DNA from: a bacterium
GTDB lineage: Bacteria; Sysuimicrobiota; Sysuimicrobiia; Sysuimicrobiales; Kaftiobacteriaceae
Length of the DNA stretch: 61,602 bases
NCBI GenBank assembly: GCA_036393975.1
Contig: DASWFZ010000098.1
Location: forward strand, 1 to 61,602
Direction: 5' to 3'
The notes beneath the pieces were generated by a model. The model was not told where the DNA came from and did no database searches. It saw nothing but the letters and a program-made list of their open reading frames with translations. The translations under genes and the position numbers were made by a program. Below are positions 1-61,602 of this stretch, piece by piece (within the stretch, counting starts at the first letter, position 1; each line of letters starts with the position of its first letter).

Positions 1-1
1 C

Positions 2-817
2 TGGAAAAACATCGCGTCCCAACTCGCGTCCAATGCGGCGGGGCTCCTCGTCTACCTTTTCCTGGTCCCGCTGGCCCTGGTAGGAATGCGTCGATATCGC
101 TTCAGCCGGTTGTCCTGGCGAGGGATTCGATTTTCCTTTCGTGGGCGAGTGCGCGACTTTCTTAAACTCTTCCTCCGCGGCGCGATCTTCACGGGCCTCA
201 CGTTCGGTCTGTACACACCCTTCTTTCAGACGCAGCAACGGAAGTTCTTTTCCGAAAACACGTACTTCGGCAATGCGCGGTTTGCGTTTGACGGAAAGGG
301 CAGCGACCTGTTCGGGCGGCTTCTTCTCTGCTTGGTGGGGGTGGGGACGGCGTTCGGCGTCGCAGCGGTTGTCGCCGCGGCGACGGTGGGCCAGTTTCGA
401 TTCTCCCGCCTCTCTGGGCGGCCAGACGAGATGAGCCAGGTGGTAGTCGCAGCCCTCCCGGGGTTTGCGGTTGCCGTTCTCGTGGCGGTCGTGGTGGTGT
501 TCTGGTATCTGGCGTACCGCCACCGATACTACTGGAGTCATACGTCGTTCCAGGCAGCGCGATTTCGGTCTACGGTTACCGCCGGCAAGCTCCTGTGGCT
601 GTGGGTCAGCAACCTCCTCTTAATCATCGTTACCCTGGGAATCGCGATCCCCTGGGTGCTCGCCCGAAATGTTCGATTCAACTTAGCCAACATCACACTG
701 ATCGGATCGTTGGATCTATCGAGCGTTGTGCAAGAAGCGCAGCAGGCCGGGGCGGGGGCGGAGAGTTTGGCAGGAATGCTGAATATCGATTTTGCCGGTT
801 TCGATTTACCCTTCTAG
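2..817 (+). CDS. DUF898/YjgN-family integral membrane protein; 5' end lies outside the window
   Basis: The frame is open from nt 2, so the ATG at 86 listed in the ORF track is internal. Multi-pass hydrophobic protein with the duplicated YjgN-type pattern (TGLTFGLYTPFFQTQQRKF ... VTLGIAIPWVLARNVRF). Stop TAG at 815-817. Confidence 0.7.
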   Translation, partial: WKNIASQLASNAAGLLVYLFLVPLALVGMRRYRFSRLSWRGIRFSFRGRVRDFLKLFLRGAIFTGLTFGLYTPFFQTQQRKFFSENTYFGNARFAFDGKGSDLFGRLLLCLVGVGTAFGVAAVVAAATVGQFRFSRLSGRPDEMSQVVVAALPGFAVAVLVAVVVVFWYLAYRHRYYWSHTSFQAARFRSTVTAGKLLWLWVSNLLLIIVTLGIAIPWVLARNVRFNLANITLIGSLDLSSVVQEAQQAGAGAESLAGMLNIDFAGFDLPF

Positions 818-826
818 ACCGATCCC

Positions 827-1927
827 ATGGCAGCGGATCCTAACCGAGAGTGGAGCGGCTGGTACTACGACGGCCGGACAGCGCAACGCACCCCCGTCGT
901 GGTCCATCTGCAGCGCGAGGGTCTCACACTCATCCCCCGCGAGGGAGCCTCACGCTGGTGGCGATTCGCCGATATCCGTCAGACTCAGGGCAACCACCCC
1001 GGCGAGCCGATTCGCTTCGAGCACGGCAGCGATCCCGCGGAAGTACTAATCGTCTCTGATGGGGCGATTCTCGCCGCGATTCGGGAAATCGCGCCCCCGC
1101 GTGCCATGCGGGTCCACGTCCCTACCCGACGGACTGTGTGGACGGTCGCGACGGTGGGGACGGTGGTTGCGATCGTCGTCGTGTGGTGGCTCCTGTATGC
1201 CTGGGGGATTCCGGCGCTAGCCGATGCCGTGGCCGCACGTCTTCCGGTGGCGTGGGAGGAACAACTGGGCGCCACCGTCACCGATACCGTCGCCCCCCTG
1301 GAGCGGCGGTGCTCGCGGCCAGCGCAGTATGCCGCCCTGAAAGACATCCTCGGGAGATTGACGGCGTCAGGACCGTCCGCAGCCTACCGGTACACCCTGA
1401 TTGTCACCACGGACGAAACCCCAAATGCGTTTGCGGCGCCGGGCGGCTTCGTCGTGGTGACCCGGGGTCTGCTCCGTGTGAGCGATCGTCCGGAAGAAGT
1501 CGCAGGCGTCATGGCCCACGAAATTCAACACGTCGTGCACCGCCATGGCACGAAGCTGCTGGTCCGCGAACTCTCTCTGCAAGCGCTGGTGAGCCTGGCA
1601 GCCGGCGATCTCCGCGGGCTGCGGTCCACGCTGGACGCGGCCCGCAGTCTGGGCGGCTTGCGCTACCGGCGTGCCGATGAGATGCTCGCGGATCACGACG
1701 CGGTCGGCCTGCTGGCGACCTCCCACGTCGATCCGCGCGGCTTGCAGCAGTTCTTCGAGAAGATCAAGCAGTCGTCCGCGATTCAGCTCCCCGCCTACCT
1801 GTCGACCCATCCCCCACTTGAGGAGCGCATCGCCGCCGTGAGCCGCCTCGTTGCATCGACCCCGGCCCAACCCATCCCTCTGTTGCCGGACTACCCCTGG
1901 ACCGAGATCACGCAGATCTGCCAGTAA
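827..1927 (+). CDS. M48-family zinc metallopeptidase with an N-terminal domain and one TM helix
   Basis: HExxH motif MAHEIQHVVHRH plus downstream STHPPLEERI, as in HtpX/Ste24-type M48 peptidases. TM segment WTVATVGTVVAIVVVWWLLYAWGI. Starts 10 nt after the DUF898 stop. Confidence 0.8.
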   Translation: MAADPNREWSGWYYDGRTAQRTPVVVHLQREGLTLIPREGASRWWRFADIRQTQGNHPGEPIRFEHGSDPAEVLIVSDGAILAAIREIAPPRAMRVHVPTRRTVWTVATVGTVVAIVVVWWLLYAWGIPALADAVAARLPVAWEEQLGATVTDTVAPLERRCSRPAQYAALKDILGRLTASGPSAAYRYTLIVTTDETPNAFAAPGGFVVVTRGLLRVSDRPEEVAGVMAHEIQHVVHRHGTKLLVRELSLQALVSLAAGDLRGLRSTLDAARSLGGLRYRRADEMLADHDAVGLLATSHVDPRGLQQFFEKIKQSSAIQLPAYLSTHPPLEERIAAVSRLVASTPAQPIPLLPDYPWTEITQICQ

Positions 1928-1982
1928 AAAGGGCGTCCCGGAGCTCCTTCCCGAAGGAGTTATAGTCCCCGGTGAGCTAAAC
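1876..1982 (+). repeat. Copy A of a diverged ~100-bp direct repeat (3' end of the M48 gene plus downstream spacer)
   Basis: 1877-1927 aligns by hand with 4187-4237 at 44 of 51 positions. Shorter shared blocks (GGGCGTCCC, CGGTGAGC) continue downstream in both copies. Confidence 0.7.
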
Positions 1983-2213
1983 ACCCCTATTGCCAATCCA
2001 CATATAGAGCCGAGCGTCCAAACTGACCGAGGGCACGGCGGCTGCTCCACGGTCTTCCTTTGACTCGTCATGCTCTTCTGAAATGAACGCCACTGGGGGA
2101 GTCAGGTTGACCGAAAGTCTATTCTGTTGACCTGCCCGAAGATTCTTGCTAGATGGCAGAGGTTAGCCGGTCACATGAAAGAAAGTACATCGAGTGAAGA
2201 AAGGGGATTGCAG

Positions 2214-4055
2214 ATGAGAACGCGACGCCTTGTCTCGCTGATGATTCCCGTCTTCGTAGCGCTCTCCTCCGGAGCCTGGCCCGCCTCGGCCAGCCTGGAT
2301 CCGGGGGTGGGCAACATTCCGCAGGGGACGCAGAGCGACACCACCTACGCAGATAGCTTCGCGGCCAACCACGTCACGAACGTCGACGCAACGACGGGGC
2401 AGGTCAGCTGCTACCGCCCCGAGGTGGAATACTTGGTCAACAACGGACCAAACGACGGGTACAGCGGTGAGTCGCTGTGCTCTCGTGCCACGACCGGCGA
2501 GGACACGGGGGCTGGCGGTCCCTATCCGACGCAGGTCGGCAGCAATCCCGGTTACCCTGCCCCCAGCCCCAAACTGGTCAAGGACCACTCCGAATCGGAC
2601 ATCCGGGTCGACCCGACAAACCCGAAGCACCTGATCGGCTCGGTCAAGTGGATCGTGAGCCCCGAGGGCTACAACCACGTCCTCGGCTTTTACGAGTCCT
2701 TCGACGGCGGCATGACATGGCCGATCCAGGGACACATCCCCGGCTACGAGGGCTGGACCGACAACACCGACCCGGTCGGAGCCTTCGACGGGTTTGGCAA
2801 CTTCTACGAGCTCATCCTGCCCTACCAGTTCTTCTACAACAGCGATGGGTCACACAACTTCACCGTGGGTACGGTCCAGGAGCCCAACCCGGTCGTTCCG
2901 GCCGAGGTGATCTCGATCGCGGTCCGGCCCCATGGTTCCTCCACAGCCAGCCAGTGGATCACCACCCACGACGGCCATCCGGACTACGTGGCGACCTATG
3001 ACAGCAAGGGCAACGAACCGGACAAACAGTGGATCACGATCGACACCAACCCGCATAGCCCGCACTACAACCGGGTCTACGCGATGTGGGTCGACTTCCA
3101 CACCCTGACACCGGTGCCCTACGTGTCGTTCGCGGACGCGAACGCAGACGGGACCCACACCGACTGGTCGCCGCCGCAGGTGCTGCCTGTGACTCCGCAT
3201 CACCCCCAGGGCGTGACCTACCTACTGCCGCACGTGGACCCGACCGGCGCCGTCTACACCACCCTTACCAACTTCAACCCCAAAAAGGGCTTCTGCTGCG
3301 TCTCGATCTTCGTCGACAAGTCGACCGACGGGGGTGTGACCTGGTCGGTGGTCGGGACGGCGGTCGCCAGCGCGACGCCGCCGCCGTTGATCTATCCCAA
3401 CACTACCTTCCGGGATGGGATTGAGAATACGTTCGCTGTCGGAAATCAGCTCGACACCCAAGGCTTCTACCCGCTGTACGTGGCCTACGAGGACTTCAGC
3501 GCGGGTGTCGACAACGTGCTGCTGACAGCCTCCTACGACGGGGGCGCGACCTGGTCGAGCCCGATCCAGGTCAACGACAACCTGAGTCCGGTGGACGAGT
3601 TCCAGCCGAACCTGGCAGTCGCCGCGAACGGGACGGTGAGCGTCAACTTTTACGACCGGCGTCTCGCCTGCCCGGTCGCCGGAACGCTAGAGGCGGCCAA
3701 CGCGGGGCTGGCGCGGGATCAGGTGAACCCGCACTACAGCGGAGCCCTGCCGCCCTACGGCGCGACCAACTACTGCGTCAACGCCAGCATCCAGTTCTAT
3801 GGCCCTATGCTCAACCCGAAGGGCCACAACATCCGGCTCACGGCGCACACCTGGGATCCCCAGCTCAACGCCCCGCACCCCGCGAATGCTTTCAACAACG
3901 GCTACACTTTCATCGGCGACTACTTCGGCAACGACATCGGCCCGGGCGAGCACGGTAACTACATCGACTACTCGACCTTCACTAGCACCTATAACGATGG
4001 CACTAACCCGGAAAACCGGCAGCAACAGGTGGTGGCCACGGTGGCTGTACCGTAG
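2214..4055 (+). CDS. Secreted BNR/Asp-box repeat protein (sialidase-superfamily beta-propeller, glycosidase-like)
   Basis: Three S-x-D-x-G-x-T-W Asp-box motifs (SFDGGMTWP, STDGGVTWS, SYDGGATWS). Signal peptide MRTRRLVSLMIPVFVALSSGAWPASA follows the ATG at 2214, which has GAAAGGGGA upstream. The longest ORF begins at 2127. Confidence 0.65.
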   Translation: MRTRRLVSLMIPVFVALSSGAWPASASLDPGVGNIPQGTQSDTTYADSFAANHVTNVDATTGQVSCYRPEVEYLVNNGPNDGYSGESLCSRATTGEDTGAGGPYPTQVGSNPGYPAPSPKLVKDHSESDIRVDPTNPKHLIGSVKWIVSPEGYNHVLGFYESFDGGMTWPIQGHIPGYEGWTDNTDPVGAFDGFGNFYELILPYQFFYNSDGSHNFTVGTVQEPNPVVPAEVISIAVRPHGSSTASQWITTHDGHPDYVATYDSKGNEPDKQWITIDTNPHSPHYNRVYAMWVDFHTLTPVPYVSFADANADGTHTDWSPPQVLPVTPHHPQGVTYLLPHVDPTGAVYTTLTNFNPKKGFCCVSIFVDKSTDGGVTWSVVGTAVASATPPPLIYPNTTFRDGIENTFAVGNQLDTQGFYPLYVAYEDFSAGVDNVLLTASYDGGATWSSPIQVNDNLSPVDEFQPNLAVAANGTVSVNFYDRRLACPVAGTLEAANAGLARDQVNPHYSGALPPYGATNYCVNASIQFYGPMLNPKGHNIRLTAHTWDPQLNAPHPANAFNNGYTFIGDYFGNDIGPGEHGNYIDYSTFTSTYNDGTNPENRQQQVVATVAVP

Positions 4056-4111
4056 CCGACTGACAGACGGAATCAGCCGCAGGCGTTCGGCGGATAGCTT
4101 GTGTCGCGGAT

Positions 4112-4138
4112 CGGCGCCACCGGGCCCTGGTGGCGCCG
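4112..4138 (+). terminator. GC-rich hairpin downstream of the BNR gene (possible terminator; no U tract)
   Basis: CGGCGCCACC-GGGCCCT-GGTGGCGCCG gives a 10-bp perfect stem with a 7-nt loop, 57 nt after the stop codon. Confidence 0.35.
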
Positions 4139-4182
4139 AATCAGATCCACCTATCAGGTGACGGGCGAAGGACCCGCCGATC

Positions 4183-4280
4183 TGTTCCTCTGTTGTCGTA
4201 CTATCCCTGGGCCGAGATCACGCAGGTCTGCCAATGAGAGACGTTCGGGCGTCCCTCACGCCGCGGTGAGCCAGTAACTC
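4183..4280 (+). repeat. Copy B of the M48 3'-end repeat (orphan gene fragment)
   Basis: Translates in one frame as VPLLSYYPWAEITQVCQ-stop, compared with IPLLPDYPWTEITQICQ-stop at the end of the intact M48 gene. No upstream coding continuation is visible. Confidence 0.7.
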
Positions 4281-4285
4281 AGTCT

Positions 4286-5431
4286 TCAATCCCCATCACT
4301 GAAGTAGACGCCGATACAGCCGTTCGGGCAGCTGAAGCTGCCGGTGGTGCTGCCCGGCGGCAGCGGCACGAAGACATGGTTATTTGCTCGATTCGCCGCG
4401 ACCGAGTGAACGCCGTGCGACCCCGTGGGGACGGTGCCGAGCAGCATATTCGTCGCGGCGTCGATAATGCCCAGGACCGGCCCCGGCGTATTGTTTCGCG
4501 CGGCCAGATAGTAATTGCCATCACCCGGGTTGAACCAGACCTGGTCGGAGCCACCCACCAGCGTGGTCGAAGCCACGATCGCGCCCGTCCGCGCATTCAC
4601 GACCAGCGTTTCCTGCGTCTGGCACCCGACGATGAGGTGCTGGTGAGGTGTGAGAGCCAGGCCCCCGCCCTCACAGGTGCCGATATGGAGCTTATTCGTG
4701 ACTGTCCTCGTCCGGGGATCGATCTGCGCAATGTAGCTATCGCCACCGGTGTTGGGAACGTTTAAGTAGAACCGGCGGGTCGCCGGATCCCAGACCGACT
4801 GCTCCAGACCGTTGTCCGCATCGGCAAACACGAGCGTCCCGAGGACCGTACGGGTGTCGGTCGAGATGAAGGTCAGGTAAGGGGGGGTGTCGGCGTCGTT
4901 TGCCACCACCAGGATGTGATCATCCGGATCAAAAGCCATCTCGTCGGCGCGCGCCTGGCCGCCCGTGGAGATGGTGGCCACAATCTCAGGTGGAGTGGCC
5001 TTGAGGTCGATGACCTTAACGGTGCTGCACGGCGGGGCGGAGCACACTGGATTGTTACTCGGCCCGTCACCCACCCACAGCTCATGGAGGCTGTGGATGA
5101 CGAGGATCCCGTTGGGACCCGAGGTGTCATTGTTCCCCGAGAAGCCGACAAAGTGACCGTGGGCCAGCGTCTGGACGAAAGTGTCAGTTCGCGCATCGAT
5201 GACGTCGATCTGCTTGTTGGTCCGATCGGCTAGGTAGTAGGTCTGGGACGGTTCATCGACCCAGCTGATATCGAACCTTTGCACTTTTTCGCTGTTGGGC
5301 AACTTGATTACGGCTTTCAGCCCGAAGTTCTTGACGCTGTCCGCGTCGCCAGCGCGGCCTGGTCCGGCACTAACGAGAAAGGCAGTGATGACAAGAACCA
5401 CACACAGTGCGAGAGAGCAATTCCGCATCAT
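4286..5431 (-). CDS. Secreted beta-propeller repeat protein (YncE/lactonase-like fold suspected; function unknown)
   Basis: Signal peptide MMRNCSLALCVVLVITAFLVSAGPGRAG with a GGGGGAGG RBS about 7 nt upstream. Repetitive beta-strand-rich sequence (QTYYLADRTNKQIDVIDARTDTFV ...). Confidence 0.6.
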   Translation of the reverse strand: MMRNCSLALCVVLVITAFLVSAGPGRAGDADSVKNFGLKAVIKLPNSEKVQRFDISWVDEPSQTYYLADRTNKQIDVIDARTDTFVQTLAHGHFVGFSGNNDTSGPNGILVIHSLHELWVGDGPSNNPVCSAPPCSTVKVIDLKATPPEIVATISTGGQARADEMAFDPDDHILVVANDADTPPYLTFISTDTRTVLGTLVFADADNGLEQSVWDPATRRFYLNVPNTGGDSYIAQIDPRTRTVTNKLHIGTCEGGGLALTPHQHLIVGCQTQETLVVNARTGAIVASTTLVGGSDQVWFNPGDGNYYLAARNNTPGPVLGIIDAATNMLLGTVPTGSHGVHSVAANRANNHVFVPLPPGSTTGSFSCPNGCIGVYFSDGD

Positions 5432-6132
5432 GGCAAAACCTCCCCCAAGGCTAGAATGACTGTGGCACTAATCGCCCTATTGTGTGCACACCCGGACGTT
5501 TTGGCTTGTTCTCGTGGTGCGTGCTATATCCTGCACACCGCACGTCGTTCCCATGGACACGCAAGGGACGGCGACCCACGCAACGTCCGTCGTGTGGAAC
5601 CCGTCGGGCGACGCTGCGGCGAGGGACGAATGGGCCCCAGCGTCCGGAGAGGACCGGAAAAATTGCCGCTGTCCTGGCGGAGACGAACCAAGAAACCATA
5701 GTGTTGCGAGGCCCAAGCGTTAGGCGTGGGTTTCCTTTTGTTAGAATCAATGTTACTCGGCGATTGCAACCAAGGGGCCCGCGGTTTCTAGCAAGCCCTG
5801 ATGCTCTTCAAACAACATCACCTCTACGCAATTACTCTCGAATGCCCTAATTGAGGTATTTTTGGACGAGAATGTTGCCCGGCCCGAAGTGTACCACCCA
5901 CCTCGATCTACCTGACACGGGAATCGTAAAGGAAGCTAGCGAGCCAGGATCAATCCGCAATGCGCCTAGCCTCGACGCTGAGCCGATAGCATCCGCCTGA
6001 ATGCCCTTACGGGGCACACTCCGCAAGCGTCAGGGAAAGCAGAGACTTACGAGGCATGATGACGCCGGTGGTAATGCGTGAGCGGCTTGCGATGTGCAAC
6101 AAATCTGACCCAAGTCAGCTGGGGGTGGTTCC

Positions 6133-6882
6133 CTACTTCACCCCGATCTTTTTCGCGACTGTGGGGTTGAGCGCGTAGACGCCCACCACCTCGCCTCTGG
6201 CGACCACATGGCCCTGCATGGCCTTTAACACATCGGGGCCGGTGAACTTTCCCGAGAGCCCGAGGTGCGGCACGTTCAGCGCGTACACAGCGAAGTGGTA
6301 ATGATGGGGGATCGCATCGTTCCACGGCGGGCACGGACCGTCATAACCACCATAATCTCCTGCCATCTGAGCATCGCCGGCAAACCAGTTGGTGTAGTCG
6401 TTCACTCCGCGAACCCCGTACTGCGCGGGACCCGGCGCTTTGCCGCGGGGGGTGACCCCGTCGGAGTCAGCCCCAGGGGGCAACGCGGTTACGCTTGCCG
6501 GAATGTCGACGAGAATCCAGTGGTAGAAGGAGACGCGCTTTACGCTGGCGGGAACGACCTTGCCCTCCTTATTCACGTTCTCCCCTGAAGATGGGACGTC
6601 GGGATCGAACATCACGATCGCGTAGGATGCCGTTCCGGCCGGCCCTTTCGACCACTGGATCGCCGGACTCTTGTTGAGACCCAACGCCACATGTCCTGTC
6701 TTGGCGGGAATGCAAAATGCGAAGTCGCGTGGGATAGCCTTGCCCGGAGTGATCCCACGTACGGTCACTTTGAGAGACGCTACTCCTGCCGCAGTCACCA
6801 TCGTCTCCCCCGCCCATAGCACAAGACTAAAAATGGCCACCAGGGCCACACCCTGCGATGTCCAGTTCTTTTGCGGCAACAT
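6133..6882 (-). CDS. YbhB/YbcL-type PEBP (Raf-kinase-inhibitor-like) family protein, secreted
   Basis: C-terminal GPCPPWNDAIPHHYHFAVYALNVPHLGL is the PEBP signature region. The ATG at 6882 is preceded by GGAGGAGGAG, whereas the ORF-track start at 6930 lacks an RBS. An N-terminal hydrophobic signal is present. Confidence 0.8.
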   Translation of the reverse strand: MLPQKNWTSQGVALVAIFSLVLWAGETMVTAAGVASLKVTVRGITPGKAIPRDFAFCIPAKTGHVALGLNKSPAIQWSKGPAGTASYAIVMFDPDVPSSGENVNKEGKVVPASVKRVSFYHWILVDIPASVTALPPGADSDGVTPRGKAPGPAQYGVRGVNDYTNWFAGDAQMAGDYGGYDGPCPPWNDAIPHHYHFAVYALNVPHLGLSGKFTGPDVLKAMQGHVVARGEVVGVYALNPTVAKKIGVK

Positions 6883-7073
6883 GGCCGACTCTCCTCCTCC
6901 GAGAGCACCGTTCGAGCGCGTAGCCTGCAAGCGCCAGCGGGTGGGGCAACGCCTACGGTGAACAATTTCCCCGATCAGTACTTCACGACACGCGCCCCAA
7001 TCCCCGCTCTCGGTAACCGGGCCCGGGCGTTTTGCCCGACGTCGCGGTGGTTTTTGCTAGAATGAGTCCTGCG

Positions 7074-7149
7074 GGGCCCGTAGCTCAGTGGACAGAGCAG
7101 GGGACTCCTAAGCCTCTGGTCGGGGGTTCGATTCCCTCCGGGCCCGCCA
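7074..7149 (+). tRNA. tRNA-Arg (anticodon CCT), CCA encoded
   Basis: Hand-folded cloverleaf. Acceptor GGGCCCG/CGGGCCC; D arm GCTC-AGTGGACA-GAGC; anticodon loop CTCCTAA (T33, CCT, A37); T arm GGGGG-TTCGATT-CCCTC; discriminator G; CCA at 7147-7149. There is one A-G mismatch at 31:39. Confidence 0.9.
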
Positions 7150-7266
7150 AATCTATCACGGGTTTCGGCGCTCCCGTCTCTCCGAACGGCTTCGTTTTGG
7201 GGCGCAGGGATGTTGCGAGGAGACGAATCCACCGCCAGAAGCCGAGAGCATGGGTGGCGGCAGAAT

Positions 7267-8490
7267 CTAGTAGTAGCGGGAGTCTTCGACAGTCTCGGCG
7301 ACAAGCCGGCCGTGGCTAATTACGTAGCGGGGAGGACGATGTACGCGGAGTGCCTCATGGACTGTGTCCCCCTGGAGGACTACCAGGTGGGCGACCCTGC
7401 CGACCGCCACACCGTAGTCGCGGAGTCCCAGCATCTGTGCCGGCAGGTCCGTGATCATGTCGAAAAGCATATCCATCTGCGCAAAGGTCGGTGTCCCGAG
7501 GATGTGCGAGGCAAGAAACGCAACCTCGATCAGATTGTGCTGCCCGTAAGGGTAGTAGGCATCCACGATGTCGTCCTGCCCCAAAGCCACGGGGATGCCC
7601 GCTTCCACAAGTTCCTTGACTCTAAGGTGGTGAGACCCGGTGTGCGGGTTGGTGACGAACCGCATCCCAGCCCGTTGGACAAGAGCAATCAGCCGTCTGA
7701 AATATGGCTCCGGGTATACCGCCATCGCGCGTGCGTGACAGGCAGTGATTCTCCCCAGCCAACCTATCCGGATCGCCGCCTCAGCCAGCATCTGTGTCGT
7801 TCGCAGTCCTGGGTCGCCTGCATCGTCGACGAGCATGGCCACGTCACGATCGTACGTCTTCGCGAGGCCAAGCATGCGTTCGACGTGCTCCTGCGCCTCG
7901 GAGTCAGTGTGCTCAGTCCACGGTATACCGCCGACCACGTCGGCCCCCAGCTCGACCGCCTCGCGCACGTAGTCTTCGGCCCCAGGGTCGCGGAGCAGCC
8001 CATCCTGCGGGAACGCTACGACGCGCACGTCCACGATCCCGCGCAGTTCATCCCGTAGCCGCAGTAGGGCCTTGACGGCTTCAAGACGCGCACGGGTGTC
8101 TGTATCGGCGAATGCCTGCACGTGCGTCACGCCGTGTTTCAGCCCATCGAGAATAGCCCGACGGGCGTTCTCGTAGATCCAGGATTCTTGGTACTTCTCC
8201 TTTAGGGACGAGGCCAGTTCAATCGCCATCATGGCCTCTCCCTTTCCGCCCGCCGTGTACCGTCGGACGGCCTGGTCGCCGATCATTGGAAGCGTATACA
8301 CCTTACAGAGGTGGAGGTGCGCATCGACGAACGAACCGGTGAGAAGGTTGCCGTCCCCTTCGAGTTCCTTCCGGCCCTGCAAGGGTTCTGGTGAGATGGC
8401 CGCGATACGCCCCTCGCGGACGCCGACATTCACGACGCCGTCGGGATGACGCCTGAGCCGGACCCCCTGGACAACCAGATCGTGCTCCAA
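7267..8490 (-). CDS. Metal-dependent amidohydrolase, cytosine deaminase (CodA)/AtzC-like
   Basis: N-terminal FVDAHLHLCK metal-binding motif and GQDDIVDAYYPYGQHNL, which closely resembles the CodA GHDDVFDPWYPLG region. Length 407 aa. Confidence 0.7.
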   Translation of the reverse strand: MEHDLVVQGVRLRRHPDGVVNVGVREGRIAAISPEPLQGRKELEGDGNLLTGSFVDAHLHLCKVYTLPMIGDQAVRRYTAGGKGEAMMAIELASSLKEKYQESWIYENARRAILDGLKHGVTHVQAFADTDTRARLEAVKALLRLRDELRGIVDVRVVAFPQDGLLRDPGAEDYVREAVELGADVVGGIPWTEHTDSEAQEHVERMLGLAKTYDRDVAMLVDDAGDPGLRTTQMLAEAAIRIGWLGRITACHARAMAVYPEPYFRRLIALVQRAGMRFVTNPHTGSHHLRVKELVEAGIPVALGQDDIVDAYYPYGQHNLIEVAFLASHILGTPTFAQMDMLFDMITDLPAQMLGLRDYGVAVGRVAHLVVLQGDTVHEALRVHRPPRYVISHGRLVAETVEDSRYY

Positions 8491-8832
8491 CGCACCTACC
8501 TCGTCTGCTAAGCGCGATCTAGGATACGAACAGCCGCGAGCGCCGATCCCGTGGCCGCACGATCCTGCCCCTTTCAGGTGTCCGCGACGCTATAGGCGTA
8601 GTCAACGATGCTTCGACCACAGTGAGGATCTTCCCGTCCTCCACGCACGATGCCTCCATCGATAACGACTGTCCGGGACGTGCACGGGTGCGCGCTGTGG
8701 GGAACCGCGATGACCAGATTGGCCGGCTCCCTTCTCTCGATCGACCCCACTTGCTCGCATGCCAGGTCGAGTCCTCGACCGAAAAGGCGCTTCCGCCCCT
8801 GTGAACGGTGGCCGTCCAGGTTCGTTTTCAGC

Positions 8833-8867
8833 TTGACATGCTGGGACAAACCGTAGTATAGGATACT
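8833..8867 (+). promoter_or_regulatory. Candidate promoter plus GntR/HutC-type operator in the divergent amidohydrolase/gntR spacer
   Basis: TTGACA at 8833-8838 is followed 15-18 nt later by TAGTAT/TATAGG. The inverted repeat AGTAT-AGG-ATACT at 8855-8867 contains the GT-N-AC core typical of GntR operators. It lies 19 nt upstream of the gntR ATG. Confidence 0.4.
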
Positions 8868-8885
8868 CAGTACCCTAAGAATCCT

Positions 8886-9698
8886 ATGCTGGATGGTAAT
8901 CCATGCTCCACTGTGGGTCGGAGACCTAGGGTGCCCTCGAAGGACGCAACCATCTTCACGCCCCTTGATCCCACGAAGCCGATTCATGAGCAAATCCGTC
9001 TGGCGATCGCGAGAAGCATTGAATCCGGAGCATTGAAGCCTGGCGACAAGCTGCCTTCGGAGGCTGAGCTCCAGCGTGCCTACAAGGTCTCAAGGACCCC
9101 TGTCCGCCAAGCCCTTACGGCCCTCGAGGCAGCCGACCTAATTTACAGCGCTCAGGGCCGGGGGTCGTTCGTCAGGCGCCCGATGATTGTTGGGAGGTTC
9201 GGCGCTCTGATCAGCTTCGGAGATGAGCTCAGGGATGAAGGTCACGCGGTTGAAGCCAAGACGCTCTCGGTGAACATGACTACGGCCGACGAAGCCGTCG
9301 CTCCTGCGCTCGACTTGGCCTTCGGAGAAGCTGTCATTGCGCTGCGACGCCTTTTCCTTGTTGATGGGGAGCCTATGGCGCTTTTCGATCACCGTATTCG
9401 GCCCGTCATCTCGCTTCAGGTTCTAGAGCGCGGAGGCGATTTCTTGTCCCTAAATAGCCTCCTCAGCCAGCAAGGGTTTGCGCCGGCTGAAGCCATGCAA
9501 ACCATCGGGGCGACCAGCGTGACGACGGAGGAAGCGGGCCTCTTGGGTGTTGACGAAGGCACGCCTAGCCTCCTCGTCAAGCAGACTTCGTTCACTGCCG
9601 CCGGGATGCCGGTGTCATATGCTCAATTCCTGGTGCGGGCGGACCGCTACGAGTACCGAGTCCATCTGGGGAGGCGGGCCCCGCTGGCGGCGGAATAG
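8886..9698 (+). CDS. GntR-family transcriptional regulator, HutC subfamily (UTRA effector domain)
   Basis: Winged-HTH sequence IHEQIRLAIARSIESGALKPGDKLPSEAELQRAYKVSRTPVRQALTALEAADLIYSAQGRGSFV followed by a ~170-aa C-terminal domain. An alternative GTG start at 8931 is possible. Confidence 0.85.
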   Translation: MLDGNPCSTVGRRPRVPSKDATIFTPLDPTKPIHEQIRLAIARSIESGALKPGDKLPSEAELQRAYKVSRTPVRQALTALEAADLIYSAQGRGSFVRRPMIVGRFGALISFGDELRDEGHAVEAKTLSVNMTTADEAVAPALDLAFGEAVIALRRLFLVDGEPMALFDHRIRPVISLQVLERGGDFLSLNSLLSQQGFAPAEAMQTIGATSVTTEEAGLLGVDEGTPSLLVKQTSFTAAGMPVSYAQFLVRADRYEYRVHLGRRAPLAAE

Positions 9699-9777
9699 CG
9701 CGCTCGAATTGAATCAGGCCAGATCGTGGCGGACCCTTGTAACGCAGCGGGTGCGACCGTGAGGACGGGAGACTGAG

Positions 9778-11253
9778 ATGGCAGAGACTGGACTCTTTGC
9801 TTCCATCCAGCGCGCTGACGCGCGTCTCGACAAATACGGCATTCCTCTCGAAAAGAACCTACTTGTTCCCTTGAACCTCTTTGACAAGGCGCACTGCGTC
9901 ATGCTCTACGAGCAGAACATCGTCTCGAAGGAGGCCGCCGCCGCCATATTGAGGTCCCTCAAGAAGGTTGATGAACGAGGCGTGGAGGGGTTCCCCTGGG
10001 GCAAAGGCGACCTGTGGCCGCAGAAGGAACGCTTTGTCATCGACGACATAGGTGAAGATACTGGGGGGCGCCTCCATACCGGACGAAGCCGACAGGATGT
10101 GGGCGTCACCGTGAACCGCCTGTACCTAAGAACCAGAGTGCTGGACATGGCGGAGCTCCTCAACGACTTCAGGGATGTGCTCCTGGATCAGGCGAGCCAG
10201 CACGTCGAAACGGTCATGCCCTGTTACACCTGGATGCAGCACGCGCAGACGACCACCTTCGCTCATTACCTCCTAGGGTGTGCCTTTGCGATGGAGCGGA
10301 ATTTCCAGAGGATTGCGCGCGCGTACGGGTTGACGAACATGAGCCCGGCGGGAGCTGCCCTTCAAACCGGGACCTCCCATCCAATCGACAGGCAGCGGGT
10401 GGCAGATCTCTTGGGTTTCGACGGCGTGATCCGGAACACGCGCGACGCGGCGATGAACTATGACTACCTGGGCGAGATCATGGTTGCCGCCTCGTTCACA
10501 GTAGGGGATCTGGTGCGTCTGATCGAGGATTTTGCGGTGTGGCACTCTGCGGAGTTCGACATGATCTCTCTCGACGACGCCTGGTGCGGTACCAGCTCGA
10601 TCATGCCGCAGAAGCGAAACCCCACTCCTCTAATGCTCGTCCGAGGCAAGGCTTCCCGGGTTTTCGCTCGCGCCAACCAGGCTTTCAGCACTATGGAGGG
10701 CCCCTGCTTTGGACCCCCTGGACCGTTCTTCCTCCGAAGTGATACCAACGATGTCATCGAGGAGTTCCTCGGCATCTTCACGATGGCGGCGGGGTTCGTG
10801 TCCACGCTCCGAGTCAAGGCGGAGGTAATGCGGAAACGGGCGGGCGTCCATTGGGCGCAGGCCACCGACCTGGCGGACACGATTGTCAAGGACAAGGGTC
10901 TCTCATTCAGGAGCGCGCATCACGTCGTTGCGGAAGTCGTATCAATGGCGGAGGCGGCCGGCAAACATCCGGTGGATGTCGACTCCGAAATGATCGACCA
11001 AGCAGCAGTGAAGGTCCTCAAGAGACGGCTCGGGTTGAGCGAGGACGCGATCAAGAATGCACTCGATCCATCCCGGAGCGTGAGAATCCGAACCGTCTAC
11101 GGAGGCACGTCGCCCGACGATGTCGGCGGTCAGATCGAAGAGGCGCACCGGCAACTGACCGCGGATGCAAAACAGACCGAGGCATGGAAGGGCAGACTCG
11201 CACAGGCGCAGAGGGACCTCGATGAGACCGTCAAGAGAGTGTTAGGCGCATAG
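9778..11253 (+). CDS. Argininosuccinate lyase-like enzyme (fumarate-lyase superfamily)
   Basis: Superfamily signature GTSSIMPQKRNP and LHTGRSRQDV. The N-terminus resembles ArgH. The context is not an arginine operon, so the substrate is uncertain. Confidence 0.75.
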   Translation: MAETGLFASIQRADARLDKYGIPLEKNLLVPLNLFDKAHCVMLYEQNIVSKEAAAAILRSLKKVDERGVEGFPWGKGDLWPQKERFVIDDIGEDTGGRLHTGRSRQDVGVTVNRLYLRTRVLDMAELLNDFRDVLLDQASQHVETVMPCYTWMQHAQTTTFAHYLLGCAFAMERNFQRIARAYGLTNMSPAGAALQTGTSHPIDRQRVADLLGFDGVIRNTRDAAMNYDYLGEIMVAASFTVGDLVRLIEDFAVWHSAEFDMISLDDAWCGTSSIMPQKRNPTPLMLVRGKASRVFARANQAFSTMEGPCFGPPGPFFLRSDTNDVIEEFLGIFTMAAGFVSTLRVKAEVMRKRAGVHWAQATDLADTIVKDKGLSFRSAHHVVAEVVSMAEAAGKHPVDVDSEMIDQAAVKVLKRRLGLSEDAIKNALDPSRSVRIRTVYGGTSPDDVGGQIEEAHRQLTADAKQTEAWKGRLAQAQRDLDETVKRVLGA

Positions 11254-11305
11254 TGGAAGTGCAGTCAGGTCGCTGACCTCGTAGTCAGCGAGGAGGAGCG
11301 TGGGG

Positions 11306-11989
11306 ATGAGAATCGTTGATCTAAGCCATGAAGTCTACAATGGAATGCAGCAAATATTCGCTGGCCCAATCCCGAGCATTTTCGATAACAACGTCAGGAT
11401 ATTCGAGAATTTTCAGGCCGTGAGCGATGCCTGCGTACTGCAGAATCACCTGGGTACCCACATCGACGCGCCGCGCCACTACAACCCCAAGGGGGGGAGG
11501 GCCGTCCACGAGGTCCCGCTCGAACAGCTCATCACTGAGACAGTTGTGCTCGACCTTACTGCAAAGCCCGGCCGTTCGGCGATCACCGCCGACGACCTCG
11601 ACCGGGCCCTTCGGAAGACCGGCGAGACGATTCATGAAGGCGACGGCGTGATTATCCACGTCGGGGGCGGTGCGAAGTACCGCACTTGGCAGGGCCAGAA
11701 CTGGCGCGATTCTGAATACGCGAATACCCCGTACTTGAGTGAAGATGCCGTGCAGTGGCTCCTCGCCAGAAAGATCAGCATCCTCGGCATCGACGCCTTG
11801 GCACCCGATTGGGAGGAGGGCTATCGTCCCGCCCATCAGATCCTACTGCGGGACAACAACATCCCCATTATCGAGAATCTTTGCAACCTCGACCAACTCT
11901 CCCGGCCGCGCATCACCTTCATCGCTCTCCCACCCAAGGTCGTAGGAGCCAGTGGGTTCCTCGTTCGGGCGGTCGCTATTGAGAAATGA
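11306..11989 (+). CDS. Cyclase-family protein (kynurenine formamidase/arylformamidase-like)
   Basis: HLGTHIDAPRH matches the HxGTHxDxPxH motif. The ATG at 11306 lies 8 nt after AGGAGGAG. The ORF-track GTG at 11300 is too close to that RBS. Confidence 0.75.
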   Translation: MRIVDLSHEVYNGMQQIFAGPIPSIFDNNVRIFENFQAVSDACVLQNHLGTHIDAPRHYNPKGGRAVHEVPLEQLITETVVLDLTAKPGRSAITADDLDRALRKTGETIHEGDGVIIHVGGGAKYRTWQGQNWRDSEYANTPYLSEDAVQWLLARKISILGIDALAPDWEEGYRPAHQILLRDNNIPIIENLCNLDQLSRPRITFIALPPKVVGASGFLVRAVAIEK

Positions 11990-12080
11990 AGGCACGACGT
12001 AACGCAAGCGCAGGAGCGCTTCGAGGGGGAAGCTTACGAAAATCGTCGGAACCCAACGATGTCTTCGGGGAGGAGTGACA

Positions 12081-13685
12081 ATGTGGAGAGATAGGAAATT
12101 ATCGCGATGGACCGCCGTTTCGTGTGCCGCAACTCTCATAGCGCTGACCGCGCTCTATGCCTTACCAGCCCAACCTGGGCCCAGTCGACCAGTTCTAAGG
12201 TTGGCCCCGGAGGCAGGACTATCGGGGCTGGATCCGCAAAGCGGCAAAGCGATCATCGACATCATCGTCGCAAGTCAAATCTACGACACCTTGGCCGGTC
12301 AGGACAGCGCCGGAAGGCGCATCCCTGCGCTGGCCACCGGCTGGAAGAGCGTGGATCCCACGACTTGGGAGCTGACCCTCCGAAAGGGCGTCACCTTTCA
12401 CGATGGGACGCCGTTCGACGCTGCCGCAGTCAAATTCAACATCGACCGCGCCGTTGACCCCACGCGGGCCGGACGATCTATGTTGTTCCAGCCATACATC
12501 GAGGGGGCGGAGGTCGTCGACAACTATACGGTGAGTATCAAGACACGTGGCCAGATCCCTTACCTCCCTTACATCCTGGGGTATGGGTTCCTCGGGATTG
12601 TGAGCCCGAAGGCGGCGAGTGGCACCGGGGTCGACTTGGCGAGAAATCCTGTCGGCACGGGACCGTTCAAATTCACCAAGTGGGTGGAGAGAGAGTACGT
12701 CGAGATGGTCGCCAACGACGGCTACTGGGGTGGACAGCCCAAGATCGCCGGCATTACCTGGAAGCTCATTCCATCTGAAAGTGCCAGGGTGCTCGCCCTC
12801 CAGTCTGGAGAGGTGGACGCCATCGCCAACCCTCTGTCCGAGTTGATACCACAGCTGGTGAACACCGGAAGGTTTCGGCTGATCAAGTCTGAGGCCAATG
12901 CTGTCGTCGGCATCTGGCTCAACCCCGAAGTGAAGGCCCTGAGCGACGTTCGTGTGCGCAGGGCCATCCATCACGCGATCAACCAGCAGGCCATTCTCGA
13001 GAACATCATTAGGGGCGTTGCACGGCCAGCTTACCAAATTCTGGGGCCGTCGGTCTTTGGCATGTTTGCTGAAGCCCAGATTCCCAAGGGAGGCTTCTAT
13101 CCCTACGACCCCAACAAAAGCAAGCAACTGCTGGCCGAGGCGGGTTGGAAGGATTCGGATGGCGACGGGCTGGTTCACCAGGGTGGTCAGAAACTGACAG
13201 TCACGGTGCAGACTCCAGACGGTCGATACCTGAAGGACCGACAAATCGCGGAGGCTACCACGGCCTACCTGCGGGCGGTCGGGATAGACGCCAACCTGCG
13301 GGTCGTAGAATTCCCCACGCACTCCACAGCCGTCACACAGCACCGCGTGGAGATCTTCGTCCTAAGCTGGGGCTTTCCAACAGGATATCCTGAGCCCGGC
13401 TTCTACTCCGTCTTCCACAGCTCAAAGGACGGCGGTCCAGCGGTCTGGGCGCAGTGGAAGAACTCGGAGGCCGACGCCATGATGGATCAGGCGCTGGTCG
13501 AACCGAGCGCGAGCCTGCGGCAGGAGCTTTACCGAAGGGTGATGCGCCTAGCGATGGACCAGGCGATTATCAAGCCGCTCTACTGGAAGCCGATCCTTTG
13601 GCTTGCCTCGACATCGGTGAACAACCTCAACTTCATGACGACCGAAGAACCGGTCAAGCTGGTCAACACGGAGGTGAAGAAGTGA
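12081..13685 (+). CDS. ABC transporter substrate-binding protein, family 5 (peptide/nickel/opine type)
   Basis: Signal-anchor WTAVSCAATLIALTALYALPAQP. Length and sequence are typical of DppA/OppA-like SBPs. ATG at 12081 follows AGGAG; the ORF-track GTG is at 12075. Confidence 0.8.
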   Translation: MWRDRKLSRWTAVSCAATLIALTALYALPAQPGPSRPVLRLAPEAGLSGLDPQSGKAIIDIIVASQIYDTLAGQDSAGRRIPALATGWKSVDPTTWELTLRKGVTFHDGTPFDAAAVKFNIDRAVDPTRAGRSMLFQPYIEGAEVVDNYTVSIKTRGQIPYLPYILGYGFLGIVSPKAASGTGVDLARNPVGTGPFKFTKWVEREYVEMVANDGYWGGQPKIAGITWKLIPSESARVLALQSGEVDAIANPLSELIPQLVNTGRFRLIKSEANAVVGIWLNPEVKALSDVRVRRAIHHAINQQAILENIIRGVARPAYQILGPSVFGMFAEAQIPKGGFYPYDPNKSKQLLAEAGWKDSDGDGLVHQGGQKLTVTVQTPDGRYLKDRQIAEATTAYLRAVGIDANLRVVEFPTHSTAVTQHRVEIFVLSWGFPTGYPEPGFYSVFHSSKDGGPAVWAQWKNSEADAMMDQALVEPSASLRQELYRRVMRLAMDQAIIKPLYWKPILWLASTSVNNLNFMTTEEPVKLVNTEVKK

Positions 13686-13840
13686 AAGAGCCACGGGCGG
13701 CCGCTCGGCGGAATGGCATGCCCGGTTAACATAAACTAGTGGGTGGCGACTCATTGTGCCAGGGCACCGCGGCGGCAGGAACCGCGTCGATCCGGCACGC
13801 CGATTGACGAGAGGTTTTCGAGAAGGACGGATGTTCACCT

Positions 13841-14770
13841 ATGGCGCCTCTCCTGAGGTTCGTCGCAGGCAAGATCCTCACGCCGCTAGCCCTGCTTCTT
13901 CCGATCTCGCTCTTCGTTGTCATCGCTTTCAGCTTTGTCCCGGGCGACCCGGCGCAGCAGCTCCTAGGGCATAGTTGGACACCAGAAGCTGGAAAGGCCC
14001 TACGAGAACGTCTGGGTCTCAACGATCCCATCCTCGTCCAGTATGCTCGTTTCCTATGGAACGCGGCCCATGGGGACCTCGGCAAGTCCTACATGACCAG
14101 CCTGCCGGTGGTGCAAGCGGTCAGCAGCGCGCTCAGCAACTCCCTTCAACTTGCGGGGACGGCGCTGGTAATTACAGTCGCATGCGGACTGTCCTTGGGG
14201 ACCCTGGCGGCATTACGCAAGAACTCTTGGCTCGATCTCTTGAGCCGGGTAATCACGATTAGTTTCTCTTCGGTACCCGTATTTGTAGTCGGCATCGTGC
14301 TGATATACATCTTCGCAGCACGCCTGCACATCTTGCCCAGTGGAGGAAGAGGAGAACTAAAGCATCTGCTGCTACCCGCCTTCGCGCTGTCCTTCTTCTC
14401 TATGGCCGGGTTCATCAGGATGACCCGAGCGACGGTTCTGGAAGTGCTCCGTCAAGACTACATCAAAGCGGCGCGCTCGCGCGGCATCTCCTCCCGGAAG
14501 ATCATTCTGCGATACGTTCTGCGAAACGCCGCGATCCCCTTGATTACCCTCGGGGGGCTGTACGCGGGGGCCATGATCGGAACAGCCGTTGTGACGGAGT
14601 ACATCTTTGCTTGGCCGGGGTTGGGAACGCTCACGATCACGGCGATACAGTCGAGAGATATTCCCACGATTCAGGGAGGCATCTTGGCAACGGCCGGCAC
14701 GTACATCATGCTCAACGGCGTCCTCGATCTTCTCTACGGAGTGATCGACCCTCGGACTCGCGCGGGGTGA
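13841..14770 (+). CDS. ABC transporter permease (DppB/OppB-like)
   Basis: N-terminus MAPLLRFVAGKILTPLALLLPISLFVVIAFSFVPGDPAQQLLG is typical of DppB-type permeases. Six predicted TM helices. Confidence 0.85.
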   Translation: MAPLLRFVAGKILTPLALLLPISLFVVIAFSFVPGDPAQQLLGHSWTPEAGKALRERLGLNDPILVQYARFLWNAAHGDLGKSYMTSLPVVQAVSSALSNSLQLAGTALVITVACGLSLGTLAALRKNSWLDLLSRVITISFSSVPVFVVGIVLIYIFAARLHILPSGGRGELKHLLLPAFALSFFSMAGFIRMTRATVLEVLRQDYIKAARSRGISSRKIILRYVLRNAAIPLITLGGLYAGAMIGTAVVTEYIFAWPGLGTLTITAIQSRDIPTIQGGILATAGTYIMLNGVLDLLYGVIDPRTRAG

Positions 14771-14786
14771 CCGGCGGGAATTCGAC

Positions 14787-15620
14787 ATGGTATCCATCGC
14801 GCTCACACCGATCCGCACACGCAAGATCACAACCATTGCTCTCTCGATGTTGACCGTCATCGCCCTGCTGGCGGTGTTGGCCCCGATTCTTCCGCTAGCG
14901 CGACCGACGGAGCAGAACCTCTCCGAATATCTCCTTCCGCCTAGTCGGCACCATTGGTTCGGTACAGACGATCTGGGTCGCGACATATTTAGCCGGACCG
15001 TATGGGGAGCCCGACTCTCCCTGATCGCCGGGACGGTCCCAGTACTCCTGGCGCTGGCGGTAGGTCTGATTCTGGGTCTGCTGGCCGCGTACTATGGGGG
15101 AGTCCTTGAGCAAGTGATCATGCGCCTGACTGACTTCTTGCTCTCCATTCCATACTTCTTGATCGCGCTAATCGTCGTCTCGGTGCTCGGTCCGGGGCTG
15201 GTCAACGCGATGGTCGCCATCGCCATTGGACTGCTCCCGTCGTTCATGCGGCTCTCCCGCGCCTCGGCCCTTGTTGCCCGTGGCGCGCCGTATGTGTTGG
15301 CGGCTCACAGTATGGGCATGGTCGCCGGCCGCATCATGTTCATCCACATTCTGCCCAACATCGTCTCGCCGCTGGTAGTATTTTCGGCGATCAAAGTCGG
15401 CGAGTCCATCCTTGCCGCCGCTGCGCTGAGCTTTCTAGGTCTGGGGGCGCAGCCCCCGACACCCGAATGGGGGCTGATGCTGACTAACGCCAGGGAGCTC
15501 GTCCTCTCGGCGCCCCATGCGGTCATCTTCCCGAGCATCGCCCTGTCGGCTACGGTGCTGGCTTTCAACCTGCTTGCCGACGAGCTGAGAGATCAGCTGG
15601 ATCCTCGGTATCGGTACTGA
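14787..15620 (+). CDS. ABC transporter permease (DppC/OppC-like)
   Basis: HWFGTDDLGRDIFSR motif typical of DppC/OppC. Multi-pass membrane protein. Confidence 0.85.
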   Translation: MVSIALTPIRTRKITTIALSMLTVIALLAVLAPILPLARPTEQNLSEYLLPPSRHHWFGTDDLGRDIFSRTVWGARLSLIAGTVPVLLALAVGLILGLLAAYYGGVLEQVIMRLTDFLLSIPYFLIALIVVSVLGPGLVNAMVAIAIGLLPSFMRLSRASALVARGAPYVLAAHSMGMVAGRIMFIHILPNIVSPLVVFSAIKVGESILAAAALSFLGLGAQPPTPEWGLMLTNARELVLSAPHAVIFPSIALSATVLAFNLLADELRDQLDPRYRY

Positions 15621-15634
15621 GAGGACGGGACAGC

Positions 15635-16606
15635 GTGAGCCTCCGCATCCGACGCCTTACCGTCCAGTTCCTCCTCGGGAGCCAGATCGTGCGAGCGGTC
15701 GACGGGGTCGATCTGGACATCCAGCCCGGCCGCGTGCTGGGGATCGTCGGTGAATCGGGCTCCGGGAAGTCGACCCTGGCCCTGTCCATGCTCCGATTGA
15801 TCGACCCCCCGGGACGGATTGTCGACGGTGAGATTCTCTTCGAAGGAGTGAACTTGCTCACAATCGCTGAGGCTGAGATTCAGGCGATAAGAGGCCGCAG
15901 AATCGGGCTCGTCCTGCAGAACCCTGCCACCGCGCTCAATCCGATAATGACCGTCGGCGACCACATCGTAGAGACGATCCAGGAGCGGTTGGGACTCGAC
16001 CGGCGAGAGTCTCGAACTCAGGCCATCGAGATGCTGAGAATCGTATACCTAGCCGACCAGGAGGATCTATTGGGGAAATACCCACACCAGCTCAGCGGAG
16101 GGATGAAGCAGCGGGTGATGATTGCCCTGGCCATGGTGGGAGAACCAGCGGTGCTGATCGCAGATGAGCCCACGAGCGCTCTGGACGTGGCGACACAAGC
16201 CCAGATCCTGCGGCTGCTTCGGGAGCTGAACGAGAAGCACAACACCACAGTCATCCTGATCACGCACAACCTGGGCGCCGCCGCCGACATCTGCGACGAC
16301 GTCGCCGTCATGTACGCAGGGCGCGTCGTGGAGATGGCCGATGTCTTCTCGCTGTTCGACCATCCCGACCATCCTTACACACAGGGGCTACTCCGGGCGG
16401 TACCCAAGATCAACGACCCGACCTTCCCCAGCGGAATCCCAGGTGACTACACACTTCAGTCCCGGCCCAGTCGTGGGTGTGTGTTCTCACCTAGATGTGC
16501 ATTCGCGATGGAGATCTGCAGAGAAAAGGACCCGCCGGGTTTTGTGACGGCATCCTCGAGGAAGGTTTACTGTTTCCTTTTTGGCGAGGGGACGCGCGAT
16601 GGATGA
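15635..16606 (+). CDS. ABC transporter ATP-binding protein (DppD/OppD-like)
   Basis: Walker A GESGSGKST, signature LSGGMKQR, Walker B VLIADEPTSALD, and a C-terminal oligopeptide-type extension (HPYTQGLL). Confidence 0.9.
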   Translation: MSLRIRRLTVQFLLGSQIVRAVDGVDLDIQPGRVLGIVGESGSGKSTLALSMLRLIDPPGRIVDGEILFEGVNLLTIAEAEIQAIRGRRIGLVLQNPATALNPIMTVGDHIVETIQERLGLDRRESRTQAIEMLRIVYLADQEDLLGKYPHQLSGGMKQRVMIALAMVGEPAVLIADEPTSALDVATQAQILRLLRELNEKHNTTVILITHNLGAAADICDDVAVMYAGRVVEMADVFSLFDHPDHPYTQGLLRAVPKINDPTFPSGIPGDYTLQSRPSRGCVFSPRCAFAMEICREKDPPGFVTASSRKVYCFLFGEGTRDG

Positions 16607-17579
16607 GATCCTCCTCCGCGTGGAGGGTCTGACGAAGCATTTCCCCGTGGGAGGCTCGTTCCTCTCGCCTGGTCGCTCCCACACCGCGGCCGTGGACAAT
16701 GTCAGCTTCGAGGTGAGCCGCCGATCGACGCTCGGGCTCGTCGGCGAATCAGGCTCTGGAAAGTCAACGCTGGGGCTGTTGATCCTCCGATTGATGAAAC
16801 CAACAGCCGGCAGAGTTTGCTTCAGTGATCAGGACATCTTTGCACTGGACCGGCGAGCGATGCTTCGTCTGCGGCCTTCAATGCAGATGATCTTTCAGGA
16901 TCCCGACTCGTCACTGAACCCTCGCAAAACCATAGGCTGGACGCTATCTGAGCCTCTAATCGTCCACCGGATGTTCAAAGGGAAGGCTGTGATGAGGCGG
17001 ATCCTGGAGGCGCTGGAGCAGGTAGGGTTGGGGGGCGAGTATCTTGGCCGCTTCCCCCACGAACTGAGTGGGGGGCAGCGGCAGAGGGTGGCCATCGCCC
17101 GGGCGCTCGTGATGAAACCGGAATTCATCGTGTTCGACGAGCCGACATCAGCGCTGGACGTCTCCGTACAAGCGAAGGTCCTCGAGCTTATTCGGGGGGT
17201 CAAGGCCGAAATGGACCTGACGTGCATCTTCATTTCGCACGACCTGAGTGTCGTCAGGCACCTCTGTGACGAGATCGCTGTGATGTATCTCGGTCGTATT
17301 GTGGAGAAGGCGCCGACAGAAGCGCTCTTCGCGTCGCCTCGTCATCCCTATACTCAGGCCCTGCTATCATCGATTCCGAGCGCCGACCCTCACAAACGGA
17401 ATTTGGCCAAGAATGCAGCCATGATCGGGGAGCCCCCAAGTCGTCTCCACAGGCCTCCGGGGTGCGCCTTTCATCCTCGCTGTCCCTATGCCATGGATCA
17501 CTGCCGAGTCGTGGAGCCGCAATTGCACCTGGTCTCCGCAGGTCACGCCGCAGCCTGCCATCTCTATCCCGATTCTTGA
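16599..17579 (+). CDS. ABC transporter ATP-binding protein (DppF/OppF-like)
   Basis: Walker A GESGSGKST, LSGGQRQR, FIVFDEPTSALD, HPYTQALL. The ATG at 16599 overlaps the upstream stop (ATGGATGA). The ORF-track TTG is at 16581. Confidence 0.9.
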   Translation: MDEILLRVEGLTKHFPVGGSFLSPGRSHTAAVDNVSFEVSRRSTLGLVGESGSGKSTLGLLILRLMKPTAGRVCFSDQDIFALDRRAMLRLRPSMQMIFQDPDSSLNPRKTIGWTLSEPLIVHRMFKGKAVMRRILEALEQVGLGGEYLGRFPHELSGGQRQRVAIARALVMKPEFIVFDEPTSALDVSVQAKVLELIRGVKAEMDLTCIFISHDLSVVRHLCDEIAVMYLGRIVEKAPTEALFASPRHPYTQALLSSIPSADPHKRNLAKNAAMIGEPPSRLHRPPGCAFHPRCPYAMDHCRVVEPQLHLVSAGHAAACHLYPDS

Positions 17580-17787
17580 TTAGTGGAATTGGTTCGTTCA
17601 AAACGGATCGTTTCAACTTTGATGTCCTTACGACCGCTCGACTAAGCCTCGCAGTCTTGTCTACCAGATGCCACCGAACCCGGCCAAACCAAGGACGCGT
17701 GCTCAGGCTGCCTACTAAGGGGTCGGAATCCCAACAGGACGCGGTTCAGCAACATCATCTGATCTCACGGGTACTCGTTGGAGAGTT

Positions 17788-17832
17788 CTCCTAAGCTCCT
17801 GGTCGGGGGTTCGATTCCCTCCGGGCCCGCCA
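17788..17832 (+). repeat. tRNA-Arg(CCU) 3'-half copy 1 (att-like direct repeat)
   Basis: CTCCTAAGCTCCTGGTCGGGGGTTCGATTCCCTCCGGGCCCGCCA differs from 7105-7149 at only two positions, in the anticodon-stem 3' strand. Weaker D-arm-like similarity (GTACTCGTTGGAGAG) extends about 20 nt upstream. There is no intact acceptor 5' strand. Confidence 0.85.
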
Positions 17833-17915
17833 ACCCGCATCAGGACTGCGTTTTCGCAATTTCGGCTCCTCCAGAATCCCTACAAAAAGCCCCTGCTCAC
17901 CCGCTCCGGGAGGCC

Positions 17916-18315
17916 ATGCAACCGTTAGTGCTGACGAAGCAGGTCGCGGGCTTCACGTCCACCACGCTGAAGGCGTACCGCGCTGGTGGCTGAATCAGCT
18001 TGCAGCCTCCACCAGCGAGCCCGCTGCTCTGACGGTGCGCAGCTTCTTTGCCAACCTCCAGTCGCGGGGACTGTCTGCGAGCCGACAGCACCAAGCCTAC
18101 CGCTCGCTCAAGACGTTCTTCCGCTGGTGCGTCTAGACCGAGACACTCCGCACCGACCCGCTGCGTAGCTTCTCCATGCGCACGCCGAAGACGCCGCCCC
18201 AGGTCCCTACCGACGACGAGCTGCGTGCCGTGCTCACCGCCTGTCTCGACACTCTCTGGCTGCGCGAAGGCATGGGGCTCGATGAAGTCCGTCGCTGTTG
18301 GGCTATGAGAGCCTG
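17916..18315 (+). pseudogene. Tyrosine recombinase (phage-type integrase) pseudogene; N-terminal SAM-like domain only
   Basis: GGGAGG RBS then ATG at 17916 (MQPLVLTKQVAGFTSTTLKAYRAG). A -1 frame change near 17984 leads to WWLNQLAASTSEPAALTVRSFFANLQSRGLSASRQHQAYRSLKTFFRWCV, then an in-frame TAG at 18134-18136, then TETLRTDPLRSFSMRTPKTPPQVPTDDELRAVLTAC. The sequence matches the integrase N-terminal/core-binding pattern. The catalytic domain is absent. Confidence 0.75.
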
Positions 18316-18635
18316 AACACGACGCTACTCGTCCCTCGTCGGCACGGACCTGCAGCGACCGCCCCGGAAGCGGTCGGCCATCGAGCGCTTGCGGCTGGAG
18401 TGATCGTCAGGTGAACGAGCCGGATGCGAAGTTCAGGAGGGAGGACGAGGTGTTCTTCGGCCCCGCGGGCCGGCGTAAAGCAAATCACATCCCGCTGCTT
18501 GCGCCTTGGGGACCTGCAGCGGCGTGACGAACGCTTCCCGGATCCGGACATTCGGCCCGGTAGCCAGGACGGCCAACAAGCATGGGCCTAATTTGGTCCC
18601 AAGCCTGCACCGGCCGGCACTTGTGCGTCTCACCC

Positions 18636-19493
18636 TCACGGGTCCCTCGGGGTAGGGCTCAGGCTAAACTGCTCGAGGATCCGGTGCGCGAGCGCGACGA
18701 GCGCCGCCACGGGGAGCAGTGATAGCGTGAGCGCCGCCGCGGCGTTGGACCATTCCAGTTCGCGCTCATACGTGTAGAAGTCGCTTAGAGCCACCGGGAT
18801 GGTCTTGACGTGATTCAGGGTAAGCGCCGTGGGCACCAGGAAGAGGTTCCAGTCGAGCACAAATACCAGCACGGCTGTGGCGGCGAGCCCCGGCGCCGCA
18901 GCGGGCAGGACGACCTTCCACACGATCTGGAAGAGCCGCGCTCCCTCCAGCTGTGCGATCTCCTCCAGCGACCTCGGCACCTGCTCCAGGTACCCATAGA
19001 GGATGTAAACCGCAAGCGGGGCGTACACTGCTGCTGATGCCAGGGCGACCCCGGCAAACGTGTCGCGGAGATGCCACTCGCGGGTGAAGTCGCTGAGCGG
19101 GATCACGTACGCCATCGCCGGCAGGCTGGCAAAGACCAGAAAGCTCTGTACGACCGCGCGTGTGCCCCTGAAGCGCCACCGCGCTAGGCTGTATGCGGCG
19201 AGGAAGGCGGTCCCAACCGTCAAGAGCGTGGCCGTGATCGACACGATGAGGCTCGTCGCGTACACTCGCGGGAAGCCGGGCACTTGGGTCATGACCTCCG
19301 CATAACTCTGTGCCGATGGCGGGAGCGTCCACGCGGGGGGCCATCCATTCGCCTCAGGTTTGATCTCAAACGAGGCCAGGAGAGTCCAGATGAGCGGAAC
19401 AATCAGCGCGAAGAGAACCACGCCCAGGAGCACCCGTCGGCCCCAGGCGTCTCTCCGCCGTTGAGCCCGCCAGCCGGCAGAGCGTTCCCTCAT
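18636..19493 (-). CDS. Carbohydrate ABC transporter permease (CUT1, MalG-like)
   Basis: Six-TM binding-protein-dependent transport permease. 4-nt overlap with the upstream permease gene. Confidence 0.8.
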   Translation of the reverse strand: MRERSAGWRAQRRRDAWGRRVLLGVVLFALIVPLIWTLLASFEIKPEANGWPPAWTLPPSAQSYAEVMTQVPGFPRVYATSLIVSITATLLTVGTAFLAAYSLARWRFRGTRAVVQSFLVFASLPAMAYVIPLSDFTREWHLRDTFAGVALASAAVYAPLAVYILYGYLEQVPRSLEEIAQLEGARLFQIVWKVVLPAAAPGLAATAVLVFVLDWNLFLVPTALTLNHVKTIPVALSDFYTYERELEWSNAAAALTLSLLPVAALVALAHRILEQFSLSPTPRDP

Positions 19494-20350
19494 CGCTCCG
19501 CCGTGGGGCGTACCAGAGCCAGGTACCCGAGTCCCAGGGGGATGGTGGCCACGACGATCAGCCAGGCCGACGCCACACCGAACGGCCAGTTATACGCGCG
19601 GAACGCCTGCTGGAAGCTGTAGAGAGCTGGCGTCAGAGTCTCGGACCCCGGGCCGCCCCCAGTCAGCACGAGCACGCTGTCAAACGTGCCGAGCGTGTCA
19701 CCGAGGAACAGCAGGGTAACCGTGAAGAGGAGCGGCCGCAGCGGGGGAAAGAGAATGTGGCGGATCCGGCTTCCGAGGGGGATGCCGTCGAGCATCGCGT
19801 GTTCCCACTGATCAGGCGGGACGGCCAGGACCCCCGGCAAGAGCAGGAAACTGGCCAGAGGGGCCTTCCGCCAGATCTCTGTCGCGATCACAGCCGCGAG
19901 TGCCCACCTGGGAAGGGCGAGCGGCGAAGGCATCGGCGGCTGTTGGAACCACGCCGCCGCATAGTTCAGCATCCCTACCGGTCCGTACAGAAAGTGCCAC
20001 ATCACGCCCACGGCGATCGGGCTCAGCAGCCAGGGGATGAGGAGGACGATCCGCACGAGCCCCCGGCCGCGGAATGGGACGCGAAGCGCGTAGGCGACCG
20101 CAAAACCGATCCCCAGCTCCAGAGGCACGGCGACCAGAGCGACGATCGCGATATTGCGAAAGGCGAGGCGGACCTCATCATTCCCCAGCACCGCCGCGTA
20201 GTTCCGAAGGCCGACAAGGGTGAGGTGCACCTGCGCGGGACCATAGTCCGTGAAGCTGGAGGCGAACCCGAACACCGCGGGCCAGAACAGAAACGGCAGC
20301 AAGAGAGCCGCGAGGGGAGCGAGCAGCAGGATGTGCTGGCGCGTCGTCAT
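19490..20350 (-). CDS. Carbohydrate ABC transporter permease (CUT1, MalF-like)
   Basis: Multi-pass permease (MTTRQHILLLAPLAALLLPFLFWPAVFGF ...). First gene of a two-gene minus-strand unit that has no SBP of its own. Confidence 0.8.
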   Translation of the reverse strand: MTTRQHILLLAPLAALLLPFLFWPAVFGFASSFTDYGPAQVHLTLVGLRNYAAVLGNDEVRLAFRNIAIVALVAVPLELGIGFAVAYALRVPFRGRGLVRIVLLIPWLLSPIAVGVMWHFLYGPVGMLNYAAAWFQQPPMPSPLALPRWALAAVIATEIWRKAPLASFLLLPGVLAVPPDQWEHAMLDGIPLGSRIRHILFPPLRPLLFTVTLLFLGDTLGTFDSVLVLTGGGPGSETLTPALYSFQQAFRAYNWPFGVASAWLIVVATIPLGLGYLALVRPTAER

Positions 20351-20540
20351 GCGGACCCTTTATGCCTCCCAGTGTTCTCCAACGTGGACAGGAACGCCTC
20401 CGGGGTCGTCGAACACTTTTTGTCGCTTCCCTCCACCACGTCGATGCTTGGTTGGGAGGTGAGAGCGCCTGCACTCGGGCTCCGGCACGGGCGTTCCAGG
20501 CAACATTACCGATCGTGATCGCAGGAAGAGGAGGCAGACG

Positions 20541-22055
20541 ATGGATCGGAGACGGCGCGCACGAAGGGTTCTTGGAAGTCTACTTGTTCTGGCCCTCGCT
20601 CTGAGCACAGGGTCTTTGATAACGCTGGCGGCGAGGGCGGCCATGCAGACACCGCAGGAGCTCCACGTTATCCAGTGGGACTTCCCGCCCAAGTTTAGCA
20701 ATGTGACCGTGAACGTTGTCGGCGACGCCGGCCACAACCTGGCGCCCTACGAGTTCTGGAAGGATCATTTTCCCAAGGCCGGCATCACAGTCAAGATTAT
20801 CGAGGTTCCGTTCGAGGGCGTGTATGAGAAGGAGAAGACCGAGTTTGTGGCAGGCTCCGGCGCCTTCGACGTTGTCACGTTCTTCCCAGCGTACATCGGT
20901 GACTTTGCCAGCAACGGGTACCTGGAGCCGCTGGACGAGTACATGAAGAAGCAGCCGGACAGCGTGTGGAACCCCCACCAGGAGGACGTGCTACCGCCGT
21001 TCCGCGAGCTGTACAACAAGTGGGCCGGGAAGACCTACGCGCTGACCATCGACGGTGACGCGCACTTGATGATCTACCGGAAGGACCTCTTCACGAACGC
21101 GGCCGAGAAGGCGGCGTTCAAGGCCAAGTACGGCAAGGAGCTGATGCCGCCGGAGACCTGGGAGGATTGGTTGCAGATCGGTGCGTTCTTCACACGCAAG
21201 AAGGGTGAGAAGCTGGCCGGCGAGACCCTTAAGCGCGATTTCTACGGCTCGGCGGAGTTCGCCAAGCGGGGGTTCTCGTTCGCCTGGTTCGTCGATCGCT
21301 GGGCGGCGAGCGGCGATCTCTACTTCGACGAGAACATGAAACCGCAGATCAACTCTCCTGCAGCCGTCAAGGCGCTGCAGAACTTCGTGGACAGCCTGAA
21401 GAATGCTCCGCCCGACGTACGGGCGTACGGCTACGATGAGCTGCGGGACGCGCTTTTGAAGGGCAACGTCGCCATGGTCGTGCAGTGGACCGACGTGCCC
21501 AAGAAGGGTGCCAATCCGGCAGAATCGCAGGTCGTCGGTAAGCTGGACTATGGCCGCGTCCCCGGGTGGCGCATCGGGGGCAAGGTCGTCCACCGGGCAA
21601 TGATGCCGGTGGGCCGCGTGGTGGCGGTGGCGTCGTCCAGCAAGAACAAGCTGGCCGCGTACTGGGTGGCCAAGCACATCGCCTACGATATGAGCCTGGA
21701 GGATGTCTCCACGGCGTTCACCGGGCTAGACGTCAACCGCGGCGTGCACTTTAGTCATCCGGAAGCGTACGTCGACTTCAAGAGCAAGGCTGAGGCGGCT
21801 GCCTACTTGGACCGCGTGAAGGAGGCGCTGGGGGACGGCTATCCCGAGATCTTCATCCCGGGCGCGGCGCAGTACGAGGATGCGCTGGACCTGCACGTGA
21901 ACAAGGCCCTGGCGGGGCAGGAGACGCCCAAACAGGCTCTGGACGCCGTGGTGCAGGAATGGAACGCGATCACCGATCGCCTCGGCCGACAGAAGCAGAT
22001 CGACCTGTGGCATCAGGCCCTCAATAGTTACAGGGTCGCGGGACTGATCAAGTAA
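20541..22055 (+). CDS. Extracellular solute-binding protein, family 1 (sugar ABC transporter SBP)
   Basis: Arg-rich signal MDRRRRARRVLGSLLVLALALSTGSLITLAARAA. AGGAAGAGGAGG RBS. 504 aa, typical CUT1 SBP size. Confidence 0.8.
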   Translation: MDRRRRARRVLGSLLVLALALSTGSLITLAARAAMQTPQELHVIQWDFPPKFSNVTVNVVGDAGHNLAPYEFWKDHFPKAGITVKIIEVPFEGVYEKEKTEFVAGSGAFDVVTFFPAYIGDFASNGYLEPLDEYMKKQPDSVWNPHQEDVLPPFRELYNKWAGKTYALTIDGDAHLMIYRKDLFTNAAEKAAFKAKYGKELMPPETWEDWLQIGAFFTRKKGEKLAGETLKRDFYGSAEFAKRGFSFAWFVDRWAASGDLYFDENMKPQINSPAAVKALQNFVDSLKNAPPDVRAYGYDELRDALLKGNVAMVVQWTDVPKKGANPAESQVVGKLDYGRVPGWRIGGKVVHRAMMPVGRVVAVASSSKNKLAAYWVAKHIAYDMSLEDVSTAFTGLDVNRGVHFSHPEAYVDFKSKAEAAAYLDRVKEALGDGYPEIFIPGAAQYEDALDLHVNKALAGQETPKQALDAVVQEWNAITDRLGRQKQIDLWHQALNSYRVAGLIK

Positions 22056-22072
22056 ACCGCGGAAGCAGGGAT

Positions 22073-22104
22073 AGGGGAGGGGCGGCGGTGACCGTTCCTC
22101 CCCT
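22073..22104 (+). other. Intercistronic hairpin between the SBP and permease genes
   Basis: AGGGGAGG - 16 nt - CCTCCCCT, an 8-bp perfect stem. SBP-distal hairpins are common in ABC operons, where they raise SBP transcript stability. Confidence 0.3.
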
Positions 22105-22125
22105 GCGCTGCGAGGCCTCCGGGAG

Positions 22126-23070
22126 ATGGGGACGAGAGTCGGCCGGGACGTGCTGGCGCCTCAGCCGGCGGGACGGGTCGCGCGGCGGTTCAGGCTGACC
22201 CCCGTGCTGATGGTGCTGCCGGCGGTTGTTGTGCTCTTGGCGATCACCGTCTTCCCTCTGGTTTCCACGCTCCGCCTGACCGTGATGTCGTGGGAACTCA
22301 CCACCGGGTTCCCACCGCAGTTTGTGGGACTCCAGAACTTCGCGAGGGCGTTCTTTCACGACCCCCGGTTCTGGAACGCGATGATGAACACCGGCATCCT
22401 GGTCGTCGTGGGCGTCGGGCTCCAGACCCTGATCGGGATGGGACTCGCCCTGGAGTTGCATCAGCTGGGCCGTCTCCGCACGTTCGTCCTCTCGCTGTTC
22501 TTGATCCCCGTGATGATCGCTCCGGTCATCGCCGGCTTCCAGTTCCGGATGATCTACAATGATCAGTTCGGCCCGCTGAACTACCTCCTGGACCAGTTCA
22601 CTGGAGGCCGCTTCCACGGGTACGCCTGGCTCGCCGACCCGCGCGTGGCGCTGGCGGCGGTGATGTTCACCGACGTCTGGCAGTGGACGCCGTTCATGAC
22701 GCTGGTCGTGCTGGCCGGGCTCCAGGCGATCCCGGCTGAACTCCTGGAAGCCGCCGAGGTTGACGGCGCCACCGGTCCCCAGACCCTCTGGCGCGTCATG
22801 CTTCCACTCTTGCTCCCGGTGATCGTCATCGGCGTCCTCGTGCGGTTCATGGACACCTTCAAGCTCTTCGACATCGTGTACCAACTGACCGCGGGCGGAC
22901 CGGGGAATGTGACTGAGACGATCGCCTACTACACGTACCTGGAAGGGTTCAAATTCTTCAGCCTGGGCTACACGTCGGCGCTGGCGTTCATCCAGCTCGT
23001 GGTCATTACGGTCGTCGCCCAGGTCTTCCTCCGGTACCAGAAGCGCGTGAGGGCGGGGATGGCGACTTGA
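22126..23070 (+). CDS. Carbohydrate ABC transporter permease (CUT1)
   Basis: Multi-pass permease with the conserved loop region LLEAAEVDGATGPQTLWRVMLPLL. Confidence 0.85.
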   Translation: MGTRVGRDVLAPQPAGRVARRFRLTPVLMVLPAVVVLLAITVFPLVSTLRLTVMSWELTTGFPPQFVGLQNFARAFFHDPRFWNAMMNTGILVVVGVGLQTLIGMGLALELHQLGRLRTFVLSLFLIPVMIAPVIAGFQFRMIYNDQFGPLNYLLDQFTGGRFHGYAWLADPRVALAAVMFTDVWQWTPFMTLVVLAGLQAIPAELLEAAEVDGATGPQTLWRVMLPLLLPVIVIGVLVRFMDTFKLFDIVYQLTAGGPGNVTETIAYYTYLEGFKFFSLGYTSALAFIQLVVITVVAQVFLRYQKRVRAGMAT

Positions 23071-23906
23071 GGAGACGCCCGCCCGGTCGCCGGTTGCTGA
23101 CCTTGGTGATCCTCATCGCGGCCCTCGCCGTCTTCTTGTTTCCGGTCGCGTGGATGTTCCTGACCTCGTTTAAGAGCAACCCGGAGTTTTTCGCCTATCC
23201 GCCCGTGTTCATCCCGAAGTCGTTCGCCCTCACCAACTACGTGAATGCCATGCCCTTCCCGCCCGACGGCCGCGGTGGGATACAGGGTGTTCGGGACAGC
23301 CTGATCATCTCGGTCGGCTCGATGGTGGCCTCCGTGCTGGTGGGCGCCCCGGCCGCCTACTCCTTCGCGCGGTTCCGCACGGGGGGCGAGAACCTCTCGT
23401 TCTGGGTTCTATCCACGCGCATGTTCCCGCCTGTGGCGTCGGCGTTACCGCTATTCTTGGTGTTCAAGGCGCTGCACCTCCTCGATACCCACTGGGCCCT
23501 GATCCTGGCGAACACGATCTTCAACCTGCCGTTTGTCATCTGGCTGCTCAAAGGGTTTTTTGAGGACCTGCCCGTGGAGTTGGAGGAGGCCGCGGTGATC
23601 GATGGCACGACTATCTTCGGGGCGTTCCGGCGCATCGCCCTGCCTCTCGTTGCGCCAGGCCTGGTCGTCACCGCGCTGTTCTCGTTCATCTTCACGTGGA
23701 ACGAGTTTATGTTCGCGCTGTTGTTCACCCGCCGGGATGTGCGCACGCTGACGATTATCGTGCCGAGCCTCGTGGGCGGGCACGAGATCCTGTGGGGCCA
23801 GGTCGCCGCGGTGGGGGTCGTGGCGATCATCCCCAACGTCCTCCTCGCCCTGCTCTTGCAGCGCTTCCTGGTCCGCGGCCTGACGCTGGGGGCGGTCAAG
23901 GGCTGA
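23067..23906 (+). CDS. Carbohydrate ABC transporter permease (CUT1)
   Basis: LEEAAVIDGTTIFGAFRRIALPLVAPG conserved loop. 4-nt overlap with the upstream gene. Confidence 0.85.
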   Translation: MRRRPPGRRLLTLVILIAALAVFLFPVAWMFLTSFKSNPEFFAYPPVFIPKSFALTNYVNAMPFPPDGRGGIQGVRDSLIISVGSMVASVLVGAPAAYSFARFRTGGENLSFWVLSTRMFPPVASALPLFLVFKALHLLDTHWALILANTIFNLPFVIWLLKGFFEDLPVELEEAAVIDGTTIFGAFRRIALPLVAPGLVVTALFSFIFTWNEFMFALLFTRRDVRTLTIIVPSLVGGHEILWGQVAAVGVVAIIPNVLLALLLQRFLVRGLTLGAVKG

Positions 23907-23991
23907 CGTAGAACGGCCCGTGAAGTCCTGATGTTGGGGCGTGCTGTGCGGGAGCGCCGCGGTGGATTGCTGGACGACAGGAGGGGGCTCG

Positions 23992-24324
23992 ATGGTGAAA
24001 CTGGTCGCCTTTCTCAAACGCAAGCCGGGGATGAGCAGGGAGCAGTTTGCCCGGCGCTGGGTCGAGTCACACGCGAAAATGGCCGCGCAGCTGCCGGGAC
24101 TGCGCGGGTACCGCATCAACATCGCCACCGCGTGCCAGCCGGAGGGGACCGATCCCGAACCGATCTACGATGGGACTGCGGAGCTGTGGTGGGACAGCAT
24201 CGACGCGATGGAGGCGGCGTTCGCGACAGACCTGGGGCAGCGCGCCGGCGCCGATGCTGATGAGTTTGCCTCGGTCCGCATCCACCTGTATACGACCGAG
24301 CACGTGATCGTCAAGAACCCATGA
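23992..24324 (+). CDS. EthD-domain protein (small dimeric alpha/beta-barrel)
   Basis: MVKLVAFLKRKPGMSREQFARRWVESHAKMAAQLPGLRGY ... is typical of EthD-family proteins. GGAGGGGG RBS lies upstream of the ATG at 23992. Confidence 0.65.
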   Translation: MVKLVAFLKRKPGMSREQFARRWVESHAKMAAQLPGLRGYRINIATACQPEGTDPEPIYDGTAELWWDSIDAMEAAFATDLGQRAGADADEFASVRIHLYTTEHVIVKNP

Positions 24325-25274
24325 CGGCGGGCGGTCCGATGAACGCCGGCCCAAAGATCTGCGTCGTCGGGTCGTCCAACATCGACCTAATCTCCCGCGT
24401 TCCCCGCCTGCCCAGGCTGGGCGAGACCCTCGTGGGACACTCCTTCCACCTGGGCTACGGCGGCAAGGGAGCCAACCAGGCGGTCATGGCGGCGAAGCTC
24501 GGCGCGCGGGTGACCATGGTCACACGGGTCGGGCGGGACGTCTTTGGCGAGGGGACGCTGCGAAACTACAGGGAGCAGGGTATCGACACCACCTACCTGC
24601 GGTTCGACGACGAACGTTTTTCCGGCGTGGCTCCAATCTTCGTGGACGACTCCGCGCAAAACGTGATCGTCATTATCCCGGGGGCGAATCTGGGGTTATC
24701 CCCTGCTGACGTGCAGGACGCCGGCCCGGCTCTCCGTGCTGCGGACGTGGTGGTCTGCCAGCTCGAGGTGCCGGTAGAGACGACGCTCGAGGCGTTCCGG
24801 ATCGCCAAATCCGCGGATGTGCGGACTATCCTCAACCCCGCCCCGGCGGCGCCATTGCCGGACGAGCTGCTGCGTCTTACCGATCTGTGCGTGCCGAACG
24901 AACCGGAAGCCGAGACGCTCACCGGACTCGCCGTGAGAACCGGTGAGGAGGTCGAAGCGGCGGCCCGGGCCCTCAGACTGCGCGGCCCGCGGGCGGTGAT
25001 CATCACCCTGGGGGAGCGGGGCGCTCTGTTCGCGGACGCAGGGATGGTGGAGTACGTCCCGCCGATCCGGGTCAACGCGGTGGACCCCACCGGCGCCGGT
25101 GACGCGTTCATCGGGAGCCTGGCCGTCTTCTGGGCGGAGGGGCTGTTAGTTCGGGAAGCGATTCGGCGGGCCAATGCGGTGGCGGCGTTTTCAGTGACAC
25201 GCATCGGCACACAGGTGTCGTTTCCTACACGGTCTGCCTCCGATGCGTTTCTCGCGCAGCAGGGGATCGTCTAG
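24321..25274 (+). CDS. rbsK: Ribokinase (PfkB family)
   Basis: GGKGANQA and DPTGAGDAF PfkB/ribokinase signatures. ATGA overlap with the EthD stop. Confidence 0.8.
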   Translation: MTAGGPMNAGPKICVVGSSNIDLISRVPRLPRLGETLVGHSFHLGYGGKGANQAVMAAKLGARVTMVTRVGRDVFGEGTLRNYREQGIDTTYLRFDDERFSGVAPIFVDDSAQNVIVIIPGANLGLSPADVQDAGPALRAADVVVCQLEVPVETTLEAFRIAKSADVRTILNPAPAAPLPDELLRLTDLCVPNEPEAETLTGLAVRTGEEVEAAARALRLRGPRAVIITLGERGALFADAGMVEYVPPIRVNAVDPTGAGDAFIGSLAVFWAEGLLVREAIRRANAVAAFSVTRIGTQVSFPTRSASDAFLAQQGIV

Positions 25275-25454
25275 GTGCCATTGTTCACATGTGGCGCGCC
25301 CGGCGGGAACGTGGGGTACCCCAGACCAAAGAGGTCGTTGCATCCCCCATACAGGAGGTGGTAGGAGTGGACGATCAGGCGGTAAGAAAGCCCCTGCTCA
25401 CCCTTCTAGAACCCGCATCTAACGCGGGGGGGCATGGCCGAAAGGAACAGATGC

Positions 25455-25496
25455 CTCCTAAGCCCCTGGTCGGGGGTTCGATTCCCTCCGGGCCCG
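25455..25496 (+). repeat. tRNA-Arg(CCU) 3'-half copy 2 (att-like direct repeat)
   Basis: CTCCTAAGCCCCTGGTCGGGGGTTCGATTCCCTCCGGGCCCG is followed by TCA instead of CCA. Scrambled pieces of the integrase-leader repeat (AAAGCCCCTGCTCACCC, AACCCGCATC) lie just upstream at 25388-25421. Confidence 0.8.
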
Positions 25497-25569
25497 TCAG
25501 CCTAATCCCTGCATCTATCAAGAATGACTGTGCGATGTGCTCTTCGAGATCTTCCGAGAGGACATTGCT

Positions 25570-25764
25570 CTAGCCGCTCGGCCTGTTCTTCTCGGGGGAG
25601 GGGGTCGATTTTTCCAGTTCGTTTTGCGTCTCGCGCAGAGCACCGCGGAACTCGCGAATCGCCTGCCCTAAGGCTCCTCCAAGCCCCGCTAACCGCTGAG
25701 GACCGAAGAGGATGAATGCCACGATGAGAATGATGACTAGCTCCGGCCATCCGACGCTCAACAT
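25570..25764 (-). CDS. tatA: Twin-arginine translocase subunit TatA/E
   Basis: 64 aa. N-terminal TM helix plus hinge and amphipathic helix (PELVIILIVAFILFGPQRLAGLGGALGQAIREFR), the canonical TatA pattern. Confidence 0.9.
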   Translation of the reverse strand: MLSVGWPELVIILIVAFILFGPQRLAGLGGALGQAIREFRGALRETQNELEKSTPSPEKNRPSG

Positions 25765-25855
25765 ACGTCACCCCTTTGGCTTGATTACACTGTTCATCTT
25801 CGAATTGCGGGACTCGGGACTGCACATCGCACGTCCCTGCTCCCGCCGCGTCGCG

Positions 25856-27016
25856 CTACGCCACAAACAATCCCGTGAAGTACATGATGAGGAGTCCCGC
25901 TGCGAATCCGGCCACCTGATACCCGATAGCTGATCGCTCGCCGATGATCCACTTTACGAGTTCGTAGACGACTTGGAAGATGGCGCCGGCACCAATAGCT
26001 AGAAAGAGCGTGGCCACGATCGGTGAGTAGACGAGGCCGCCGATTAGGGCACCCAGAATCGTTGGGACCCCGGCCACCGCGCCGAGCACCGCCAGCGTGC
26101 CCGGCGCCGGCCGATCCCGCGCGACAGGCGCCACGATCCCCAGGCCTTCCGTGGTGTTGTGGAGCGTAAACCCCAGCACCAGAAATGTCCCAAGGGCCAC
26201 CTTGCCCAAGCTGTACGCCGACCCGATTGCCAGCCCCTCCCCCAAGTTGTGCAGGCCGATCCCGACCGCGATCAGAAATGCGAGGGCAAACCGACGCTGC
26301 ACGGCGTCACCGCCGGCGGACGCCCTGCGGCTGACGGCGATCAGCAGCAGCACGGTCAGAACGACCCCGACCAGCACCAGCGCCACTCCCTGGAATGCGG
26401 GCGGCAACGTGCCGGCGACCTCAAGCGCCTCATGGACGGCTTCTACTCCGAGAAACAGGAGTAGGCCGGCGGTGAGGCTGAGGAAGAAGGCGATCCACCG
26501 CTGGTTTAGTTCGCGCAGAAACGGGAACCACAGTAGCCCCAGCAGGACGGGGATAACGCCGACGTAGATGCCCAGCAAGGTGAACGTGGTCAGATAGCGG
26601 GCATCGACTGTCGGCGTGGCCGTGGCAACCTCCACCGTGTGCTCAAACGCGACCCCCGTGGACGTCAGGATCTTGATGTGGTGCGCCTCCCCCTGCACCC
26701 ACGGGTACCCGACGGTGATGGTGGCTCGCCCCAGCCTCGACACAGTGGCGCGAGGTTCCATCGTGAACTGCCAGTATGCGTCGTCGACCAAAACCTGAGC
26801 CACGGTTACAGTCTGAGGACCTCCATTGGTCACATGGATGACCATCGTCCCCGGGTTCAGCGTGACGCGATCGATGGTGAGCTGCTCTACCGGGGGAAAC
26901 GCTGCCACAAACACGCCCAGTGGGCCGAACCGCATCAGGACGCCCACCAAGCCGAGGAGCAGAAGAAGGGGGATGAGCGCCCACATCCAGCGGCGGGCGC
27001 GGCTAGATCCCGGCAT
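25856..27016 (-). CDS. ZIP-family divalent metal transporter with an extra N-terminal extracytoplasmic domain
   Basis: ZIP/ZupT motifs GIGLHNLGEGLAIG and HNTTEGLG in the C-terminal ~250 aa. The first ~140 aa are a signal-anchor plus a beta-rich domain. The start overlaps the MCO stop by 14 nt. Confidence 0.75.
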   Translation of the reverse strand: MPGSSRARRWMWALIPLLLLLGLVGVLMRFGPLGVFVAAFPPVEQLTIDRVTLNPGTMVIHVTNGGPQTVTVAQVLVDDAYWQFTMEPRATVSRLGRATITVGYPWVQGEAHHIKILTSTGVAFEHTVEVATATPTVDARYLTTFTLLGIYVGVIPVLLGLLWFPFLRELNQRWIAFFLSLTAGLLLFLGVEAVHEALEVAGTLPPAFQGVALVLVGVVLTVLLLIAVSRRASAGGDAVQRRFALAFLIAVGIGLHNLGEGLAIGSAYSLGKVALGTFLVLGFTLHNTTEGLGIVAPVARDRPAPGTLAVLGAVAGVPTILGALIGGLVYSPIVATLFLAIGAGAIFQVVYELVKWIIGERSAIGYQVAGFAAGLLIMYFTGLFVA

Positions 27017-28133
27017 TGTCCGTTACCTCAAACAGACCCATCCAGCCCAGCTCGGTGAACTCAGTCTGATGCGCATGGAACATGAACCGCCCCGCGAACG
27101 GGAACCGCACTTCCAACACTGCTCGTTCCGCCTGGCAGAGCATGATGGTGTCCGTGTACTCCGACGGCGTCAGTGACGTTCCGGTGCGGTACGTGTGGAA
27201 GAAGTTGCCATGGATGTGGATAGAGTTGATGGGATCAAACTCCGTCAGGTTCACCAGGTAGATGCGGACCAGAGTGTTGCGCGTCACTCGGATTGGATGC
27301 TTCGCATAGTGAAACGCGATGGAGTTGACGGCGTAGAAATCGTTCTTGGCGTCAAAGTTGGTGTCGAAGCCGTTCATCACCAAGACTAGCTCTTGCGCCG
27401 GCGGCCGACCCTGTTGCGGGTCGATGATAAACACCCCATACAGCCCCTTGTGGATGTGCCGTTTCAGCGGCAGCGCGTGACAGTGGTACAGGTGTAGGCC
27501 GAATGGAATCGCGTTAAATTCATAAGTAAATGTCCCACCCGGTTGAATCTCCCCGGGGCCGACGCCTGGTACTCCATCCATCTCTGACTTGTGGATCCCG
27601 TGGAAGTGCAGCGTGTGCGGGTGCGTGCCCGCGTTCACGAAGTGCACCCGCACTCGATCCCCCTCGCGCACGCGAAGCGTCGGACCGGGCACTGTGCCGT
27701 TGAAGGTCCACGCCGGGAAGAACACCCCGGGGGCGATCTCGATCTCGCGGTCGTAGGCGATGATCCTGAACTCCCGTTGCGTCCGGCCGTCCGGCAGTGT
27801 GCTCACTGTTCCGGTATCAAAGTGGGTGAGGTAGGTGAGTGGATCGAAGCCCAGGCGCTTGGTGTCCACATCACCGACGGTGAGATTGCCTCGATGCGCC
27901 GCTTCATGCGAACTGGTGTGCCCGCTGGAGGTCACCCGCGGCGTGGCGACCCCTAGCGCCGGGGCCGCAGCGGCAAAAGCAATGCTGCCGACCACACCGG
28001 CTCCGGCTCGCAAGAACTCCCGCCGGGTTGCATTACCATTTTGGGATGCTGGCGATGAAGGTCGAGGAAACCGCAATCTTGGGAGAAGACCAACGACACG
28101 TGCAACCAAGCATCGAAGGGCTCGGGCATTCAT
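27003..28133 (-). CDS. Two-domain multicopper oxidase, Tat-exported
   Basis: Twin-arginine signal TRREFLRAGAGVVGSIAFAAAAPALG. Copper-ligand motifs HTLHFHG, HLYHCH...H, HIHGN and FHAH. GGGAG RBS lies 7 nt before the ATG at 28133. Confidence 0.8.
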   Translation of the reverse strand: MNARALRCLVARVVGLLPRLRFPRPSSPASQNGNATRREFLRAGAGVVGSIAFAAAAPALGVATPRVTSSGHTSSHEAAHRGNLTVGDVDTKRLGFDPLTYLTHFDTGTVSTLPDGRTQREFRIIAYDREIEIAPGVFFPAWTFNGTVPGPTLRVREGDRVRVHFVNAGTHPHTLHFHGIHKSEMDGVPGVGPGEIQPGGTFTYEFNAIPFGLHLYHCHALPLKRHIHKGLYGVFIIDPQQGRPPAQELVLVMNGFDTNFDAKNDFYAVNSIAFHYAKHPIRVTRNTLVRIYLVNLTEFDPINSIHIHGNFFHTYRTGTSLTPSEYTDTIMLCQAERAVLEVRFPFAGRFMFHAHQTEFTELGWMGLFEVTDNAGI

Positions 28134-28164
28134 CTGGATCTCCCTGACTTTAGCCTCAAATAAA

Positions 28165-28178
28165 TTAGTCTAGACTAA
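28165..28178. promoter_or_regulatory. Perfect 14-bp AT-rich palindrome (candidate operator) upstream of the multicopper oxidase operon
   Basis: TTAGTCTAGACTAA lies 32-45 nt upstream of the MCO start, within the only AT-rich stretch of this spacer, which also holds -10-like TAATTT/TATTTG on the coding strand. Confidence 0.5.
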
Positions 28179-28428
28179 ATCATAGACCGCCCCGGTGCGC
28201 CGGTCAACCCCTGACGGCCCAAACATCTCCGCTGGGTTTTCCCGGAGCTCGCGGGGAGGCTTTCAAACCACGGGTGGCTCATCCGGCGCTATGGCCTCCA
28301 ATAGCTGGGGCTTGGTGGGCGGAAAAAAGCGGTCGTCGGTGGACGTGGAAAGAAACTTGGAAGTCGCGGAATCACCATCTATGCAGCGGTCGGGACGTCC
28401 GCAGACGTTGGTAGAAGATTGCTAGATC

Positions 28429-28476
28429 GGACTCCTAAGCCCCCGGGCGGGGGGTTGATTCCCTCCGGGCCCGCCA
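28429..28476 (+). repeat. tRNA-Arg(CCU) 3'-half copy 3 (most degraded att-like repeat)
   Basis: GGACTCCTAAGCCCCCGGGCGGGGGGTTGATTCCCTCCGGGCCCGCCA. The variable region is altered and the T loop has lost one base (TTGATT instead of TTCGATT). Confidence 0.75.
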
Positions 28477-28659
28477 ACCCGCATTAGGACGGCGTTTTTG
28501 CAATTTCGCGTCTGCAGAATCCTACAAAAAACCCCTGCTCCCCCGCTCCACGAGACCATAGAAACGCTCCTGCTGACGAAGCAGGCGCGGGCTCAGATTT
28601 CCAACAACCTTGGGCCGGCAGGGAGGTTGAAGAGGAAGTGCCCGCTCAAGTGCGTGTAA
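28477..28659 (+). pseudogene. Second integrase leader and N-terminus remnant (start codon lost)
   Basis: Collinear with 17833-17990: ACCCGCAT(C/T)AGGAC..TTTTGCAATTTCG..CAGAATCC(C)TACAAAAA.CCCCTGCTC.CCCGCTCC. ATA at 28558 sits where copy 1 has ATG at 17916, followed by LLLTKQA versus LVLTKQV. The frame stops at 28657. Confidence 0.65.
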
Positions 28660-28931
28660 CTCCTTGTGTTCGATGGCTCTCCCCCAGCCGTGTAGTCCGT
28701 TTACAGAAGGATGAGGGGAGTTCAAAAGTAGCGATGCTGTAGACAATACTCCCGAGCAACGGCCATAAGCTCTTAGTGACAGCTGGCGAAAGCGTACCAA
28801 GGTTCACAACGGAGGCGCGTGTTCGGATCGACCTGTAGCTGGTGCTGTACCGGCCTCCCGTCCAAAGGGCCAGGAGGCGCGTCTGCAGCCCGCGAAATAG
28901 TTCGGTCGTGCCGACGCTACCTTCTGATGAA

Positions 28932-29117
28932 ATGTGGCGACAACTCCTGACCGGAAAAAACCCCCAGATGCACAGGATGCGAGCGCTTCATCGACTCCTG
29001 CCGGCGAGCCCTCGGTGCAGGCTCTGTGCGGCCCCTTTCGGTGGGGTCGGCAGCCTCCTGATGCGGGTGATGGGGCATGGACCGTCACGGAAGAACCCTA
29101 ACTTCTGCAATACCTGA
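28932..29117 (+). other. N-terminal four-Cys zinc-ribbon segment of the cyclase gene, ending at an in-frame TGA
   Basis: Same frame as the 29124 ORF. ...RCRLCAAPFGGVGSLLMRVMGHGPSRKNPNFCNT-TGA-DIVARTHPGGAEIEL, so the pattern CxxC...CxxX has the TGA (29115-29117) at the fourth Cys position. Possible starts are ATG 28932 or ATG 28968. Confidence 0.55.
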
Positions 29118-29123
29118 GATATC

Positions 29124-29702
29124 GTGGCGCGCACGCACCCGGGCGGTGCGGAGATCGAGCTCTCCCTCTTGTTTGCTGACGTCCGCGGCTCCTCGACTCT
29201 GGCCGAGCGGATGAGCCCCGCGGAGTTCAGTCAGATCATGAACCGGTTCTACGCGGTGGCAAACAACATTCTGATTAGCTCGGATGCTCTCATCGACAAG
29301 CTTGTGGGGGATGAGGTCGTCGCCTTCTACATCCCGGCCGTCGGATTGGATCATCCGCGCTTTGCGATCAACGCGGCGCAGGCCCTGCTTCGAGCGACCG
29401 GCCACGCGGATCCTGGCGGGCCTTGGATTCCGGTCGGCGTCGGCGTCCATACCGGCATCGCCTATGTCGGCTCGGTGGGGACGAAAGAAACTGTTACGGA
29501 CTGGACAGCGCTGGGCGATGCAGTCAACGTCGCGGCCAGGCTGGCGCAGGTCGCCCAGGCCGGCGAGGCACTCATCAGCGACGCGGCGTATGCAGCATCC
29601 GCCCTCGACCTCGGCGCGTTGGAGCGCCGCCGGCTGGAGTTGAAAGGTCGCACGGAACCCATCGGCGTCCACGTGGTGCGCGCATCTCGTGCCACGATTT
29701 GA
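29124..29702 (+). CDS. Class III adenylate/guanylate cyclase catalytic domain (likely ATP-specific)
   Basis: LLFADVRGSSTLAERM and DKLVGDEVVAFY carry the metal-binding Asp residues. ALGDAVNVAARL and LELKGRTEPIGVHVV are also present. The Lys in KLVGD and the Asp in TDWTALGD sit where adenine-specifying K/D residues lie in class III cyclases. Confidence 0.8.
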   Translation: MARTHPGGAEIELSLLFADVRGSSTLAERMSPAEFSQIMNRFYAVANNILISSDALIDKLVGDEVVAFYIPAVGLDHPRFAINAAQALLRATGHADPGGPWIPVGVGVHTGIAYVGSVGTKETVTDWTALGDAVNVAARLAQVAQAGEALISDAAYAASALDLGALERRRLELKGRTEPIGVHVVRASRATI

Positions 29703-30003
29703 GGTTAGACTCTGGGTCAGGAGACCATTGCTCGCACGATGCACTTTGGCCGCCTCGTAGCACGGCCAGTGTCTACACGTCAGCATCGGAGCGGGGCCTG
29801 GCTACGCAAGGTCGAGCGGGATGAGGACTGCCCCAGCCCTAGTGCAAGACGCGTGGGACTGAGCAAGGCCTCCAGACTGACTTCGTCGCCCTAGAGCATG
29901 TGCCCATGTCACGTCCCCATCGCCGCGAGCCGGGGATCACTCCTCCGCTCGTAAGAAGCCAGTGCCGATCGGCTGGTGCACGGACGCAGTGGCTTGAGCC
30001 TAC

Positions 30004-30030
30004 TTGAACAGTTTCGAGTGTTGAACAGTT
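30004..30030 (+). promoter_or_regulatory. Direct repeat TTGAACAGTT x2 in the AT-rich region upstream of the cNMP-binding/flavoprotein operon
   Basis: TTGAACAGTT at 30004-30013 and 30021-30030 (17-bp register), followed by GAAAAAT. About 65-90 nt upstream of the start at 30097. Confidence 0.35.
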
Positions 30031-30096
30031 GAAAAATCACACCCCACCCAGTCACCGCACTGCGTTGTCACCTTCCAGGAATCGGGGAACTCCGTG

Positions 30097-30513
30097 ATGA
30101 GTCGGGCGGAACTGATTGACACGCTCGCTGGGCTGGCACTATTTGCGGATCTGTCGCGCCCCCAGTTGGAAGCCGTGGCGCATACCTTCGAGGAGGAATA
30201 CTTCGCGGACGGACAGCGCGTCCTACGGCAGGGATTTTCCGGCAGCAACCTCTACATTGTCGTCAGCGGTCAGGCCGCGGTCCACGTGGATGGTACGCAA
30301 CGGACGATACTGTCCCGGGGGGATTTCTTTGGGGAGATCTCCATTCTCCTCGGAGAGCCGCCGGTCGCAGATGTCGTTGCCATGGGCCCTCTGCGCTGCC
30401 TCGCCCTCGCTGGTTCTGAGGTAGAGACCTTCCTACTAGCCTATCCTCGTGTGACCTACCGGATGCTACAGGCCGAAGCACGGCGCGTGCGGAGCACCAA
30501 CTTGTGGCGGTGA
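30097..30513 (+). CDS. Stand-alone cyclic-nucleotide-binding (CNB) domain protein, no output domain
   Basis: LFADLSRPQLEAVAHTFEEEYFADGQRVLRQG ... GDFFGEISILLGEPPVADVVA has the CAP/CNB fold pattern. The phosphate-binding-cassette Arg position is occupied by Pro (PVA instead of R-S/T-A). GTG at 30094 is an alternative start. Confidence 0.8.
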   Translation: MSRAELIDTLAGLALFADLSRPQLEAVAHTFEEEYFADGQRVLRQGFSGSNLYIVVSGQAAVHVDGTQRTILSRGDFFGEISILLGEPPVADVVAMGPLRCLALAGSEVETFLLAYPRVTYRMLQAEARRVRSTNLWR

Positions 30514-32036
30514 CGCGCCGGCAGCCCCAGTCCCGCCGGCGGCGTAGCGCGTCGGTGCGTCCGTTTCCGCCCGGGTGGTACCCGGTCATTACCGTCGGTA
30601 GCGGCCCGGGCGGGTTGCAGACCAGTTACTTCCTGCGGCGGCTTGGCGTCGAGCATGCCGCCCTCTCGGCGGATCCGGGGGCAGGGGGCATGTTCCGTCG
30701 CTATCCGCTCTTTCAGCGGCTCATCAGCTGGTCCAAGCCGTACGCGCCGGTCGAGCGTGGCACACGGCCGTACGAGTGGTACGACTGGAACAGCCTGCTG
30801 GGGGATGCACCGGGTCACGGGGCGCTCGTCCCAGAGTTCATGGACGGGAATTCGTATTTCCCCTCGCGCACCGCGATGGAACGCGGCTTGGCCGCATTTG
30901 CTGATCGCGCCCGCGTGCCGGTCAGGTACAACTGCCGATGGGAAGGGACGAAGAGAACCGATGATGGGTTCGTGCTGGTCACTAGCGACGGTGAGTACGC
31001 CTGCCGCGTGGTCGTGTTCGCCATCGGCATGGCGGAGCCGTGGACTCCTGAGGTGCCCGGCATGGATCTGGTCCCGCACTACGTGCGAACGGCATCGCCG
31101 CGCGAGTATGCGGATAAGCGGGTCGTGATCCTCGGCAAGCGCAATTCAGGGTTTGAAGTGGCCGATGCCCTGTTGCCGTGGGCGCGCCAGATTATTTTGT
31201 TGTCTCCGCGGCCGGCGCTCCTGTCCATTCACAGCCGCTCGACCGCCGGTGTTCGCGCCCGGTATTTGCTCCCGTACGAGGATCATGTGCTCGGCGGCGG
31301 AGTGTTCGTCCTGGATGCCGCGACCGAACGCATCGAGCGCACCCCCTCAGGGTACCGCGTCTACGCCAAGGGCACGACGCGACCGAGTGATTTTGCCCTC
31401 GACACCGATACGGTCATCGCCGCAACCGGCTTCACGACGCCACTACTGGATCTCCGTACCCTGGGGGTTGCGACGTTCAACCAAGATCGACTGCCCGCGT
31501 TGACCCCGTTCTGGGAGAGTACGACGGTGCGCGGAGTCTTTTTCGCCGGAACGGTTACCCAGGGAGCGATCGGGCTGAAAAAACACGGGATCCCCAGCAA
31601 CTCGGGCGGGGTCGCAGGGTTCAGGCACAATGCACGCGTGCTAGCGCGTCATTTAGCGGAGACCTACTTTGGCATCACCGTCCCACGGGCCGGTCTGCGG
31701 CGGGACAATGTGGTACTGCACCTGTTATCGGAAGTGACGCACGCTCCCGAATTGTGGAATCAGCGTTCATATCTGGCCCGCGTGGTGAACGTGCACTCGC
31801 GCGAAAGGATCGAGGAAGAAGGGATTCTGCCGCTCTCCCACTTCGTTGATGTGGGCGGGCCCGATGCGGTCGCGATCGTCCTGGAGACCGACCAGACGGG
31901 CGATCACCACCCGGCTGTCTACGTTCGCCGCGGCGGCCGCGTGACCGAACACGTACTCCCGTCAGACCCCCTGCACAACTTCGAAACGCCCGCCCACCGT
32001 GCGCAACTGACCGCGCTACTGGACGGACTGCTGTAG
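30504..32036 (+). CDS. NAD(P)/FAD-dependent oxidoreductase (flavin monooxygenase / thioredoxin-reductase-like two-dinucleotide-binding fold)
   Basis: FAD motif VITVGSGPGG and second Rossmann motif VVILGKRNSGFEVA. The start (GTG 30504 or GTG 30510) overlaps the CNB stop (GTGA), implying translational coupling. The ~120-aa C-terminal extension has no function I can assign. Confidence 0.75.
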   Translation: MAVTRRQPQSRRRRSASVRPFPPGWYPVITVGSGPGGLQTSYFLRRLGVEHAALSADPGAGGMFRRYPLFQRLISWSKPYAPVERGTRPYEWYDWNSLLGDAPGHGALVPEFMDGNSYFPSRTAMERGLAAFADRARVPVRYNCRWEGTKRTDDGFVLVTSDGEYACRVVVFAIGMAEPWTPEVPGMDLVPHYVRTASPREYADKRVVILGKRNSGFEVADALLPWARQIILLSPRPALLSIHSRSTAGVRARYLLPYEDHVLGGGVFVLDAATERIERTPSGYRVYAKGTTRPSDFALDTDTVIAATGFTTPLLDLRTLGVATFNQDRLPALTPFWESTTVRGVFFAGTVTQGAIGLKKHGIPSNSGGVAGFRHNARVLARHLAETYFGITVPRAGLRRDNVVLHLLSEVTHAPELWNQRSYLARVVNVHSRERIEEEGILPLSHFVDVGGPDAVAIVLETDQTGDHHPAVYVRRGGRVTEHVLPSDPLHNFETPAHRAQLTALLDGLL

Positions 32037-32156
32037 ACCTATCCAACCCAAATCAGATCCACCCACCCCAAGATCGCACAACGAGGATGGCTGAGCCCGG
32101 GTCTCCTTAACTCAACCATCTATCTGAGGGGTCAGGCAGAGTTGGTGGACTCGTAG

Positions 32157-32579
32157 TCAGTGCGTGTGTTGCTCGCTGACGCTGCGCAGACGACTGGCCA
32201 CGACGCGGAGGAGGGCAAGGGTCATCTTTGGGTTTTTCTCCAGGAGCTTTGAGAGCTCCCAGGAAGCCAAGGCGAGGCAGGTCGTGGGTTCCTCGGCGAT
32301 GACATGGGCCATCCGGGGCGTTTGGTCTAGCACCGACAATTCGCCGAAAAAGTCCCCCGGGCCCAGGCGGGCGATAACATTGTTCCCCCGCACCACTCTG
32401 GCCCGACCGGCGGCGATGAGGTAGAAGCCGGTTCCGACCTGGCCCTGTCGGACGACGTACCGCTCCGGCGCGAAGTCGATTTCGGTCATCAGGCCCACAA
32501 TCTCGCCCAGCGCCTTCGGGCCAACGCCGGAAAACAGACTGACCTTGCGCAACAGGGTGGTCTTTTGGTTCTTAGTCAA
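32157..32579 (-). CDS. Stand-alone cyclic-nucleotide-binding domain protein (canonical phosphate-binding cassette)
   Basis: LRKVSLFSGVGPKALGEIVGLMTEIDFAPERYVVRQG ... GDFFGELSVLDQTPRMAHVIA, with the Arg of the cassette retained. 140 aa, no HTH. TTG start. Confidence 0.8.
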   Translation of the reverse strand: MTKNQKTTLLRKVSLFSGVGPKALGEIVGLMTEIDFAPERYVVRQGQVGTGFYLIAAGRARVVRGNNVIARLGPGDFFGELSVLDQTPRMAHVIAEEPTTCLALASWELSKLLEKNPKMTLALLRVVASRLRSVSEQHTH

Positions 32580-32642
32580 GGCCCTTGATTACTCCCAGGG
32601 TGGGTGCGAGTTGGTTCCCTCTGCATTCTTCCGTCTCCTGCG

Positions 32643-32939
32643 TCAGCGCAGTTTGACGTCCGGGGCCTTGAGGGTCGCCCCCGTCTCATCGAGGATCCCG
32701 ATCTTCGTCTGAATAGTCGCTCGGCTGGCGACAAACAGATCGTCGCGGTGAATCGCAAGAAAGCGGTAACCCAGAAGGGGCTTGAGCCGCGCGATGGCCG
32801 CGGGGATATCGTCCGGAGAGGGGGCCACGATGATCACACCCCCCGACGTGCGCACATCAACTTGGCCCGTGGGATCGGGGGTGCCCTGGAGTCGCTGGCA
32901 GAGACGGTCGATCAGTTCCTGGCGGGTGAGCCTGGGCAT
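32643..32939 (-). CDS. Hypothetical 98-aa protein; last-but-one gene of the mannitol operon
   Basis: GGAGCG RBS 5 nt upstream. Starts 9 nt after the mtlD stop. I could recognise no family. Confidence 0.5.
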   Translation of the reverse strand: MPRLTRQELIDRLCQRLQGTPDPTGQVDVRTSGGVIIVAPSPDDIPAAIARLKPLLGYRFLAIHRDDLFVASRATIQTKIGILDETGATLKAPDVKLR

Positions 32940-32948
32940 TGTACGCTC

Positions 32949-34103
32949 CTACACCTGAGGAGATCCGGCTCTACGCTGATCCCGCTGGGCCTCCGCGACG
33001 AGCTCCAGCAGCGGATGCTGAGGCGGCAAGTTTGCGAGCTGCATGAGCGTGGCGCGCCATCCTTGTCGTTCGACGGCTTGTCCGAGTTGCACTGCAGACG
33101 GATCGTCTGGCGCGCGATACGCCAGAGCGGCGGCAATTGCTGTCGCGAGGTCGCGAGCGGGCAGCCCCGCATCGACGGCGACCCGGGCGGGGCCGCACAG
33201 CCGATCGCTAGAGCCCAGTTTGCGGAGCGGGTCCCGCGCCACTCGGGCAATGGGGTCGCTCAGCCGCGGGTCGCGGAATCGGGCGAGGCTCCGGCTGGCA
33301 TATTCCGTCAACTCCTCGCGCGAAAAGACCGGGTGAAGATGCTGGAGCGCCGCGGCGCTTTCGGCCGCGGCCCCCTCCACGATCCGCTGGATCACAGGAT
33401 CCCGCATTGCTTCATCAATGCGCCGGTACCCGCGTTGGGCACCCAAGTATGCCACCGCAGCGTGGAGACCATTGACCAACCATAGCTTGCGCACGCGATA
33501 CGGTTCCAGATCCTCGACAAACATTACGCCGTCGATCCGGGGGACCGGACCGACCCAGCCGCCGCGCGCGACGAGGAATTCAAACGATTCTTCCACCGTC
33601 ACTGCAAACGGCTGCTGCGGATCGGTCGACCCCGTCACAATGCGATCGACGACGCAGTCAGGGAATCCCGCCCAGGCAGGCATGGCCCAGGTCGTTTGGC
33701 CCTCCACGAGCGAGCGGAGCCGCGTCGAGTTACCTGTCAGGTTCTCGCAGGCGATGACGTTGACCGCCGCCGCCGGATGGCGGCGCAGGCCATCCCGAAT
33801 CGGTTCGGCCACAGCCGGCAGGACCCCGGGCCCGACCGCGGTCGTCACCAGGTCCGCGCCGGCAACCGCCCCCACCACAGTTTCGATGTCCGCCGCATGC
33901 ACCGCCCGCACCCCGTCGATAGTTTCCACGCGTTCGCCTTCGCGTGTGAGAATCCGAACTGGATACCGGCCTAGAGTGTTTAACTGACGGACGACGTCAT
34001 CAACGACGTCCACAAAGGTAACATCATAGCCGGAGCGCCGCAGCACATAGCCGACGAGACCCCGCCCGATGTTCCCGGCCCCAAACTGCACCGCTTGCGT
34101 CAC
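32949..34103 (-). CDS. mtlD: Mannitol-1-phosphate 5-dehydrogenase
   Basis: N-terminal AVQFGAGNIGRGLVGYVL matches the MtlD HFGAGNIGRGFIG dinucleotide motif. 384 aa. 4-nt overlap with EIIA. Confidence 0.85.
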   Translation of the reverse strand: MTQAVQFGAGNIGRGLVGYVLRRSGYDVTFVDVVDDVVRQLNTLGRYPVRILTREGERVETIDGVRAVHAADIETVVGAVAGADLVTTAVGPGVLPAVAEPIRDGLRRHPAAAVNVIACENLTGNSTRLRSLVEGQTTWAMPAWAGFPDCVVDRIVTGSTDPQQPFAVTVEESFEFLVARGGWVGPVPRIDGVMFVEDLEPYRVRKLWLVNGLHAAVAYLGAQRGYRRIDEAMRDPVIQRIVEGAAAESAAALQHLHPVFSREELTEYASRSLARFRDPRLSDPIARVARDPLRKLGSSDRLCGPARVAVDAGLPARDLATAIAAALAYRAPDDPSAVQLGQAVERQGWRATLMQLANLPPQHPLLELVAEAQRDQRRAGSPQV

Positions 34104-34552
34104 GTCTCATCTTGCCAGGGTCGGCCCAGCGTCTCATACACGAAGGCGGCACTGGTCGTCGTCCACAGCGCTTTCGCCACGGTCTCGTCCTCTAGCACTC
34201 GGGCCAGATTGGCCAGGACGCCGATATGCTCCTGGCGGACGGCCGCGATCCCCACAACTAGGTACGCAATATTCGAGCCGTCCCAGGTCACGCCGTGGGG
34301 GAACTGCGCAATAGCGATGCCGGTAGCGAGGATGAGCGTCTTGTCGTCGAACGTCCCGTGAGGAATGGCCACACCATTTCCCACGTACGTGGACATGGTG
34401 AGTTCGCGTTCCTTCATGGACGCGACATAGGCAGGCTGCACATAGCCGCCGTCCACAAGCATCTGACCGACCCGATCAATAGCCTCATCCCGGCTACTCG
34501 CCTGCTCGCCCAGGCGGATCAATTCCAGGCTGAGGACCGGTGGCGGCGGCAC
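34100..34552 (-). CDS. PTS mannitol/fructose-family EIIA component
   Basis: Active-site region GNGVAIPHGT (phosphorylatable His) as in MtlA domain IIA. 150 aa. Confidence 0.85.
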   Translation of the reverse strand: MPPPPVLSLELIRLGEQASSRDEAIDRVGQMLVDGGYVQPAYVASMKERELTMSTYVGNGVAIPHGTFDDKTLILATGIAIAQFPHGVTWDGSNIAYLVVGIAAVRQEHIGVLANLARVLEDETVAKALWTTTSAAFVYETLGRPWQDET

Positions 34553-34560
34553 TGTGCTCC

Positions 34561-34881
34561 TTAGCTTGAGATGGGCTGTCCCGCTTTCAACTTCTTGACC
34601 AGCTCATCGTAGACCGGGTTATTCACGAAATTCATGAACGGGATGACCACCGCGGTGGGCGCCGCTTCTTCCGCCCGCTTTGCCAGCCCGGCGTGGGCGA
34701 CGACGACGTCGGCATCTTTCGGGATGGCGTGAACGGCGGTGGCGACGACCTCCACGGCGAGTCCGGCATCCTTCAGCTTGCGCTTTAGCTGGTTCGCGCC
34801 GATGAGACTCGACCCCATCCCGGCCTCGCACGCAAAGACGATCTTGTGCACCTCGGCTGCCTGCTTAACCACCTGGCCCAT
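34561..34881 (-). CDS. PTS mannitol-family EIIB component
   Basis: KIVFACEAGMGSSLIGANQLKRKLKDAGL matches MtlA IIB (ACDAGMGSSAMG), including the active-site Cys. Confidence 0.85.
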   Translation of the reverse strand: MGQVVKQAAEVHKIVFACEAGMGSSLIGANQLKRKLKDAGLAVEVVATAVHAIPKDADVVVAHAGLAKRAEEAAPTAVVIPFMNFVNNPVYDELVKKLKAGQPISS

Positions 34882-34973
34882 ACCTGCGCCTCCTCTGAGT
34901 ACCCGGAGAAAGGACCCGCCGGCGGGCTGTACCGCCGGCGGGTCTGTTCATCTCCTACTCTAGCGCAATGCGG

Positions 34974-36023
34974 CTATGTTCGCTCGCGCACGGGGTATGC
35001 CTTGAGGATGGACGAGCCGACCAGGAACGAGACCACCGCCCCGACCAGGATGCCCGCCAATACCCCAAAGTAGCCCCCCCGTGGAGTCATCGCCATTTCC
35101 GCAAAGATGCTTCCGGGTGAGGGTGTGGCGACCAGGCCCGCGCCCGTGATGACAAACACGATATCCGCGGCAATCCCCCCCGCCCACATCGCGACGATCA
35201 TGATCGGATGCGCCAGCACATAAGGGAAGTAGATTTCGTGGATGCCGCCAAAGAAGTGGATGAGGATCGCACCAGGCGCAGACTGCTTGAAGTTCCCTTT
35301 GCCCACCCACCAATATGACAACAGCAGACCCAACCCAGGCCCGGGGTTGGTCTCCAACAAGAAGTGAATCGCCTTACCAGCCTGGGCCGAGGCCTGGACG
35401 CCGAGCGGCGCCAGAATGCCGTGGTTGATGGCGTTATTAAGGAAGAGCACCTTGGCGACTTCGATTGGAATGTCGGCCAGCGGGATGAGCCGGCTGGAGA
35501 TTAATGCTTGGACGCCCGCTGCAAACAGGTTGTTGCCCGCGAGAATCACCGGGCCGATCGCCACGCGACCCAGAAGCGCGAGAATTCCGGCGAGGATCCC
35601 CGCAGAGAAATTATTGATGAGCATCTCAAAGCCGCTGGGCGTCATTGGCTGCAGGACGCCGTCGACCTTTTTAGTGAGCCAGCCCCCCAGAGGGCCGACA
35701 ATCATGGCTCCGAGGAACTGCGGGATGTCGGATCCGACGACGATGCCGACCGTGGCCACCGCGCCGACGACCCCGCCCCGGTGGCCGTAAATCAGGGAGC
35801 CACCGGTGAAGCCAATAAGGATCGGCAGAAGGTAAACGATCATCGGGCCGACGAGCTTGGCCAGATTCTCGTTGGGGATCCAGCCAGTGGGAATGAAGAA
35901 AGCGGTGATCAGACCCCAGGCGATAAAGGCTCCGATGTTGGGGATGACCATCCCCGCCATGAAGCCGCCCACTCTCTGTACTCGTTCTCTCATCCAGGCC
36001 ACCTCCAGTGGCGTGATAACCAC
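34974..36023 (-). CDS. mtlA: PTS mannitol-specific EIIC permease
   Basis: VQRVGGFMAGMVIPNIGAFIAWGLITAFFIPTGWIPNE is nearly identical in pattern to the E. coli MtlA N-terminus. GTG start at 36023. Confidence 0.9.
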   Translation of the reverse strand: MVITPLEVAWMRERVQRVGGFMAGMVIPNIGAFIAWGLITAFFIPTGWIPNENLAKLVGPMIVYLLPILIGFTGGSLIYGHRGGVVGAVATVGIVVGSDIPQFLGAMIVGPLGGWLTKKVDGVLQPMTPSGFEMLINNFSAGILAGILALLGRVAIGPVILAGNNLFAAGVQALISSRLIPLADIPIEVAKVLFLNNAINHGILAPLGVQASAQAGKAIHFLLETNPGPGLGLLLSYWWVGKGNFKQSAPGAILIHFFGGIHEIYFPYVLAHPIMIVAMWAGGIAADIVFVITGAGLVATPSPGSIFAEMAMTPRGGYFGVLAGILVGAVVSFLVGSSILKAYPVRERT

Positions 36024-36214
36024 ACGGGTCTACTCCCTGGATCCGCGTCTCACCCCCTCTCGAACTAGTCCTTTAGAGGCTACGCGATGATGCACCTCGT
36101 TCCTTCATGCAGCGCTTAGCGCCCAGGAGGGGTCGCGGAGTACTGCTGAACTGAATTATGGCCCTGTCCTGCACACGTCATTCGTATAGTCGATGAGGCT
36201 CTTTGCTAGTTCGG

Positions 36215-36634
36215 TCACGGGATGATGGTCAAGGTCTCGCGGCGCCCTACCCTGTAGACTTGGAAGTCGCGCTTGTCCAGCGTAAACACCTGCCGAACGG
36301 CCTCCCGCTCGGCAACGCGTACTAAGGTGGCATCGGCGAGATCCATTGGGAGGTCTCGGTACTTCCGGATGAGGGCTCGCAGCCGGGGGAGATCCTCGCG
36401 CCGAAGTTCGACAACAAGCACGAGCTGGCGATCGAGCATGGCCAACAGGGCCTCTTGTGAGTCGAGGGGATTTTGGGTCTGTCCAAGCAAGTACATTGCT
36501 TCCGTCACGACGGGCCAAGTAGTAATCATGGGGTCAGACAGGCGCTTTAATACGCTGACGCAACGCTGGTGGTCTCCGTCGCTCTCGTCTAATACGGCCA
36601 CGAGCGGCCCCGCATCCACCAGTACGCCTCTCAT
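36215..36634 (-). CDS. vapC: PIN-domain toxin (VapC-type)
   Basis: N-terminal LVDAGPLVAVLD (first acidic PIN residue) and DLADATLV later. 139 aa. ATGA overlap with the upstream antitoxin. Confidence 0.75.
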   Translation of the reverse strand: MRGVLVDAGPLVAVLDESDGDHQRCVSVLKRLSDPMITTWPVVTEAMYLLGQTQNPLDSQEALLAMLDRQLVLVVELRREDLPRLRALIRKYRDLPMDLADATLVRVAEREAVRQVFTLDKRDFQVYRVGRRETLTIIP

Positions 36635-36924
36635 CGCCGCCTCTGACGTTGAGAAAATAGGTTGCGAAGTACCTCCTCCGATCGAGAAGCCAGGTCGTGC
36701 GGCCCGCCATGACCGATGCCCACAAGATCTGTCATTCTGTCGTAGAGGGTGCCCTCCGGCTTCGGGCGCGTGATTTCCTCGGCCATCCTGGCAATCGCCT
36801 CACGGATGATAGATGACTTCGTCCGGCCACTTTTCCGGGCAAGGCGGCGCACAGCCGATTCTGTCTCTTGGTCCAACCTGATACTTGTCGGCACGACCGC
36901 ACCTCTGAAGTGTGTGTCATACAT
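36631..36924 (-). CDS. Ribbon-helix-helix (CopG/VapB-like) antitoxin
   Basis: PTSIRLDQETESAVRRLARKSGRTKSSIIREAIARM is an RHH motif. The start is uncertain: ATG 36924, or the ORF-track TTG at 36954. Confidence 0.7.
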   Translation of the reverse strand: MYDTHFRGAVVPTSIRLDQETESAVRRLARKSGRTKSSIIREAIARMAEEITRPKPEGTLYDRMTDLVGIGHGGPHDLASRSEEVLRNLFSQRQRRR

Positions 36925-37270
36925 AGTTGTACTACACACTGGATGTTGGGTCAATCGGCCGCAGTCCCTCGGAGGGGAGACGGCCTACTGGAGGTGAAAC
37001 TGGCAGATGACGTCTAGCCGGAATGGTCCAGTGGAAGGCGCCCCCACAGACCGTGGTGTTTATCCTCATGACCGACAACCGGGTCCGGACTCGAGAACGG
37101 AAGTACAACCGCCGCAGCAAGGCGCAATTGTGTGTGCGCACGATCCCGGATGCGCGAGTCCTGCTGAATGGGAGTCGGGCAATGAGGCTGCCGCACCCGC
37201 TGCACACGCAATACATTCTCCTCGAATGCACGTGGGGCGCCGTTGCACAACGTCTCCTGGGGCAGTCCTA

Positions 37271-38326
37271 ATGCCGCCTCGCGTCCCCGGGCAGCGCATG
37301 TTGGAGGAGATCCGCGAGCAGCCGGGCGTGCTGGAGCGGGTCTGTAGGTTCGAGGGGCCAGCCGCGGCCACACTGGCTCGCCGCTTGCGTGTCCGCCGGC
37401 CGCAAATGGTGGTCCTCGCCGCACGGGGGACGTCAGACAACGCGGCGATTTACGGCCGCTATCTTATCGAAACTCACCTGGGCATTCCGGTGTCCCTCGC
37501 TGCACCGTCGGTGGTGACCTTATATGGAGCGCGGCTCCGCCTGCGCGGGACCGTGGTGATCGGCCTGTCCCAGTCGGGACAGTCGCCTGATATCGTGCGG
37601 TTCGTGGAAGAAGCGCGCGCCGCCGGCGCTCTGACCGTAGCGATAACAAATACCCCACAGTCGCCGCTGGGGCGGGCCGCGCACGAAGTGCTGTTCTTAC
37701 ACGCGGGGCCTGAACATAGCGTGGCGGCGACAAAGACCTACACGGCGCAACTCGCCCTGATGAGCTTGTTGGTCGCTCACGCGGCCGAAGACCTCGCACT
37801 GGTCCGCGCACATCAGCGACTCCCCGATGCCATGGCCGCAGCTCTCGGTACCGAGCCCGCCGTGCGCCCCGCGGCCGTCCTCTTGCGGAGACGGCGCGAG
37901 TGCTTGGTCACCTCGCGCGGGTTCAATTTCGCCACTGCTTTGGAGGGAGCGCTCAAGCTCAAGGAAAGTAGCCGTGTGGTCGCCGAGGCGCTGTCCTCGG
38001 CCGACTTGCTCCACGGTCCGATCGCGCTCGTAGAACGGGGATTTCCAGTGATCGTCACCGCCCCGCCGGGACGCGCGTTAGCGCACCTAACCCACCTGCT
38101 GCGGGGTCTCCGCCGACGGCATGCGCAAACGATCGTGCTCTCATCTGCACGGCAGGCGCTCCAAATCGCCGCCCTCCCTGTGCCACTCCCTCCGGTCGGG
38201 GAGGAGGCCCTCACTCCGCACGTGTACATCGTGCCGCTACAATTGCTGGCCTACCATGTCGCCAGACTCCGTGGGCTGGATCCAGATCGGCCGCGTGGTC
38301 TGCGGAAAGTCACCCGCGTGCTGTAG
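37271..38326 (+). CDS. SIS-domain sugar-phosphate isomerase/deaminase (GlmS C-terminal-like, no glutaminase domain)
   Basis: MLEEIREQPGVLERV, AARGTSDNAAIYGRYL and GLSQSGQSPDIV motifs. The likely start is ATG 37271 or ATG 37298. The 5' extension to 37007 in the ORF track has no homology pattern. Confidence 0.75.
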   Translation: MPPRVPGQRMLEEIREQPGVLERVCRFEGPAAATLARRLRVRRPQMVVLAARGTSDNAAIYGRYLIETHLGIPVSLAAPSVVTLYGARLRLRGTVVIGLSQSGQSPDIVRFVEEARAAGALTVAITNTPQSPLGRAAHEVLFLHAGPEHSVAATKTYTAQLALMSLLVAHAAEDLALVRAHQRLPDAMAAALGTEPAVRPAAVLLRRRRECLVTSRGFNFATALEGALKLKESSRVVAEALSSADLLHGPIALVERGFPVIVTAPPGRALAHLTHLLRGLRRRHAQTIVLSSARQALQIAALPVPLPPVGEEALTPHVYIVPLQLLAYHVARLRGLDPDRPRGLRKVTRVL

Positions 38327-38403
38327 TCATGACTCCCGCCCACGCCACCGCCTGTGAGGCAAGGGTTCAAAGCACTCGTCCGGGTAGACACAGCGAAAAC
38401 ACC

Positions 38404-39387
38404 TTAGAGCCGCCGGGCAGATCGAGCCAGGCGCTGCAGCATTCCGGGTGTCGGCGCCACGCCCACGGCCTCCAGCGCCAGCAGCGCGGCGCCAACCTCC
38501 GGAGGAAACGCGGGCGGACGGATCACGCACAGCGGGGCGCGTCGGCGGAGCGACCTCCGTAGGGGGTCCAGCACCAGCCGTCCCATCTCGAAGACCCCGC
38601 CGACAGGAAACACAGAAAACGCGTCGTCGAGCATCCTCAGACGGGATGCCACGGCGACCACCAACTCCCCAAGCTCGTAACCGGCCTGTTGAAGAATGTT
38701 CCGTGCCACATCGTCGCCTCTCAGTGCGGCTCTCTCGACGAGCGGGACCAATGACGCCAGCAGCGCACGCCCACCGCCCTCACCGTACACCCGCTGGCGA
38801 ATCTGGGCCCACCTGCCCAACCGCGCGGCCACCAGAGGCCGCAGCGCCGTCGCCGGACCGCGCCCATCGACATTGGCCAAGGCGGCTCGCAGCGCTGCGC
38901 GCCCAAGGCTCATCCCGCCACCAGCATCGTCGATGAGATACCCGTACCCGCCCGCGCGCGCAGTGTGCCCTTTCGCATTCCGCCCGTAGGCCACCGACCC
39001 CGTCCCGGCGATTACCGCCACGCCGGCGCGGCCGGCCGATGCTCCGGCGAACGCGATGGCCGCATCCCACGTGGCCTGGACATGGGGCGCGCGGGTGATT
39101 CCGCGGAGGATGCGGATGGCCGTGCGCGATTCCCGAGAATCCGGCTCCAGTCCCGTGAGCCCCGCCACCACCGAGCGAATCGCGACCCCATGCCCGGAGA
39201 CACCTCTCCGTGCTGAGGAAAACGCCTCACGCAATGCGCGACGTGTCTGCGCCTGTCCTGAGGCCCGGTAGAGGTGATCCACCGGGCCTCCGCGTCCGAC
39301 ACCCACGATGCGACCGGTGGCATCGAGCAGTACGCACGTGGTCGACGAGGCGCCGCCGTCCACACCCGCGACCACCACCCCTGTCAT
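38404..39387 (-). CDS. BadF/BadG/BcrA/BcrD-type ATPase (N-acetylglucosamine/N-acetylmannosamine kinase-like)
   Basis: N-terminal VAGVDGGASSTTCVLLDATGRIVGVGRGGP (ASKHA phosphate-1 motif). 4-nt overlap with nanE. Confidence 0.7.
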   Translation of the reverse strand: MTGVVVAGVDGGASSTTCVLLDATGRIVGVGRGGPVDHLYRASGQAQTRRALREAFSSARRGVSGHGVAIRSVVAGLTGLEPDSRESRTAIRILRGITRAPHVQATWDAAIAFAGASAGRAGVAVIAGTGSVAYGRNAKGHTARAGGYGYLIDDAGGGMSLGRAALRAALANVDGRGPATALRPLVAARLGRWAQIRQRVYGEGGGRALLASLVPLVERAALRGDDVARNILQQAGYELGELVVAVASRLRMLDDAFSVFPVGGVFEMGRLVLDPLRRSLRRRAPLCVIRPPAFPPEVGAALLALEAVGVAPTPGMLQRLARSARRL

Positions 39388-40085
39388 CCCCGGATCCCTT
39401 TCGTCCCTTCAACAAACACTTTCGTGAGCATCAGTGGATCGGTGATGGCGCGGCCCACGACCACGGCAAATGCCCCGGTACGGAGCGCCTCCCGTACTTG
39501 GGCCGGGGTGCGGTAACGCCCTTCGGCCACGACCGGAACCCGCAGCACCCCGCACAGCCTCCGCACCAGATCGAGATCCGGATCTTCGGGTGCAGGCCCC
39601 GCATCCGTGTATCCGGAGAGCGTCGTCGCAACGAGATCGGCACCGAGTGCGGCAGCGTGCATGCCCTCCTCCACTGTCGCCACATCGGCCATGACCGGTC
39701 GGCCCAGGACATTCTTGATCTTCGGGATCAGGCCGTCGAGCCGTTCTCCCCCTCTCCGCGGGCGGGATGTGGCGTCAAGCGCGATGATATCCGCCCCCGC
39801 GTCGGCGACCGCCTGCGCATCGGCAAACGTGGGCGTGATGTAGACCGGCGACTCCGGCGTCCAGACCTTGCGGATCCCGATAATGGGCACATCCACCGTG
39901 CGGCGCACCTCGCGGATATCATCCTCCCCGTTGAGTCGCAGGCCTGCAGCGCCTCCCATCGTCGCCGCCCGCGCTATCGCGGCGATCACCACAGGGTCGT
40001 GCAGGGGATGGCCCTCGCGGGCTTGGCAGGAGACGATGAGACCGCCGGCCAGCCTCTCCCGCCACTGCGCGCCCGCAGCCATCAT
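39384..40085 (-). CDS. nanE: N-acetylmannosamine-6-phosphate 2-epimerase
   Basis: LIVSCQAREGHPLHD ... GAAGLRLNG ... PIIGIRK matches the NanE pattern. 233 aa. Confidence 0.8.
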   Translation of the reverse strand: MMAAGAQWRERLAGGLIVSCQAREGHPLHDPVVIAAIARAATMGGAAGLRLNGEDDIREVRRTVDVPIIGIRKVWTPESPVYITPTFADAQAVADAGADIIALDATSRPRRGGERLDGLIPKIKNVLGRPVMADVATVEEGMHAAALGADLVATTLSGYTDAGPAPEDPDLDLVRRLCGVLRVPVVAEGRYRTPAQVREALRTGAFAVVVGRAITDPLMLTKVFVEGTKGIRG

Positions 40086-40909
40086 CCTTTCAGCGCTCCC
40101 GCGGTGAGCCCGCGGATGAAATGCTGCGACAGCAGCACGTACAAGGCCACGACAGGCAGCGCCGCCAACGTGAGCCCCGCAAAAAGCGTGGCCCAGTCGG
40201 TGTAGTACTGGCCGAAGAACGCCGTCATCCCCAAGGGCACCGTCTTCAGCCGATCGGAGTGGATGAACACGAGCGGGAAGAAAAAGTCATTCCAGATCGG
40301 AATGAGGTTGTAGACGGCCACGATGATCAGCGCAGGCCGGACCAGAGGCAACATGACCCGCCGGTAGATCAGCCACTCACTCGCGCCGTCGATCCGGGCG
40401 GCGCTATCGAGGTCAGAGGGCAGCGCACGGAAGAAACCGGTGAGGATGAAGACCGCACTCGGGAGCCCGCTCGCGGCGTAGGTGAGAATCAGGGCCCAGG
40501 GGGTATCCAGGAGACGCAGGTTGCGCATGAGGATGAACAGCGGGATGATCCCCAGCCGCAGCGGCAACATGAGCCCGCTCAAAAAATACAGATACAGCAG
40601 ATCATTGCCGCCAAACCGGAACCGCCCCAGAGCGTAGCCGGCCATCGCGCCCAGCACCAGGATGACGACGATCGACGCCAGCGTGATGACCACGCTGTTG
40701 CGGAAGTACAGGGCGAACTTCGCCTCCACCCAGACGCGCGTGAAATTCTCCCACCGCCACACCACGGGCAGGTCAAACGCATTCTGGAAGATTTCTCGCG
40801 TGTTCTTGAAAGCTGACAGCATCATGATCAGCAGGGGCACCAGCACCACCACGCTGTTGAGCACGAGCACGAGCTGACCCAACGGCATCCAGAGGGTCCG
40901 CTTCGTCAT
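40082..40909 (-). CDS. Carbohydrate ABC transporter permease (CUT1, MalG-like)
   Basis: LDSAARIDGASEWLIYRRVMLPLVRPAL conserved loop. Six TM helices. Confidence 0.85.
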   Translation of the reverse strand: MTKRTLWMPLGQLVLVLNSVVVLVPLLIMMLSAFKNTREIFQNAFDLPVVWRWENFTRVWVEAKFALYFRNSVVITLASIVVILVLGAMAGYALGRFRFGGNDLLYLYFLSGLMLPLRLGIIPLFILMRNLRLLDTPWALILTYAASGLPSAVFILTGFFRALPSDLDSAARIDGASEWLIYRRVMLPLVRPALIIVAVYNLIPIWNDFFFPLVFIHSDRLKTVPLGMTAFFGQYYTDWATLFAGLTLAALPVVALYVLLSQHFIRGLTAGALKG

Positions 40910-41952
40910 GCGAGCTCCACCTCACGGCGACGCAACCAGCCCGCCGCAAAAACCGAGACCGTCACCAGGAGGATAAACATCAGCACGGCGATCGCGGAGC
41001 CCACACCGATGTCCTGGAGCCCCGTATCGACCTCGCCAAACGCCATCCGGTAGAAGAATAGACCGAGCACGTCAGTGGAGCGATTCGGGCCGCCGGACAC
41101 ACCCTGGACGATGTAGGGCAACTCGAACCAGTTGAACGACCCGATGAAGGTGAGCAAGACAATGATCGTCACTGCCGACGCGAGCAGAGGGAAGACGACA
41201 TGCCGCGTGACCTGCCATTCGGTCGCGCCGTCGAGCCGCGCCGCCTCAAGATACTCGTCCGGCACGGCGTTGATCCCGGCCAGGAAGACAATCGTCGGGA
41301 AGCCCAACCACCGCCACGCATTCACCAGGGTCAACGTCACCAGAGCCGTGTGCGTGTCCCCCAACCACGGACGGGCGAGGGCGGCCAGCCCGAGGGTCGC
41401 CAGCAGCTGATTGACAATGCCGAAGACAGGGTTCAAAAAAAGCGCCCATAGGAATCCGACGATGATCAGGGACAGCGTCACGGGGAGAAAGAAGATGACC
41501 CGGTAAACTTTTGCCCCCCAGGGACCGCGCGCGAGCAGAAGCGCGAGCCCCAGGGCCACGACGTTCTGGGCGAGCATCGTTACGACGAAGACCACGACAT
41601 TGTGCCAAAAGGCATTGAGCAGTAGCTGCGAATACGGAAACGTGGTGAAAAGGCGGACGAAGTTCTCTAGACCGACGAGCTCCCGACGGCCGATTCCCTC
41701 CCACCGATAGAGGCTGTAGACGAGGGCGGAGACGATCGGGTAGGTCGTGAAGAGCGCGAAGAGGGCCGTGGCCGGTGCCAGGAAGATGACCAGCCACAGC
41801 CGCTGGCTACCGCGCCGGGTCAACCCGCGAGGGCGCGGTCGGGCAAACCGGGTGAGGGCAACGGAGGGCGGAGGCGCCTCCGCCCTCCGGGGACCACTAC
41901 CGGCCGCGGAACGGTTCGAACCAGGCACTGAGGCCTCGCGTGACCTCGTCAC
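40906..41952 (-). CDS. Carbohydrate ABC transporter permease (CUT1, MalF-like); start uncertain
   Basis: YLEAARLDGATEWQVTRHVVFPLL loop. The maximal ORF overlaps the SBP gene by 56 nt. An internal TTG at 41823 (MTRRGSQRLWLVIFLAPA...) would give a typical N-terminus. Confidence 0.8.
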   Translation of the reverse strand: MTRSREASVPGSNRSAAGSGPRRAEAPPPSVALTRFARPRPRGLTRRGSQRLWLVIFLAPATALFALFTTYPIVSALVYSLYRWEGIGRRELVGLENFVRLFTTFPYSQLLLNAFWHNVVVFVVTMLAQNVVALGLALLLARGPWGAKVYRVIFFLPVTLSLIIVGFLWALFLNPVFGIVNQLLATLGLAALARPWLGDTHTALVTLTLVNAWRWLGFPTIVFLAGINAVPDEYLEAARLDGATEWQVTRHVVFPLLASAVTIIVLLTFIGSFNWFELPYIVQGVSGGPNRSTDVLGLFFYRMAFGEVDTGLQDIGVGSAIAVLMFILLVTVSVFAAGWLRRREVELA

Positions 41953-43156
41953 CCACCTGCTCCGGCGTCTTCTGCCCCGCCATCATTCCCTGCAGCGCGC
42001 TCTGCAGCAACGTCGACCCGGTCGGAGCCTGCCACCGGAACCCCACCAGCATCATGTACGGCGTCGCCTTCCGGTTCATCTCCTGCACGTGTTTGAGGAT
42101 CGGATCAGTGATCACCACCCCCGGCACTGCCGACGTCTGCGCCAGCATGTCGGTGAACATCTGACCGAACTCGCGGGTGGCCGTGAAACGGATGAACTTG
42201 AGCGCGGCATCTAGGGACGGGGTCCGGGCGTTGATGCCATAGTTGCCGTCATTGAATGACGACACCCAGGGGACCTGCCCTCCCCGGAGCGGAGGTGTCG
42301 CAAAGACATCGAAGTCCAGAGCCTTGTTCTGCGCCTTGAAGAACCCAATTTCCCACGACCCTCCCATGAACATCGCCGCCTGCTCGTTGAGGAACAGTTG
42401 CTGCATCGTCGCATAGTCCACGCCCATGAAGTTTAGATGCATGTACGGACGGAGCTCCAGCATGCGGGCGAGTGCGTTCGTGTAGGTCGGGTCCTTGAAG
42501 CTCGTGTGCCCCGATGTCACCGCGTCATAGAAGACGGTCCCGCCGTAGAAATTGGGAGCGACCGCCCCCGCCATCAGCTCGAGCGTCCACCCCTCCTTCG
42601 CACCGTTCGCAATCGGCACGACGCCTTTGTCCTTGAGGGTCTTGCACACCGCGAGAAACTCGTCCCAGGACTTGGGGATGGACACTCCGGCCTGGGAGAA
42701 GATCTTCTTGTTGTAGTAGACGACGATCGTCTGGCTCGCAAACGGGACGCCGTAGAGCTTGCCGTCCTTGCGGCCACGCGCCCCGTCGAGCATCTGCCGG
42801 GAAAAGGTCTTCAGCTCGGGCACTGTGTCAAAGTCCAGCGGCGCCACAAACCCCGCCGCCGAGAAGGTCTCGAGGCCACCGTAGGCACGCAGGTGGATAA
42901 TGTCCGGCCCCTTGCCCCCCGTCAGTGCGGAGGAGAGGATGGTATTGTACTCGGTTTGCTTAAAGGGCACGAACTCGACTTGGATGCCGGGATTACGTTG
43001 CTCAAACACCTGAATCATCTTGTCATAGGCCCACTTATCTTCGACCCGCCAGCTCCAAAACGTGAGTTTCACCGGCGGCTGGGCGGTCACCGCCCCCGGG
43101 TCCAACGTGGCCACACACAAACACACTACGAGTCCCACCAGAACTCGCCTGCTCAC
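41897..43156 (-). CDS. Sugar ABC transporter substrate-binding protein (family 1)
   Basis: Signal peptide MSRRVLVGLVVCLCVATLDPGAVTAQ. 419 aa. First gene of the minus-strand amino-sugar operon. Confidence 0.8.
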   Translation of the reverse strand: MSRRVLVGLVVCLCVATLDPGAVTAQPPVKLTFWSWRVEDKWAYDKMIQVFEQRNPGIQVEFVPFKQTEYNTILSSALTGGKGPDIIHLRAYGGLETFSAAGFVAPLDFDTVPELKTFSRQMLDGARGRKDGKLYGVPFASQTIVVYYNKKIFSQAGVSIPKSWDEFLAVCKTLKDKGVVPIANGAKEGWTLELMAGAVAPNFYGGTVFYDAVTSGHTSFKDPTYTNALARMLELRPYMHLNFMGVDYATMQQLFLNEQAAMFMGGSWEIGFFKAQNKALDFDVFATPPLRGGQVPWVSSFNDGNYGINARTPSLDAALKFIRFTATREFGQMFTDMLAQTSAVPGVVITDPILKHVQEMNRKATPYMMLVGFRWQAPTGSTLLQSALQGMMAGQKTPEQVGDEVTRGLSAWFEPFRGR

Positions 43157-43387
43157 GGAACCACCCCCTGCGTATTGTTATGGATAGACTACGGCTTCGT
43201 GTCCGTCAGAGGCTCTCCTCCGGAACCCTACAGGGTTTCGGACTGCTGGAGCGCGCCGAGAGAAACGATCCCGGAACGCACGGGGGCCCTCGGCAGACTA
43301 GATTACAGGGCTCCCCCCGGAGGACGGCCAGAGGGCGGTGCGGAATAAGACATCCGATTCCACTTCATCTATACAAGGAGACTCCGT

Positions 43388-44674
43388 ATGACGAGAGCGC
43401 GATCTTTGCTCCTCCTGGCAGCCGTGATCTTCCTGCTGGGAGGAACCGTCATCCCCATCCAGCTGTTCCCGGCTCAGGCAGCCGAACAGGTGACCCTGAC
43501 CATCGAGAGCTGGCGCAACGATGACTTGTCGATCTGGCAAGATGCGATCCTTCCGGCTTTCACGAAGCGCTATCCAAACATCAAGGTGGTCTTTGCGCCC
43601 ACGGCACCCGCTGAATACAACGCGGCGCTGAACGCGAAGCTGACTGGCGCCACGGCAGGCGACCTCATCACGTGCCGCCCGTTCGACCAATCCCTGGGAC
43701 TGTACAAGCAAGGGTTCCTGGCTCCCCTCTCTGATCTCCCCGGCATGGCGAACTTTAGTTCCGTGGCCAAGAGTGCCTGGATCACCGATGACGGCAAGAC
43801 GGTCTTCTGCGTCCCGATGGCCTCGGTGATTCACGGCTTCATCTATAACGCCGACGCCTTCAAGCAGTTAGGGATCACTCCGCCCAAAACAGAAGCCGAG
43901 TTCTTCCAGGTCCTCGAGAAGATCAAGACGGACGGCCGCTACGTGCCCCTGGCCATGGGGATTGCCGACCAATGGGAAGCGGCGACGATGGGATTTCAGA
44001 ACATCGGCCCCAACTATTGGAAAGGCGAGGATGGGCGGCAGGCGCTGATCACGGGCAAGGGTAAATTCACTGACCCCGCCTACGTGGCGGTGTTTAAGTC
44101 GCTGGCCAAATGGCGCCCGTACCTCGGGTCGGGCTTTGAAGCTCAGAAATACCCCGACTCGCAGAACCTGTTCACGTTAGGCAAGGCCGCGATTTATCCC
44201 GCCGGGTCGTGGGAGATTAGCCTGTTCAATCAACAGGCGAAGTTCAAGATGGGCGCCTTCCCGCCACCCCTGCCTGCGGGGAGCTCGACATGCTACATCA
44301 GCGATCACACCGATATCGCGACGGGAATGAACAGCAAAACCCGGCACCCGGCGGAAGCTCGGACATTCCTGTCATGGATGGCGACCCCGGAGTTCGCGAC
44401 CCTGTACAGCAATGCCCTGCCTGGGTTCTTCAGCCTCTCGAATCAGAAAGTGACGTTGAAAGATCCTCTGGCTCAAACGTTCCTCAGCTGGCGGGGCCTT
44501 TGCAAATCCACGATCCGGAATTCGTACCAAATTCTCTCTCGCGGGGAACCCAACCTCGAGAACGAACTCTGGAGAGTTAGCGCGGGCGTCGTCAGCGGTA
44601 AGCTGGCACCTGAAGAGGCCGCCGCCCAGGTGCAGGCCGGGCTGAACAAGTGGTACAAACCACAGGCCAAGTGA
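43388..44674 (+). CDS. Sugar ABC transporter substrate-binding protein (family 1)
   Basis: AAGGAG RBS. Signal MTRARSLLLLAAVIFLLGGTVIPIQLFPAQAAEQ. 428 aa. Confidence 0.8.
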   Translation: MTRARSLLLLAAVIFLLGGTVIPIQLFPAQAAEQVTLTIESWRNDDLSIWQDAILPAFTKRYPNIKVVFAPTAPAEYNAALNAKLTGATAGDLITCRPFDQSLGLYKQGFLAPLSDLPGMANFSSVAKSAWITDDGKTVFCVPMASVIHGFIYNADAFKQLGITPPKTEAEFFQVLEKIKTDGRYVPLAMGIADQWEAATMGFQNIGPNYWKGEDGRQALITGKGKFTDPAYVAVFKSLAKWRPYLGSGFEAQKYPDSQNLFTLGKAAIYPAGSWEISLFNQQAKFKMGAFPPPLPAGSSTCYISDHTDIATGMNSKTRHPAEARTFLSWMATPEFATLYSNALPGFFSLSNQKVTLKDPLAQTFLSWRGLCKSTIRNSYQILSRGEPNLENELWRVSAGVVSGKLAPEEAAAQVQAGLNKWYKPQAK

Positions 44675-44734
44675 TCCGGCTGTGCTAGAAGATAGGCTCG
44701 ACCAGCGGCGGGGCCCAGGCCTCGCCGCTGGTCT

Positions 44735-45682
44735 ATGGTCGGCTCGTCGTCGAGTTGCATGACACCACGCGTCCGTTATTTCCCGACGCACATCGTCGTC
44801 TTCATCCTGCCTGCTGCCGCCCTCTACACGGCGTTCATGGTCTACCCCCTCTTTGATTCTCTGCGGACGAGTCTGCAGGGCGCCCACGAGGGCGGAGGCG
44901 CGCTCTTCGTGGGACTGTCCAATTACGTGCGCCTGGTCACCGATCCTGTCTATGCTCCGCGATTCTGGGGGGCCTTGCAGCATAACCTGACCTTCTTTGC
45001 GATCCACATGCTGGTGCAAAACCCCGTCGCGCTGATGCTGGCGGCCCTGCTGAGTGCGCGCGACCTCGCCGGCCGTGCGCTGTACCGCACCGTACTCTTC
45101 GCCCCCACGGTCCTGTCGTTTGTGATTGTCGGGTTCATCTGGCAATTGATGCTCAGCCCCTTGTGGGGGGTCGCCGGAGGCGTGATGCGCTTCGTGGGCC
45201 TCGGCGCGTACTTCCGGCCGTGGCTGGGGCTGGAAGGGTATGCCCTCGTGACACTGTCGCTCGTGTCCGTCTGGCAGTTCGTGGGCATTCCGTTGATGCT
45301 GTTCCACGTCGCTTTACTGGGGATCCCCGACGAACTGCGGGAAGCCGCGCACGTGGACGGGGCATCTGGCTGGCGGGTGTTCTGGGGGATCGAGTTTCCT
45401 CTCATCCTGCCCGTCGTGGGCTTGGTCGCGATCCTGACGTATGTGGGCAACTTCAACGCCTTTGACCTCATTTACACCGTCAAAGGAGCCCTCGCCGGAC
45501 CCAATTTTTCCACGGACATCCTGGGCACGTTCTTCTACCGGACTTTTTTCGGATTTCAGCTCCAGATGGGCAACCCCGTGATGGGCGCCACTGTCGCGGG
45601 AGCGATGTTTGTGCTCGTTCTCGTCGGCGTGCTCCTCTATCTCTTCGCCTGGCAGCGATGGGTGGAGGCCCGCGTCCTCTAG
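44735..45682 (+). CDS. Carbohydrate ABC transporter permease (CUT1)
   Basis: ELREAAHVDGASGWRVFWGIEFPLILP loop. An alternative ATG at 44759 (MTPRVRYFP...) is possible. Confidence 0.85.
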   Translation: MVGSSSSCMTPRVRYFPTHIVVFILPAAALYTAFMVYPLFDSLRTSLQGAHEGGGALFVGLSNYVRLVTDPVYAPRFWGALQHNLTFFAIHMLVQNPVALMLAALLSARDLAGRALYRTVLFAPTVLSFVIVGFIWQLMLSPLWGVAGGVMRFVGLGAYFRPWLGLEGYALVTLSLVSVWQFVGIPLMLFHVALLGIPDELREAAHVDGASGWRVFWGIEFPLILPVVGLVAILTYVGNFNAFDLIYTVKGALAGPNFSTDILGTFFYRTFFGFQLQMGNPVMGATVAGAMFVLVLVGVLLYLFAWQRWVEARVL

Positions 45683-45692
45683 CGCCGCGACC

Positions 45693-46571
45693 ATGTCCTT
45701 GGCCCCCGCACCTCTGACGCGTCTGAGTTCTTCTGGACTCCGGGTCGCATCCTCCGGCAGGAGGACGATCGGCATCCACGCGGTCCTCATCGGGTATGCG
45801 CTGATCGCGCTGACCCCTGTGCTCCTCATCGTCATGAATTCCTTTAAAACACGGGAGGCGATTTTCGGGCGGCCGTTCTTCCCTCCCCTGCCGGGGGTGT
45901 TCAGCACCAGCGGGTATCTGACCATGTTTGAGCGCGCCCACTTCGCGCGCTATTTTGCCAACAGCGCGATCGTCGCTGGAGCGGCGATGACGCTGATTCT
46001 CCTGCTGGGAGCGATGGCCGGATTTGCCCTGGCGGAATACCGCTTCCGCGGCAATGCCTGGATCGGACTCTACCTCGCGCTGGGCATCATGATCCCGATT
46101 CGCCTGGGCACGGTGAGCATTCTGCGAATCATGTCCAGCCTGGGGTTGGTGAACACCCTCGTCGCGTTGATTCTGGTCTATGCGGCTCAAGGATTGCCGT
46201 TAGCGGTCTTCATTCTGCAGCAGTTCATGCGTCAGGTCCCCCAGGACCTGAAGGACGCCGCCCGCATCGATGGCATGAGTGAATACCGAATCTTCTGGCT
46301 GATCCTTCCGCTCGTACGCCCCGCGGTGGCCACAGTTGCCGTGTTTACGATGATCCCCATTTGGAATGACTTATGGTTTCCGCTGATTCTCGCCCCAGGG
46401 GAGGCCACAAAGACCCTCACGCTGGGAGCCCAGGCTTTCATTGGGCAATTCATCAGCGACTGGAACGCGATCCTGGCGTCGCTGACCCTGGCCATGGTGC
46501 CGGTCCTCGCGGTGTACATGTTGGTCTCTCGCAATCTCATCCGCGGCCTCACTGCAGGCGCACTCAAATAG
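45693..46571 (+). CDS. Carbohydrate ABC transporter permease (CUT1)
   Basis: DLKDAARIDGMSEYRIFWLILPLVRPA loop. The ATG at 45693 lies 11 nt after the upstream stop. The ORF-track start at 45609 would overlap the previous gene by 74 nt. Confidence 0.85.
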   Translation: MSLAPAPLTRLSSSGLRVASSGRRTIGIHAVLIGYALIALTPVLLIVMNSFKTREAIFGRPFFPPLPGVFSTSGYLTMFERAHFARYFANSAIVAGAAMTLILLLGAMAGFALAEYRFRGNAWIGLYLALGIMIPIRLGTVSILRIMSSLGLVNTLVALILVYAAQGLPLAVFILQQFMRQVPQDLKDAARIDGMSEYRIFWLILPLVRPAVATVAVFTMIPIWNDLWFPLILAPGEATKTLTLGAQAFIGQFISDWNAILASLTLAMVPVLAVYMLVSRNLIRGLTAGALK

Positions 46572-47587
46572 TGCGAGATGGCCCCGTGCGCGTAGCGATC
46601 ATCGGCACCGGGTTCATGGGAAAAATCCACGCCGAGGCCTGGAGCCAGACGGACGCCCGCCTTGTTGCTTTCGTGGGCAAGAAGGGAGCCGAAGGCAAGA
46701 CGCTGGCGGATGCCTACGGGTTGCGCTTTGCGACCACCCTCGAGGCTGTCGCGAGCGATATCGACGTGGTCGATATCTGCACTCCGACACATCTGCATCC
46801 AGAGCATTGTCTTCGCGCCGCCGCGGCGGCTAAACATGTCATCTGCGAGAAACCGCTCGCTCTGACCGTCGCCGACGGCCAGAGGATGATCCAGGCTTGC
46901 CGGGCAGCCGGAGTGCGCTTGCTGGTCGCGCACGTGCTCCGGTTCTTTCCTGAATACCGCTTGGCGCGAGAGATCGCGGCCCGAGGGGATATTGGGGAAC
47001 CAGCTGTGCTCCGGCTGTCACGCTGTACGTTTCGCCCCCGCAAGGCGGATAACTGGTACGCCGATCCGGCGCGGTCCGGGGGCATGATGTTGGACCTGAT
47101 GGTCCACGACTTCGACTACGCTCGCTGGGTGGCCGGGGATGTAGTGCGTGTCTTCGCGAAGGCGGCACAGACCTCGCCCTCGCCAGAAGGGATCGACCAT
47201 GCGCTGGCCATTCTCACGCATCGCCGGGGGGCGATCTCCCACCTCGAAGGGTCGTGGGCCTATCCTCCCCCACTCTTTCTCACACGCCTGGAGATCGCGG
47301 GCTCCGCGGGGTTGATCGAGTACACGAGCCCATCGACGGCAGCAATCGAGATGCACCTGCGCCCAGAGAACGGGCCCTCTCAGGAAGTTGCTCTGCCGAC
47401 GAGCCCACTACGGGAGAGTCCGTACACCACGCAGCTGCGGGCCTTCCACGAAGCTCTGGTGCAGGGCACGGAGCCCCCGGTGCGCGCCGAAGACGGCGCG
47501 GCGGCCGTGCAGATCGCGCGCGCTGCGATCGAGTCCGTCCGCCGGGGCGCCCCCGTGGAGATTGAGCAAGAAGGAGAGCGACGGTGA
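46571..47587 (+). CDS. Gfo/Idh/MocA-family NAD(P)-dependent oxidoreductase
   Basis: VRVAIIGTGFMGKIHAEAW Rossmann motif at the N-terminus. GTG at 46571 overlaps the upstream TAG (TAGTG). The ORF-track start at 46373 lies inside the permease gene. Confidence 0.8.
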   Translation: MRDGPVRVAIIGTGFMGKIHAEAWSQTDARLVAFVGKKGAEGKTLADAYGLRFATTLEAVASDIDVVDICTPTHLHPEHCLRAAAAAKHVICEKPLALTVADGQRMIQACRAAGVRLLVAHVLRFFPEYRLAREIAARGDIGEPAVLRLSRCTFRPRKADNWYADPARSGGMMLDLMVHDFDYARWVAGDVVRVFAKAAQTSPSPEGIDHALAILTHRRGAISHLEGSWAYPPPLFLTRLEIAGSAGLIEYTSPSTAAIEMHLRPENGPSQEVALPTSPLRESPYTTQLRAFHEALVQGTEPPVRAEDGAAAVQIARAAIESVRRGAPVEIEQEGERR

Positions 47588-48606
47588 TCCGCCTGGGGCT
47601 CATGAGCTTCGCCCATGTCCACGCCGAGGCATACGTCGAGAACATCCGGGGGATAGCTGACGCCCAGCTGGTCGGCGCCGCCGATGACGATCGGGCCCGC
47701 GGTGAGCACTTCGCTGCCAAGCTCGGCGTGCAGTCCTTCCTCACGTACGAGGAACTTCTCGCCCAGCACCTCGATGGCGTTATCGTGTGCTCGGAAAATA
47801 CGCGGCACCGTGCTCTCGTGGAGATGGCCGCGCGGGCCGGGGTTGGTGTCTTGTGCGAAAAACCCCTCGCCACGACGCTCGCAGATGCACGCGCCATGAT
47901 CGAGGCCTGTGCGCGAGCGGGTGTAATCCTGATGGTCGCCTTCCCAATGCGGTTCAGCGCTCCACTGCTCCAGGCGCGCCAGGCGGTGGAGGAAGGCCGC
48001 GTGGGGAAGATCGCGTGCTGCATCGGCACAAACCAGGGGCAGAACCCCCGCCGGCATCGCGCGTGGTTTGTAGATAAACAGCTGGCCGGCGGCGGCGCGG
48101 TCATGGATCACACCGTGCATCTCGTTGACATCCTCAGGTGGTATCTGCGGACCGAAGTAGCCGAGGTCTACGCGCAGACGACCGAGCTGTTGCCAGGCGG
48201 CAACGGAGGGGTCGAGACTGGAGGGCTGCTCCTCCTCACCCTGGCGAACGGTCTCTTCGCGTCGATCGACTGCAGCTGGAGTCGGCCGGCGTCGTATCCG
48301 ACGTGGGGAGGGCTCGCCCTGGAACTGATTGGCGAGCGCGGTGTCCTGCGGGTCGACGCGTTTCGCCAAAACCTCATTATCTACCCCGAGCGGTCACCCG
48401 CGATTCAGTGGCAGCCGTGGGGATCCGATGCCAATCAAGCAATGATAGCGGAATTCGTCGCCGCGATTCGCGAGCACAGGGACCCTGCCGTGACAGGGAC
48501 CGATGGGTACCGGGCCCTCGAGGTCATCAGCGCGGCGTACGAGTCGGCGCGAACTGGACAGCCAGTGCGCCTTCCCGTGGCCGACCAACATACGGAGGGG
48601 GCATGA
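47584..48606 (+). CDS. Gfo/Idh/MocA-family oxidoreductase (second paralogue)
   Basis: [21 protein letters not shown] ... [29 protein letters not shown] is the typical family pattern. 4-nt overlap with the upstream gene. Confidence 0.75.
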
Positions 48607-48652
48607 GTCGTCACACGGATGTGAGAGCATAGGCGAGGAGGCACGCGACCTA

Positions 48653-49096
48653 ATGGACAGACAAGTCCCGATGGCAGACGTGAAACGCATCGCCCTGATT
48701 GCGCATGACAACAAGAAGCAGGATCTTCTAGCCTGGGCGGGGTTCAACAAGGATCTGTTGGCCCGACACACACTATTTGCGACGGAAACGACCGGCCGGC
48801 TCCTGGAGCAGCACTTCGGCCTACAGGTGGCCAAATTCCGCAGCGGGCCGCTGGGAGGCGATCAGCAAATTGGGGCCAAGATCACCGATGGCGAGATCGA
48901 CTTCTTAATCTTCTTCTGGGACCCGCTCGCACCGCACCCCCATGACCCCGACGTGAAGGCCCTCCTCCGTGTCGCGGTCGTCTGGAACATCCCCGTCGCC
49001 TGCAACCGGGCTTCTGCAGACTTCATGATCTCGTCACCGTTGATGAAGGGCGAATACCGGCGGTCGATCCCAGCGTACGGGGACGCGAAGGTTTAG
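48653..49096 (+). CDS. mgsA: Methylglyoxal synthase
   Basis: [14 protein letters not shown] ... TGRLLE ... [12 protein letters not shown] ... DFLIFFWDP ... [23 protein letters not shown] is unmistakably MgsA. AGGCGAGGAG RBS precedes the ATG at 48653. Confidence 0.9.
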
Positions 49097-49116
49097 AGCA
49101 CGCCGGAGAGGACCGG

Positions 49117-49599
49117 CTACCCCGCGGAGAGCGTCCACCGACGGAAGCCCTGGGTGGGATTCCACCGCATGGCAAACCGCTCGCGGCCAAAGACGATGTA
49201 GGCGGCATGACCGATATCGACCGAGAATAGGTGGTACGGTTCGGCCGGCCGCCACGCAATCTTCGCCTCAAGGACGTCACCGTACCGTCGGCGCATGGCC
49301 GGATCGGCGACGTCAGTTACCTGGCCGTATACCTTGAAATCGCCGTCCGTCCCCTCGCGGTCGCAAGTCACACTGTGCACAACCACCCGCGGATCACGCA
49401 AGAGATCGAGAGCTTTCTTCGAGCGCCACATCATTCCCAGCAGGAGTTGTGTGTCGACGATGTAGGCCTCAACCGGACTAATACGCGGCCACCCGTTGGC
49501 GCGCAGCGTGCCGATGAGGGCCAATCCGGGTCCCTCCAGACGTTTCTGCCCGATGGCCGCGAGTTCAGGGGACGCCAGAGTAAACTGATGCCAGTTCAC
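49117..49599 (-). CDS. Pyridoxamine 5'-phosphate oxidase-family (FMN/F420-binding split-barrel) protein
   Basis: NWHQFTLASPELAAIGQKRL ... IGTLRANGWPRISPVE ... LRDPRVVVHS. The GTG at 49599 has a GGAGGTG RBS 8 nt upstream. The ORF track extends to 49623. Confidence 0.7.
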   Translation of the reverse strand: MNWHQFTLASPELAAIGQKRLEGPGLALIGTLRANGWPRISPVEAYIVDTQLLLGMMWRSKKALDLLRDPRVVVHSVTCDREGTDGDFKVYGQVTDVADPAMRRRYGDVLEAKIAWRPAEPYHLFSVDIGHAAYIVFGRERFAMRWNPTQGFRRWTLSAG

Positions 49600-49809
49600 G
49601 AGAATGCACCTCCACCCCGCCACAGCTTAGAAGTTAAGGCGCCCCACGCCTCTGTGATCAAGTGGGGGACTTGCGAGATGCGCACACCCGTTTGACAGTC
49701 GGAGTTCAGGTCCTTTACCCGACCTGCTGACTCAAGGGCCTCACTGATGATTGACCGCCGCGAACGTGCAGACGTGATCGGCTTGAGGCACTTCACTTTT
49801 CTCCCCCCC

Positions 49810-49823
49810 TAATCAATTGGTTA
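49810..49823. promoter_or_regulatory. AT-rich near-palindrome upstream of the HTH-TPR regulator gene (candidate operator)
   Basis: TAATCAATTGGTTA: 6 of 7 arm positions pair around the CAATTG core. About 55 nt upstream of the start at 49879/49888. Confidence 0.3.
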
Positions 49824-49878
49824 ATACGCGACATCTTCTGGACGCAGCAGGGGTGCGCGTACACACGCGCGAAGCGTC

Positions 49879-51219
49879 GTGCATATTATGCCTGAACAAC
49901 GCTCCGCCAAATCTCCGGTGTGGCTGAAGCGTCTGGGCAGCCGGATCCGGCAGGCCCGCCGCACCCGGGGATTCACCCAAACGGACATCGCGAAGCCGAA
50001 TCTGACCAAGAGCTTCATCAGTTTGCTAGAGTCCGGGCGGACCTACCCGTCTGTAAGTACGCTGGTTACCCTTGCCAGTCGCCTGCAGACGTCATTGGGG
50101 TTGCTCTTGCTGGAAACCCCCCAATTGCCTCGCGAGACCGCGCTCAACCTGCTGGAGTTGGCCAGGGCGAATGCGCCGGCTCACGCCGCCTCCACCGATC
50201 GGTTGCTCTCCGCGGCTGAAGTCCTCTCCGAAGACGTCGACGATCTGCGCGGAGAACTCCTGATGACACGCGGCGATATCGCCTTGATGCAGGGGCGACC
50301 GAAAGACGCCGAGCGCGCCTTTGCCGACGTGCTCACCTATAGCCGCAAGCGGCACCTCCCCTCCTTCGAGCCCCGGGCGACGGCCCGGATCGCCCATCTG
50401 GCGTTAGCCCGCCATGAGGACGACCACGGCCAGGCCCACTTGGAAGAGGCGCTTAAACAATTCCGTGCTACCCGCACGTTGCGATCCGTCGATGGATGCG
50501 ACGCGCTGCTGGCCTACGGCGAACTCCTCAGCCGCCAGGGGCGGACCGCGCGAGCGCAGCGCGTCTTGGAAGAAGTCGCCCAGGTTGCCCAGAGGCAGGA
50601 CCTCCCTCTGACGCTGGGTCGGGCGCAGTTGGGGGTGGGGCGGATTCACCTCGCCGCCGGCCGGACGGCGCAAGCTGTGGCTGCGTTGCGCAGCGCGCGG
50701 GACGGGTTAATGACTGCGGGCGACTCTGCCGAGGGAGCCACCGCCCTGCAGATGCTCGGGAAGCTACTTGCCGATGCGGGGGAGTTGCAAGACGCGCACG
50801 ACGCCCTGCAGAGTGCGCTGCAGGCACAGGAGCGGTTGGGCACCACCCGCAGTCGCGCTGCGACCCTCGACGATTTGGCACGGGTCCTGGTCCGAATGGG
50901 CAAGATCGCCGACGGACAGCGCGAGGCGAAAGCTGCGCTGGCGCTCGCTGAGGAACACCACGATGTGGTGCAAAAGGCACGCTCTCTCGTGACGCTGGCG
51001 CAGGTGGCCCGTGCGCAGCACCGCTGGAAGCAGGCGATCGACCAGTTCAAAGAAGCGGTCGAAGGATTCCGGCGCGCGAGACTGTCGATCGAACTCGCAG
51101 AGGCGGCCCGGGAATTGGGAATGCTCCTTAAGGAACGCGGGGAGCATGCCCAGGCGGCCGACTACCTCGCGATGGCAATCTCCATCGAAGCAGAAACGCG
51201 CAAGCGCCCCACCGCCTAA
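49879..51219 (+). CDS. XRE-type helix-turn-helix regulator fused to a long TPR domain
   Basis: LKRLGSRIRQARRTRGFTQTDIAKPNLTKSFISLLESGRTYPSVSTLVTLASRL (Cro/C1-type HTH) is followed by ~370 aa of Ala/Leu-rich TPR-like repeats. GTG at 49879 or ATG at 49888. Confidence 0.75.
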   Translation: MHIMPEQRSAKSPVWLKRLGSRIRQARRTRGFTQTDIAKPNLTKSFISLLESGRTYPSVSTLVTLASRLQTSLGLLLLETPQLPRETALNLLELARANAPAHAASTDRLLSAAEVLSEDVDDLRGELLMTRGDIALMQGRPKDAERAFADVLTYSRKRHLPSFEPRATARIAHLALARHEDDHGQAHLEEALKQFRATRTLRSVDGCDALLAYGELLSRQGRTARAQRVLEEVAQVAQRQDLPLTLGRAQLGVGRIHLAAGRTAQAVAALRSARDGLMTAGDSAEGATALQMLGKLLADAGELQDAHDALQSALQAQERLGTTRSRAATLDDLARVLVRMGKIADGQREAKAALALAEEHHDVVQKARSLVTLAQVARAQHRWKQAIDQFKEAVEGFRRARLSIELAEAARELGMLLKERGEHAQAADYLAMAISIEAETRKRPTA

Positions 51220-51470
51220 CCCGCACGGCTCGCTCGCTCATCAACCGCCATCGCGCATCCAGGTCCATCGCCCCGCGCATCTTCCTCCGTCGGCTAGTGT
51301 GCTCAAAATCGCTCCGCAGAACGTTCCACTAATCTTCTCAACAACTTGTGCCCGCTGGCCGTTCCCGGCGCCCTATGCCAAGTAACGGGAGGGCAGGGGA
51401 ACTTCTGGTTTCCCAATTGCGTAACCGGAGGGCAAAGCTTAACCGAACTCTGAGCACGGAGGGGATTCAA

Positions 51471-51950
51471 ATGGGGAGAATTGCGGTAGTTCTAGTAGTT
51501 ATCTTGAGTCTTATCACCATGCCGCTGCTTTCGGCCCACGCGGCCACCACTAACACCGCCCCGGCTCTCAAGCGGGTGGATGGGCTGCTCGACAGGTCGC
51601 TGAGGGAGTTGAAGGCGGCCGAGCGGTTCGCGGACCAGAAGCACCTGGGCCGAATCGACCGCACGACAGATCAGGGCATGAAGCTGGCCCGCTCGGCGGA
51701 GAACACGATCGACAACGCACTACGCATAGTGCGACGGGCCGGAGAGAAGCCTTTGACCAAGGCCCAACACGACCAACTCGAGCGGGTCGTCATGCGAGCG
51801 CAGCACGAACTGCGTCAGGCTGAGGCCATGCTCGACAAGGCAACGCAGCAGGGACAAGACTTCAAGCGGCTGCGGGAGATGTTCAGCCGCGCGGACCAAC
51901 AGTTGGACGAAGCATTGAAGCTTGTTCATCAGGTGGTCGCAGGGATGTAA
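51471..51950 (+). CDS. Secreted alpha-helical (coiled-coil-like) protein of unknown function
   Basis: GGAGGGGA RBS. Signal peptide MGRIAVVLVVILSLITMPLLSAHAATT. The remainder is charged and helical. Confidence 0.6.
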   Translation: MGRIAVVLVVILSLITMPLLSAHAATTNTAPALKRVDGLLDRSLRELKAAERFADQKHLGRIDRTTDQGMKLARSAENTIDNALRIVRRAGEKPLTKAQHDQLERVVMRAQHELRQAEAMLDKATQQGQDFKRLREMFSRADQQLDEALKLVHQVVAGM

Positions 51951-51983
51951 GCTCGTTGCACCACATCGGATTCGCCGCAATGC

Positions 51984-52013
51984 GCAGCAGCCGGAGCTAA
52001 CTCCGGCTGCTGC
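51984..52013. terminator. Bidirectional terminator-like hairpin between convergent genes
   Basis: GCAGCAGCCGGAG-CTAA-CTCCGGCTGCTGC, a 13-bp perfect stem with a 4-nt loop. It lies 34 nt after the plus-strand stop and 12 nt after the minus-strand stop. Confidence 0.6.
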
Positions 52014-52024
52014 TGTCATCTCCG

Positions 52025-52348
52025 TCAGTTGAGTGGCGTGACCTCTGCTAAGCCCTGCGCCATCCGTGCGATGGCCTGTTCCGCTTCCTGCCGCGTTAGG
52101 GCCCGCAGCGTCTCAGTGCGGGAGTTGCCGCCAGAACCAAGGGAAAACAGAAATGCACTTACAGCTCTGTCGTCCGGGGCATCGACGATCGCTACGAAAT
52201 CATAGCGCCCCATGGTCCGATAGAGGTCCTTTACCCGACCGCCAACCTTCTCGCAGAGTGTGCGAAGGGCTTCCTCGCGCTTGAGAGATTCTCGGATATT
52301 ACGGATTCCTCGGTCTGTCCAGTTACCGAGCACGACGTACGTCGACAT
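52025..52348 (-). CDS. GYD-domain protein
   Basis: 107 aa. MSTYVVLGNWTDRGIRNIRES ... LYRTMGRYDFVAIVDAPDD is the typical GYD-family pattern. Confidence 0.7.
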   Translation of the reverse strand: MSTYVVLGNWTDRGIRNIRESLKREEALRTLCEKVGGRVKDLYRTMGRYDFVAIVDAPDDRAVSAFLFSLGSGGNSRTETLRALTRQEAEQAIARMAQGLAEVTPLN

Positions 52349-52365
52349 GTCCGTCCTTTCTTCGA

Positions 52366-52665
52366 CTATATGCCCCTGGCCTTGCGAGGCTCCTTGGTAA
52401 TCCCATACCAGAGGAAGACTGCTCCGATCAGCACGAACAAGGGCTCAATCGCCACGTCTTCTCGGTGGTTGGTTACGTGATGCAGGCCAAAAATCCAATG
52501 CACCCAAATGATGTCAAAAAACAGGACCAACCCTGTGCCTGCAAGCACACCCAGGAAGAATGAGTGCGATCTAGTGCGTCCGCTCCAGACCAAGAATCCA
52601 ATGAGGACCGCAAAGGCGAGGGCTAGAACTATGTTTCGTCCGGTGAGTCCTGCGACTTGAAACAT
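52366..52665 (-). CDS. Small integral membrane protein (DUF2243-like)
   Basis: Three hydrophobic helices. FDIIWVHWIFGLHHV resembles the HH-containing motif of DUF2243 proteins. The family assignment is tentative. Confidence 0.45.
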   Translation of the reverse strand: MFQVAGLTGRNIVLALAFAVLIGFLVWSGRTRSHSFFLGVLAGTGLVLFFDIIWVHWIFGLHHVTNHREDVAIEPLFVLIGAVFLWYGITKEPRKARGI

Positions 52666-52824
52666 TGCCTCCTCCTAAGCGCGTCAGTCCCATCTGCGCA
52701 CAGCCTTGAAACTCACATCTCCTTCTAGGTCCAGACCGTTCAGATACACATACGTCCAGGAATCTCTTCGCTTGGTCAGAACTGCCTACCTATCTCAGTG
52801 TTGTAGCGTCCACCTTCGAACAAT

Positions 52825-55800
52825 ATGGCTGAAGAACGCCGACTGGTCACGATACTCTTTGCGGACGTCACAGGGTCCACCGCCCTTGGTGAAAACTCTC
52901 GACCCAGAAGATGTTCGCGCCCTCATAGCCCAGTTCTTCGCGATTTGCAAGGAAGTCATTACCACCCATGGAGGCACACTCGAGAAATTCATCGGGGACG
53001 CGGTGATGGCCGTCTTTGGTCTTTCGCAGGCGCATGGCGATGACGGCCAGCGGGCCCTTAGCGCCGCGCTGGAGTTGCGGGATCGCGTGAAGCAGGATCC
53101 AACGCTGCGAGAACGGCTGCCTATCCGCATGGGCGTCAACACGGGGGAGGTGGTCGCGGCCCGCGACCCGAGCGCGGGCGACTTTCTAATCACCGGCGAT
53201 CCGGTCAACGTCGCCGCCAGACTGCAGCAGGCTGCAGAACCCTGGACCGTCCTCTGCAGCGAGCGGACGGCCCGCGCGGCGGGCGATGCGTTCATCTTTG
53301 GACAACCGGTCGCACTCGTGACCAAGGGCAAGGCCAAACCGGTCAAGGCAGTCTCCGTCATCGGACGCGCAGCCCGGGTGGTCCGGAAAGTCCCTCTTAT
53401 CGGGCGGGATACGGAACTCGCCCACTTGGAGCTGGTGACCCGACAGGCGTTTACGCAACGGCGCCCGTTCCTGGTAAATCTGGTCGCTCCCGCTGGAACG
53501 GGCAAAACCCGCCTGCTAGAGGAGTTCCTGGACCGCCTTCCTTCGCTGGTTCCGCATGCGAACGTGGCCATCGCGCAGTGCCTGCCGTATGGGCAACGCC
53601 TGACATACTGGCCGCTCCGCGCCGTTCTGTTTCGCATCGTGGGGATTCAAGAGGATGCACCTCCCGATCGGATTCGCGCTGCCGTTGCCGCATGGTGCCA
53701 CGACGCCGGCGTGGAGCAGCCTCAACGGATGGCCGACATGCTCGCCGCTACCGTCGGAGCCGCGGAACTCGAAGCCATCGACCGAGACGCTCTGTTCGGG
53801 GCCTGGCGAACTCTAGTCGAAGCAGCCTCGCGCCGGCGGCCACTCGTGCTGGCGTTTGAGGACCTTCATTGGTCGAGCGAGACCCTCCTCGATTTGGTCG
53901 AGTTCGTCATGCAGCCGCGGGGTGATTCCTCCGTTCTCATCATCGCCCTAGCCCGGCCCGAACTGTTGGACCGCCGTCCCGGGTGGGGCGGCGGACGACG
54001 GAACTATGTCTCCCTCGCGCTCGAGCCGCTTCCCGACACGGCGGTCGAGGCGCTGGTGGAGCATTTGTTGGGCCGGCCGTCATCACAAGTCGTCGCGCGA
54101 GTGGTCGAGCGCGCTGATGGCAACCCGTTCTATGCCGGCGAAACCGTCCGCGCGATCATGGACCGGGTCCCGTCCCTAGATGATGAAACCACCCTTTCGC
54201 GCACGCTCGCAGAACTCCCCGACACCGTCCAGGCGACCGTACTGGCGCGCCTCGATTTGCTCCACCCGGCCGAGCGTCGGGTGCTGCAGCTGGGCGCGGT
54301 TTTCGGGCGAACCTTCCGGACTCCCGGAATCGCGGCGCTCGATCGCACCCTTGCCGGACAGGTCACCGGTCTGGCGGACCGCCTGATGGCGCGAGACCTC
54401 ATCCGGCCGGACGGACGCGGACCGGTTCACGTTTAGGCACATCCTCATCCGCGAAGTCGCGTATCAAACGTTGCCGCGGGCCGAGCGCGCTAGTCTTCAC
54501 GCCATCGCCGGAGAATGGCTCGAAGCACAGGCAGCCGGCAGAGAAGATGCCCTGGCGAGTTGATCGCCTACCATTACCGGGAAGCGGCGACCTTGGGCTC
54601 GACGTTGCGGCAAGCCGAGACTCACCCGATCCGGGCGCGAGCGGTGCACTGGCTGGGACGGGCTGCCGCCACCGCTCTGGCCGGAGCTGCCCTGGAAGAA
54701 GCCGCGAGACACCTGCGCGCCGCTATCGAGCTTGCCGATTCCACCGATCACCCTGAACTCTACGAACGGCTGGGGGATGTCCATGTCGGTGGAGACGCTA
54801 GCGCGGAGGCGTACGGAACAGCGCTCACGTTATGCAGGGAGGCCGGGCGCCCTCCCGATCAAGAACTGCGGGTTCTCGCCAAGCTCCTTACGGTGCTCAT
54901 GCGCTATCAAGGTTCTGTGGCCTCCAGACCTTCAGACGACACCATGGCGCAGATGCGCGCCGAGGGTCATGCGCTTATGCCGCTGGTCAAAGATCAGCGG
55001 ACGATCGCCGCGTTTCTCGTTGGAGAGGGCTTCTACCCATTCTGGCGGCTGGGGGATGGAACCGCAGAAGATGTGATCTCTGCAGAAGCGAGCGCGCGGC
55101 GCGGTCTCGAAATCGCCGAACGCCTCGACGATGCCAAGTTGCGAAGCACAGCATTGGACGCGATCAGCGGATGCGCTCAAGCCCGAGGGGCGTGGCGGGA
55201 GGTCGTCCCGCTGGCCGAACAGCGACTGGCGTTTCAGGACCGGTTGGATCTCTTCGAACGGATGGACGCGTACGCGATGATGACCTGGGGATCTGTGCTT
55301 GGGGGAGATCTGGACACGGCCGATCGGGTATCCTCTACAGGGCTGGCCCTCCTGCAGCCCGGGCAAGCTTCCACGATGGCGTTGCACCTCGCGGCATGGC
55401 AGATTTATGCGCTGACCCTGCGGGGCAAGTGGGACGACGCGCTGACGACCGCCGCCAAAGCGAAGCGCCTCTGGATCGAAAGCAACCGCATCGCAGCAGG
55501 CTACGCAACGCGGGGTTTTGCCACCGCGCTAGATGTCGCACGGGCGCGGCGGGACGAAAAGACCATCGAAGACCTCAAGGAGATCATCGAGGACATCCTC
55601 CAAAAATTCCGCGCGGCCCGAACCGATGCACCCGTGGTGCTGCGGATCGAGCCATATGCCCGTCTAAACTTCGCAGGCCTGATCCGCTACGTCGAGGCCT
55701 TCTCTTTCCGCCATCTCCCGTCAATCGAGCACTACGAGCGGACGCTCTCGCTGCTCACGGACCATCGACGCCTAGCCTCAGCGGATATTACGCACCGGAT

Positions 55801-56074
55801 AGCCGCGTTCGCCGCTGAGTTCAACTACACGCTTCTCGAAGCGCAGGCGCGGCGGGCCCTGGGCGTAATGGCCAAGAATCGAGAGGAACTCGAGCGGGCT
55901 GTCACCCTCTTCCGCGGAACCGGCGCGGTACCGTATGAAGCGCGCGCCCGTTGTGAACACGCCATCGTCGTGGGCGATGAGAGCGAATTCGTTGATGCAG
56001 AACGCGTCCTGGAACAATTGGGCGACATCGATCAGCTTGAACGCCTCACCGTCGCCCGCAAGAAGACCTCATAG
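52825..56074 (+). pseudogene. Cyclase-AAA/STAND ATPase-TPR gene disrupted by three single-nucleotide frameshifts
   Basis: Segment 1: MAEERRLVTILFADVTGSTALGE (frame 1). Segment 2: after a +1 shift in the A4 run at 52892-52895, TLDPEDVRALIAQFF...KFIGDAVMAVFG...Walker A APAGTGKTRL... (frame 2, stops at 54436). Segment 3: after a +1 shift near 54425, FTFRHILIREVAYQTLPRAERASLHAIAGEWLEAQAAGREDALA. Segment 4: after a -1 shift at 54557, ELIAYHYREAA... then TPR repeats to 56074. Confidence 0.8.
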
Positions 56075-56159
56075 GCGCACGTGACGGGCAGTGCCCTCGC
56101 GGGCAGGAACCCGAGTGGTGGGCTTGAAGTGCTGCGTGACTCCCGACACGAGGATCGCC

Positions 56160-58913
56160 GTGTCCACGCGACCGACCGGCACGGTCACGCTCGTCTTCAC
56201 AGACATCGAGGGATCCACCCGTCTGCTCGCCCAGTTGGGCGATCGTTATGCCGAGCTTCTCGCCGCCTACCGGTCATTGCTACGGAAGACGTTTGGGGAC
56301 TATCGCGGCCATGAGGTGGGGGCAGAAGGCGATTCCCTCTTCTACGCGTTCCCCCGGGCCAAAGATGGGCTGGCCGCGGCCCTGGCTGGCCAACGCAATA
56401 TCGCCTCACACCCATGGCCATCGGACACCAGGCTGCTCGTCCGAATGGGGGTGCACACGGGGGAACCGCTTTCGGTAGCGGCAGGGTACATTGGCCTCGA
56501 CGTCCACCTCGTAGCCCGGATCTGTGCCGCGGGGCACGGCGGGCAGATCTTAGTTTCGCGTACGACCAGAGAGCTGGTGCACGAGGACTCCCCGACGGAG
56601 ACTATCCTGCGCGATCTTGGCGAGCACCGGCTAAAGGACTTTGATCAGCCCCAGCGTCTCTTTCAGGTCGTAGCCCCCGGTTTGCGAGAAACGTTCCCGC
56701 CACTGAAGACATCGGTCATCCTCCGGAACCTCCCAGCGCAGCGGACAACGTTTATCGGCCGAGAGAAAGAGCTCGAGGACATCAAGCAACTCGCCCACAC
56801 TGCGCGTCTCGTCACGCTGACCGGACCGGGAGGAACGGGGAAGACCCGCTTAGCACTTCATGCGGCCGCTGACGTCGCGGACCACTACCCTGATGGGGTA
56901 TGGTGGGTTGACCTGGCCCCGCTATCAGACCCTGCGCTCGTGCCGCACACCATCGTATCGTCTCTGGCCCTGCATCGACTCAACCAGTTCAGCGCTGATC
57001 TCCCGAACTCGCTCGCAGACTACCTGCGCACCAAAACCCTGCTGTTGCTCCTTGATAACTGCGAGCACCTCCTCTCCGGGTGCGCCGAGGTTGCCGACCA
57101 GCTGCTCACCCGATGCCCCCACCTCACGCTGTTCGCCACAAGCCGCGAGGCGTTGGGGATCACAGGAGAGTCGGTGTACATCGTTCCTCCGCTGTCCTTG
57201 CCCGATCCTCGCGAGGCTCTGCGGCCAGAGCACGTCACCCGCTATGAAGCCATCACTCTCTTTGCGGAGCGAGCCGTCGCAGCCGACAGATCATTCAAGA
57301 TCAGTGACCACACTGCTCCTGCAGTCGTCCGGATCTGCACGCGGCTGGACGGGATGCCGCTCGCCATTGAGATGGCCGCCGCGCGGGTGCGGGTCCTTTC
57401 CGTGGATGACATCGCGTCGCGCTTGGACGACCGCTTTCGCTTGCTCACCGGCGGGAGCCGGACCGCTCTGCCACGCCATCAGACATTGCGGGCAACGCTG
57501 GACTGGAGTTTCGCCCTCCTCTCGGGAGATGAACAAGTGCTGTTTCGCCGGCTGGCCGTATTCTCCGGGGGGGCGACGCTCGAAGCGGTCGAGGCGGTCT
57601 GCTGCGGAGGCAAGGTGGACGAAGCCCACGTCTTCGAGCTCCTGACACAGCTGGTCGAGAAGTCATTGGTGATCCGACAGGGCCACAATGGGCAGAGCCG
57701 ATTCCGGATGCTGGAAACCATTCGGGAGTATGCGCGCGGCAAGATGTCAGAGGCGGCGGAATCGGAGGGGATTGCTGCCCAACACCTCGCCTATTTCTCC
57801 CGGCAGGCCCTCGCCATTGAGCAGGCATCGGTGGCCTTTGATCCGTGGCTGGAGCAGATGGACACGGAAAACGAGAATCTGCGGACGGCTCTGGAGTGGG
57901 CGCGTGAACACCAGGCGCACGAGGTTTTTGTGGAGATGGCCACCGCGCTGTGGCGCTTCTGGTTCCACCGGGGCCACTTGATGGAAGGGCGGCAAACATT
58001 GGAACGCGCGCTCAGTAATCCCGACACACCGCCCCAGCTACGGGCGAAGGCCCTGAACGGCGCCGCCTACCTGACGATGTGGATGGATGAGTACAAACAG
58101 GCGGCAGGCCTGTGCGAACAAAGCTTCGCCCTCTCTCGCCCCCTCGGCGATGCGGAGACGATGGCGCTCTCGGCCGCCATCGGAGGCCACGCCGTCTGGC
58201 ACACCGGCGACGAGAAGAAAGGTCTCGCGTTGGGTGAGGACGGTCTAGTCCTTGCTCGGAAGACCGGAAATCCGCAGACGATGCTCTGGGCCCTGCGCGA
58301 GTATTCCTACGTGTTATGGCACATGGGGGCCATCGATCAAGGGGAGCCGGTGTTTGCGGAATACCTCACCGTCGCGCGCCAGGTGAGAAACAGCCCTGCC
58401 GCAGTCGACGGGCTTCGCCTGCTGGCCGAAGCCGCGGTCCACCGTGGCCAGTACGCGCGCGCGGTCCAGTTGTGCGAAGAAGCTCTGGCGATTTCGTTGC
58501 TCCAAAATGATCGCATCATCGGATCAGTGTTGCGAGTGTGCTTGGGAAACGCGCTCCTGGCCGAGGGGGAGTACGGACGCGCCGGAAGAGTGTATGCAGA
58601 AACGTTGCCCGAGTTGGAGGTCGTCTGGCAGAAGTGGTGGCTGGCACGCTGCCTGGAAGGACTCGCCCGCGTTTTCTCCGCCCGCCAGCGTTACGCAGAC
58701 TCGATCCGTTTACTCGGGGCCGCGGACGCAATCCGGGAATCGGTAGGGCCAGCGCCGCCCTCCGATCAAACGTTCTTAGCGAAAGCTCGTGCCGCGGCCA
58801 TGGAGGTCCTGGGAGCGGATGCGTTCAGTGCGACCTGGGCCGAGGGGCGAGCGCTGCCCGTGAGAGGGGCGATCGAGATCGCCAAAGGCGCGAACGCCGC
58901 GGAAGGGTCGTGA
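56160..58913 (+). CDS. Adenylate/guanylate cyclase domain - NB-ARC/AAA (STAND) ATPase - TPR protein (intact paralogue)
   Basis: TGTVTLVFTDIEGSTRLLAQLGDRY ... EGDSLFYAF ... RMGVHTGE (class III cyclase fold). Walker A LTGPGGTGKTRLAL. ~450 aa of TPR-like repeats ending ATWAEGRALPVRGAIEIA. The GTG at 56160 has an ACGAGGA RBS. The ORF is open from 56091. Confidence 0.8.
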   Translation: MSTRPTGTVTLVFTDIEGSTRLLAQLGDRYAELLAAYRSLLRKTFGDYRGHEVGAEGDSLFYAFPRAKDGLAAALAGQRNIASHPWPSDTRLLVRMGVHTGEPLSVAAGYIGLDVHLVARICAAGHGGQILVSRTTRELVHEDSPTETILRDLGEHRLKDFDQPQRLFQVVAPGLRETFPPLKTSVILRNLPAQRTTFIGREKELEDIKQLAHTARLVTLTGPGGTGKTRLALHAAADVADHYPDGVWWVDLAPLSDPALVPHTIVSSLALHRLNQFSADLPNSLADYLRTKTLLLLLDNCEHLLSGCAEVADQLLTRCPHLTLFATSREALGITGESVYIVPPLSLPDPREALRPEHVTRYEAITLFAERAVAADRSFKISDHTAPAVVRICTRLDGMPLAIEMAAARVRVLSVDDIASRLDDRFRLLTGGSRTALPRHQTLRATLDWSFALLSGDEQVLFRRLAVFSGGATLEAVEAVCCGGKVDEAHVFELLTQLVEKSLVIRQGHNGQSRFRMLETIREYARGKMSEAAESEGIAAQHLAYFSRQALAIEQASVAFDPWLEQMDTENENLRTALEWAREHQAHEVFVEMATALWRFWFHRGHLMEGRQTLERALSNPDTPPQLRAKALNGAAYLTMWMDEYKQAAGLCEQSFALSRPLGDAETMALSAAIGGHAVWHTGDEKKGLALGEDGLVLARKTGNPQTMLWALREYSYVLWHMGAIDQGEPVFAEYLTVARQVRNSPAAVDGLRLLAEAAVHRGQYARAVQLCEEALAISLLQNDRIIGSVLRVCLGNALLAEGEYGRAGRVYAETLPELEVVWQKWWLARCLEGLARVFSARQRYADSIRLLGAADAIRESVGPAPPSDQTFLAKARAAAMEVLGADAFSATWAEGRALPVRGAIEIAKGANAAEGS

Positions 58914-58933
58914 CCACCGTGAGGAATGTGCTC

Positions 58934-59023
58934 TGGCGGAGGGGGTGGGACTCGAACCCACAAGGGGCTTTCACCCCGCCGGTTTTCGAGACCGGTCCCT
59001 TAGCCAGTTCGGGGCACCCCTCC
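58934..59023 (-). tRNA. tRNA-Ser (anticodon CGA), long variable arm, CCA encoded
   Basis: The reverse complement folds as acceptor GGAGGGG/CCCCTCC, anticodon stem CCGGT/ACCGG with loop CTCGAAA, variable arm GGGG-TGAAAG-CCCC, and T arm GTGGG-TTCGAGT-CCCAC. 90 nt. Confidence 0.9.
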
Positions 59024-59074
59024 ATCGGTCCCGATTATAGTCGATCGATGGCGCCCTGCACGGAAGTGAGCGGT

Positions 59075-60040
59075 CTACGGCGCGCTAAACGCGGTGGGGA
59101 GAGGGAGCAAGGTGACGTCCGGCCGCCGGTGGCGGAGTCGCAGGAACCGGCTGACGCCGAGGGGTTCGTTGCCGTTCCCGTGCACAAGAATGAAACTTCC
59201 GTCCCGGGCCCGCTGCCCTTTGGCGAGCCACGCGTCTGAGCCGATGGGAATCAGCGACAAAGCGCGCAGCTGTTCGACCATCTCGCCGTTAGAGACCAGC
59301 CCGGGAAAGCGGAAGAACGGAGAGGGGATGAGTCCGCGCTCGAGCAACGCCACCTCAGTCCGCAGCACCTGCGCTTGGAAGTCGACTCCGGGGGACAAGA
59401 GGAAGTTGTTATCAGCCGGGATGTTGGGCGTGTACGGATGATCGTAGGAGTGATTGACCCACGTGATCGCGAGATGGTTATCTCGGACCTGCTCTTTGAG
59501 CCAGGTCAGGTCTTGAGGGTGATGCTCCATCCACTGTCCGGTAATCGCGACCGCAACCGGGAGGGGGGTCATCGGCGGAGCCCCCTCCTCCAGCATCTGT
59601 TGGAACAGGGTACGATCCATCGGTTTGGTCGTGGGACACAGATCTACTGTTAGGTAAATCCCGTCCACCGAATGCGTGGCGTGGATCGCGCCGTAGTTCC
59701 GCAGGTGGTACGGCGGGGCCGTGTACCGCAGCAACGCATGACCGAACGGTGTCTCCCGGAGTTCGTCGAAAGTGGCCGGGCCGTCCAAGGCGACCGCAGA
59801 TGCGCGCGTCACAGATGACTCGAACGTCTGCGGGTTGACCAGAAGGAAGTAGGAGGTCCCTCCGCGCACAAACCGCCGCACTGCAATGAAGCGGCTTCCC
59901 GACGGCGCGTGCACCCACTGGAAGCTGACCCGATAATCCGCCATCCCGTCCGAGCGGACTTTCGCATCGGACACGGGTAGAGGCAGCACGAGCAAGAGAA
60001 GCACCGCTGCATGCACTATTCGTGCGATCAGCCGACCCAT
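59075..60040 (-). CDS. Polysaccharide deacetylase-like (NodB-homology) secreted protein
   Basis: Signal peptide MGRLIARIVHAAVLLLLVLPLPVSDA. VNHSYDHPYT resembles the NodB H-S-x-x-H zinc motif. The ORF-track start at 60226 would overlap the upstream gene. Confidence 0.55.
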   Translation of the reverse strand: MGRLIARIVHAAVLLLLVLPLPVSDAKVRSDGMADYRVSFQWVHAPSGSRFIAVRRFVRGGTSYFLLVNPQTFESSVTRASAVALDGPATFDELRETPFGHALLRYTAPPYHLRNYGAIHATHSVDGIYLTVDLCPTTKPMDRTLFQQMLEEGAPPMTPLPVAVAITGQWMEHHPQDLTWLKEQVRDNHLAITWVNHSYDHPYTPNIPADNNFLLSPGVDFQAQVLRTEVALLERGLIPSPFFRFPGLVSNGEMVEQLRALSLIPIGSDAWLAKGQRARDGSFILVHGNGNEPLGVSRFLRLRHRRPDVTLLPLPTAFSAP

Positions 60041-60155
60041 AGCCCGTCCCTTCACCGTCCGCGCGGGACCCCTAAACGATCGCGCGGGCTGTGCCCACCC
60101 ACTACCCGACCCCTCAGGTAACCTCTCACCTTCTGTGTACCCCCCGTGCAACGAC

Positions 60156-61529
60156 TCAGACGGTGATCCGCTGGCCGCGCTCAGGAACAGCAGCCTCGAC
60201 ACCAAGCGTCCGAAGGTGAGCGACAAGAGCTGACGCCTGCGCTTCTTCGCCGTGGACGAGGAAGACCCGACCGAGGTGCGGAATCGCCCGCACCCATCCT
60301 ATCAGATCGTCTCGGTCCCCGTGCGCGCTGAACGCCTCGATCTTCTGTACCTGGAGTCGCACCTGGTGGGGTTCGCCAAAGACGTTCACCGGAGAGACAC
60401 CGTCAGCCAGCCGCCGGCCGAGGGTGTTCGCCGCTTGGAACGACACGATGAGGAGGGCCGATAGAGGATCCTCGATATGATGACGCAGGTGATGGAGGAT
60501 GCGGCCGGATTCACACATCCCCGACGTCGCCATGACAATGAACGGATCCGTCAAGTCATTGAGTTGTTGGGACTCCTGCGCCGATCGGACGTAGCGCAGC
60601 CGCTTAAAACCAAAGGGGTCGCCCTCGCCGCTCAGGTAGGAGCGCGTCTGATCATTGAAGCACTCGGGGTGCGCCCTGAAGATCTCGGTGGCGTCGACCG
60701 CCATCGGGCTGTCCACGAACGTGGGCACGACGGGGATCTGCCCGGCATCCTGGAGGCGGTGCAGAGAATAGGTGAGATCCTGGGTGCGGCCGATCGCAAA
60801 GGCAGGGACCAGCACCTTGCCGCCGCGCGCGATCGCCTGCGCCACGGCGGTGCCCAGCATCTGGTCGCCGTGAGCGATCGTGTCGTGAGTGCGATCCCCA
60901 TAGGTGGACTCCATCAGAACCACATCGCCCGCGGGTGGAACCTCGGCAGCCCGGAGAATCGGGGCGTCGTGGCGGCCCAGGTCGCCGGAAAAGACAAGCG
61001 TGCGCCCATCAACCTCCACGACGACAACTGCCGAGCCCAGGATGTGCCCGGCGTCGTAGAAGGTACACCTCACCCCTCCGATCTGAAACGGTTGCCGGTA
61101 CGGCACAGGGGTGAGGTGGGTGATGGCGCGCTCGGCATCGTCTTCGGTATAGAGCGGCTGGGTAGGGGGCTGGCCGTGTTGCGCGCGTATCTTGTTGACG
61201 AAGCGGATGTCTTGCGCCTGGATCTTGGCGCTGTCGCGCAAGATGAGCGCGGTCAGGTCGCGCGTCGCGGGCGTGCAGTAGATCGCGTTGTGAAATCCCT
61301 GCTGCACTAGTGTCGGCAGGTTCCCGCAGTGGTCTAGGTGGGCGTGGGAGAGCACGACGGCGCCGAGACTGGCGGGAGGAAAGGGAAAATGGCTGTTGAT
61401 CTCAACCGACTCCGCGCGCCGGCCCTGGAACAGGCCGCAGTCCAGCAGGACGCGCTGCTCCCCGCTCTCGACGAGGTGCATCGACCCAGTAACCGTGCGC
61501 ACCGCGCCGAACACTGTGACCGTCGCCAT
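60156..61529 (-). CDS. MBL-fold beta-CASP hydrolase (RNA-metabolising, CPSF/RNase J-like)
   Basis: HxHxDH motif VLSHAHLDHCGNLP. 457 aa. Downstream ...VMESTYGDR... and C-terminal ...FSAHGD... are typical of beta-CASP nucleases. Confidence 0.75.
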   Translation of the reverse strand: MATVTVFGAVRTVTGSMHLVESGEQRVLLDCGLFQGRRAESVEINSHFPFPPASLGAVVLSHAHLDHCGNLPTLVQQGFHNAIYCTPATRDLTALILRDSAKIQAQDIRFVNKIRAQHGQPPTQPLYTEDDAERAITHLTPVPYRQPFQIGGVRCTFYDAGHILGSAVVVVEVDGRTLVFSGDLGRHDAPILRAAEVPPAGDVVLMESTYGDRTHDTIAHGDQMLGTAVAQAIARGGKVLVPAFAIGRTQDLTYSLHRLQDAGQIPVVPTFVDSPMAVDATEIFRAHPECFNDQTRSYLSGEGDPFGFKRLRYVRSAQESQQLNDLTDPFIVMATSGMCESGRILHHLRHHIEDPLSALLIVSFQAANTLGRRLADGVSPVNVFGEPHQVRLQVQKIEAFSAHGDRDDLIGWVRAIPHLGRVFLVHGEEAQASALVAHLRTLGVEAAVPERGQRITV

Positions 61530-61602
61530 AGGCTGCCGTTACCGGATTCGGGAGACGATCAGCGGGGGCCTGTCGAATGAGGTGAGCTGATGAAACTAGT
61601 GA

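Follow-up and report, generated by a model that had tools for sequence, protein, structure and literature searches.

Elements that are bounded by attachment (att) sites and lack recombination and transfer genes are known as CIMEs; their accretion has been described in Streptococcus thermophilus (ICESt1/ICESt3) and reviewed in connection with IMEs (PMC5704250). Tandem arrays of genomic islands in tRNA and tmRNA genes have been catalogued by Islander/TIGER (Hudson, Lau & Williams 2015, PMC4383910): each member of such an array has its own integrase gene, only 4 arrays of at least three members were recorded among 3919 islands, and the attachment site is centred on the anticodon in 2083 of the 3919. 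The tycheposons of Prochlorococcus (Hackl et al., bioRxiv 10.1101/2020.12.28.424599) are equipped with a tyrosine recombinase, in many cases with a primase/helicase module, and with nutrient-uptake or metal cargo of up to 10 kb or more. According to the same account, integration is at specific tRNAs, partial tRNAs form the flanks, newcomers push older elements deeper into the island, fragmented integrases and additional partial tRNAs are left behind, and the content varies by strain. Here we describe a locus in a 61,602-nt stretch of DNA (the window) from an uncultured soil bacterium, in which positions 7074-32642 constitute, with a probability of roughly 85%, an integration hot spot at tRNA-Arg(CCT) occupied by a tandem array of four islands, denoted A, B, C and, for the truncated one, D'.

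Anatomy of the array

An intact tRNA-Arg followed by three copies of its 3' half in the same orientation, as the original prediction had it, was confirmed by ARAGORN, Rfam and a mismatch search with shuffled controls, and the coordinates proposed for the copies were correct to within 3 nt (copy 3 ends at 25499; Table 1). The 25-nt 3' end of the tRNA, GGTTCGATTCCCTCCGGGCCCGCCA, occurs four times in the window at ≤3 mismatches, exclusively on the plus strand (at 7125, 17808 with 0 mismatches, 25475 with 1 and 28452 with 2), and none of 100 shuffled sequences contained any match at this threshold. No fifth copy was detected by a Smith-Waterman scan of both strands of the window. The repeated part comprises the last 45-48 nt of the gene, and all copies are co-oriented with it and located downstream. 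Identity in copies 2 and 3 begins where the anticodon loop does, at tRNA position 32, and that in copy 4 begins 3 nt earlier, at position 29; in each case it ends at CCA, the limits are sharp, and none of the copies includes the 5' half. This is the layout described by Islander/TIGER, with a full tDNA and terminal 3' fragments (positions 32-76, and 29-76 for the last) downstream. The predicted rise of decay with distance from the tRNA is real but weak, given that copies 2, 3 and 4 differ from the canonical sister-strain sequence at 1, 1 and 4 positions, respectively, the single difference in copy 2 being a T at 17797.

The metabolic, transport and metal cargo proposed at the outset was borne out by the Pfam domains of A, B and C. 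A encodes a five-gene Dpp/Opp-type ABC transporter (Pfam) and is the only segment deviating in composition (tetranucleotide distance 0.178, compared with a null of 0.131 ± 0.013), no deviation being found by this test for B, C and D'. The permeases and SBP_1 of B are sugar-type ABC transporter genes (Pfam), and two independent rearrangement junctions, at 18590 and 18601, were found in other contigs. In contig L135, a tRNA-Arg has the B transporter genes, inverted, on its upstream side, an arrangement of which the simple model gives no account.

Neither a functional integrase nor an excisionase, replication or transfer gene was found in the window, and no circular or attP junction was seen for the array. 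The earlier claim that no integrase of the array is functional therefore holds for the window, intact genes being confined to relatives, where they are accompanied by a replication module (primase, polymerase or helicase) of a kind missing from the window. Departing from the Islander rule of one integrase per island, B retains a pseudogene, D' about 10 codons, and A and C nothing. The pseudogene in B preserves residues 1-117 and 237-288 of a ~288-aa protein and bears one frameshift (~17980) and two in-frame stops; an internal deletion has removed the box I Arg and the HxxR box. That two of the copies are followed by a homologous leader and the start of a recombinase gene proved true for copies 2 and 4: 17833-17952 and 28477-28593 are 85% identical over 165 nt, repeat included, and the leader after copy 4 matches that after copy 2 with a score of 131. 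The distal arm of B contains a second copy of the family 16-mer (25387-25402) and a hairpin-like motif, CCCGCATC, in an arrangement that intact relatives show in their distal arms, so that B, like the intact elements L144, L156 and L165, has the 16-mer in both arms. The first 16 nt of A resemble the start of the L141-type integrase leader, and positions 25507-25522 in C that of the L141/L130 type (14/15 in both, p about 0.005-0.01 per comparison). Devoid of clear family arms, A and C could represent another type of element or DNA trapped between decayed elements. On the right, the array extends beyond the originally proposed end at 28659, with the variable region reaching 32642 through the fourth, truncated segment; all haplotypes come together again at 32643, and there is no repeat at the 32642/32643 boundary.

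Table 1. Coordinates of features of the tRNA-Arg(CCT) array
Feature	Position	Strand	Remarks
tRNA-Arg(CCT), intact	7074..7149	+	ARAGORN and Rfam (62 bits)
attL core, anticodon loop to CCA of tRNA-Arg(CCT)	7105-7149	+	
Segment A, 10,638 nt	7150..17787	.	without integrase
Amidohydrolase (A)	7267-8490	-	Pfam
GntR/UTRA regulator (A)	8886-9698		Pfam
Lyase_1/ASL (A)	9778-11253		Pfam
Cyclase (A)	11300-11989		Pfam
SBP_5 (A)	12075-13685		Pfam
Two permeases (A)	13841-15620		Pfam
Two ATPases (A)	15635-17579		Pfam
Copy 2 of tRNA 3' part	17788..17832	+	attR of A, former attL of B
Integrase-proximal arm (leader) of B	17833..17916	+	
Family 16-mer AAAGCCCCTGCTCACC, proximal arm of B	17886-17901	+	
Xer-like tyrosine recombinase pseudogene	17905..18400	+	
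Cargo of segment B	18591..25274	.	
Two permeases (B)	18636-20350	-	
SBP_1 (B)	20541-22055		
Two permeases (B)	22126-23906		
EthD (B)	23941-24324		
PfkB kinase (B)	24321-25274		
Distal arm of B	25387..25454	+	
Copy 3 of tRNA 3' part	25455..25499	+	attR of B
Segment C, 2.9 kb	25500..28428	.	without integrase
TatA (C)	about 25502-25700	-	PF02416 on 64-aa product
ZIP-like membrane protein (C)	25856-27016	-	
Multicopper oxidase (C)	27003-28133	-	
Copy 4 of tRNA 3' part	28429..28476	+	most decayed, 4 differences
Leader and about 10 codons of second integrase, same family	28477..28593	+	remainder of gene deleted
Segment D', truncated	28594..32642	.	without distal att copy
Guanylate/adenylate cyclase (D')	29124-29702		
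cNMP-binding protein (D')	30094-30513		
Pyr_redox flavoprotein (D')	30504-32036		
cNMP-binding protein (D')	32157-32579	-	

Sister-strain variation and history of the locus

Presence/absence polymorphism bounded by the repeats, which had been set beforehand as a test, was found in three contigs of the same species (L131, L132 and L134). In these, A is exactly missing (7150-17787) and the left flank and tRNA are joined straight to the leader, integrase pseudogene and segment B, a sporadic occurrence in the sense of TIGER. Base 7115 is T (GCCTC) in 20 of the 20 loci with A (about 12 contigs plus the window) and C (GCCCC, the canonical form in sister strains and relatives) in all 4 loci devoid of it, as expected if A carried in its own tRNA 3' half. 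In L103, A is 99.9% identical to that of the window despite a ~9% divergent left flank, with 260 differences in the 2.8-kb flank and 4 in the 4.7 kb of tRNA and A; the divergence falls about 100-fold, the switch lying between the last flank mismatch (6937) and the tRNA. The haplotypes without A differ, in addition, by a 9%-divergent patch at 6250-7045, a sign that tracts of homologous recombination extend to the hot spot; the flanks themselves have a mosaic make-up, with some tracts at 99.9% and others at ~91-93%.

The distal part of the array is variable as well. Copy 3 has four different continuations across haplotypes, and the variant bases in its 3' part track the downstream haplotype rather than B. 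Other sequence stands in place of segment C, copy 4 and D' in L092, L095, L097 and L134; in haplotype H2, the replacement is a 929-bp SnoaL segment. In L095, an element has shrunk to about 65 nt between two copies, and L137, with a 96% identical flank, harbours an intact 288-aa integrase at the same tRNA. Modules of the array still come and go in the population, and the original description of the array as fossilised is wrong at this level, considering the near-identical A in a diverged background, the four continuations and the L137 integrase. The order of the segments had also been read as a chronology, which stands insofar as A is the newest and is otherwise only partial, because B is common to haplotypes that differ in distal content; the distal part was either assembled separately in different backgrounds or later replaced. 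Absence of B alone was not observed among the sister-strain contigs.

Anatomy, integrase family and sister-strain polymorphism together support tandem site-specific integration at the tRNA 3' end, as originally predicted. The islands would have been delivered by integrative elements of one family of Xer-like tyrosine recombinases, with the attP of each element duplicating the anticodon loop-to-CCA part of the tRNA. On integration, which would take place at the anticodon-loop region, the tRNA would be rebuilt from the copy of the element and the old 3' part moved to the far end, and repeated use of the site would stack the islands, with the newest adjoining the tRNA. In this genome, the integrase genes have been deleted or inactivated, the remnants being the gutted pseudogene and both arms in B, the leader and about 10 codons in D', and no more than about 15 nt of leader in A and C. 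Modules may be moved in trans by an intact integrase of a related element that occupies this tRNA in sister strains or, alternatively, by homologous recombination within repeats and flanks that are shared.

A different history, in which the array is old and all present variation stems from RecA-type homologous recombination with no integrase activity, would involve deletion between the 45-nt direct repeats and import of haplotype blocks from diverged strains via flanking homology. It accommodates the lack of a working integrase in the window, the divergent patch linked to the absence of A, the mosaic flanks, and the fact that one end of the difference between haplotypes H1 and H2 (32642/32643) has no repeat; moreover, deletion between the tRNA and copy 2 yields the same product as excision, and a crossover between 7114 and 7115 would even restore GCCCC. 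We nevertheless regard it as doubtful, albeit deserving of serious consideration, since GCCCC is canonical and linkage between A and the T at 7115 is perfect, the divergence of L103 drops so steeply close to the tRNA, the downstream half of copy 3 co-varies with the four downstream contents, and an intact integrase of the family resides at the same tRNA in L137. These observations fit repeated site-specific events, to which homologous recombination may contribute.

It is also conceivable, if unlikely, that A and C were never mobile elements in their own right, and that small (4-7 kb) elements with integrase and replication genes came repeatedly and decayed almost entirely, the metabolic operons between their scars having been acquired or rearranged in other ways. 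The intact bounded relatives are indeed small and carry Prim-Pol/D5 or helicase genes rather than metabolic operons, A and C have no integrase genes or convincing arms, the transporter module of B also occurs in different surroundings (junctions at 18590 and 18601), and the L095 element has collapsed. Yet A comes and goes as a whole, its limits being precisely the tRNA and copy 2, and is near-identical across diverged backgrounds, the metabolic cargo of B is flanked by both family arms, and relatives with large cargo exist (L136, with DISARM-like genes). Far less credible is a dispersed repeat family, a tandem tRNA duplication or a chimeric metagenome assembly joined at repeats. Although metagenome assemblies are frequently broken or wrongly joined at repeats of 45-165 nt and many contigs of the family begin right at the tRNA, only four copies exist in the window, co-oriented and with the partial ones downstream of the tRNA, and 5' halves are absent. 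Every array junction is spanned by 6-12 independent contigs at 99-100% identity from four assembly sources (JGI, ENA, NCBI and Logan), so the array is not an assembly artefact. Membership in a dispersed repeat family, named in advance as grounds for rejecting the prediction, fails on the anticodon loop-to-CCA limits and on the recurrence of the layout throughout the integrase family.

The integrase family and its tRNA targets

Altogether, 79 metagenome loci were retrieved for the ~288-aa Xer-like tyrosine recombinase family, 61 of them distinct (31 full length, 19 truncated or frameshifted, 2 with an in-frame stop and 9 cut by contig ends). The integrase homology begins ~72 nt past a tRNA (Arg, Gly, Ala, Pro, Ile, His and others), and the order of tRNA, ~72-nt leader, integrase and attR copy is repeated across the family. 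Bounded elements are 3.6-6.6 kb long, with perfect attL/attR repeats and Prim-Pol/D5_N or helicase modules, as exemplified by L156 (Prim-Pol, D5_N, DUF5906), L145 (Prim-Pol) and L184 (AAA_25). In another organism (L179/L180), an integrase-less proximal segment is followed by a copy and then by an integrase stub. The best PDB relative of the integrase is 4a8e, a XerC-like/XerA-type protein; identity with XerC, XerD or XerA was rejected, all scores being far under the curated NCBIfam equivalog cut-offs (156.8 versus 335.15, 130 versus 329.6 and 152 versus 220 bits, respectively). An integron was dismissed as well: integron-integrase models scored 54-75 bits against cut-offs of 265-435, and the segments, with genes on both strands and a regulator of their own (GntR), are made up of multi-gene operons. 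Pfam searches of the array revealed no structural, packaging or interference domains indicative of a prophage or phage satellite (PICI/P4-like), and IMG/VR contained no relative of the integrase family.

The 4 variable nucleotides of the 16-mer match the tRNA stem at 3.53 of 5 compared positions, compared with 2.43 ± 0.23 in shuffles. Conserved on both arms, and with its 4 variable nucleotides copying the anticodon-stem strand of the tRNA that is targeted, the 16-mer is a putative integrase binding site. We tentatively suggest, without considering it the probable outcome, that the locus might be a soil counterpart of tycheposons, that is, one of a family of elements widespread among uncultured soil bacteria, with a Xer-like integrase, arm 16-mers matching the target tRNA and cassettes exchanged in trans. 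In the attP arms, the 16-mer AAAGC-nnnn-GCTCACC would then provide additional copies of the core half-site of the integrase, set at constant distances of about 60-70 nt ahead of the core and about 54 nt behind it; its 4 variable nucleotides would co-evolve with the targeted tRNA, and the integrase-less A and C would be exchanged between strains via an intact integrase at the same tRNA elsewhere. If so, the tRNA would be an operon-scale cassette platform. Should the 16-mer be confirmed as the binding site, the family, with its ~288-aa Xer-like proteins, fixed distance from many tRNAs and arm motif mirroring the anticodon stem, could help to predict or re-target tRNA specificity.

Relation to known integration systems

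With CIME accretion the locus shares integrase-less, att-bounded segments in tandem with a related element, a description that A and C fit, and by analogy such segments might be mobilised in cis or trans. It differs in having no conjugation or mobilisation genes and in the target, a tRNA rather than the 3' end of a protein-coding gene, fda; the window contains no adjacent autonomous element with a working integrase, an intact one being present only in L137. As in XerC, XerD and XerA, the integrase has a two-domain architecture of ~288 aa (SAM-like core-binding and catalytic domains) with no arm-binding domain, but its gene always lies beside a tRNA inside a mobile element and not at a dif-related locus. 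In common with Islander islands are the tyrosine integrase at the 3' part of the tDNA, the restored gene, the displaced 3' fragment marking the island end, the anticodon-centred attachment site and the arrays formed by its repeated use. Unlike in those arrays, no member here has an intact integrase, so that Islander-type software would probably miss or merge the array; the host belongs to an uncultured soil lineage. An array without a working integrase can remain an active site of gene exchange, and catalogues that require an integrase per island would therefore under-count such loci.

The tycheposons share with the locus integration at a tRNA, flanking partial tRNAs, nutrient-uptake or metal cargo, tandem stacking with newcomers displacing older elements, degenerate remnants and a content that varies by strain. 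They differ in their hosts, streamlined marine cyanobacteria rather than a soil bacterium with 62% G+C; in addition, no replication module survives in the window. Comparison with NCBIfam and PDB shows the integrase of the present family to be Xer-like. A leader of fixed length (~72 nt) carrying a 16-mer that matches the target is a feature of the present elements that does not occur in the passages drawn on here (bioRxiv 10.1101/2020.12.28.424599). Tandem tRNA arrays being already known, the locus is a well-documented but ordinary case of a known route of gene gain, and it provides a population-resolved example of an uncultured soil bacterium gaining whole operons, for peptide and sugar uptake, a kinase, copper and metal handling and cyclic-nucleotide signalling, at one tRNA gene.

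The tRNA-Arg(CCT) gene and its displaced 3' parts

The intact tRNA-Arg gene followed by three co-oriented copies of its 3' part, as described from the sequence alone, was recovered almost to the base by ARAGORN, Rfam and identity blocks. The window contains four instances of the last 25 nt of the tRNA, each of them on the plus strand, with 0, 0, 1 and 2 mismatches, and matches to this stretch were found in none of 100 dinucleotide-preserving shuffles. Position 32 of the tRNA, at which copies 2 and 3 begin, opens the anticodon loop. Smith-Waterman searches of both strands of the window yielded no further att copy above the shuffle level and no fifth copy at the right end. The homologous leader reported past two of the copies was also recovered, following copies 2 and 4 (17833-17952 versus 28477-28593; 85% identity over 165 nt, including the repeat). 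Each junction of the array is crossed by 6-12 independent contigs with 99-100% identity from JGI, ENA, NCBI and Logan soil metagenomes, so mis-assembly of the array is excluded. Another ARAGORN call, a 'tRNA-???' with a 2-nt anticodon at 4516-4603 (minus strand) inside ORF 4286-5431, has no Rfam tRNA and was discarded as a false positive.

Features of the tRNA-Arg(CCT) array
Feature	Position	Strand	Description
tRNA-Arg(CCT)	7074-7149	+	ARAGORN and Rfam concordant
Segment A	7150-17787		amidohydrolase, GntR/UTRA regulator, Lyase_1/argininosuccinate-lyase-like enzyme, cyclase-family protein, five-gene Dpp/Opp-type ABC transporter
Copy 2	17788-17832	+	identity block from tRNA position 32 to CCA
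Segment B	17833-25454		leader and integrase pseudogene first, then sugar-type ABC transporter genes, EthD, PfkB kinase
Copy 3	25455-25499	+	identity block from tRNA position 32 to CCA
Segment C	25500-28428		TatA, ZIP-like membrane protein, multicopper oxidase
Copy 4	28429-28476	+	identity block starts 3 nt earlier and ends at CCA
After copy 4 (D')	up to 32642		leader, ~10 integrase codons, nucleotide cyclase, two cNMP-binding proteins, flavoprotein

No phage, conjugation or replication genes are present in the array. The proposed comparison of k-mer usage with the flanks sets segment A apart (tetranucleotide distance of 0.178 versus 0.131 ± 0.013 for same-sized flank pieces) but not B, C or the truncated fourth segment D', and the islands would not be identified from composition alone. 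Short stretches of the array are missing in population contigs (L numbers denote metagenome contigs or loci) that are otherwise ~100% identical: 98 nt upstream of the multicopper oxidase (28030-28127) in L091/L119, 85 nt in a cNMP-binding gene (32362-32446) in L124 and 216 nt over two ABC ATPase genes (16546-16761) in L113. Elsewhere in the window (52706-58913 and 58934-59023, minus strand), a cluster adjoining tRNA-Ser(CGA) encodes at least two large proteins with nucleotide-cyclase and STAND/AAA NTPase domains, the second also with TPR repeats, separated by a domain-less 519-aa ORF; neither an integrase nor a tRNA fragment was noticed there.

Variation of the locus within and beyond the population

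In contigs L131, L132 and L134 of the same species, the left flank and the tRNA are joined straight to the leader, pseudogene and cargo of B, and 7150-17787 is missing exactly. All contigs with segment A (20 loci, representing ~12 independent contigs and the window) read GCCTC on the 3' side of the anticodon stem, and the canonical GCCCC is found in 4 of 4 loci without A; this linkage is the mark expected if the element had replaced the 3' half of the tRNA by its own copy. The left flank of L103 (4317-7073) has 260 differences from the window, the last at 6937, whereas its tRNA and 4.7 kb of A have 4, indicating that A recently entered diverged backgrounds, with the boundary at the tRNA. One possibility is a single reciprocal crossover at 7114/7115 with an attP, the element's own site, reading GCTTC, which would account for both T variants; it would separate two neighbouring markers by the exchange point, which does not fit a 6-8-bp overlap region at the anticodon loop, and an attP reading GCCTC followed by one mutation in copy 2 is an equally simple explanation. 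No attP or circle junction was seen in the contigs. The flanks of the haplotypes without A are mosaic, and a 9%-divergent patch (6250-7045) abuts the tRNA; homologous recombination tracts clearly extend to the hot spot and may carry islands along.

Copy 3 has four alternative continuations. Haplotype H1 is segment C of the window; in haplotype H2 (L092, L095, L097 and L134), copy 3 is followed by a 929-bp SnoaL segment with 55% G+C, after which the sequence returns to that of the window at 32643. In L092, this segment (L092:7665-8593) stands in place of window 25500-32642 and encodes a SnoaL-like protein; compared with about 62-63% G+C in the window, it may itself be foreign. A third, diverged leader with an integrase stub and a hydantoinase follows copy 3 in L098, and yet another sequence in L107. 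The variant bases of copy 3 track the downstream haplotype, and the end of B just upstream is constant, which fits integration of B into tRNAs that would already have had different downstream content. No repeat was found at the right edge of the variable region (32642/32643), so either D' lost its distal att site or the difference between H1 and H2 is a replacement.

Directly past the same tRNA, L137 (flank 96% identical to that of the window) encodes an intact integrase of 288 aa, complete in its catalytic motifs, and L138 (flank 88% identical) likewise carries an intact integrase. In another organism (L179/L180), the tRNA is followed by a 5.2-kb segment without integrase, a copy and an integrase stub. 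L137 also lacks window 1970-6132 altogether, which makes the left flank the site of a second indel polymorphism; a 47-nt direct repeat there (89% identical; 1877-1923 and 4187-4233) flanks a 642-aa gene. No named organism is closely related to the host: its top named matches are Armatimonadota or unclassified MAGs with ~60-65% amino-acid identity. From the same groups come the best matches of the left-flank PEBP protein in species-representative genomes, which are 64% identical, have no nearby tRNA and are uninformative on empty sites.

Upstream of B, L095:1-90 contains a collapsed remnant consisting of CTCCTAAGC, a deletion and then CCCGCATC, and the next ~45 nt resemble the stretch just upstream of copy 4 (window 28393-28431); it looks like an element shrunk to ~65 nt between two att copies. 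L095 is also devoid of the integrase pseudogene (17935-18600). In L135, from another species (JGI Ga0066706_10007852), the transporter genes of B (L135:1-4067, corresponding to window 18591-22660, 96% identical) are inverted and lie upstream of tRNA-Arg(CCT), an arrangement not explained by the proposed model. The rearrangement junctions at window 18590 (L135) and 18601 (L095) are independent. Past the tRNA, L135 and L136 (Ga0066665_10000295) carry an integrase of the same family with one in-frame stop and the DISARM-like genes N6_N4_Mtase, DrmE_C and helicase.

Together, the population results bear out the original prediction by the comparison of related contigs on which it was to be judged: the finding is real, and its reading as a serial integration hot spot is essentially right. 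Contrary to what had been supposed, the stack is not fossilised, considering the near-identity of A in the diverged L103, the four continuations after copy 3 and the intact integrase of L137. The variable region reaches 32642 rather than ending at 28659, and the order of segments, proposed as a relative chronology, is a reliable clock only for A.

An Xer-like integrase family and its arm motif

As anticipated, the window holds no functional integrase: apart from the pseudogene of B and the ~10 codons after copy 4, no second integrase-like sequence was found anywhere in it. The pseudogene (17905-18400) aligns with two parts, residues 1-117 and 237-288, of a two-domain tyrosine recombinase of ~288 aa. 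Its reading frame is shifted near 17980 and interrupted by two in-frame stops, and the ~119 residues that are deleted include the HxxR box as well as the arginine of box I. Searching proteins with the reconstructed N-terminus turned up nothing longer than 228 aa, as if the whole family were dead. This was rejected after a second search, a metagenome DNA scan with the family alignment, which yielded 79 loci: among 61 distinct ones, the integrase is full length and free of stops in 31, carries a single stop in 2, is truncated or frameshifted in 19 and is cut at a contig end in 9. In nearly all 79 loci, integrase homology begins 71-72 nt past the tRNA 3' end, the target tRNAs including Arg-CCT, Arg-GCG, Arg-CCG, Arg-TCT, Arg-TCG, Gly-CCC, Ala-TGC, Pro-TGG, Ile-GAT and His-GTG.

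The family protein is Xer-like, yet scores far under the XerC, XerD and XerA cut-offs; its best relative of solved structure is 4a8e, and no relatives were found among the viral contigs of IMG/VR. On sufficiently long contigs, intact members form 3.6-6.6-kb elements between perfect repeats of the tRNA 3' part and carry Prim-Pol/D5_N primase-helicases or other helicases, and one relative at tRNA-Arg(CCT) has DISARM-like defence genes as cargo. These integrative elements are small and non-viral and combine a replication module with variable cargo. A tandem duplication of the whole tRNA-Arg(CCT) gene distinguishes two versions of one locus (L165:9673-9845 versus L156:9769-9845); it lies immediately before an intact family integrase that belongs to a Prim-Pol/D5_N element.

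Gene callers do prolong the integrase ORFs through the tRNA, as would be the case if the leader were an N-terminal coding extension like that of the split SSV1-type integrase. This reading was set aside as unsupported because the leader has no conserved start codon and its first ~25 nt comprise a hairpin and T-run resembling a tRNA terminator, with compensating changes among family sequences; the window's copy is not flagged in a simple terminator scan.

Almost all members (loci L129-L198) share a 16-mer, AAAGC-nnnn-GCTCACC, 53-54 nt past the tRNA end. The window contains exactly two (0.16 on average in its shuffles), at 17886-17901 and 25387-25402, the two ends of segment B. The intact L144, L156 and L165 likewise bear the 16-mer on each arm, similarly far upstream of attR, which indicates that B is, by this motif, a complete family element whose integrase is dead. 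At its four variable positions, the motif tends to match the target tRNA in the 3' strand of the anticodon stem (3.53 of 5 compared positions versus 2.43 ± 0.23, maximum 3.32, in 2000 shuffles, a statistic that ignores shared ancestry of elements with one target). Segments A and C lack the 16-mer; at the equivalent position, the start of each resembles the first 20 nt of the L141/L130-type leader (14/15-nt match; p about 0.005-0.01 per comparison), which is only suggestive of a leader remnant. The family integrase appears to have no separate arm-binding domain; crossover would take place at the anticodon loop, with the strands of the anticodon stem forming the core binding sites, and each arm 16-mer would be an additional copy of one core half-site.

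Relation to known tRNA-associated islands

That tyrosine recombinase elements integrate into tRNA 3' parts, regenerate the gene, displace fragments of it and build tandem arrays is textbook knowledge. When every member needs its own integrase, the Islander catalogue of tDNA islands (PMC4383910) has, among 3919 islands, 125 arrays of at least two but only 4 of at least three. The closest described system is that of the tycheposons and tRNA-linked islands of Prochlorococcus (10.1101/2020.12.28.424599). Its elements encode a tyrosine recombinase and, in many cases, a primase/helicase; they carry cargo for nutrients and metals between partial tRNAs, newcomers push older elements inward, integrases are fragmented and content turns over at the strain level. 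Judged by these features, the window's locus works like that system; no replication module survives in it. What is noteworthy lies at the level of the family, namely, the fixed 72-nt leader, the arm motif mirroring the target tRNA and the fact that cargo modules lacking an integrase are exchanged.

Follow-up and report, generated by a model that had tools for sequence, protein, structure and literature searches.

The window (the whole 61,602-nt stretch of DNA that was analysed) contains a tandem array of islands, beyond which lie the four genes that the original prediction had described. Profile searches matched Guanylate_cyc, Pyr_redox_3 and, twice, cNMP_binding, all on the expected genes. 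The features are listed below.

28450..28476, + strand: 3′ end of tRNA-Arg(CCT), last of three copies (att scar; 0 matches expected by chance)
28908..29702, + strand: zinc-ribbon and class III adenylate-cyclase gene, ~264 codons, interrupted by a TGA (PF00211; Zn-ribbon ORF)
29115-29117, + strand: in-frame TGA, at the fourth Cys of the CxxC...CxxC zinc ribbon (consensus NPNFCNxCE)
30097..30513, + strand: CNB1, stand-alone CNB-fold protein (PF00027 cNMP_binding, 2.9e-15, match given on 30094-30513)
30504..30513, + strand: overlap junction, with the GTG-GCG start of the flavoprotein within the last codons of CNB1 (..L-W-R-stop), as read from the sequence
30504..32036, + strand: two-Rossmann FAD/NAD(P)-type flavoprotein, 510 aa (Pyr_redox_3, 2.6e-31)
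32157..32579, - strand: CNB2, stand-alone CNB protein, 140 aa (PF00027, 1.4e-18), convergent with the flavoprotein gene

The att scar reported near these genes was real. The 3′ end of an intact tRNA-Arg (7123-7149) recurred at 17806, 25473 and 28450-28476, and with the last copy the island array ended, ahead of the four genes. When the stretch after the scar (roughly 28430-28845) was scanned with Pfam in six frames, no integrase signal appeared, so that the 'oldest integrase remnant' said to precede the genes was not substantiated. Since the four genes sit past the last scar, in the flanking chromosome and not within an att-bounded island, their island-edge location, which had been read as a sign of accessory function, carries little weight.

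Neighbourhood analysis of 80 related loci from Armatimonadota-like lineages and Actinomycetota (at least two phyla) revealed a CNB1 orthologue immediately upstream of the flavoprotein gene, on the same strand, in 79 of them (phmmer E 1e-49 to 1e-79), the sole exception being a contig without DNA upstream of the flavoprotein gene. These loci are phylogenetically related and the counts therefore overstate the number of independent events. Across these lineages, identity was 57-80% for the flavoprotein and 67-87% for CNB1. The pairing was kept in the most divergent pairs checked (L095 and L098) and was not kept for P0454, a second-tier flavoprotein relative with a canonical GKGNSA motif. In the nearest relatives synteny was limited to CNB1, the flavoprotein and CNB2, and the genes flanking the pair were ordinary and variable across loci (gyrB/gyrA in L094, for example). 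The co-conservation expected by the original prediction thus applied to the CNB1-flavoprotein pair and not to the zinc-ribbon cyclase of the window, which was absent from all 80 loci, the closest ones included.

The junction between the two genes was also conserved. Of 78 related loci, about 62 had the flavoprotein start inside the invariant terminal W-R codons of CNB1, and there the (A/G)TGGCG arrangement generated a 13- or 10-nt overlap. In the window, homology to the orthologues ((A/G)TG-GCG) placed the start at GTG 30504, which overlaps CNB1 by 10 nt and is preceded by a GGAG 9 nt upstream (30491-30494). The overlap initially proposed was therefore correct, although its start, the GTGA at 30510, is an in-frame alternative with a 4-nt overlap that homology does not favour. 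L011-L013, the three closest relatives, showed no overlap, their two genes being separated by gaps of ~18-270 nt. Given that the CNB1 gene overlaps the flavoprotein gene here and in essentially every relative found, the two proteins very likely work together in a unit of signalling or metabolism encoded on the chromosome, and the CNB-only gene and the flavoprotein gene can be regarded as a real functional pair.

Gene order, taken by itself, suggests that the partners may interact physically. It could also be that both proteins are co-expressed and act in the same pathway without touching each other, the overlap serving only stoichiometric co-expression while CNB1 buffers or carries a small ligand or regulates a third protein. 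Gene order and overlap indeed indicate co-expression and not contact, stand-alone CNB proteins without a known partner exist (the matches of the CNB1 profile include PDB 2pqq, 149 aa long and described as a 'putative transcriptional regulator'), and other genes enter the operon in some lineages, such as that of a CoA_binding_2 protein, which follows after 4 nt in 18 loci of actinobacteria. However, the pairing is near-absolute (79/80) among widely diverged loci in which every other neighbour varies, the conservation of both proteins is unusually high, and three conserved inserts of the flavoprotein could be interface elements. We consequently regard this alternative as rather unlikely.

These inserts (residues 71-97, 238-265 and 352-371) were strongly conserved, family-specific and poorly modelled alone. 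The flavoprotein also carried a family-specific C-terminal domain of ~115 aa, whose predicted model reached a pLDDT of 92.9 and gave no match when searched against the PDB. Its subfamily is uncharacterised. All NCBIfam matches lay far below their cut-offs (YpdA 46 versus 340 bits, TrxR 22 versus 343, ArsO 69 versus 425), and the best HMM match to a solved structure was 2zbw (1.7e-14). The nearest solved folds were YpdA/Bdr and small bacterial FMOs, at an identity of 22% or less, with Foldseek target-normalised TM-scores of 0.74-0.77 to 7a7b/7a76/7apr and 0.68-0.74 to 4a9w/4c5o. A thioredoxin reductase identity was rejected because the family lacked a CxxC and had no close solved relative. Likewise, the CNB/thioredoxin-reductase fusions put forward in support of a functional link found no counterpart, as none of the homologues searched was a fused form. 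The NAD(P)H-site motif was GKRNSG in place of GKGNS[AG] and also departed from GxGxxG, which makes the reductant uncertain.

Both CNB proteins consisted of a CNB domain only according to Pfam. CNB1 is 138 aa long from ATG 30097 or 139 aa from GTG 30094, and its family members were always ~139 aa. Its binding cassette was non-canonical (FGEISILLGEPPVADVVA; aligned to Plasmodium PKG, FGERALLYDEPRSATIIA). With the cassette positions fixed by alignment to PKG/PKA, the motif GEPPVADV presented Pro where the phosphate-binding Arg was expected. This was a property of the whole family (EPP[T/I/V]AD), in which Pro90 replaced the Arg in 76 of 76 members and Asp93 replaced Thr/Ser in 75 of 76. CNB2, in contrast, had a canonical cassette (FGELSVLDQTPRMAHV) whose TPRMAHV retained the Arg, and in its family (PRxAH) Arg89 was invariant (26/26). 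The asymmetry noticed between the two proteins therefore held and was family-wide. A CNB2 orthologue, convergent and 3-1152 nt downstream, was found in 25 related loci, and a separate actinobacterial type in 15, so that 40 of the 80 loci carried a second, canonical CNB-only gene. The other half carried none, 32 of these loci having adequate flanks.

The cyclase gene matched Guanylate_cyc (PF00211) with E 2.4e-12 and 47.3 bits (cut-off 21.9), and homology indicated GTG 28908 (M-PTLPSDEMWR) as the most likely start, lengthening the ~250-aa protein first read from ATG 28932. The invariant pairs D83/D127, K123/D190 and N199/R203 (numbered in an alignment starting at Met 28932) were kept, including the Lys/Asp pair (K123 and D190) previously associated with adenine specificity. 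The in-frame TGA was confirmed: the Zn-ribbon ORF before it (28842-29117) and the ORF after it (29124-29702) are in the same frame, and intact homologues of 260-270 aa spanned 97-100% of the joined reading frame. The TGA and the split ORFs were present in all 8 same-species contigs covering the site, from several samples, which excludes a read error. As 14 of 14 aligned homologues have a Cys at this position, an invariant zinc ligand, the gene has probably become a pseudogene, or else yields no more than a catalytic fragment of 192 aa that starts at GTG 29124.

Alternatively, the TGA might encode a selenocysteine ligand of the zinc ribbon, leaving the cyclase intact and the four genes as a working module of generator, receptor and enzyme. 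The position is a classic one for selenocysteine, every other invariant residue is retained and the codon is fixed across the 8 contigs. Nevertheless, a 91-nt segment spanning and following the TGA gave z = +1.5, with 191 of 200 shuffles folding at least as well, a search of 28700-30200 returned no Rfam family, no tRNA-Sec was present in the window, and the next gene, CNB1, uses TGA as an ordinary stop. A single TGC/TGT to TGA change is the simplest origin, and we consider the selenocysteine very improbable. Cyclases of other architectures did recur near the pair: 21 cyclase-domain ORFs in 18 loci (about one fifth of the 80), of which 17 had an edge within 1.5 kb of it, a distance that comprised 25% of the sampled flanking DNA. 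They occurred in three arrangements; in L030, L048, L066 and L071 the cyclase ORF immediately preceded the unit, in the same orientation. The proposal of a cyclase in the module was therefore sustained for cyclases in general and not for the one in the window. Since half of the loci lacked a second CNB gene and ~78% lacked a nearby cyclase, cAMP control is not universal for the unit.

The original prediction also pointed to the likeness with Pycsar-type cyclic-nucleotide defence. In a Pycsar-like or purine 'Pucsar'-like anti-phage system, the cyclase would produce a cyclic nucleotide upon infection, which the CNB proteins would sense, and the flavoprotein would be a new kind of toxic effector. 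PADLOC models did match the cyclase (PycC, best 2.2e-15) and, at 2e-10 to 3e-14, the CNB part of PycTIR/TIR effectors, although these matches reflected only generic cyclase and CNB folds and none fell on the flavoprotein. The four genes adjoin the att-scar array, yet outside its islands. The gene of a related flavoprotein, P0368, overlaps with that of a DUF4062-AAA_16-TPR STAND protein, and purine-cyclase offshoots of Pycsar are reported to exist (bioRxiv 10.64898/2026.08.12.744502). Against this, the CNB-only proteins carry no TIR or transmembrane effector domain, the cyclase has a nonsense codon and was co-conserved in 0 of 80 loci, and the pair keeps a high identity (57-87%) in chromosomal surroundings that are ordinary and vary between loci. 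In addition, 50,697 phage records contained no match to the flavoprotein, and its relatives in 72,556 plasmid records were all remote (31-33% identity). The analogy is not supported, and we judge an anti-phage system extremely unlikely.

Altogether, the observed co-conservation, overlapping junction and family-wide sequence features of the pair make it reasonably probable that the core of the locus is a conserved two-gene chromosomal operon of CNB1 and an FMO-like/YpdA-like flavoenzyme with a role in housekeeping-type signalling or metabolism, and not in anti-phage defence. CNB1 would be made together with the flavoenzyme through the overlapping, translationally coupled junction and may act on it by protein-protein contact as a regulatory or structural subunit. 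Because its phosphate-binding Arg is invariably lost to Pro and an Asp is gained, CNB1 would not bind cAMP or cGMP in the classical manner. Where present, cAMP input could enter via a second canonical CNB-only protein (in the window CNB2, in Actinomycetota another paralogue), with neighbouring class III adenylate cyclases as its putative source. The zinc-ribbon adenylate cyclase of the window would be a neighbour specific to this lineage that the nonsense codon has inactivated or truncated. The unit would then constitute an uncharacterised CNB-controlled enzyme with a putative mechanism and ligand.

Several known systems resemble this unit in part. Pycsar combines a pyrimidine cyclase with a CNB-TIR/TM effector (PMC11224242), and the locus shares with it a class III-fold cyclase gene near CNB-domain genes and the generic PADLOC matches. 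It differs in the purine-type K/D residues of a cyclase that is not co-conserved, in the lack of a TIR/transmembrane effector and in the stable chromosomal context of the pair. PKA likewise keeps its CNB fold on a polypeptide of its own, the regulatory subunit, which controls the catalytic subunit in trans, and CNB1 presumably acts on the enzyme of the neighbouring gene. The best PDB sequence matches of the CNB1 profile were the CNB domains of PKA and PKG (E 1e-26 to 8e-37). Unlike PKA, CNB1 comprises just one CNB domain (139 aa) without an inhibitor or linker segment, lacks the phosphate-binding Arg and has a flavoenzyme, not a kinase, as putative partner. In the PKA regulatory subunits of kinetoplastids the CNB Arg is replaced and an acidic residue bars the cyclic phosphate, and the ligand of these domains is not cAMP but inosine, guanosine or adenosine (Ober et al. 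2024, PMC10959531). CNB1 similarly has its Arg replaced (by Pro) and an Asp in the cassette (75/76), though the trypanosome Glu replaces Ala202 whereas the Asp of CNB1, compared by sequence, occupies the Thr212-equivalent position. Mycobacterial Pat (a CNB-GNAT fusion of the Rv0998 type under allosteric control by cAMP) also couples a CNB domain to a metabolic enzyme and not to DNA binding, in a single polypeptide where CNB1 and the flavoprotein are separate genes. ActPatMycb56 was the best NCBIfam match for both CNB proteins (1.1e-08 and 8.8e-11), spanning the CNB part only and scoring 34-41 bits against a family cut-off of 460. Finally, YpdA/Bdr, SMFMO and the TrxR-like ferredoxin-NADP reductases have in common with the N-terminal 390 residues of the flavoprotein the fold of two dinucleotide-binding domains, from which the flavoprotein is set apart by its low identity (22% or less), the missing CxxC, its three conserved inserts and its extra C-terminal domain.

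Beyond the last copy of the tRNA-Arg 3′ end in the window, the original prediction had placed four genes, namely a class III cyclase, two proteins consisting only of a cNMP-binding (CNB) domain and a flavoprotein with two Rossmann folds. The ORF list, the sequence and a Pfam profile search confirmed this set, with the following layout:

28842-29117, + strand: short ORF that ends with TGA
29124-29702, + strand: ORF in the same frame as the previous one, two codons on (GAT ATC)
30094/30097-30513, + strand: CNB1 gene (cNMP_binding)
30504-32036, + strand: flavoprotein gene (Pyr_redox_3/Pyr_redox_2)
32157-32579, − strand: CNB2 gene (cNMP_binding)

In Pfam, the joined cyclase frame matched Guanylate_cyc (PF00211) with 47.3 bits against a cut-off of 21.9 (E 2.4e-12), CNB1 and CNB2 matched cNMP_binding with 56.4 bits (E 2.9e-15) and 67.1 bits (E 1.4e-18), respectively (cut-off 27.5), and the 510-aa flavoprotein matched Pyr_redox_3 (E 2.6e-31) and Pyr_redox_2 (E 5.2e-13). 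Both CNB proteins were 138-140 aa long and CNB-only. The identical flavoprotein was encoded in ten metagenome or MAG contigs, which represented the same locus recurring, and a promoter and terminator scan of 28400-32800 returned nothing above chance expectation. Directly downstream of CNB2 lay a 98-aa ORF (32643-32939, − strand) that was a called gene in the same-species contigs reaching that far and had no Pfam match below E 0.03. In one same-species MAG (L008 4344-4736, GCA_009772585.1), the CNB2 gene was uncalled and split into two overlapping ORF pieces, due to either a frameshift or an assembly error.

CNB1 and the flavoprotein are obligately encoded together, by two overlapping genes. 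One genome per species was scanned, which yielded 233 flavoprotein relatives, and we analysed the loci of the best 80 of them, which were MAGs from Armatimonadota, unclassified 'bacterium'/ANGP1, Candidatus Fervidifonticultor, Geohabitans and Actinomycetota. As the proposed link between both proteins anticipated, a CNB1 orthologue (phmmer E 1e-49 to 1e-79) was located immediately upstream and on the same strand in 79 out of 80 loci; in the sole remaining locus, the sequence begins 90 nt before the flavoprotein gene. The pairing was also present in the most divergent pairs examined (L095 and L098). CNB1 orthologues were always stand-alone proteins of about 139 aa, 67-87% identical. The (A/G)TG-GCG start of the flavoprotein sat in the codons of the invariant C-terminal Trp-Arg of CNB1, showing conservation at the nucleotide level, and the genes overlapped by 13 or 10 nt in about 62 of 78 loci. 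The window carried the 10-nt form, with GTG 30504 as the start and a GGAG 9 nt upstream. The flavoprotein had originally been assigned a GTG overlapping the CNB1 stop codon; the overlap stood, while the GTGA at 30510 turned out to be an in-frame alternative to the conserved-type start at GTG 30504. A stand-alone CNB protein is tied by gene overlap to a flavoenzyme in at least 79 species-level genomes, largely of uncultured Actinomycetota and Armatimonadota-like bacteria, and we are highly confident that the two proteins are, at the least, functionally linked.

The two CNB proteins differed in their binding cassettes, whose positions were fixed by profile alignment of CNB1 to Plasmodium PKG (FGERALLYDEPRSATIIA) and PKA. 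The CNB1 cassette, FGE[V/I]S[V/I]LLGEPP[T/I/V]ADVVA (n = 76), had Pro in every sequence where the phosphate-binding Arg is expected and, in 75 out of 76, Asp at the following Thr/Ser position, and it departed from the canonical (P/E)R(S/T/A)A(S/T) by having no conserved Arg. CNB2 orthologues carried FGELSVLDQxPRxAHV, in which the canonical Arg was invariant (Arg89 in 26 out of 26). The Pro versus Arg asymmetry first noticed in the window was therefore a family-wide property and not a local mutation: the cNMP phosphate contacts have been lost throughout the CNB1 family and are canonical in CNB2. The second CNB gene was less constant than the pair. In 25 loci of non-actinobacterial lineages, a CNB2 orthologue lay 3-1152 nt downstream in convergent orientation. 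A different canonical CNB-only paralogue (FGELALL..R[T/S]ARV) lay nearby on the opposite strand in 15 actinobacterial loci, divergently upstream in 11 of them, and a second CNB gene was absent in 40 of the 80 loci, 32 of which had adequate flanks.

The flavoprotein belonged to a closely conserved family with no informative name. Its best 120 matches, all of about 500 aa and 63-81% identical, bore no other annotation than 'NAD(P)-binding domain-containing protein' or 'thioredoxin reductase', and the databases offered nothing beyond generic domain labels for either member of the pair, with a cluster look-up likewise nameless. The protein carried the FAD motif GSGPGG and had C144 as its only nearly invariant Cys. 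NCBIfam matches (ArsO, YpdA and TrxR) all fell far under the cut-offs, including YpdA/Bdr (TIGR04018; 46.2 bits versus 339.9). The link had originally been argued from single-polypeptide fusions of CNB to thioredoxin reductase. Such fusions did not appear among the top matches of homologue searches for either protein, and the flavoprotein itself lacked a conserved CxxC and scored 21.8 bits against a cut-off of 343 for thioredoxin reductase (TIGR01292). The best PDB sequence match was a TrxR-like protein (E 1.7e-14) that covered part of the chain only. The AlphaFold model had a mean pLDDT of 72.6, the strongly conserved inserts 71-97, 238-265 and 352-371 being of low confidence. Its nearest folds were YpdA/Bdr, with target-normalised TM values of 0.74-0.77, and small bacterial FMOs, with values of 0.68-0.74. 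Sequence identity did not exceed 22%, and the resemblance to YpdA/Bdr, a bacillithiol-disulfide reductase, was seen at the fold level only. The structure search as a whole gave matches at the superfamily level only. The C-terminal domain (residues 393-510, window 31680-32033), an alpha/beta unit of about 115 residues, reached a pLDDT of 92.9 when modelled alone and had no structural neighbour in the PDB (Foldseek, best E 0.1).

An exhaustive profile search collected 461 cluster representatives of the flavoprotein family below 1e-30. Second-tier, longer relatives were fused to adenylation/carrier (AMP-binding/PP-binding) or IDO domains, fusions that are typical of natural-product oxygenases, and none was seen fused to a CNB domain. 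In the window flavoprotein, the second dinucleotide-binding motif read GKRNSG (residues 211-216, window 31134-31151), with Arg replacing the middle Gly. The CNB-associated members checked had GK[R/M/Q]NSG and the second-tier relatives the canonical GKGNS[A/G]; P0454, a second-tier relative with the canonical motif whose locus was examined, had no CNB neighbour. The replacement suggests that the pyridine-nucleotide site of the CNB-associated subfamily may be altered. A divergent relative, P0368 (GKQNSG; L096 885-4004), also had no CNB gene upstream and was overlapped by a 1,039-aa DUF4062-AAA_16-HTH_77-TPR STAND protein, an arrangement that echoes the cyclase-ATPase-TPR proteins adjoining the pair in other loci.

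The cyclase behaved differently from the pair. Intact homologues of 260-270 aa spanned 97-100% of the joined frame, and homology places the start probably at GTG 28908. Alignment with 14 of these homologues showed that the reading frame is interrupted by a TGA (29115-29117) in place of the invariant zinc-ligand Cys, the fourth of the CxxC...CxxC zinc ribbon (consensus NPNFCNxCE). The split ORFs were identical in all eight contigs covering the cyclase. The same TGA could in principle encode selenocysteine at the Cys position, a reading that we regard as very improbable. The RNA after the TGA showed no SECIS-like structure, being no more structured than shuffled sequence (z = +1.5), neither a tRNA-Sec within the window nor RNA families around the TGA were detected, and CNB1 itself terminates at TGA. 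On the evidence of the window, selenocysteine is disfavoured, and a nonsense mutation of recent origin would explain the TGA most simply. The catalytic columns D83, D127, K123, D190, N199 and R203 were invariant in the alignment and all kept in the window cyclase; we take D83 and D127 to be the metal-binding Asp residues, K123/D190 the substrate-specifying pair and N199/R203 the transition-state Asn and Arg. Because a Lys/Asp pair in class III cyclases indicates ATP as the substrate, the earlier caveat of adenine specificity holds. Given that the window cyclase is probably inactive, another locus of the genome must supply whatever cAMP there is. The idea that it belongs to a co-conserved module found no counterpart, since the Zn-ribbon cyclase was absent from all 80 related loci; in the nearest relatives (L011-L013), only the three genes following it were syntenic.

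Other cyclases did recur near the pair. We listed 21 cyclase-domain ORFs in 18 out of 80 loci, most of them cyclase-ATPase-TPR proteins of roughly 1,100-1,200 aa. For 17 of the 21, the nearer edge was no more than 1.5 kb away from the unit, while only 25% of the sampled flank DNA was that close, a count inflated by relatedness among the loci. They were placed directly upstream on the same strand (L030, L048, L066 and L071), upstream on the opposite strand or convergently downstream, which supports a recurrent, non-obligatory connection of the pair with cNMP synthesis. Further neighbours were confined to sub-clades and were not counted as core parts. In 18 actinobacterial loci (L029, L093, L094 and 15 more), though not in the window, the flavoprotein gene was succeeded after about 4 nt by a co-oriented CoA_binding_2 gene (PF13380, about 148 aa), a hint that the role in this lineage may relate to CoA or thiols. 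An ATP-sulfurylase-like gene, identified by eye from sequence, adjoined in 11 loci, and an ABC transporter lay near the pair in 11-16 loci.

The four genes sit beyond the last att scar of a repeatedly invaded tRNA gene. The 3′ 27 nt of an intact tRNA-Arg(CCT) (7074-7149) were repeated downstream at 17806-17832, 25473-25499 and 28450-28476; relative to the last of these, the searched copy, they carried 0-3 mismatches. This pattern implies three tandem integrations and therefore three islands between the tRNA and 28476. The integrase remnant said to precede the cyclase was not recovered after the last scar, as a six-frame Pfam scan of 28477-28845 was empty; these approximately 370 nt between the scar and the cyclase gene were apparently non-coding. 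The ORF adjoining the intact tRNA-Arg had no match elsewhere in the window and hence could not serve as a probe for remnants of an integrase. Just upstream of the last scar, genes for a ZIP metal transporter and a Tat-signal multicopper oxidase (25856-28133, − strand) overlapped by 14 nt, an arrangement kept in the same-species contigs reaching it. ARAGORN also called a 'tRNA-???' with a two-base anticodon at 4516-4603 (− strand); as Rfam, even with E values up to 1 admitted, found neither tRNA nor tRNA-Sec at this place, the call is probably false or marks a decayed fragment.

From these data we infer function, ligand and the CNB1-flavoprotein interaction. We moderately favour an overall picture in which CNB1 would act on the flavoenzyme as a subunit or an allosteric partner, the ligand of CNB1 would not be a classical cNMP, and CNB2-type proteins together with neighbouring adenylate cyclases would add cAMP control where the lineage has them, possibly by CNB-CNB contacts through the C-terminal helices. 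A more specific version is doubtful: CNB1 would be a re-purposed CNB fold (EPPxAD) that senses a non-cyclic ligand, perhaps a nucleoside, as in kinetoplastid PKA, or the adenosine moiety of a cofactor, as the obligatory subunit of a new flavoenzyme class whose NAD(P)H site would be remodelled (GKRNSG for GKGNSG, specifically in the CNB-associated subfamily), and canonical CNB2-type proteins and cyclases would form a second, cAMP-dependent layer on the same enzyme. If true, Actinomycetota and Armatimonadota-like bacteria would gate redox chemistry through nucleotide-derived signals in a way not described before. Bacterial CNB domains with known outputs are mostly fused to DNA-binding, channel, acetyltransferase or toxic effector domains; should CNB1 and the flavoprotein form a complex, the CNB fold would gain a new class of output, redox enzymology, and possibly a new ligand. 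The CNB1 pocket is conserved yet non-canonical, and the pair offers a first clue to the function of a conserved family of flavoproteins that has 233 species representatives and no solved or named relative. The pair was not described in the papers that we found on CNB with thioredoxin reductase, flavoproteins or stand-alone CNB proteins.

Among known systems, the CNB domains of kinetoplastid PKA regulatory subunits also have another residue in place of the Arg, together with an added acidic one, and their ligands are purine nucleosides rather than cAMP (PMC10959531). The acidic residue of CNB1 occupies a different cassette position, so the precedent is an analogy only. The proposed likeness to Pycsar-type defence failed on effector type, co-conservation and context. 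In Pycsar, the cyclase and the CNB-bearing effector form one co-conserved operon, whereas here the Zn-ribbon cyclase was missing from all 80 loci and lies 392 nt from CNB1 in the window. Pycsar effectors fuse a toxic TIR or transmembrane domain to CNB, whereas both proteins here are CNB-only, and Pycsar cyclases make cCMP or cUMP, whereas the K/D pair of the window cyclase appears purine-type. PADLOC matched only the generic cyclase and CNB folds, with PycTIR models matching in the CNB portion only, and did not match the flavoprotein. Pycsar systems are patchy and lie in defence islands or mobile contexts, whereas the flanks of the pair in other genomes were ordinary and varied from case to case (folate enzymes, gyrB/gyrA, WhiB), the flavoprotein family had no match in the phage collection, and its relatives in the plasmid collection were just 31-33% identical, on two actinomycete plasmid-listed replicons. 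Altogether, the CNB1-flavoprotein pair is not a defence system, and it is best filed, not as a new kind of system, but as a variant of CNB-controlled enzyme regulation that is split into separate proteins, the receptor being degenerate and the output a flavoenzyme.
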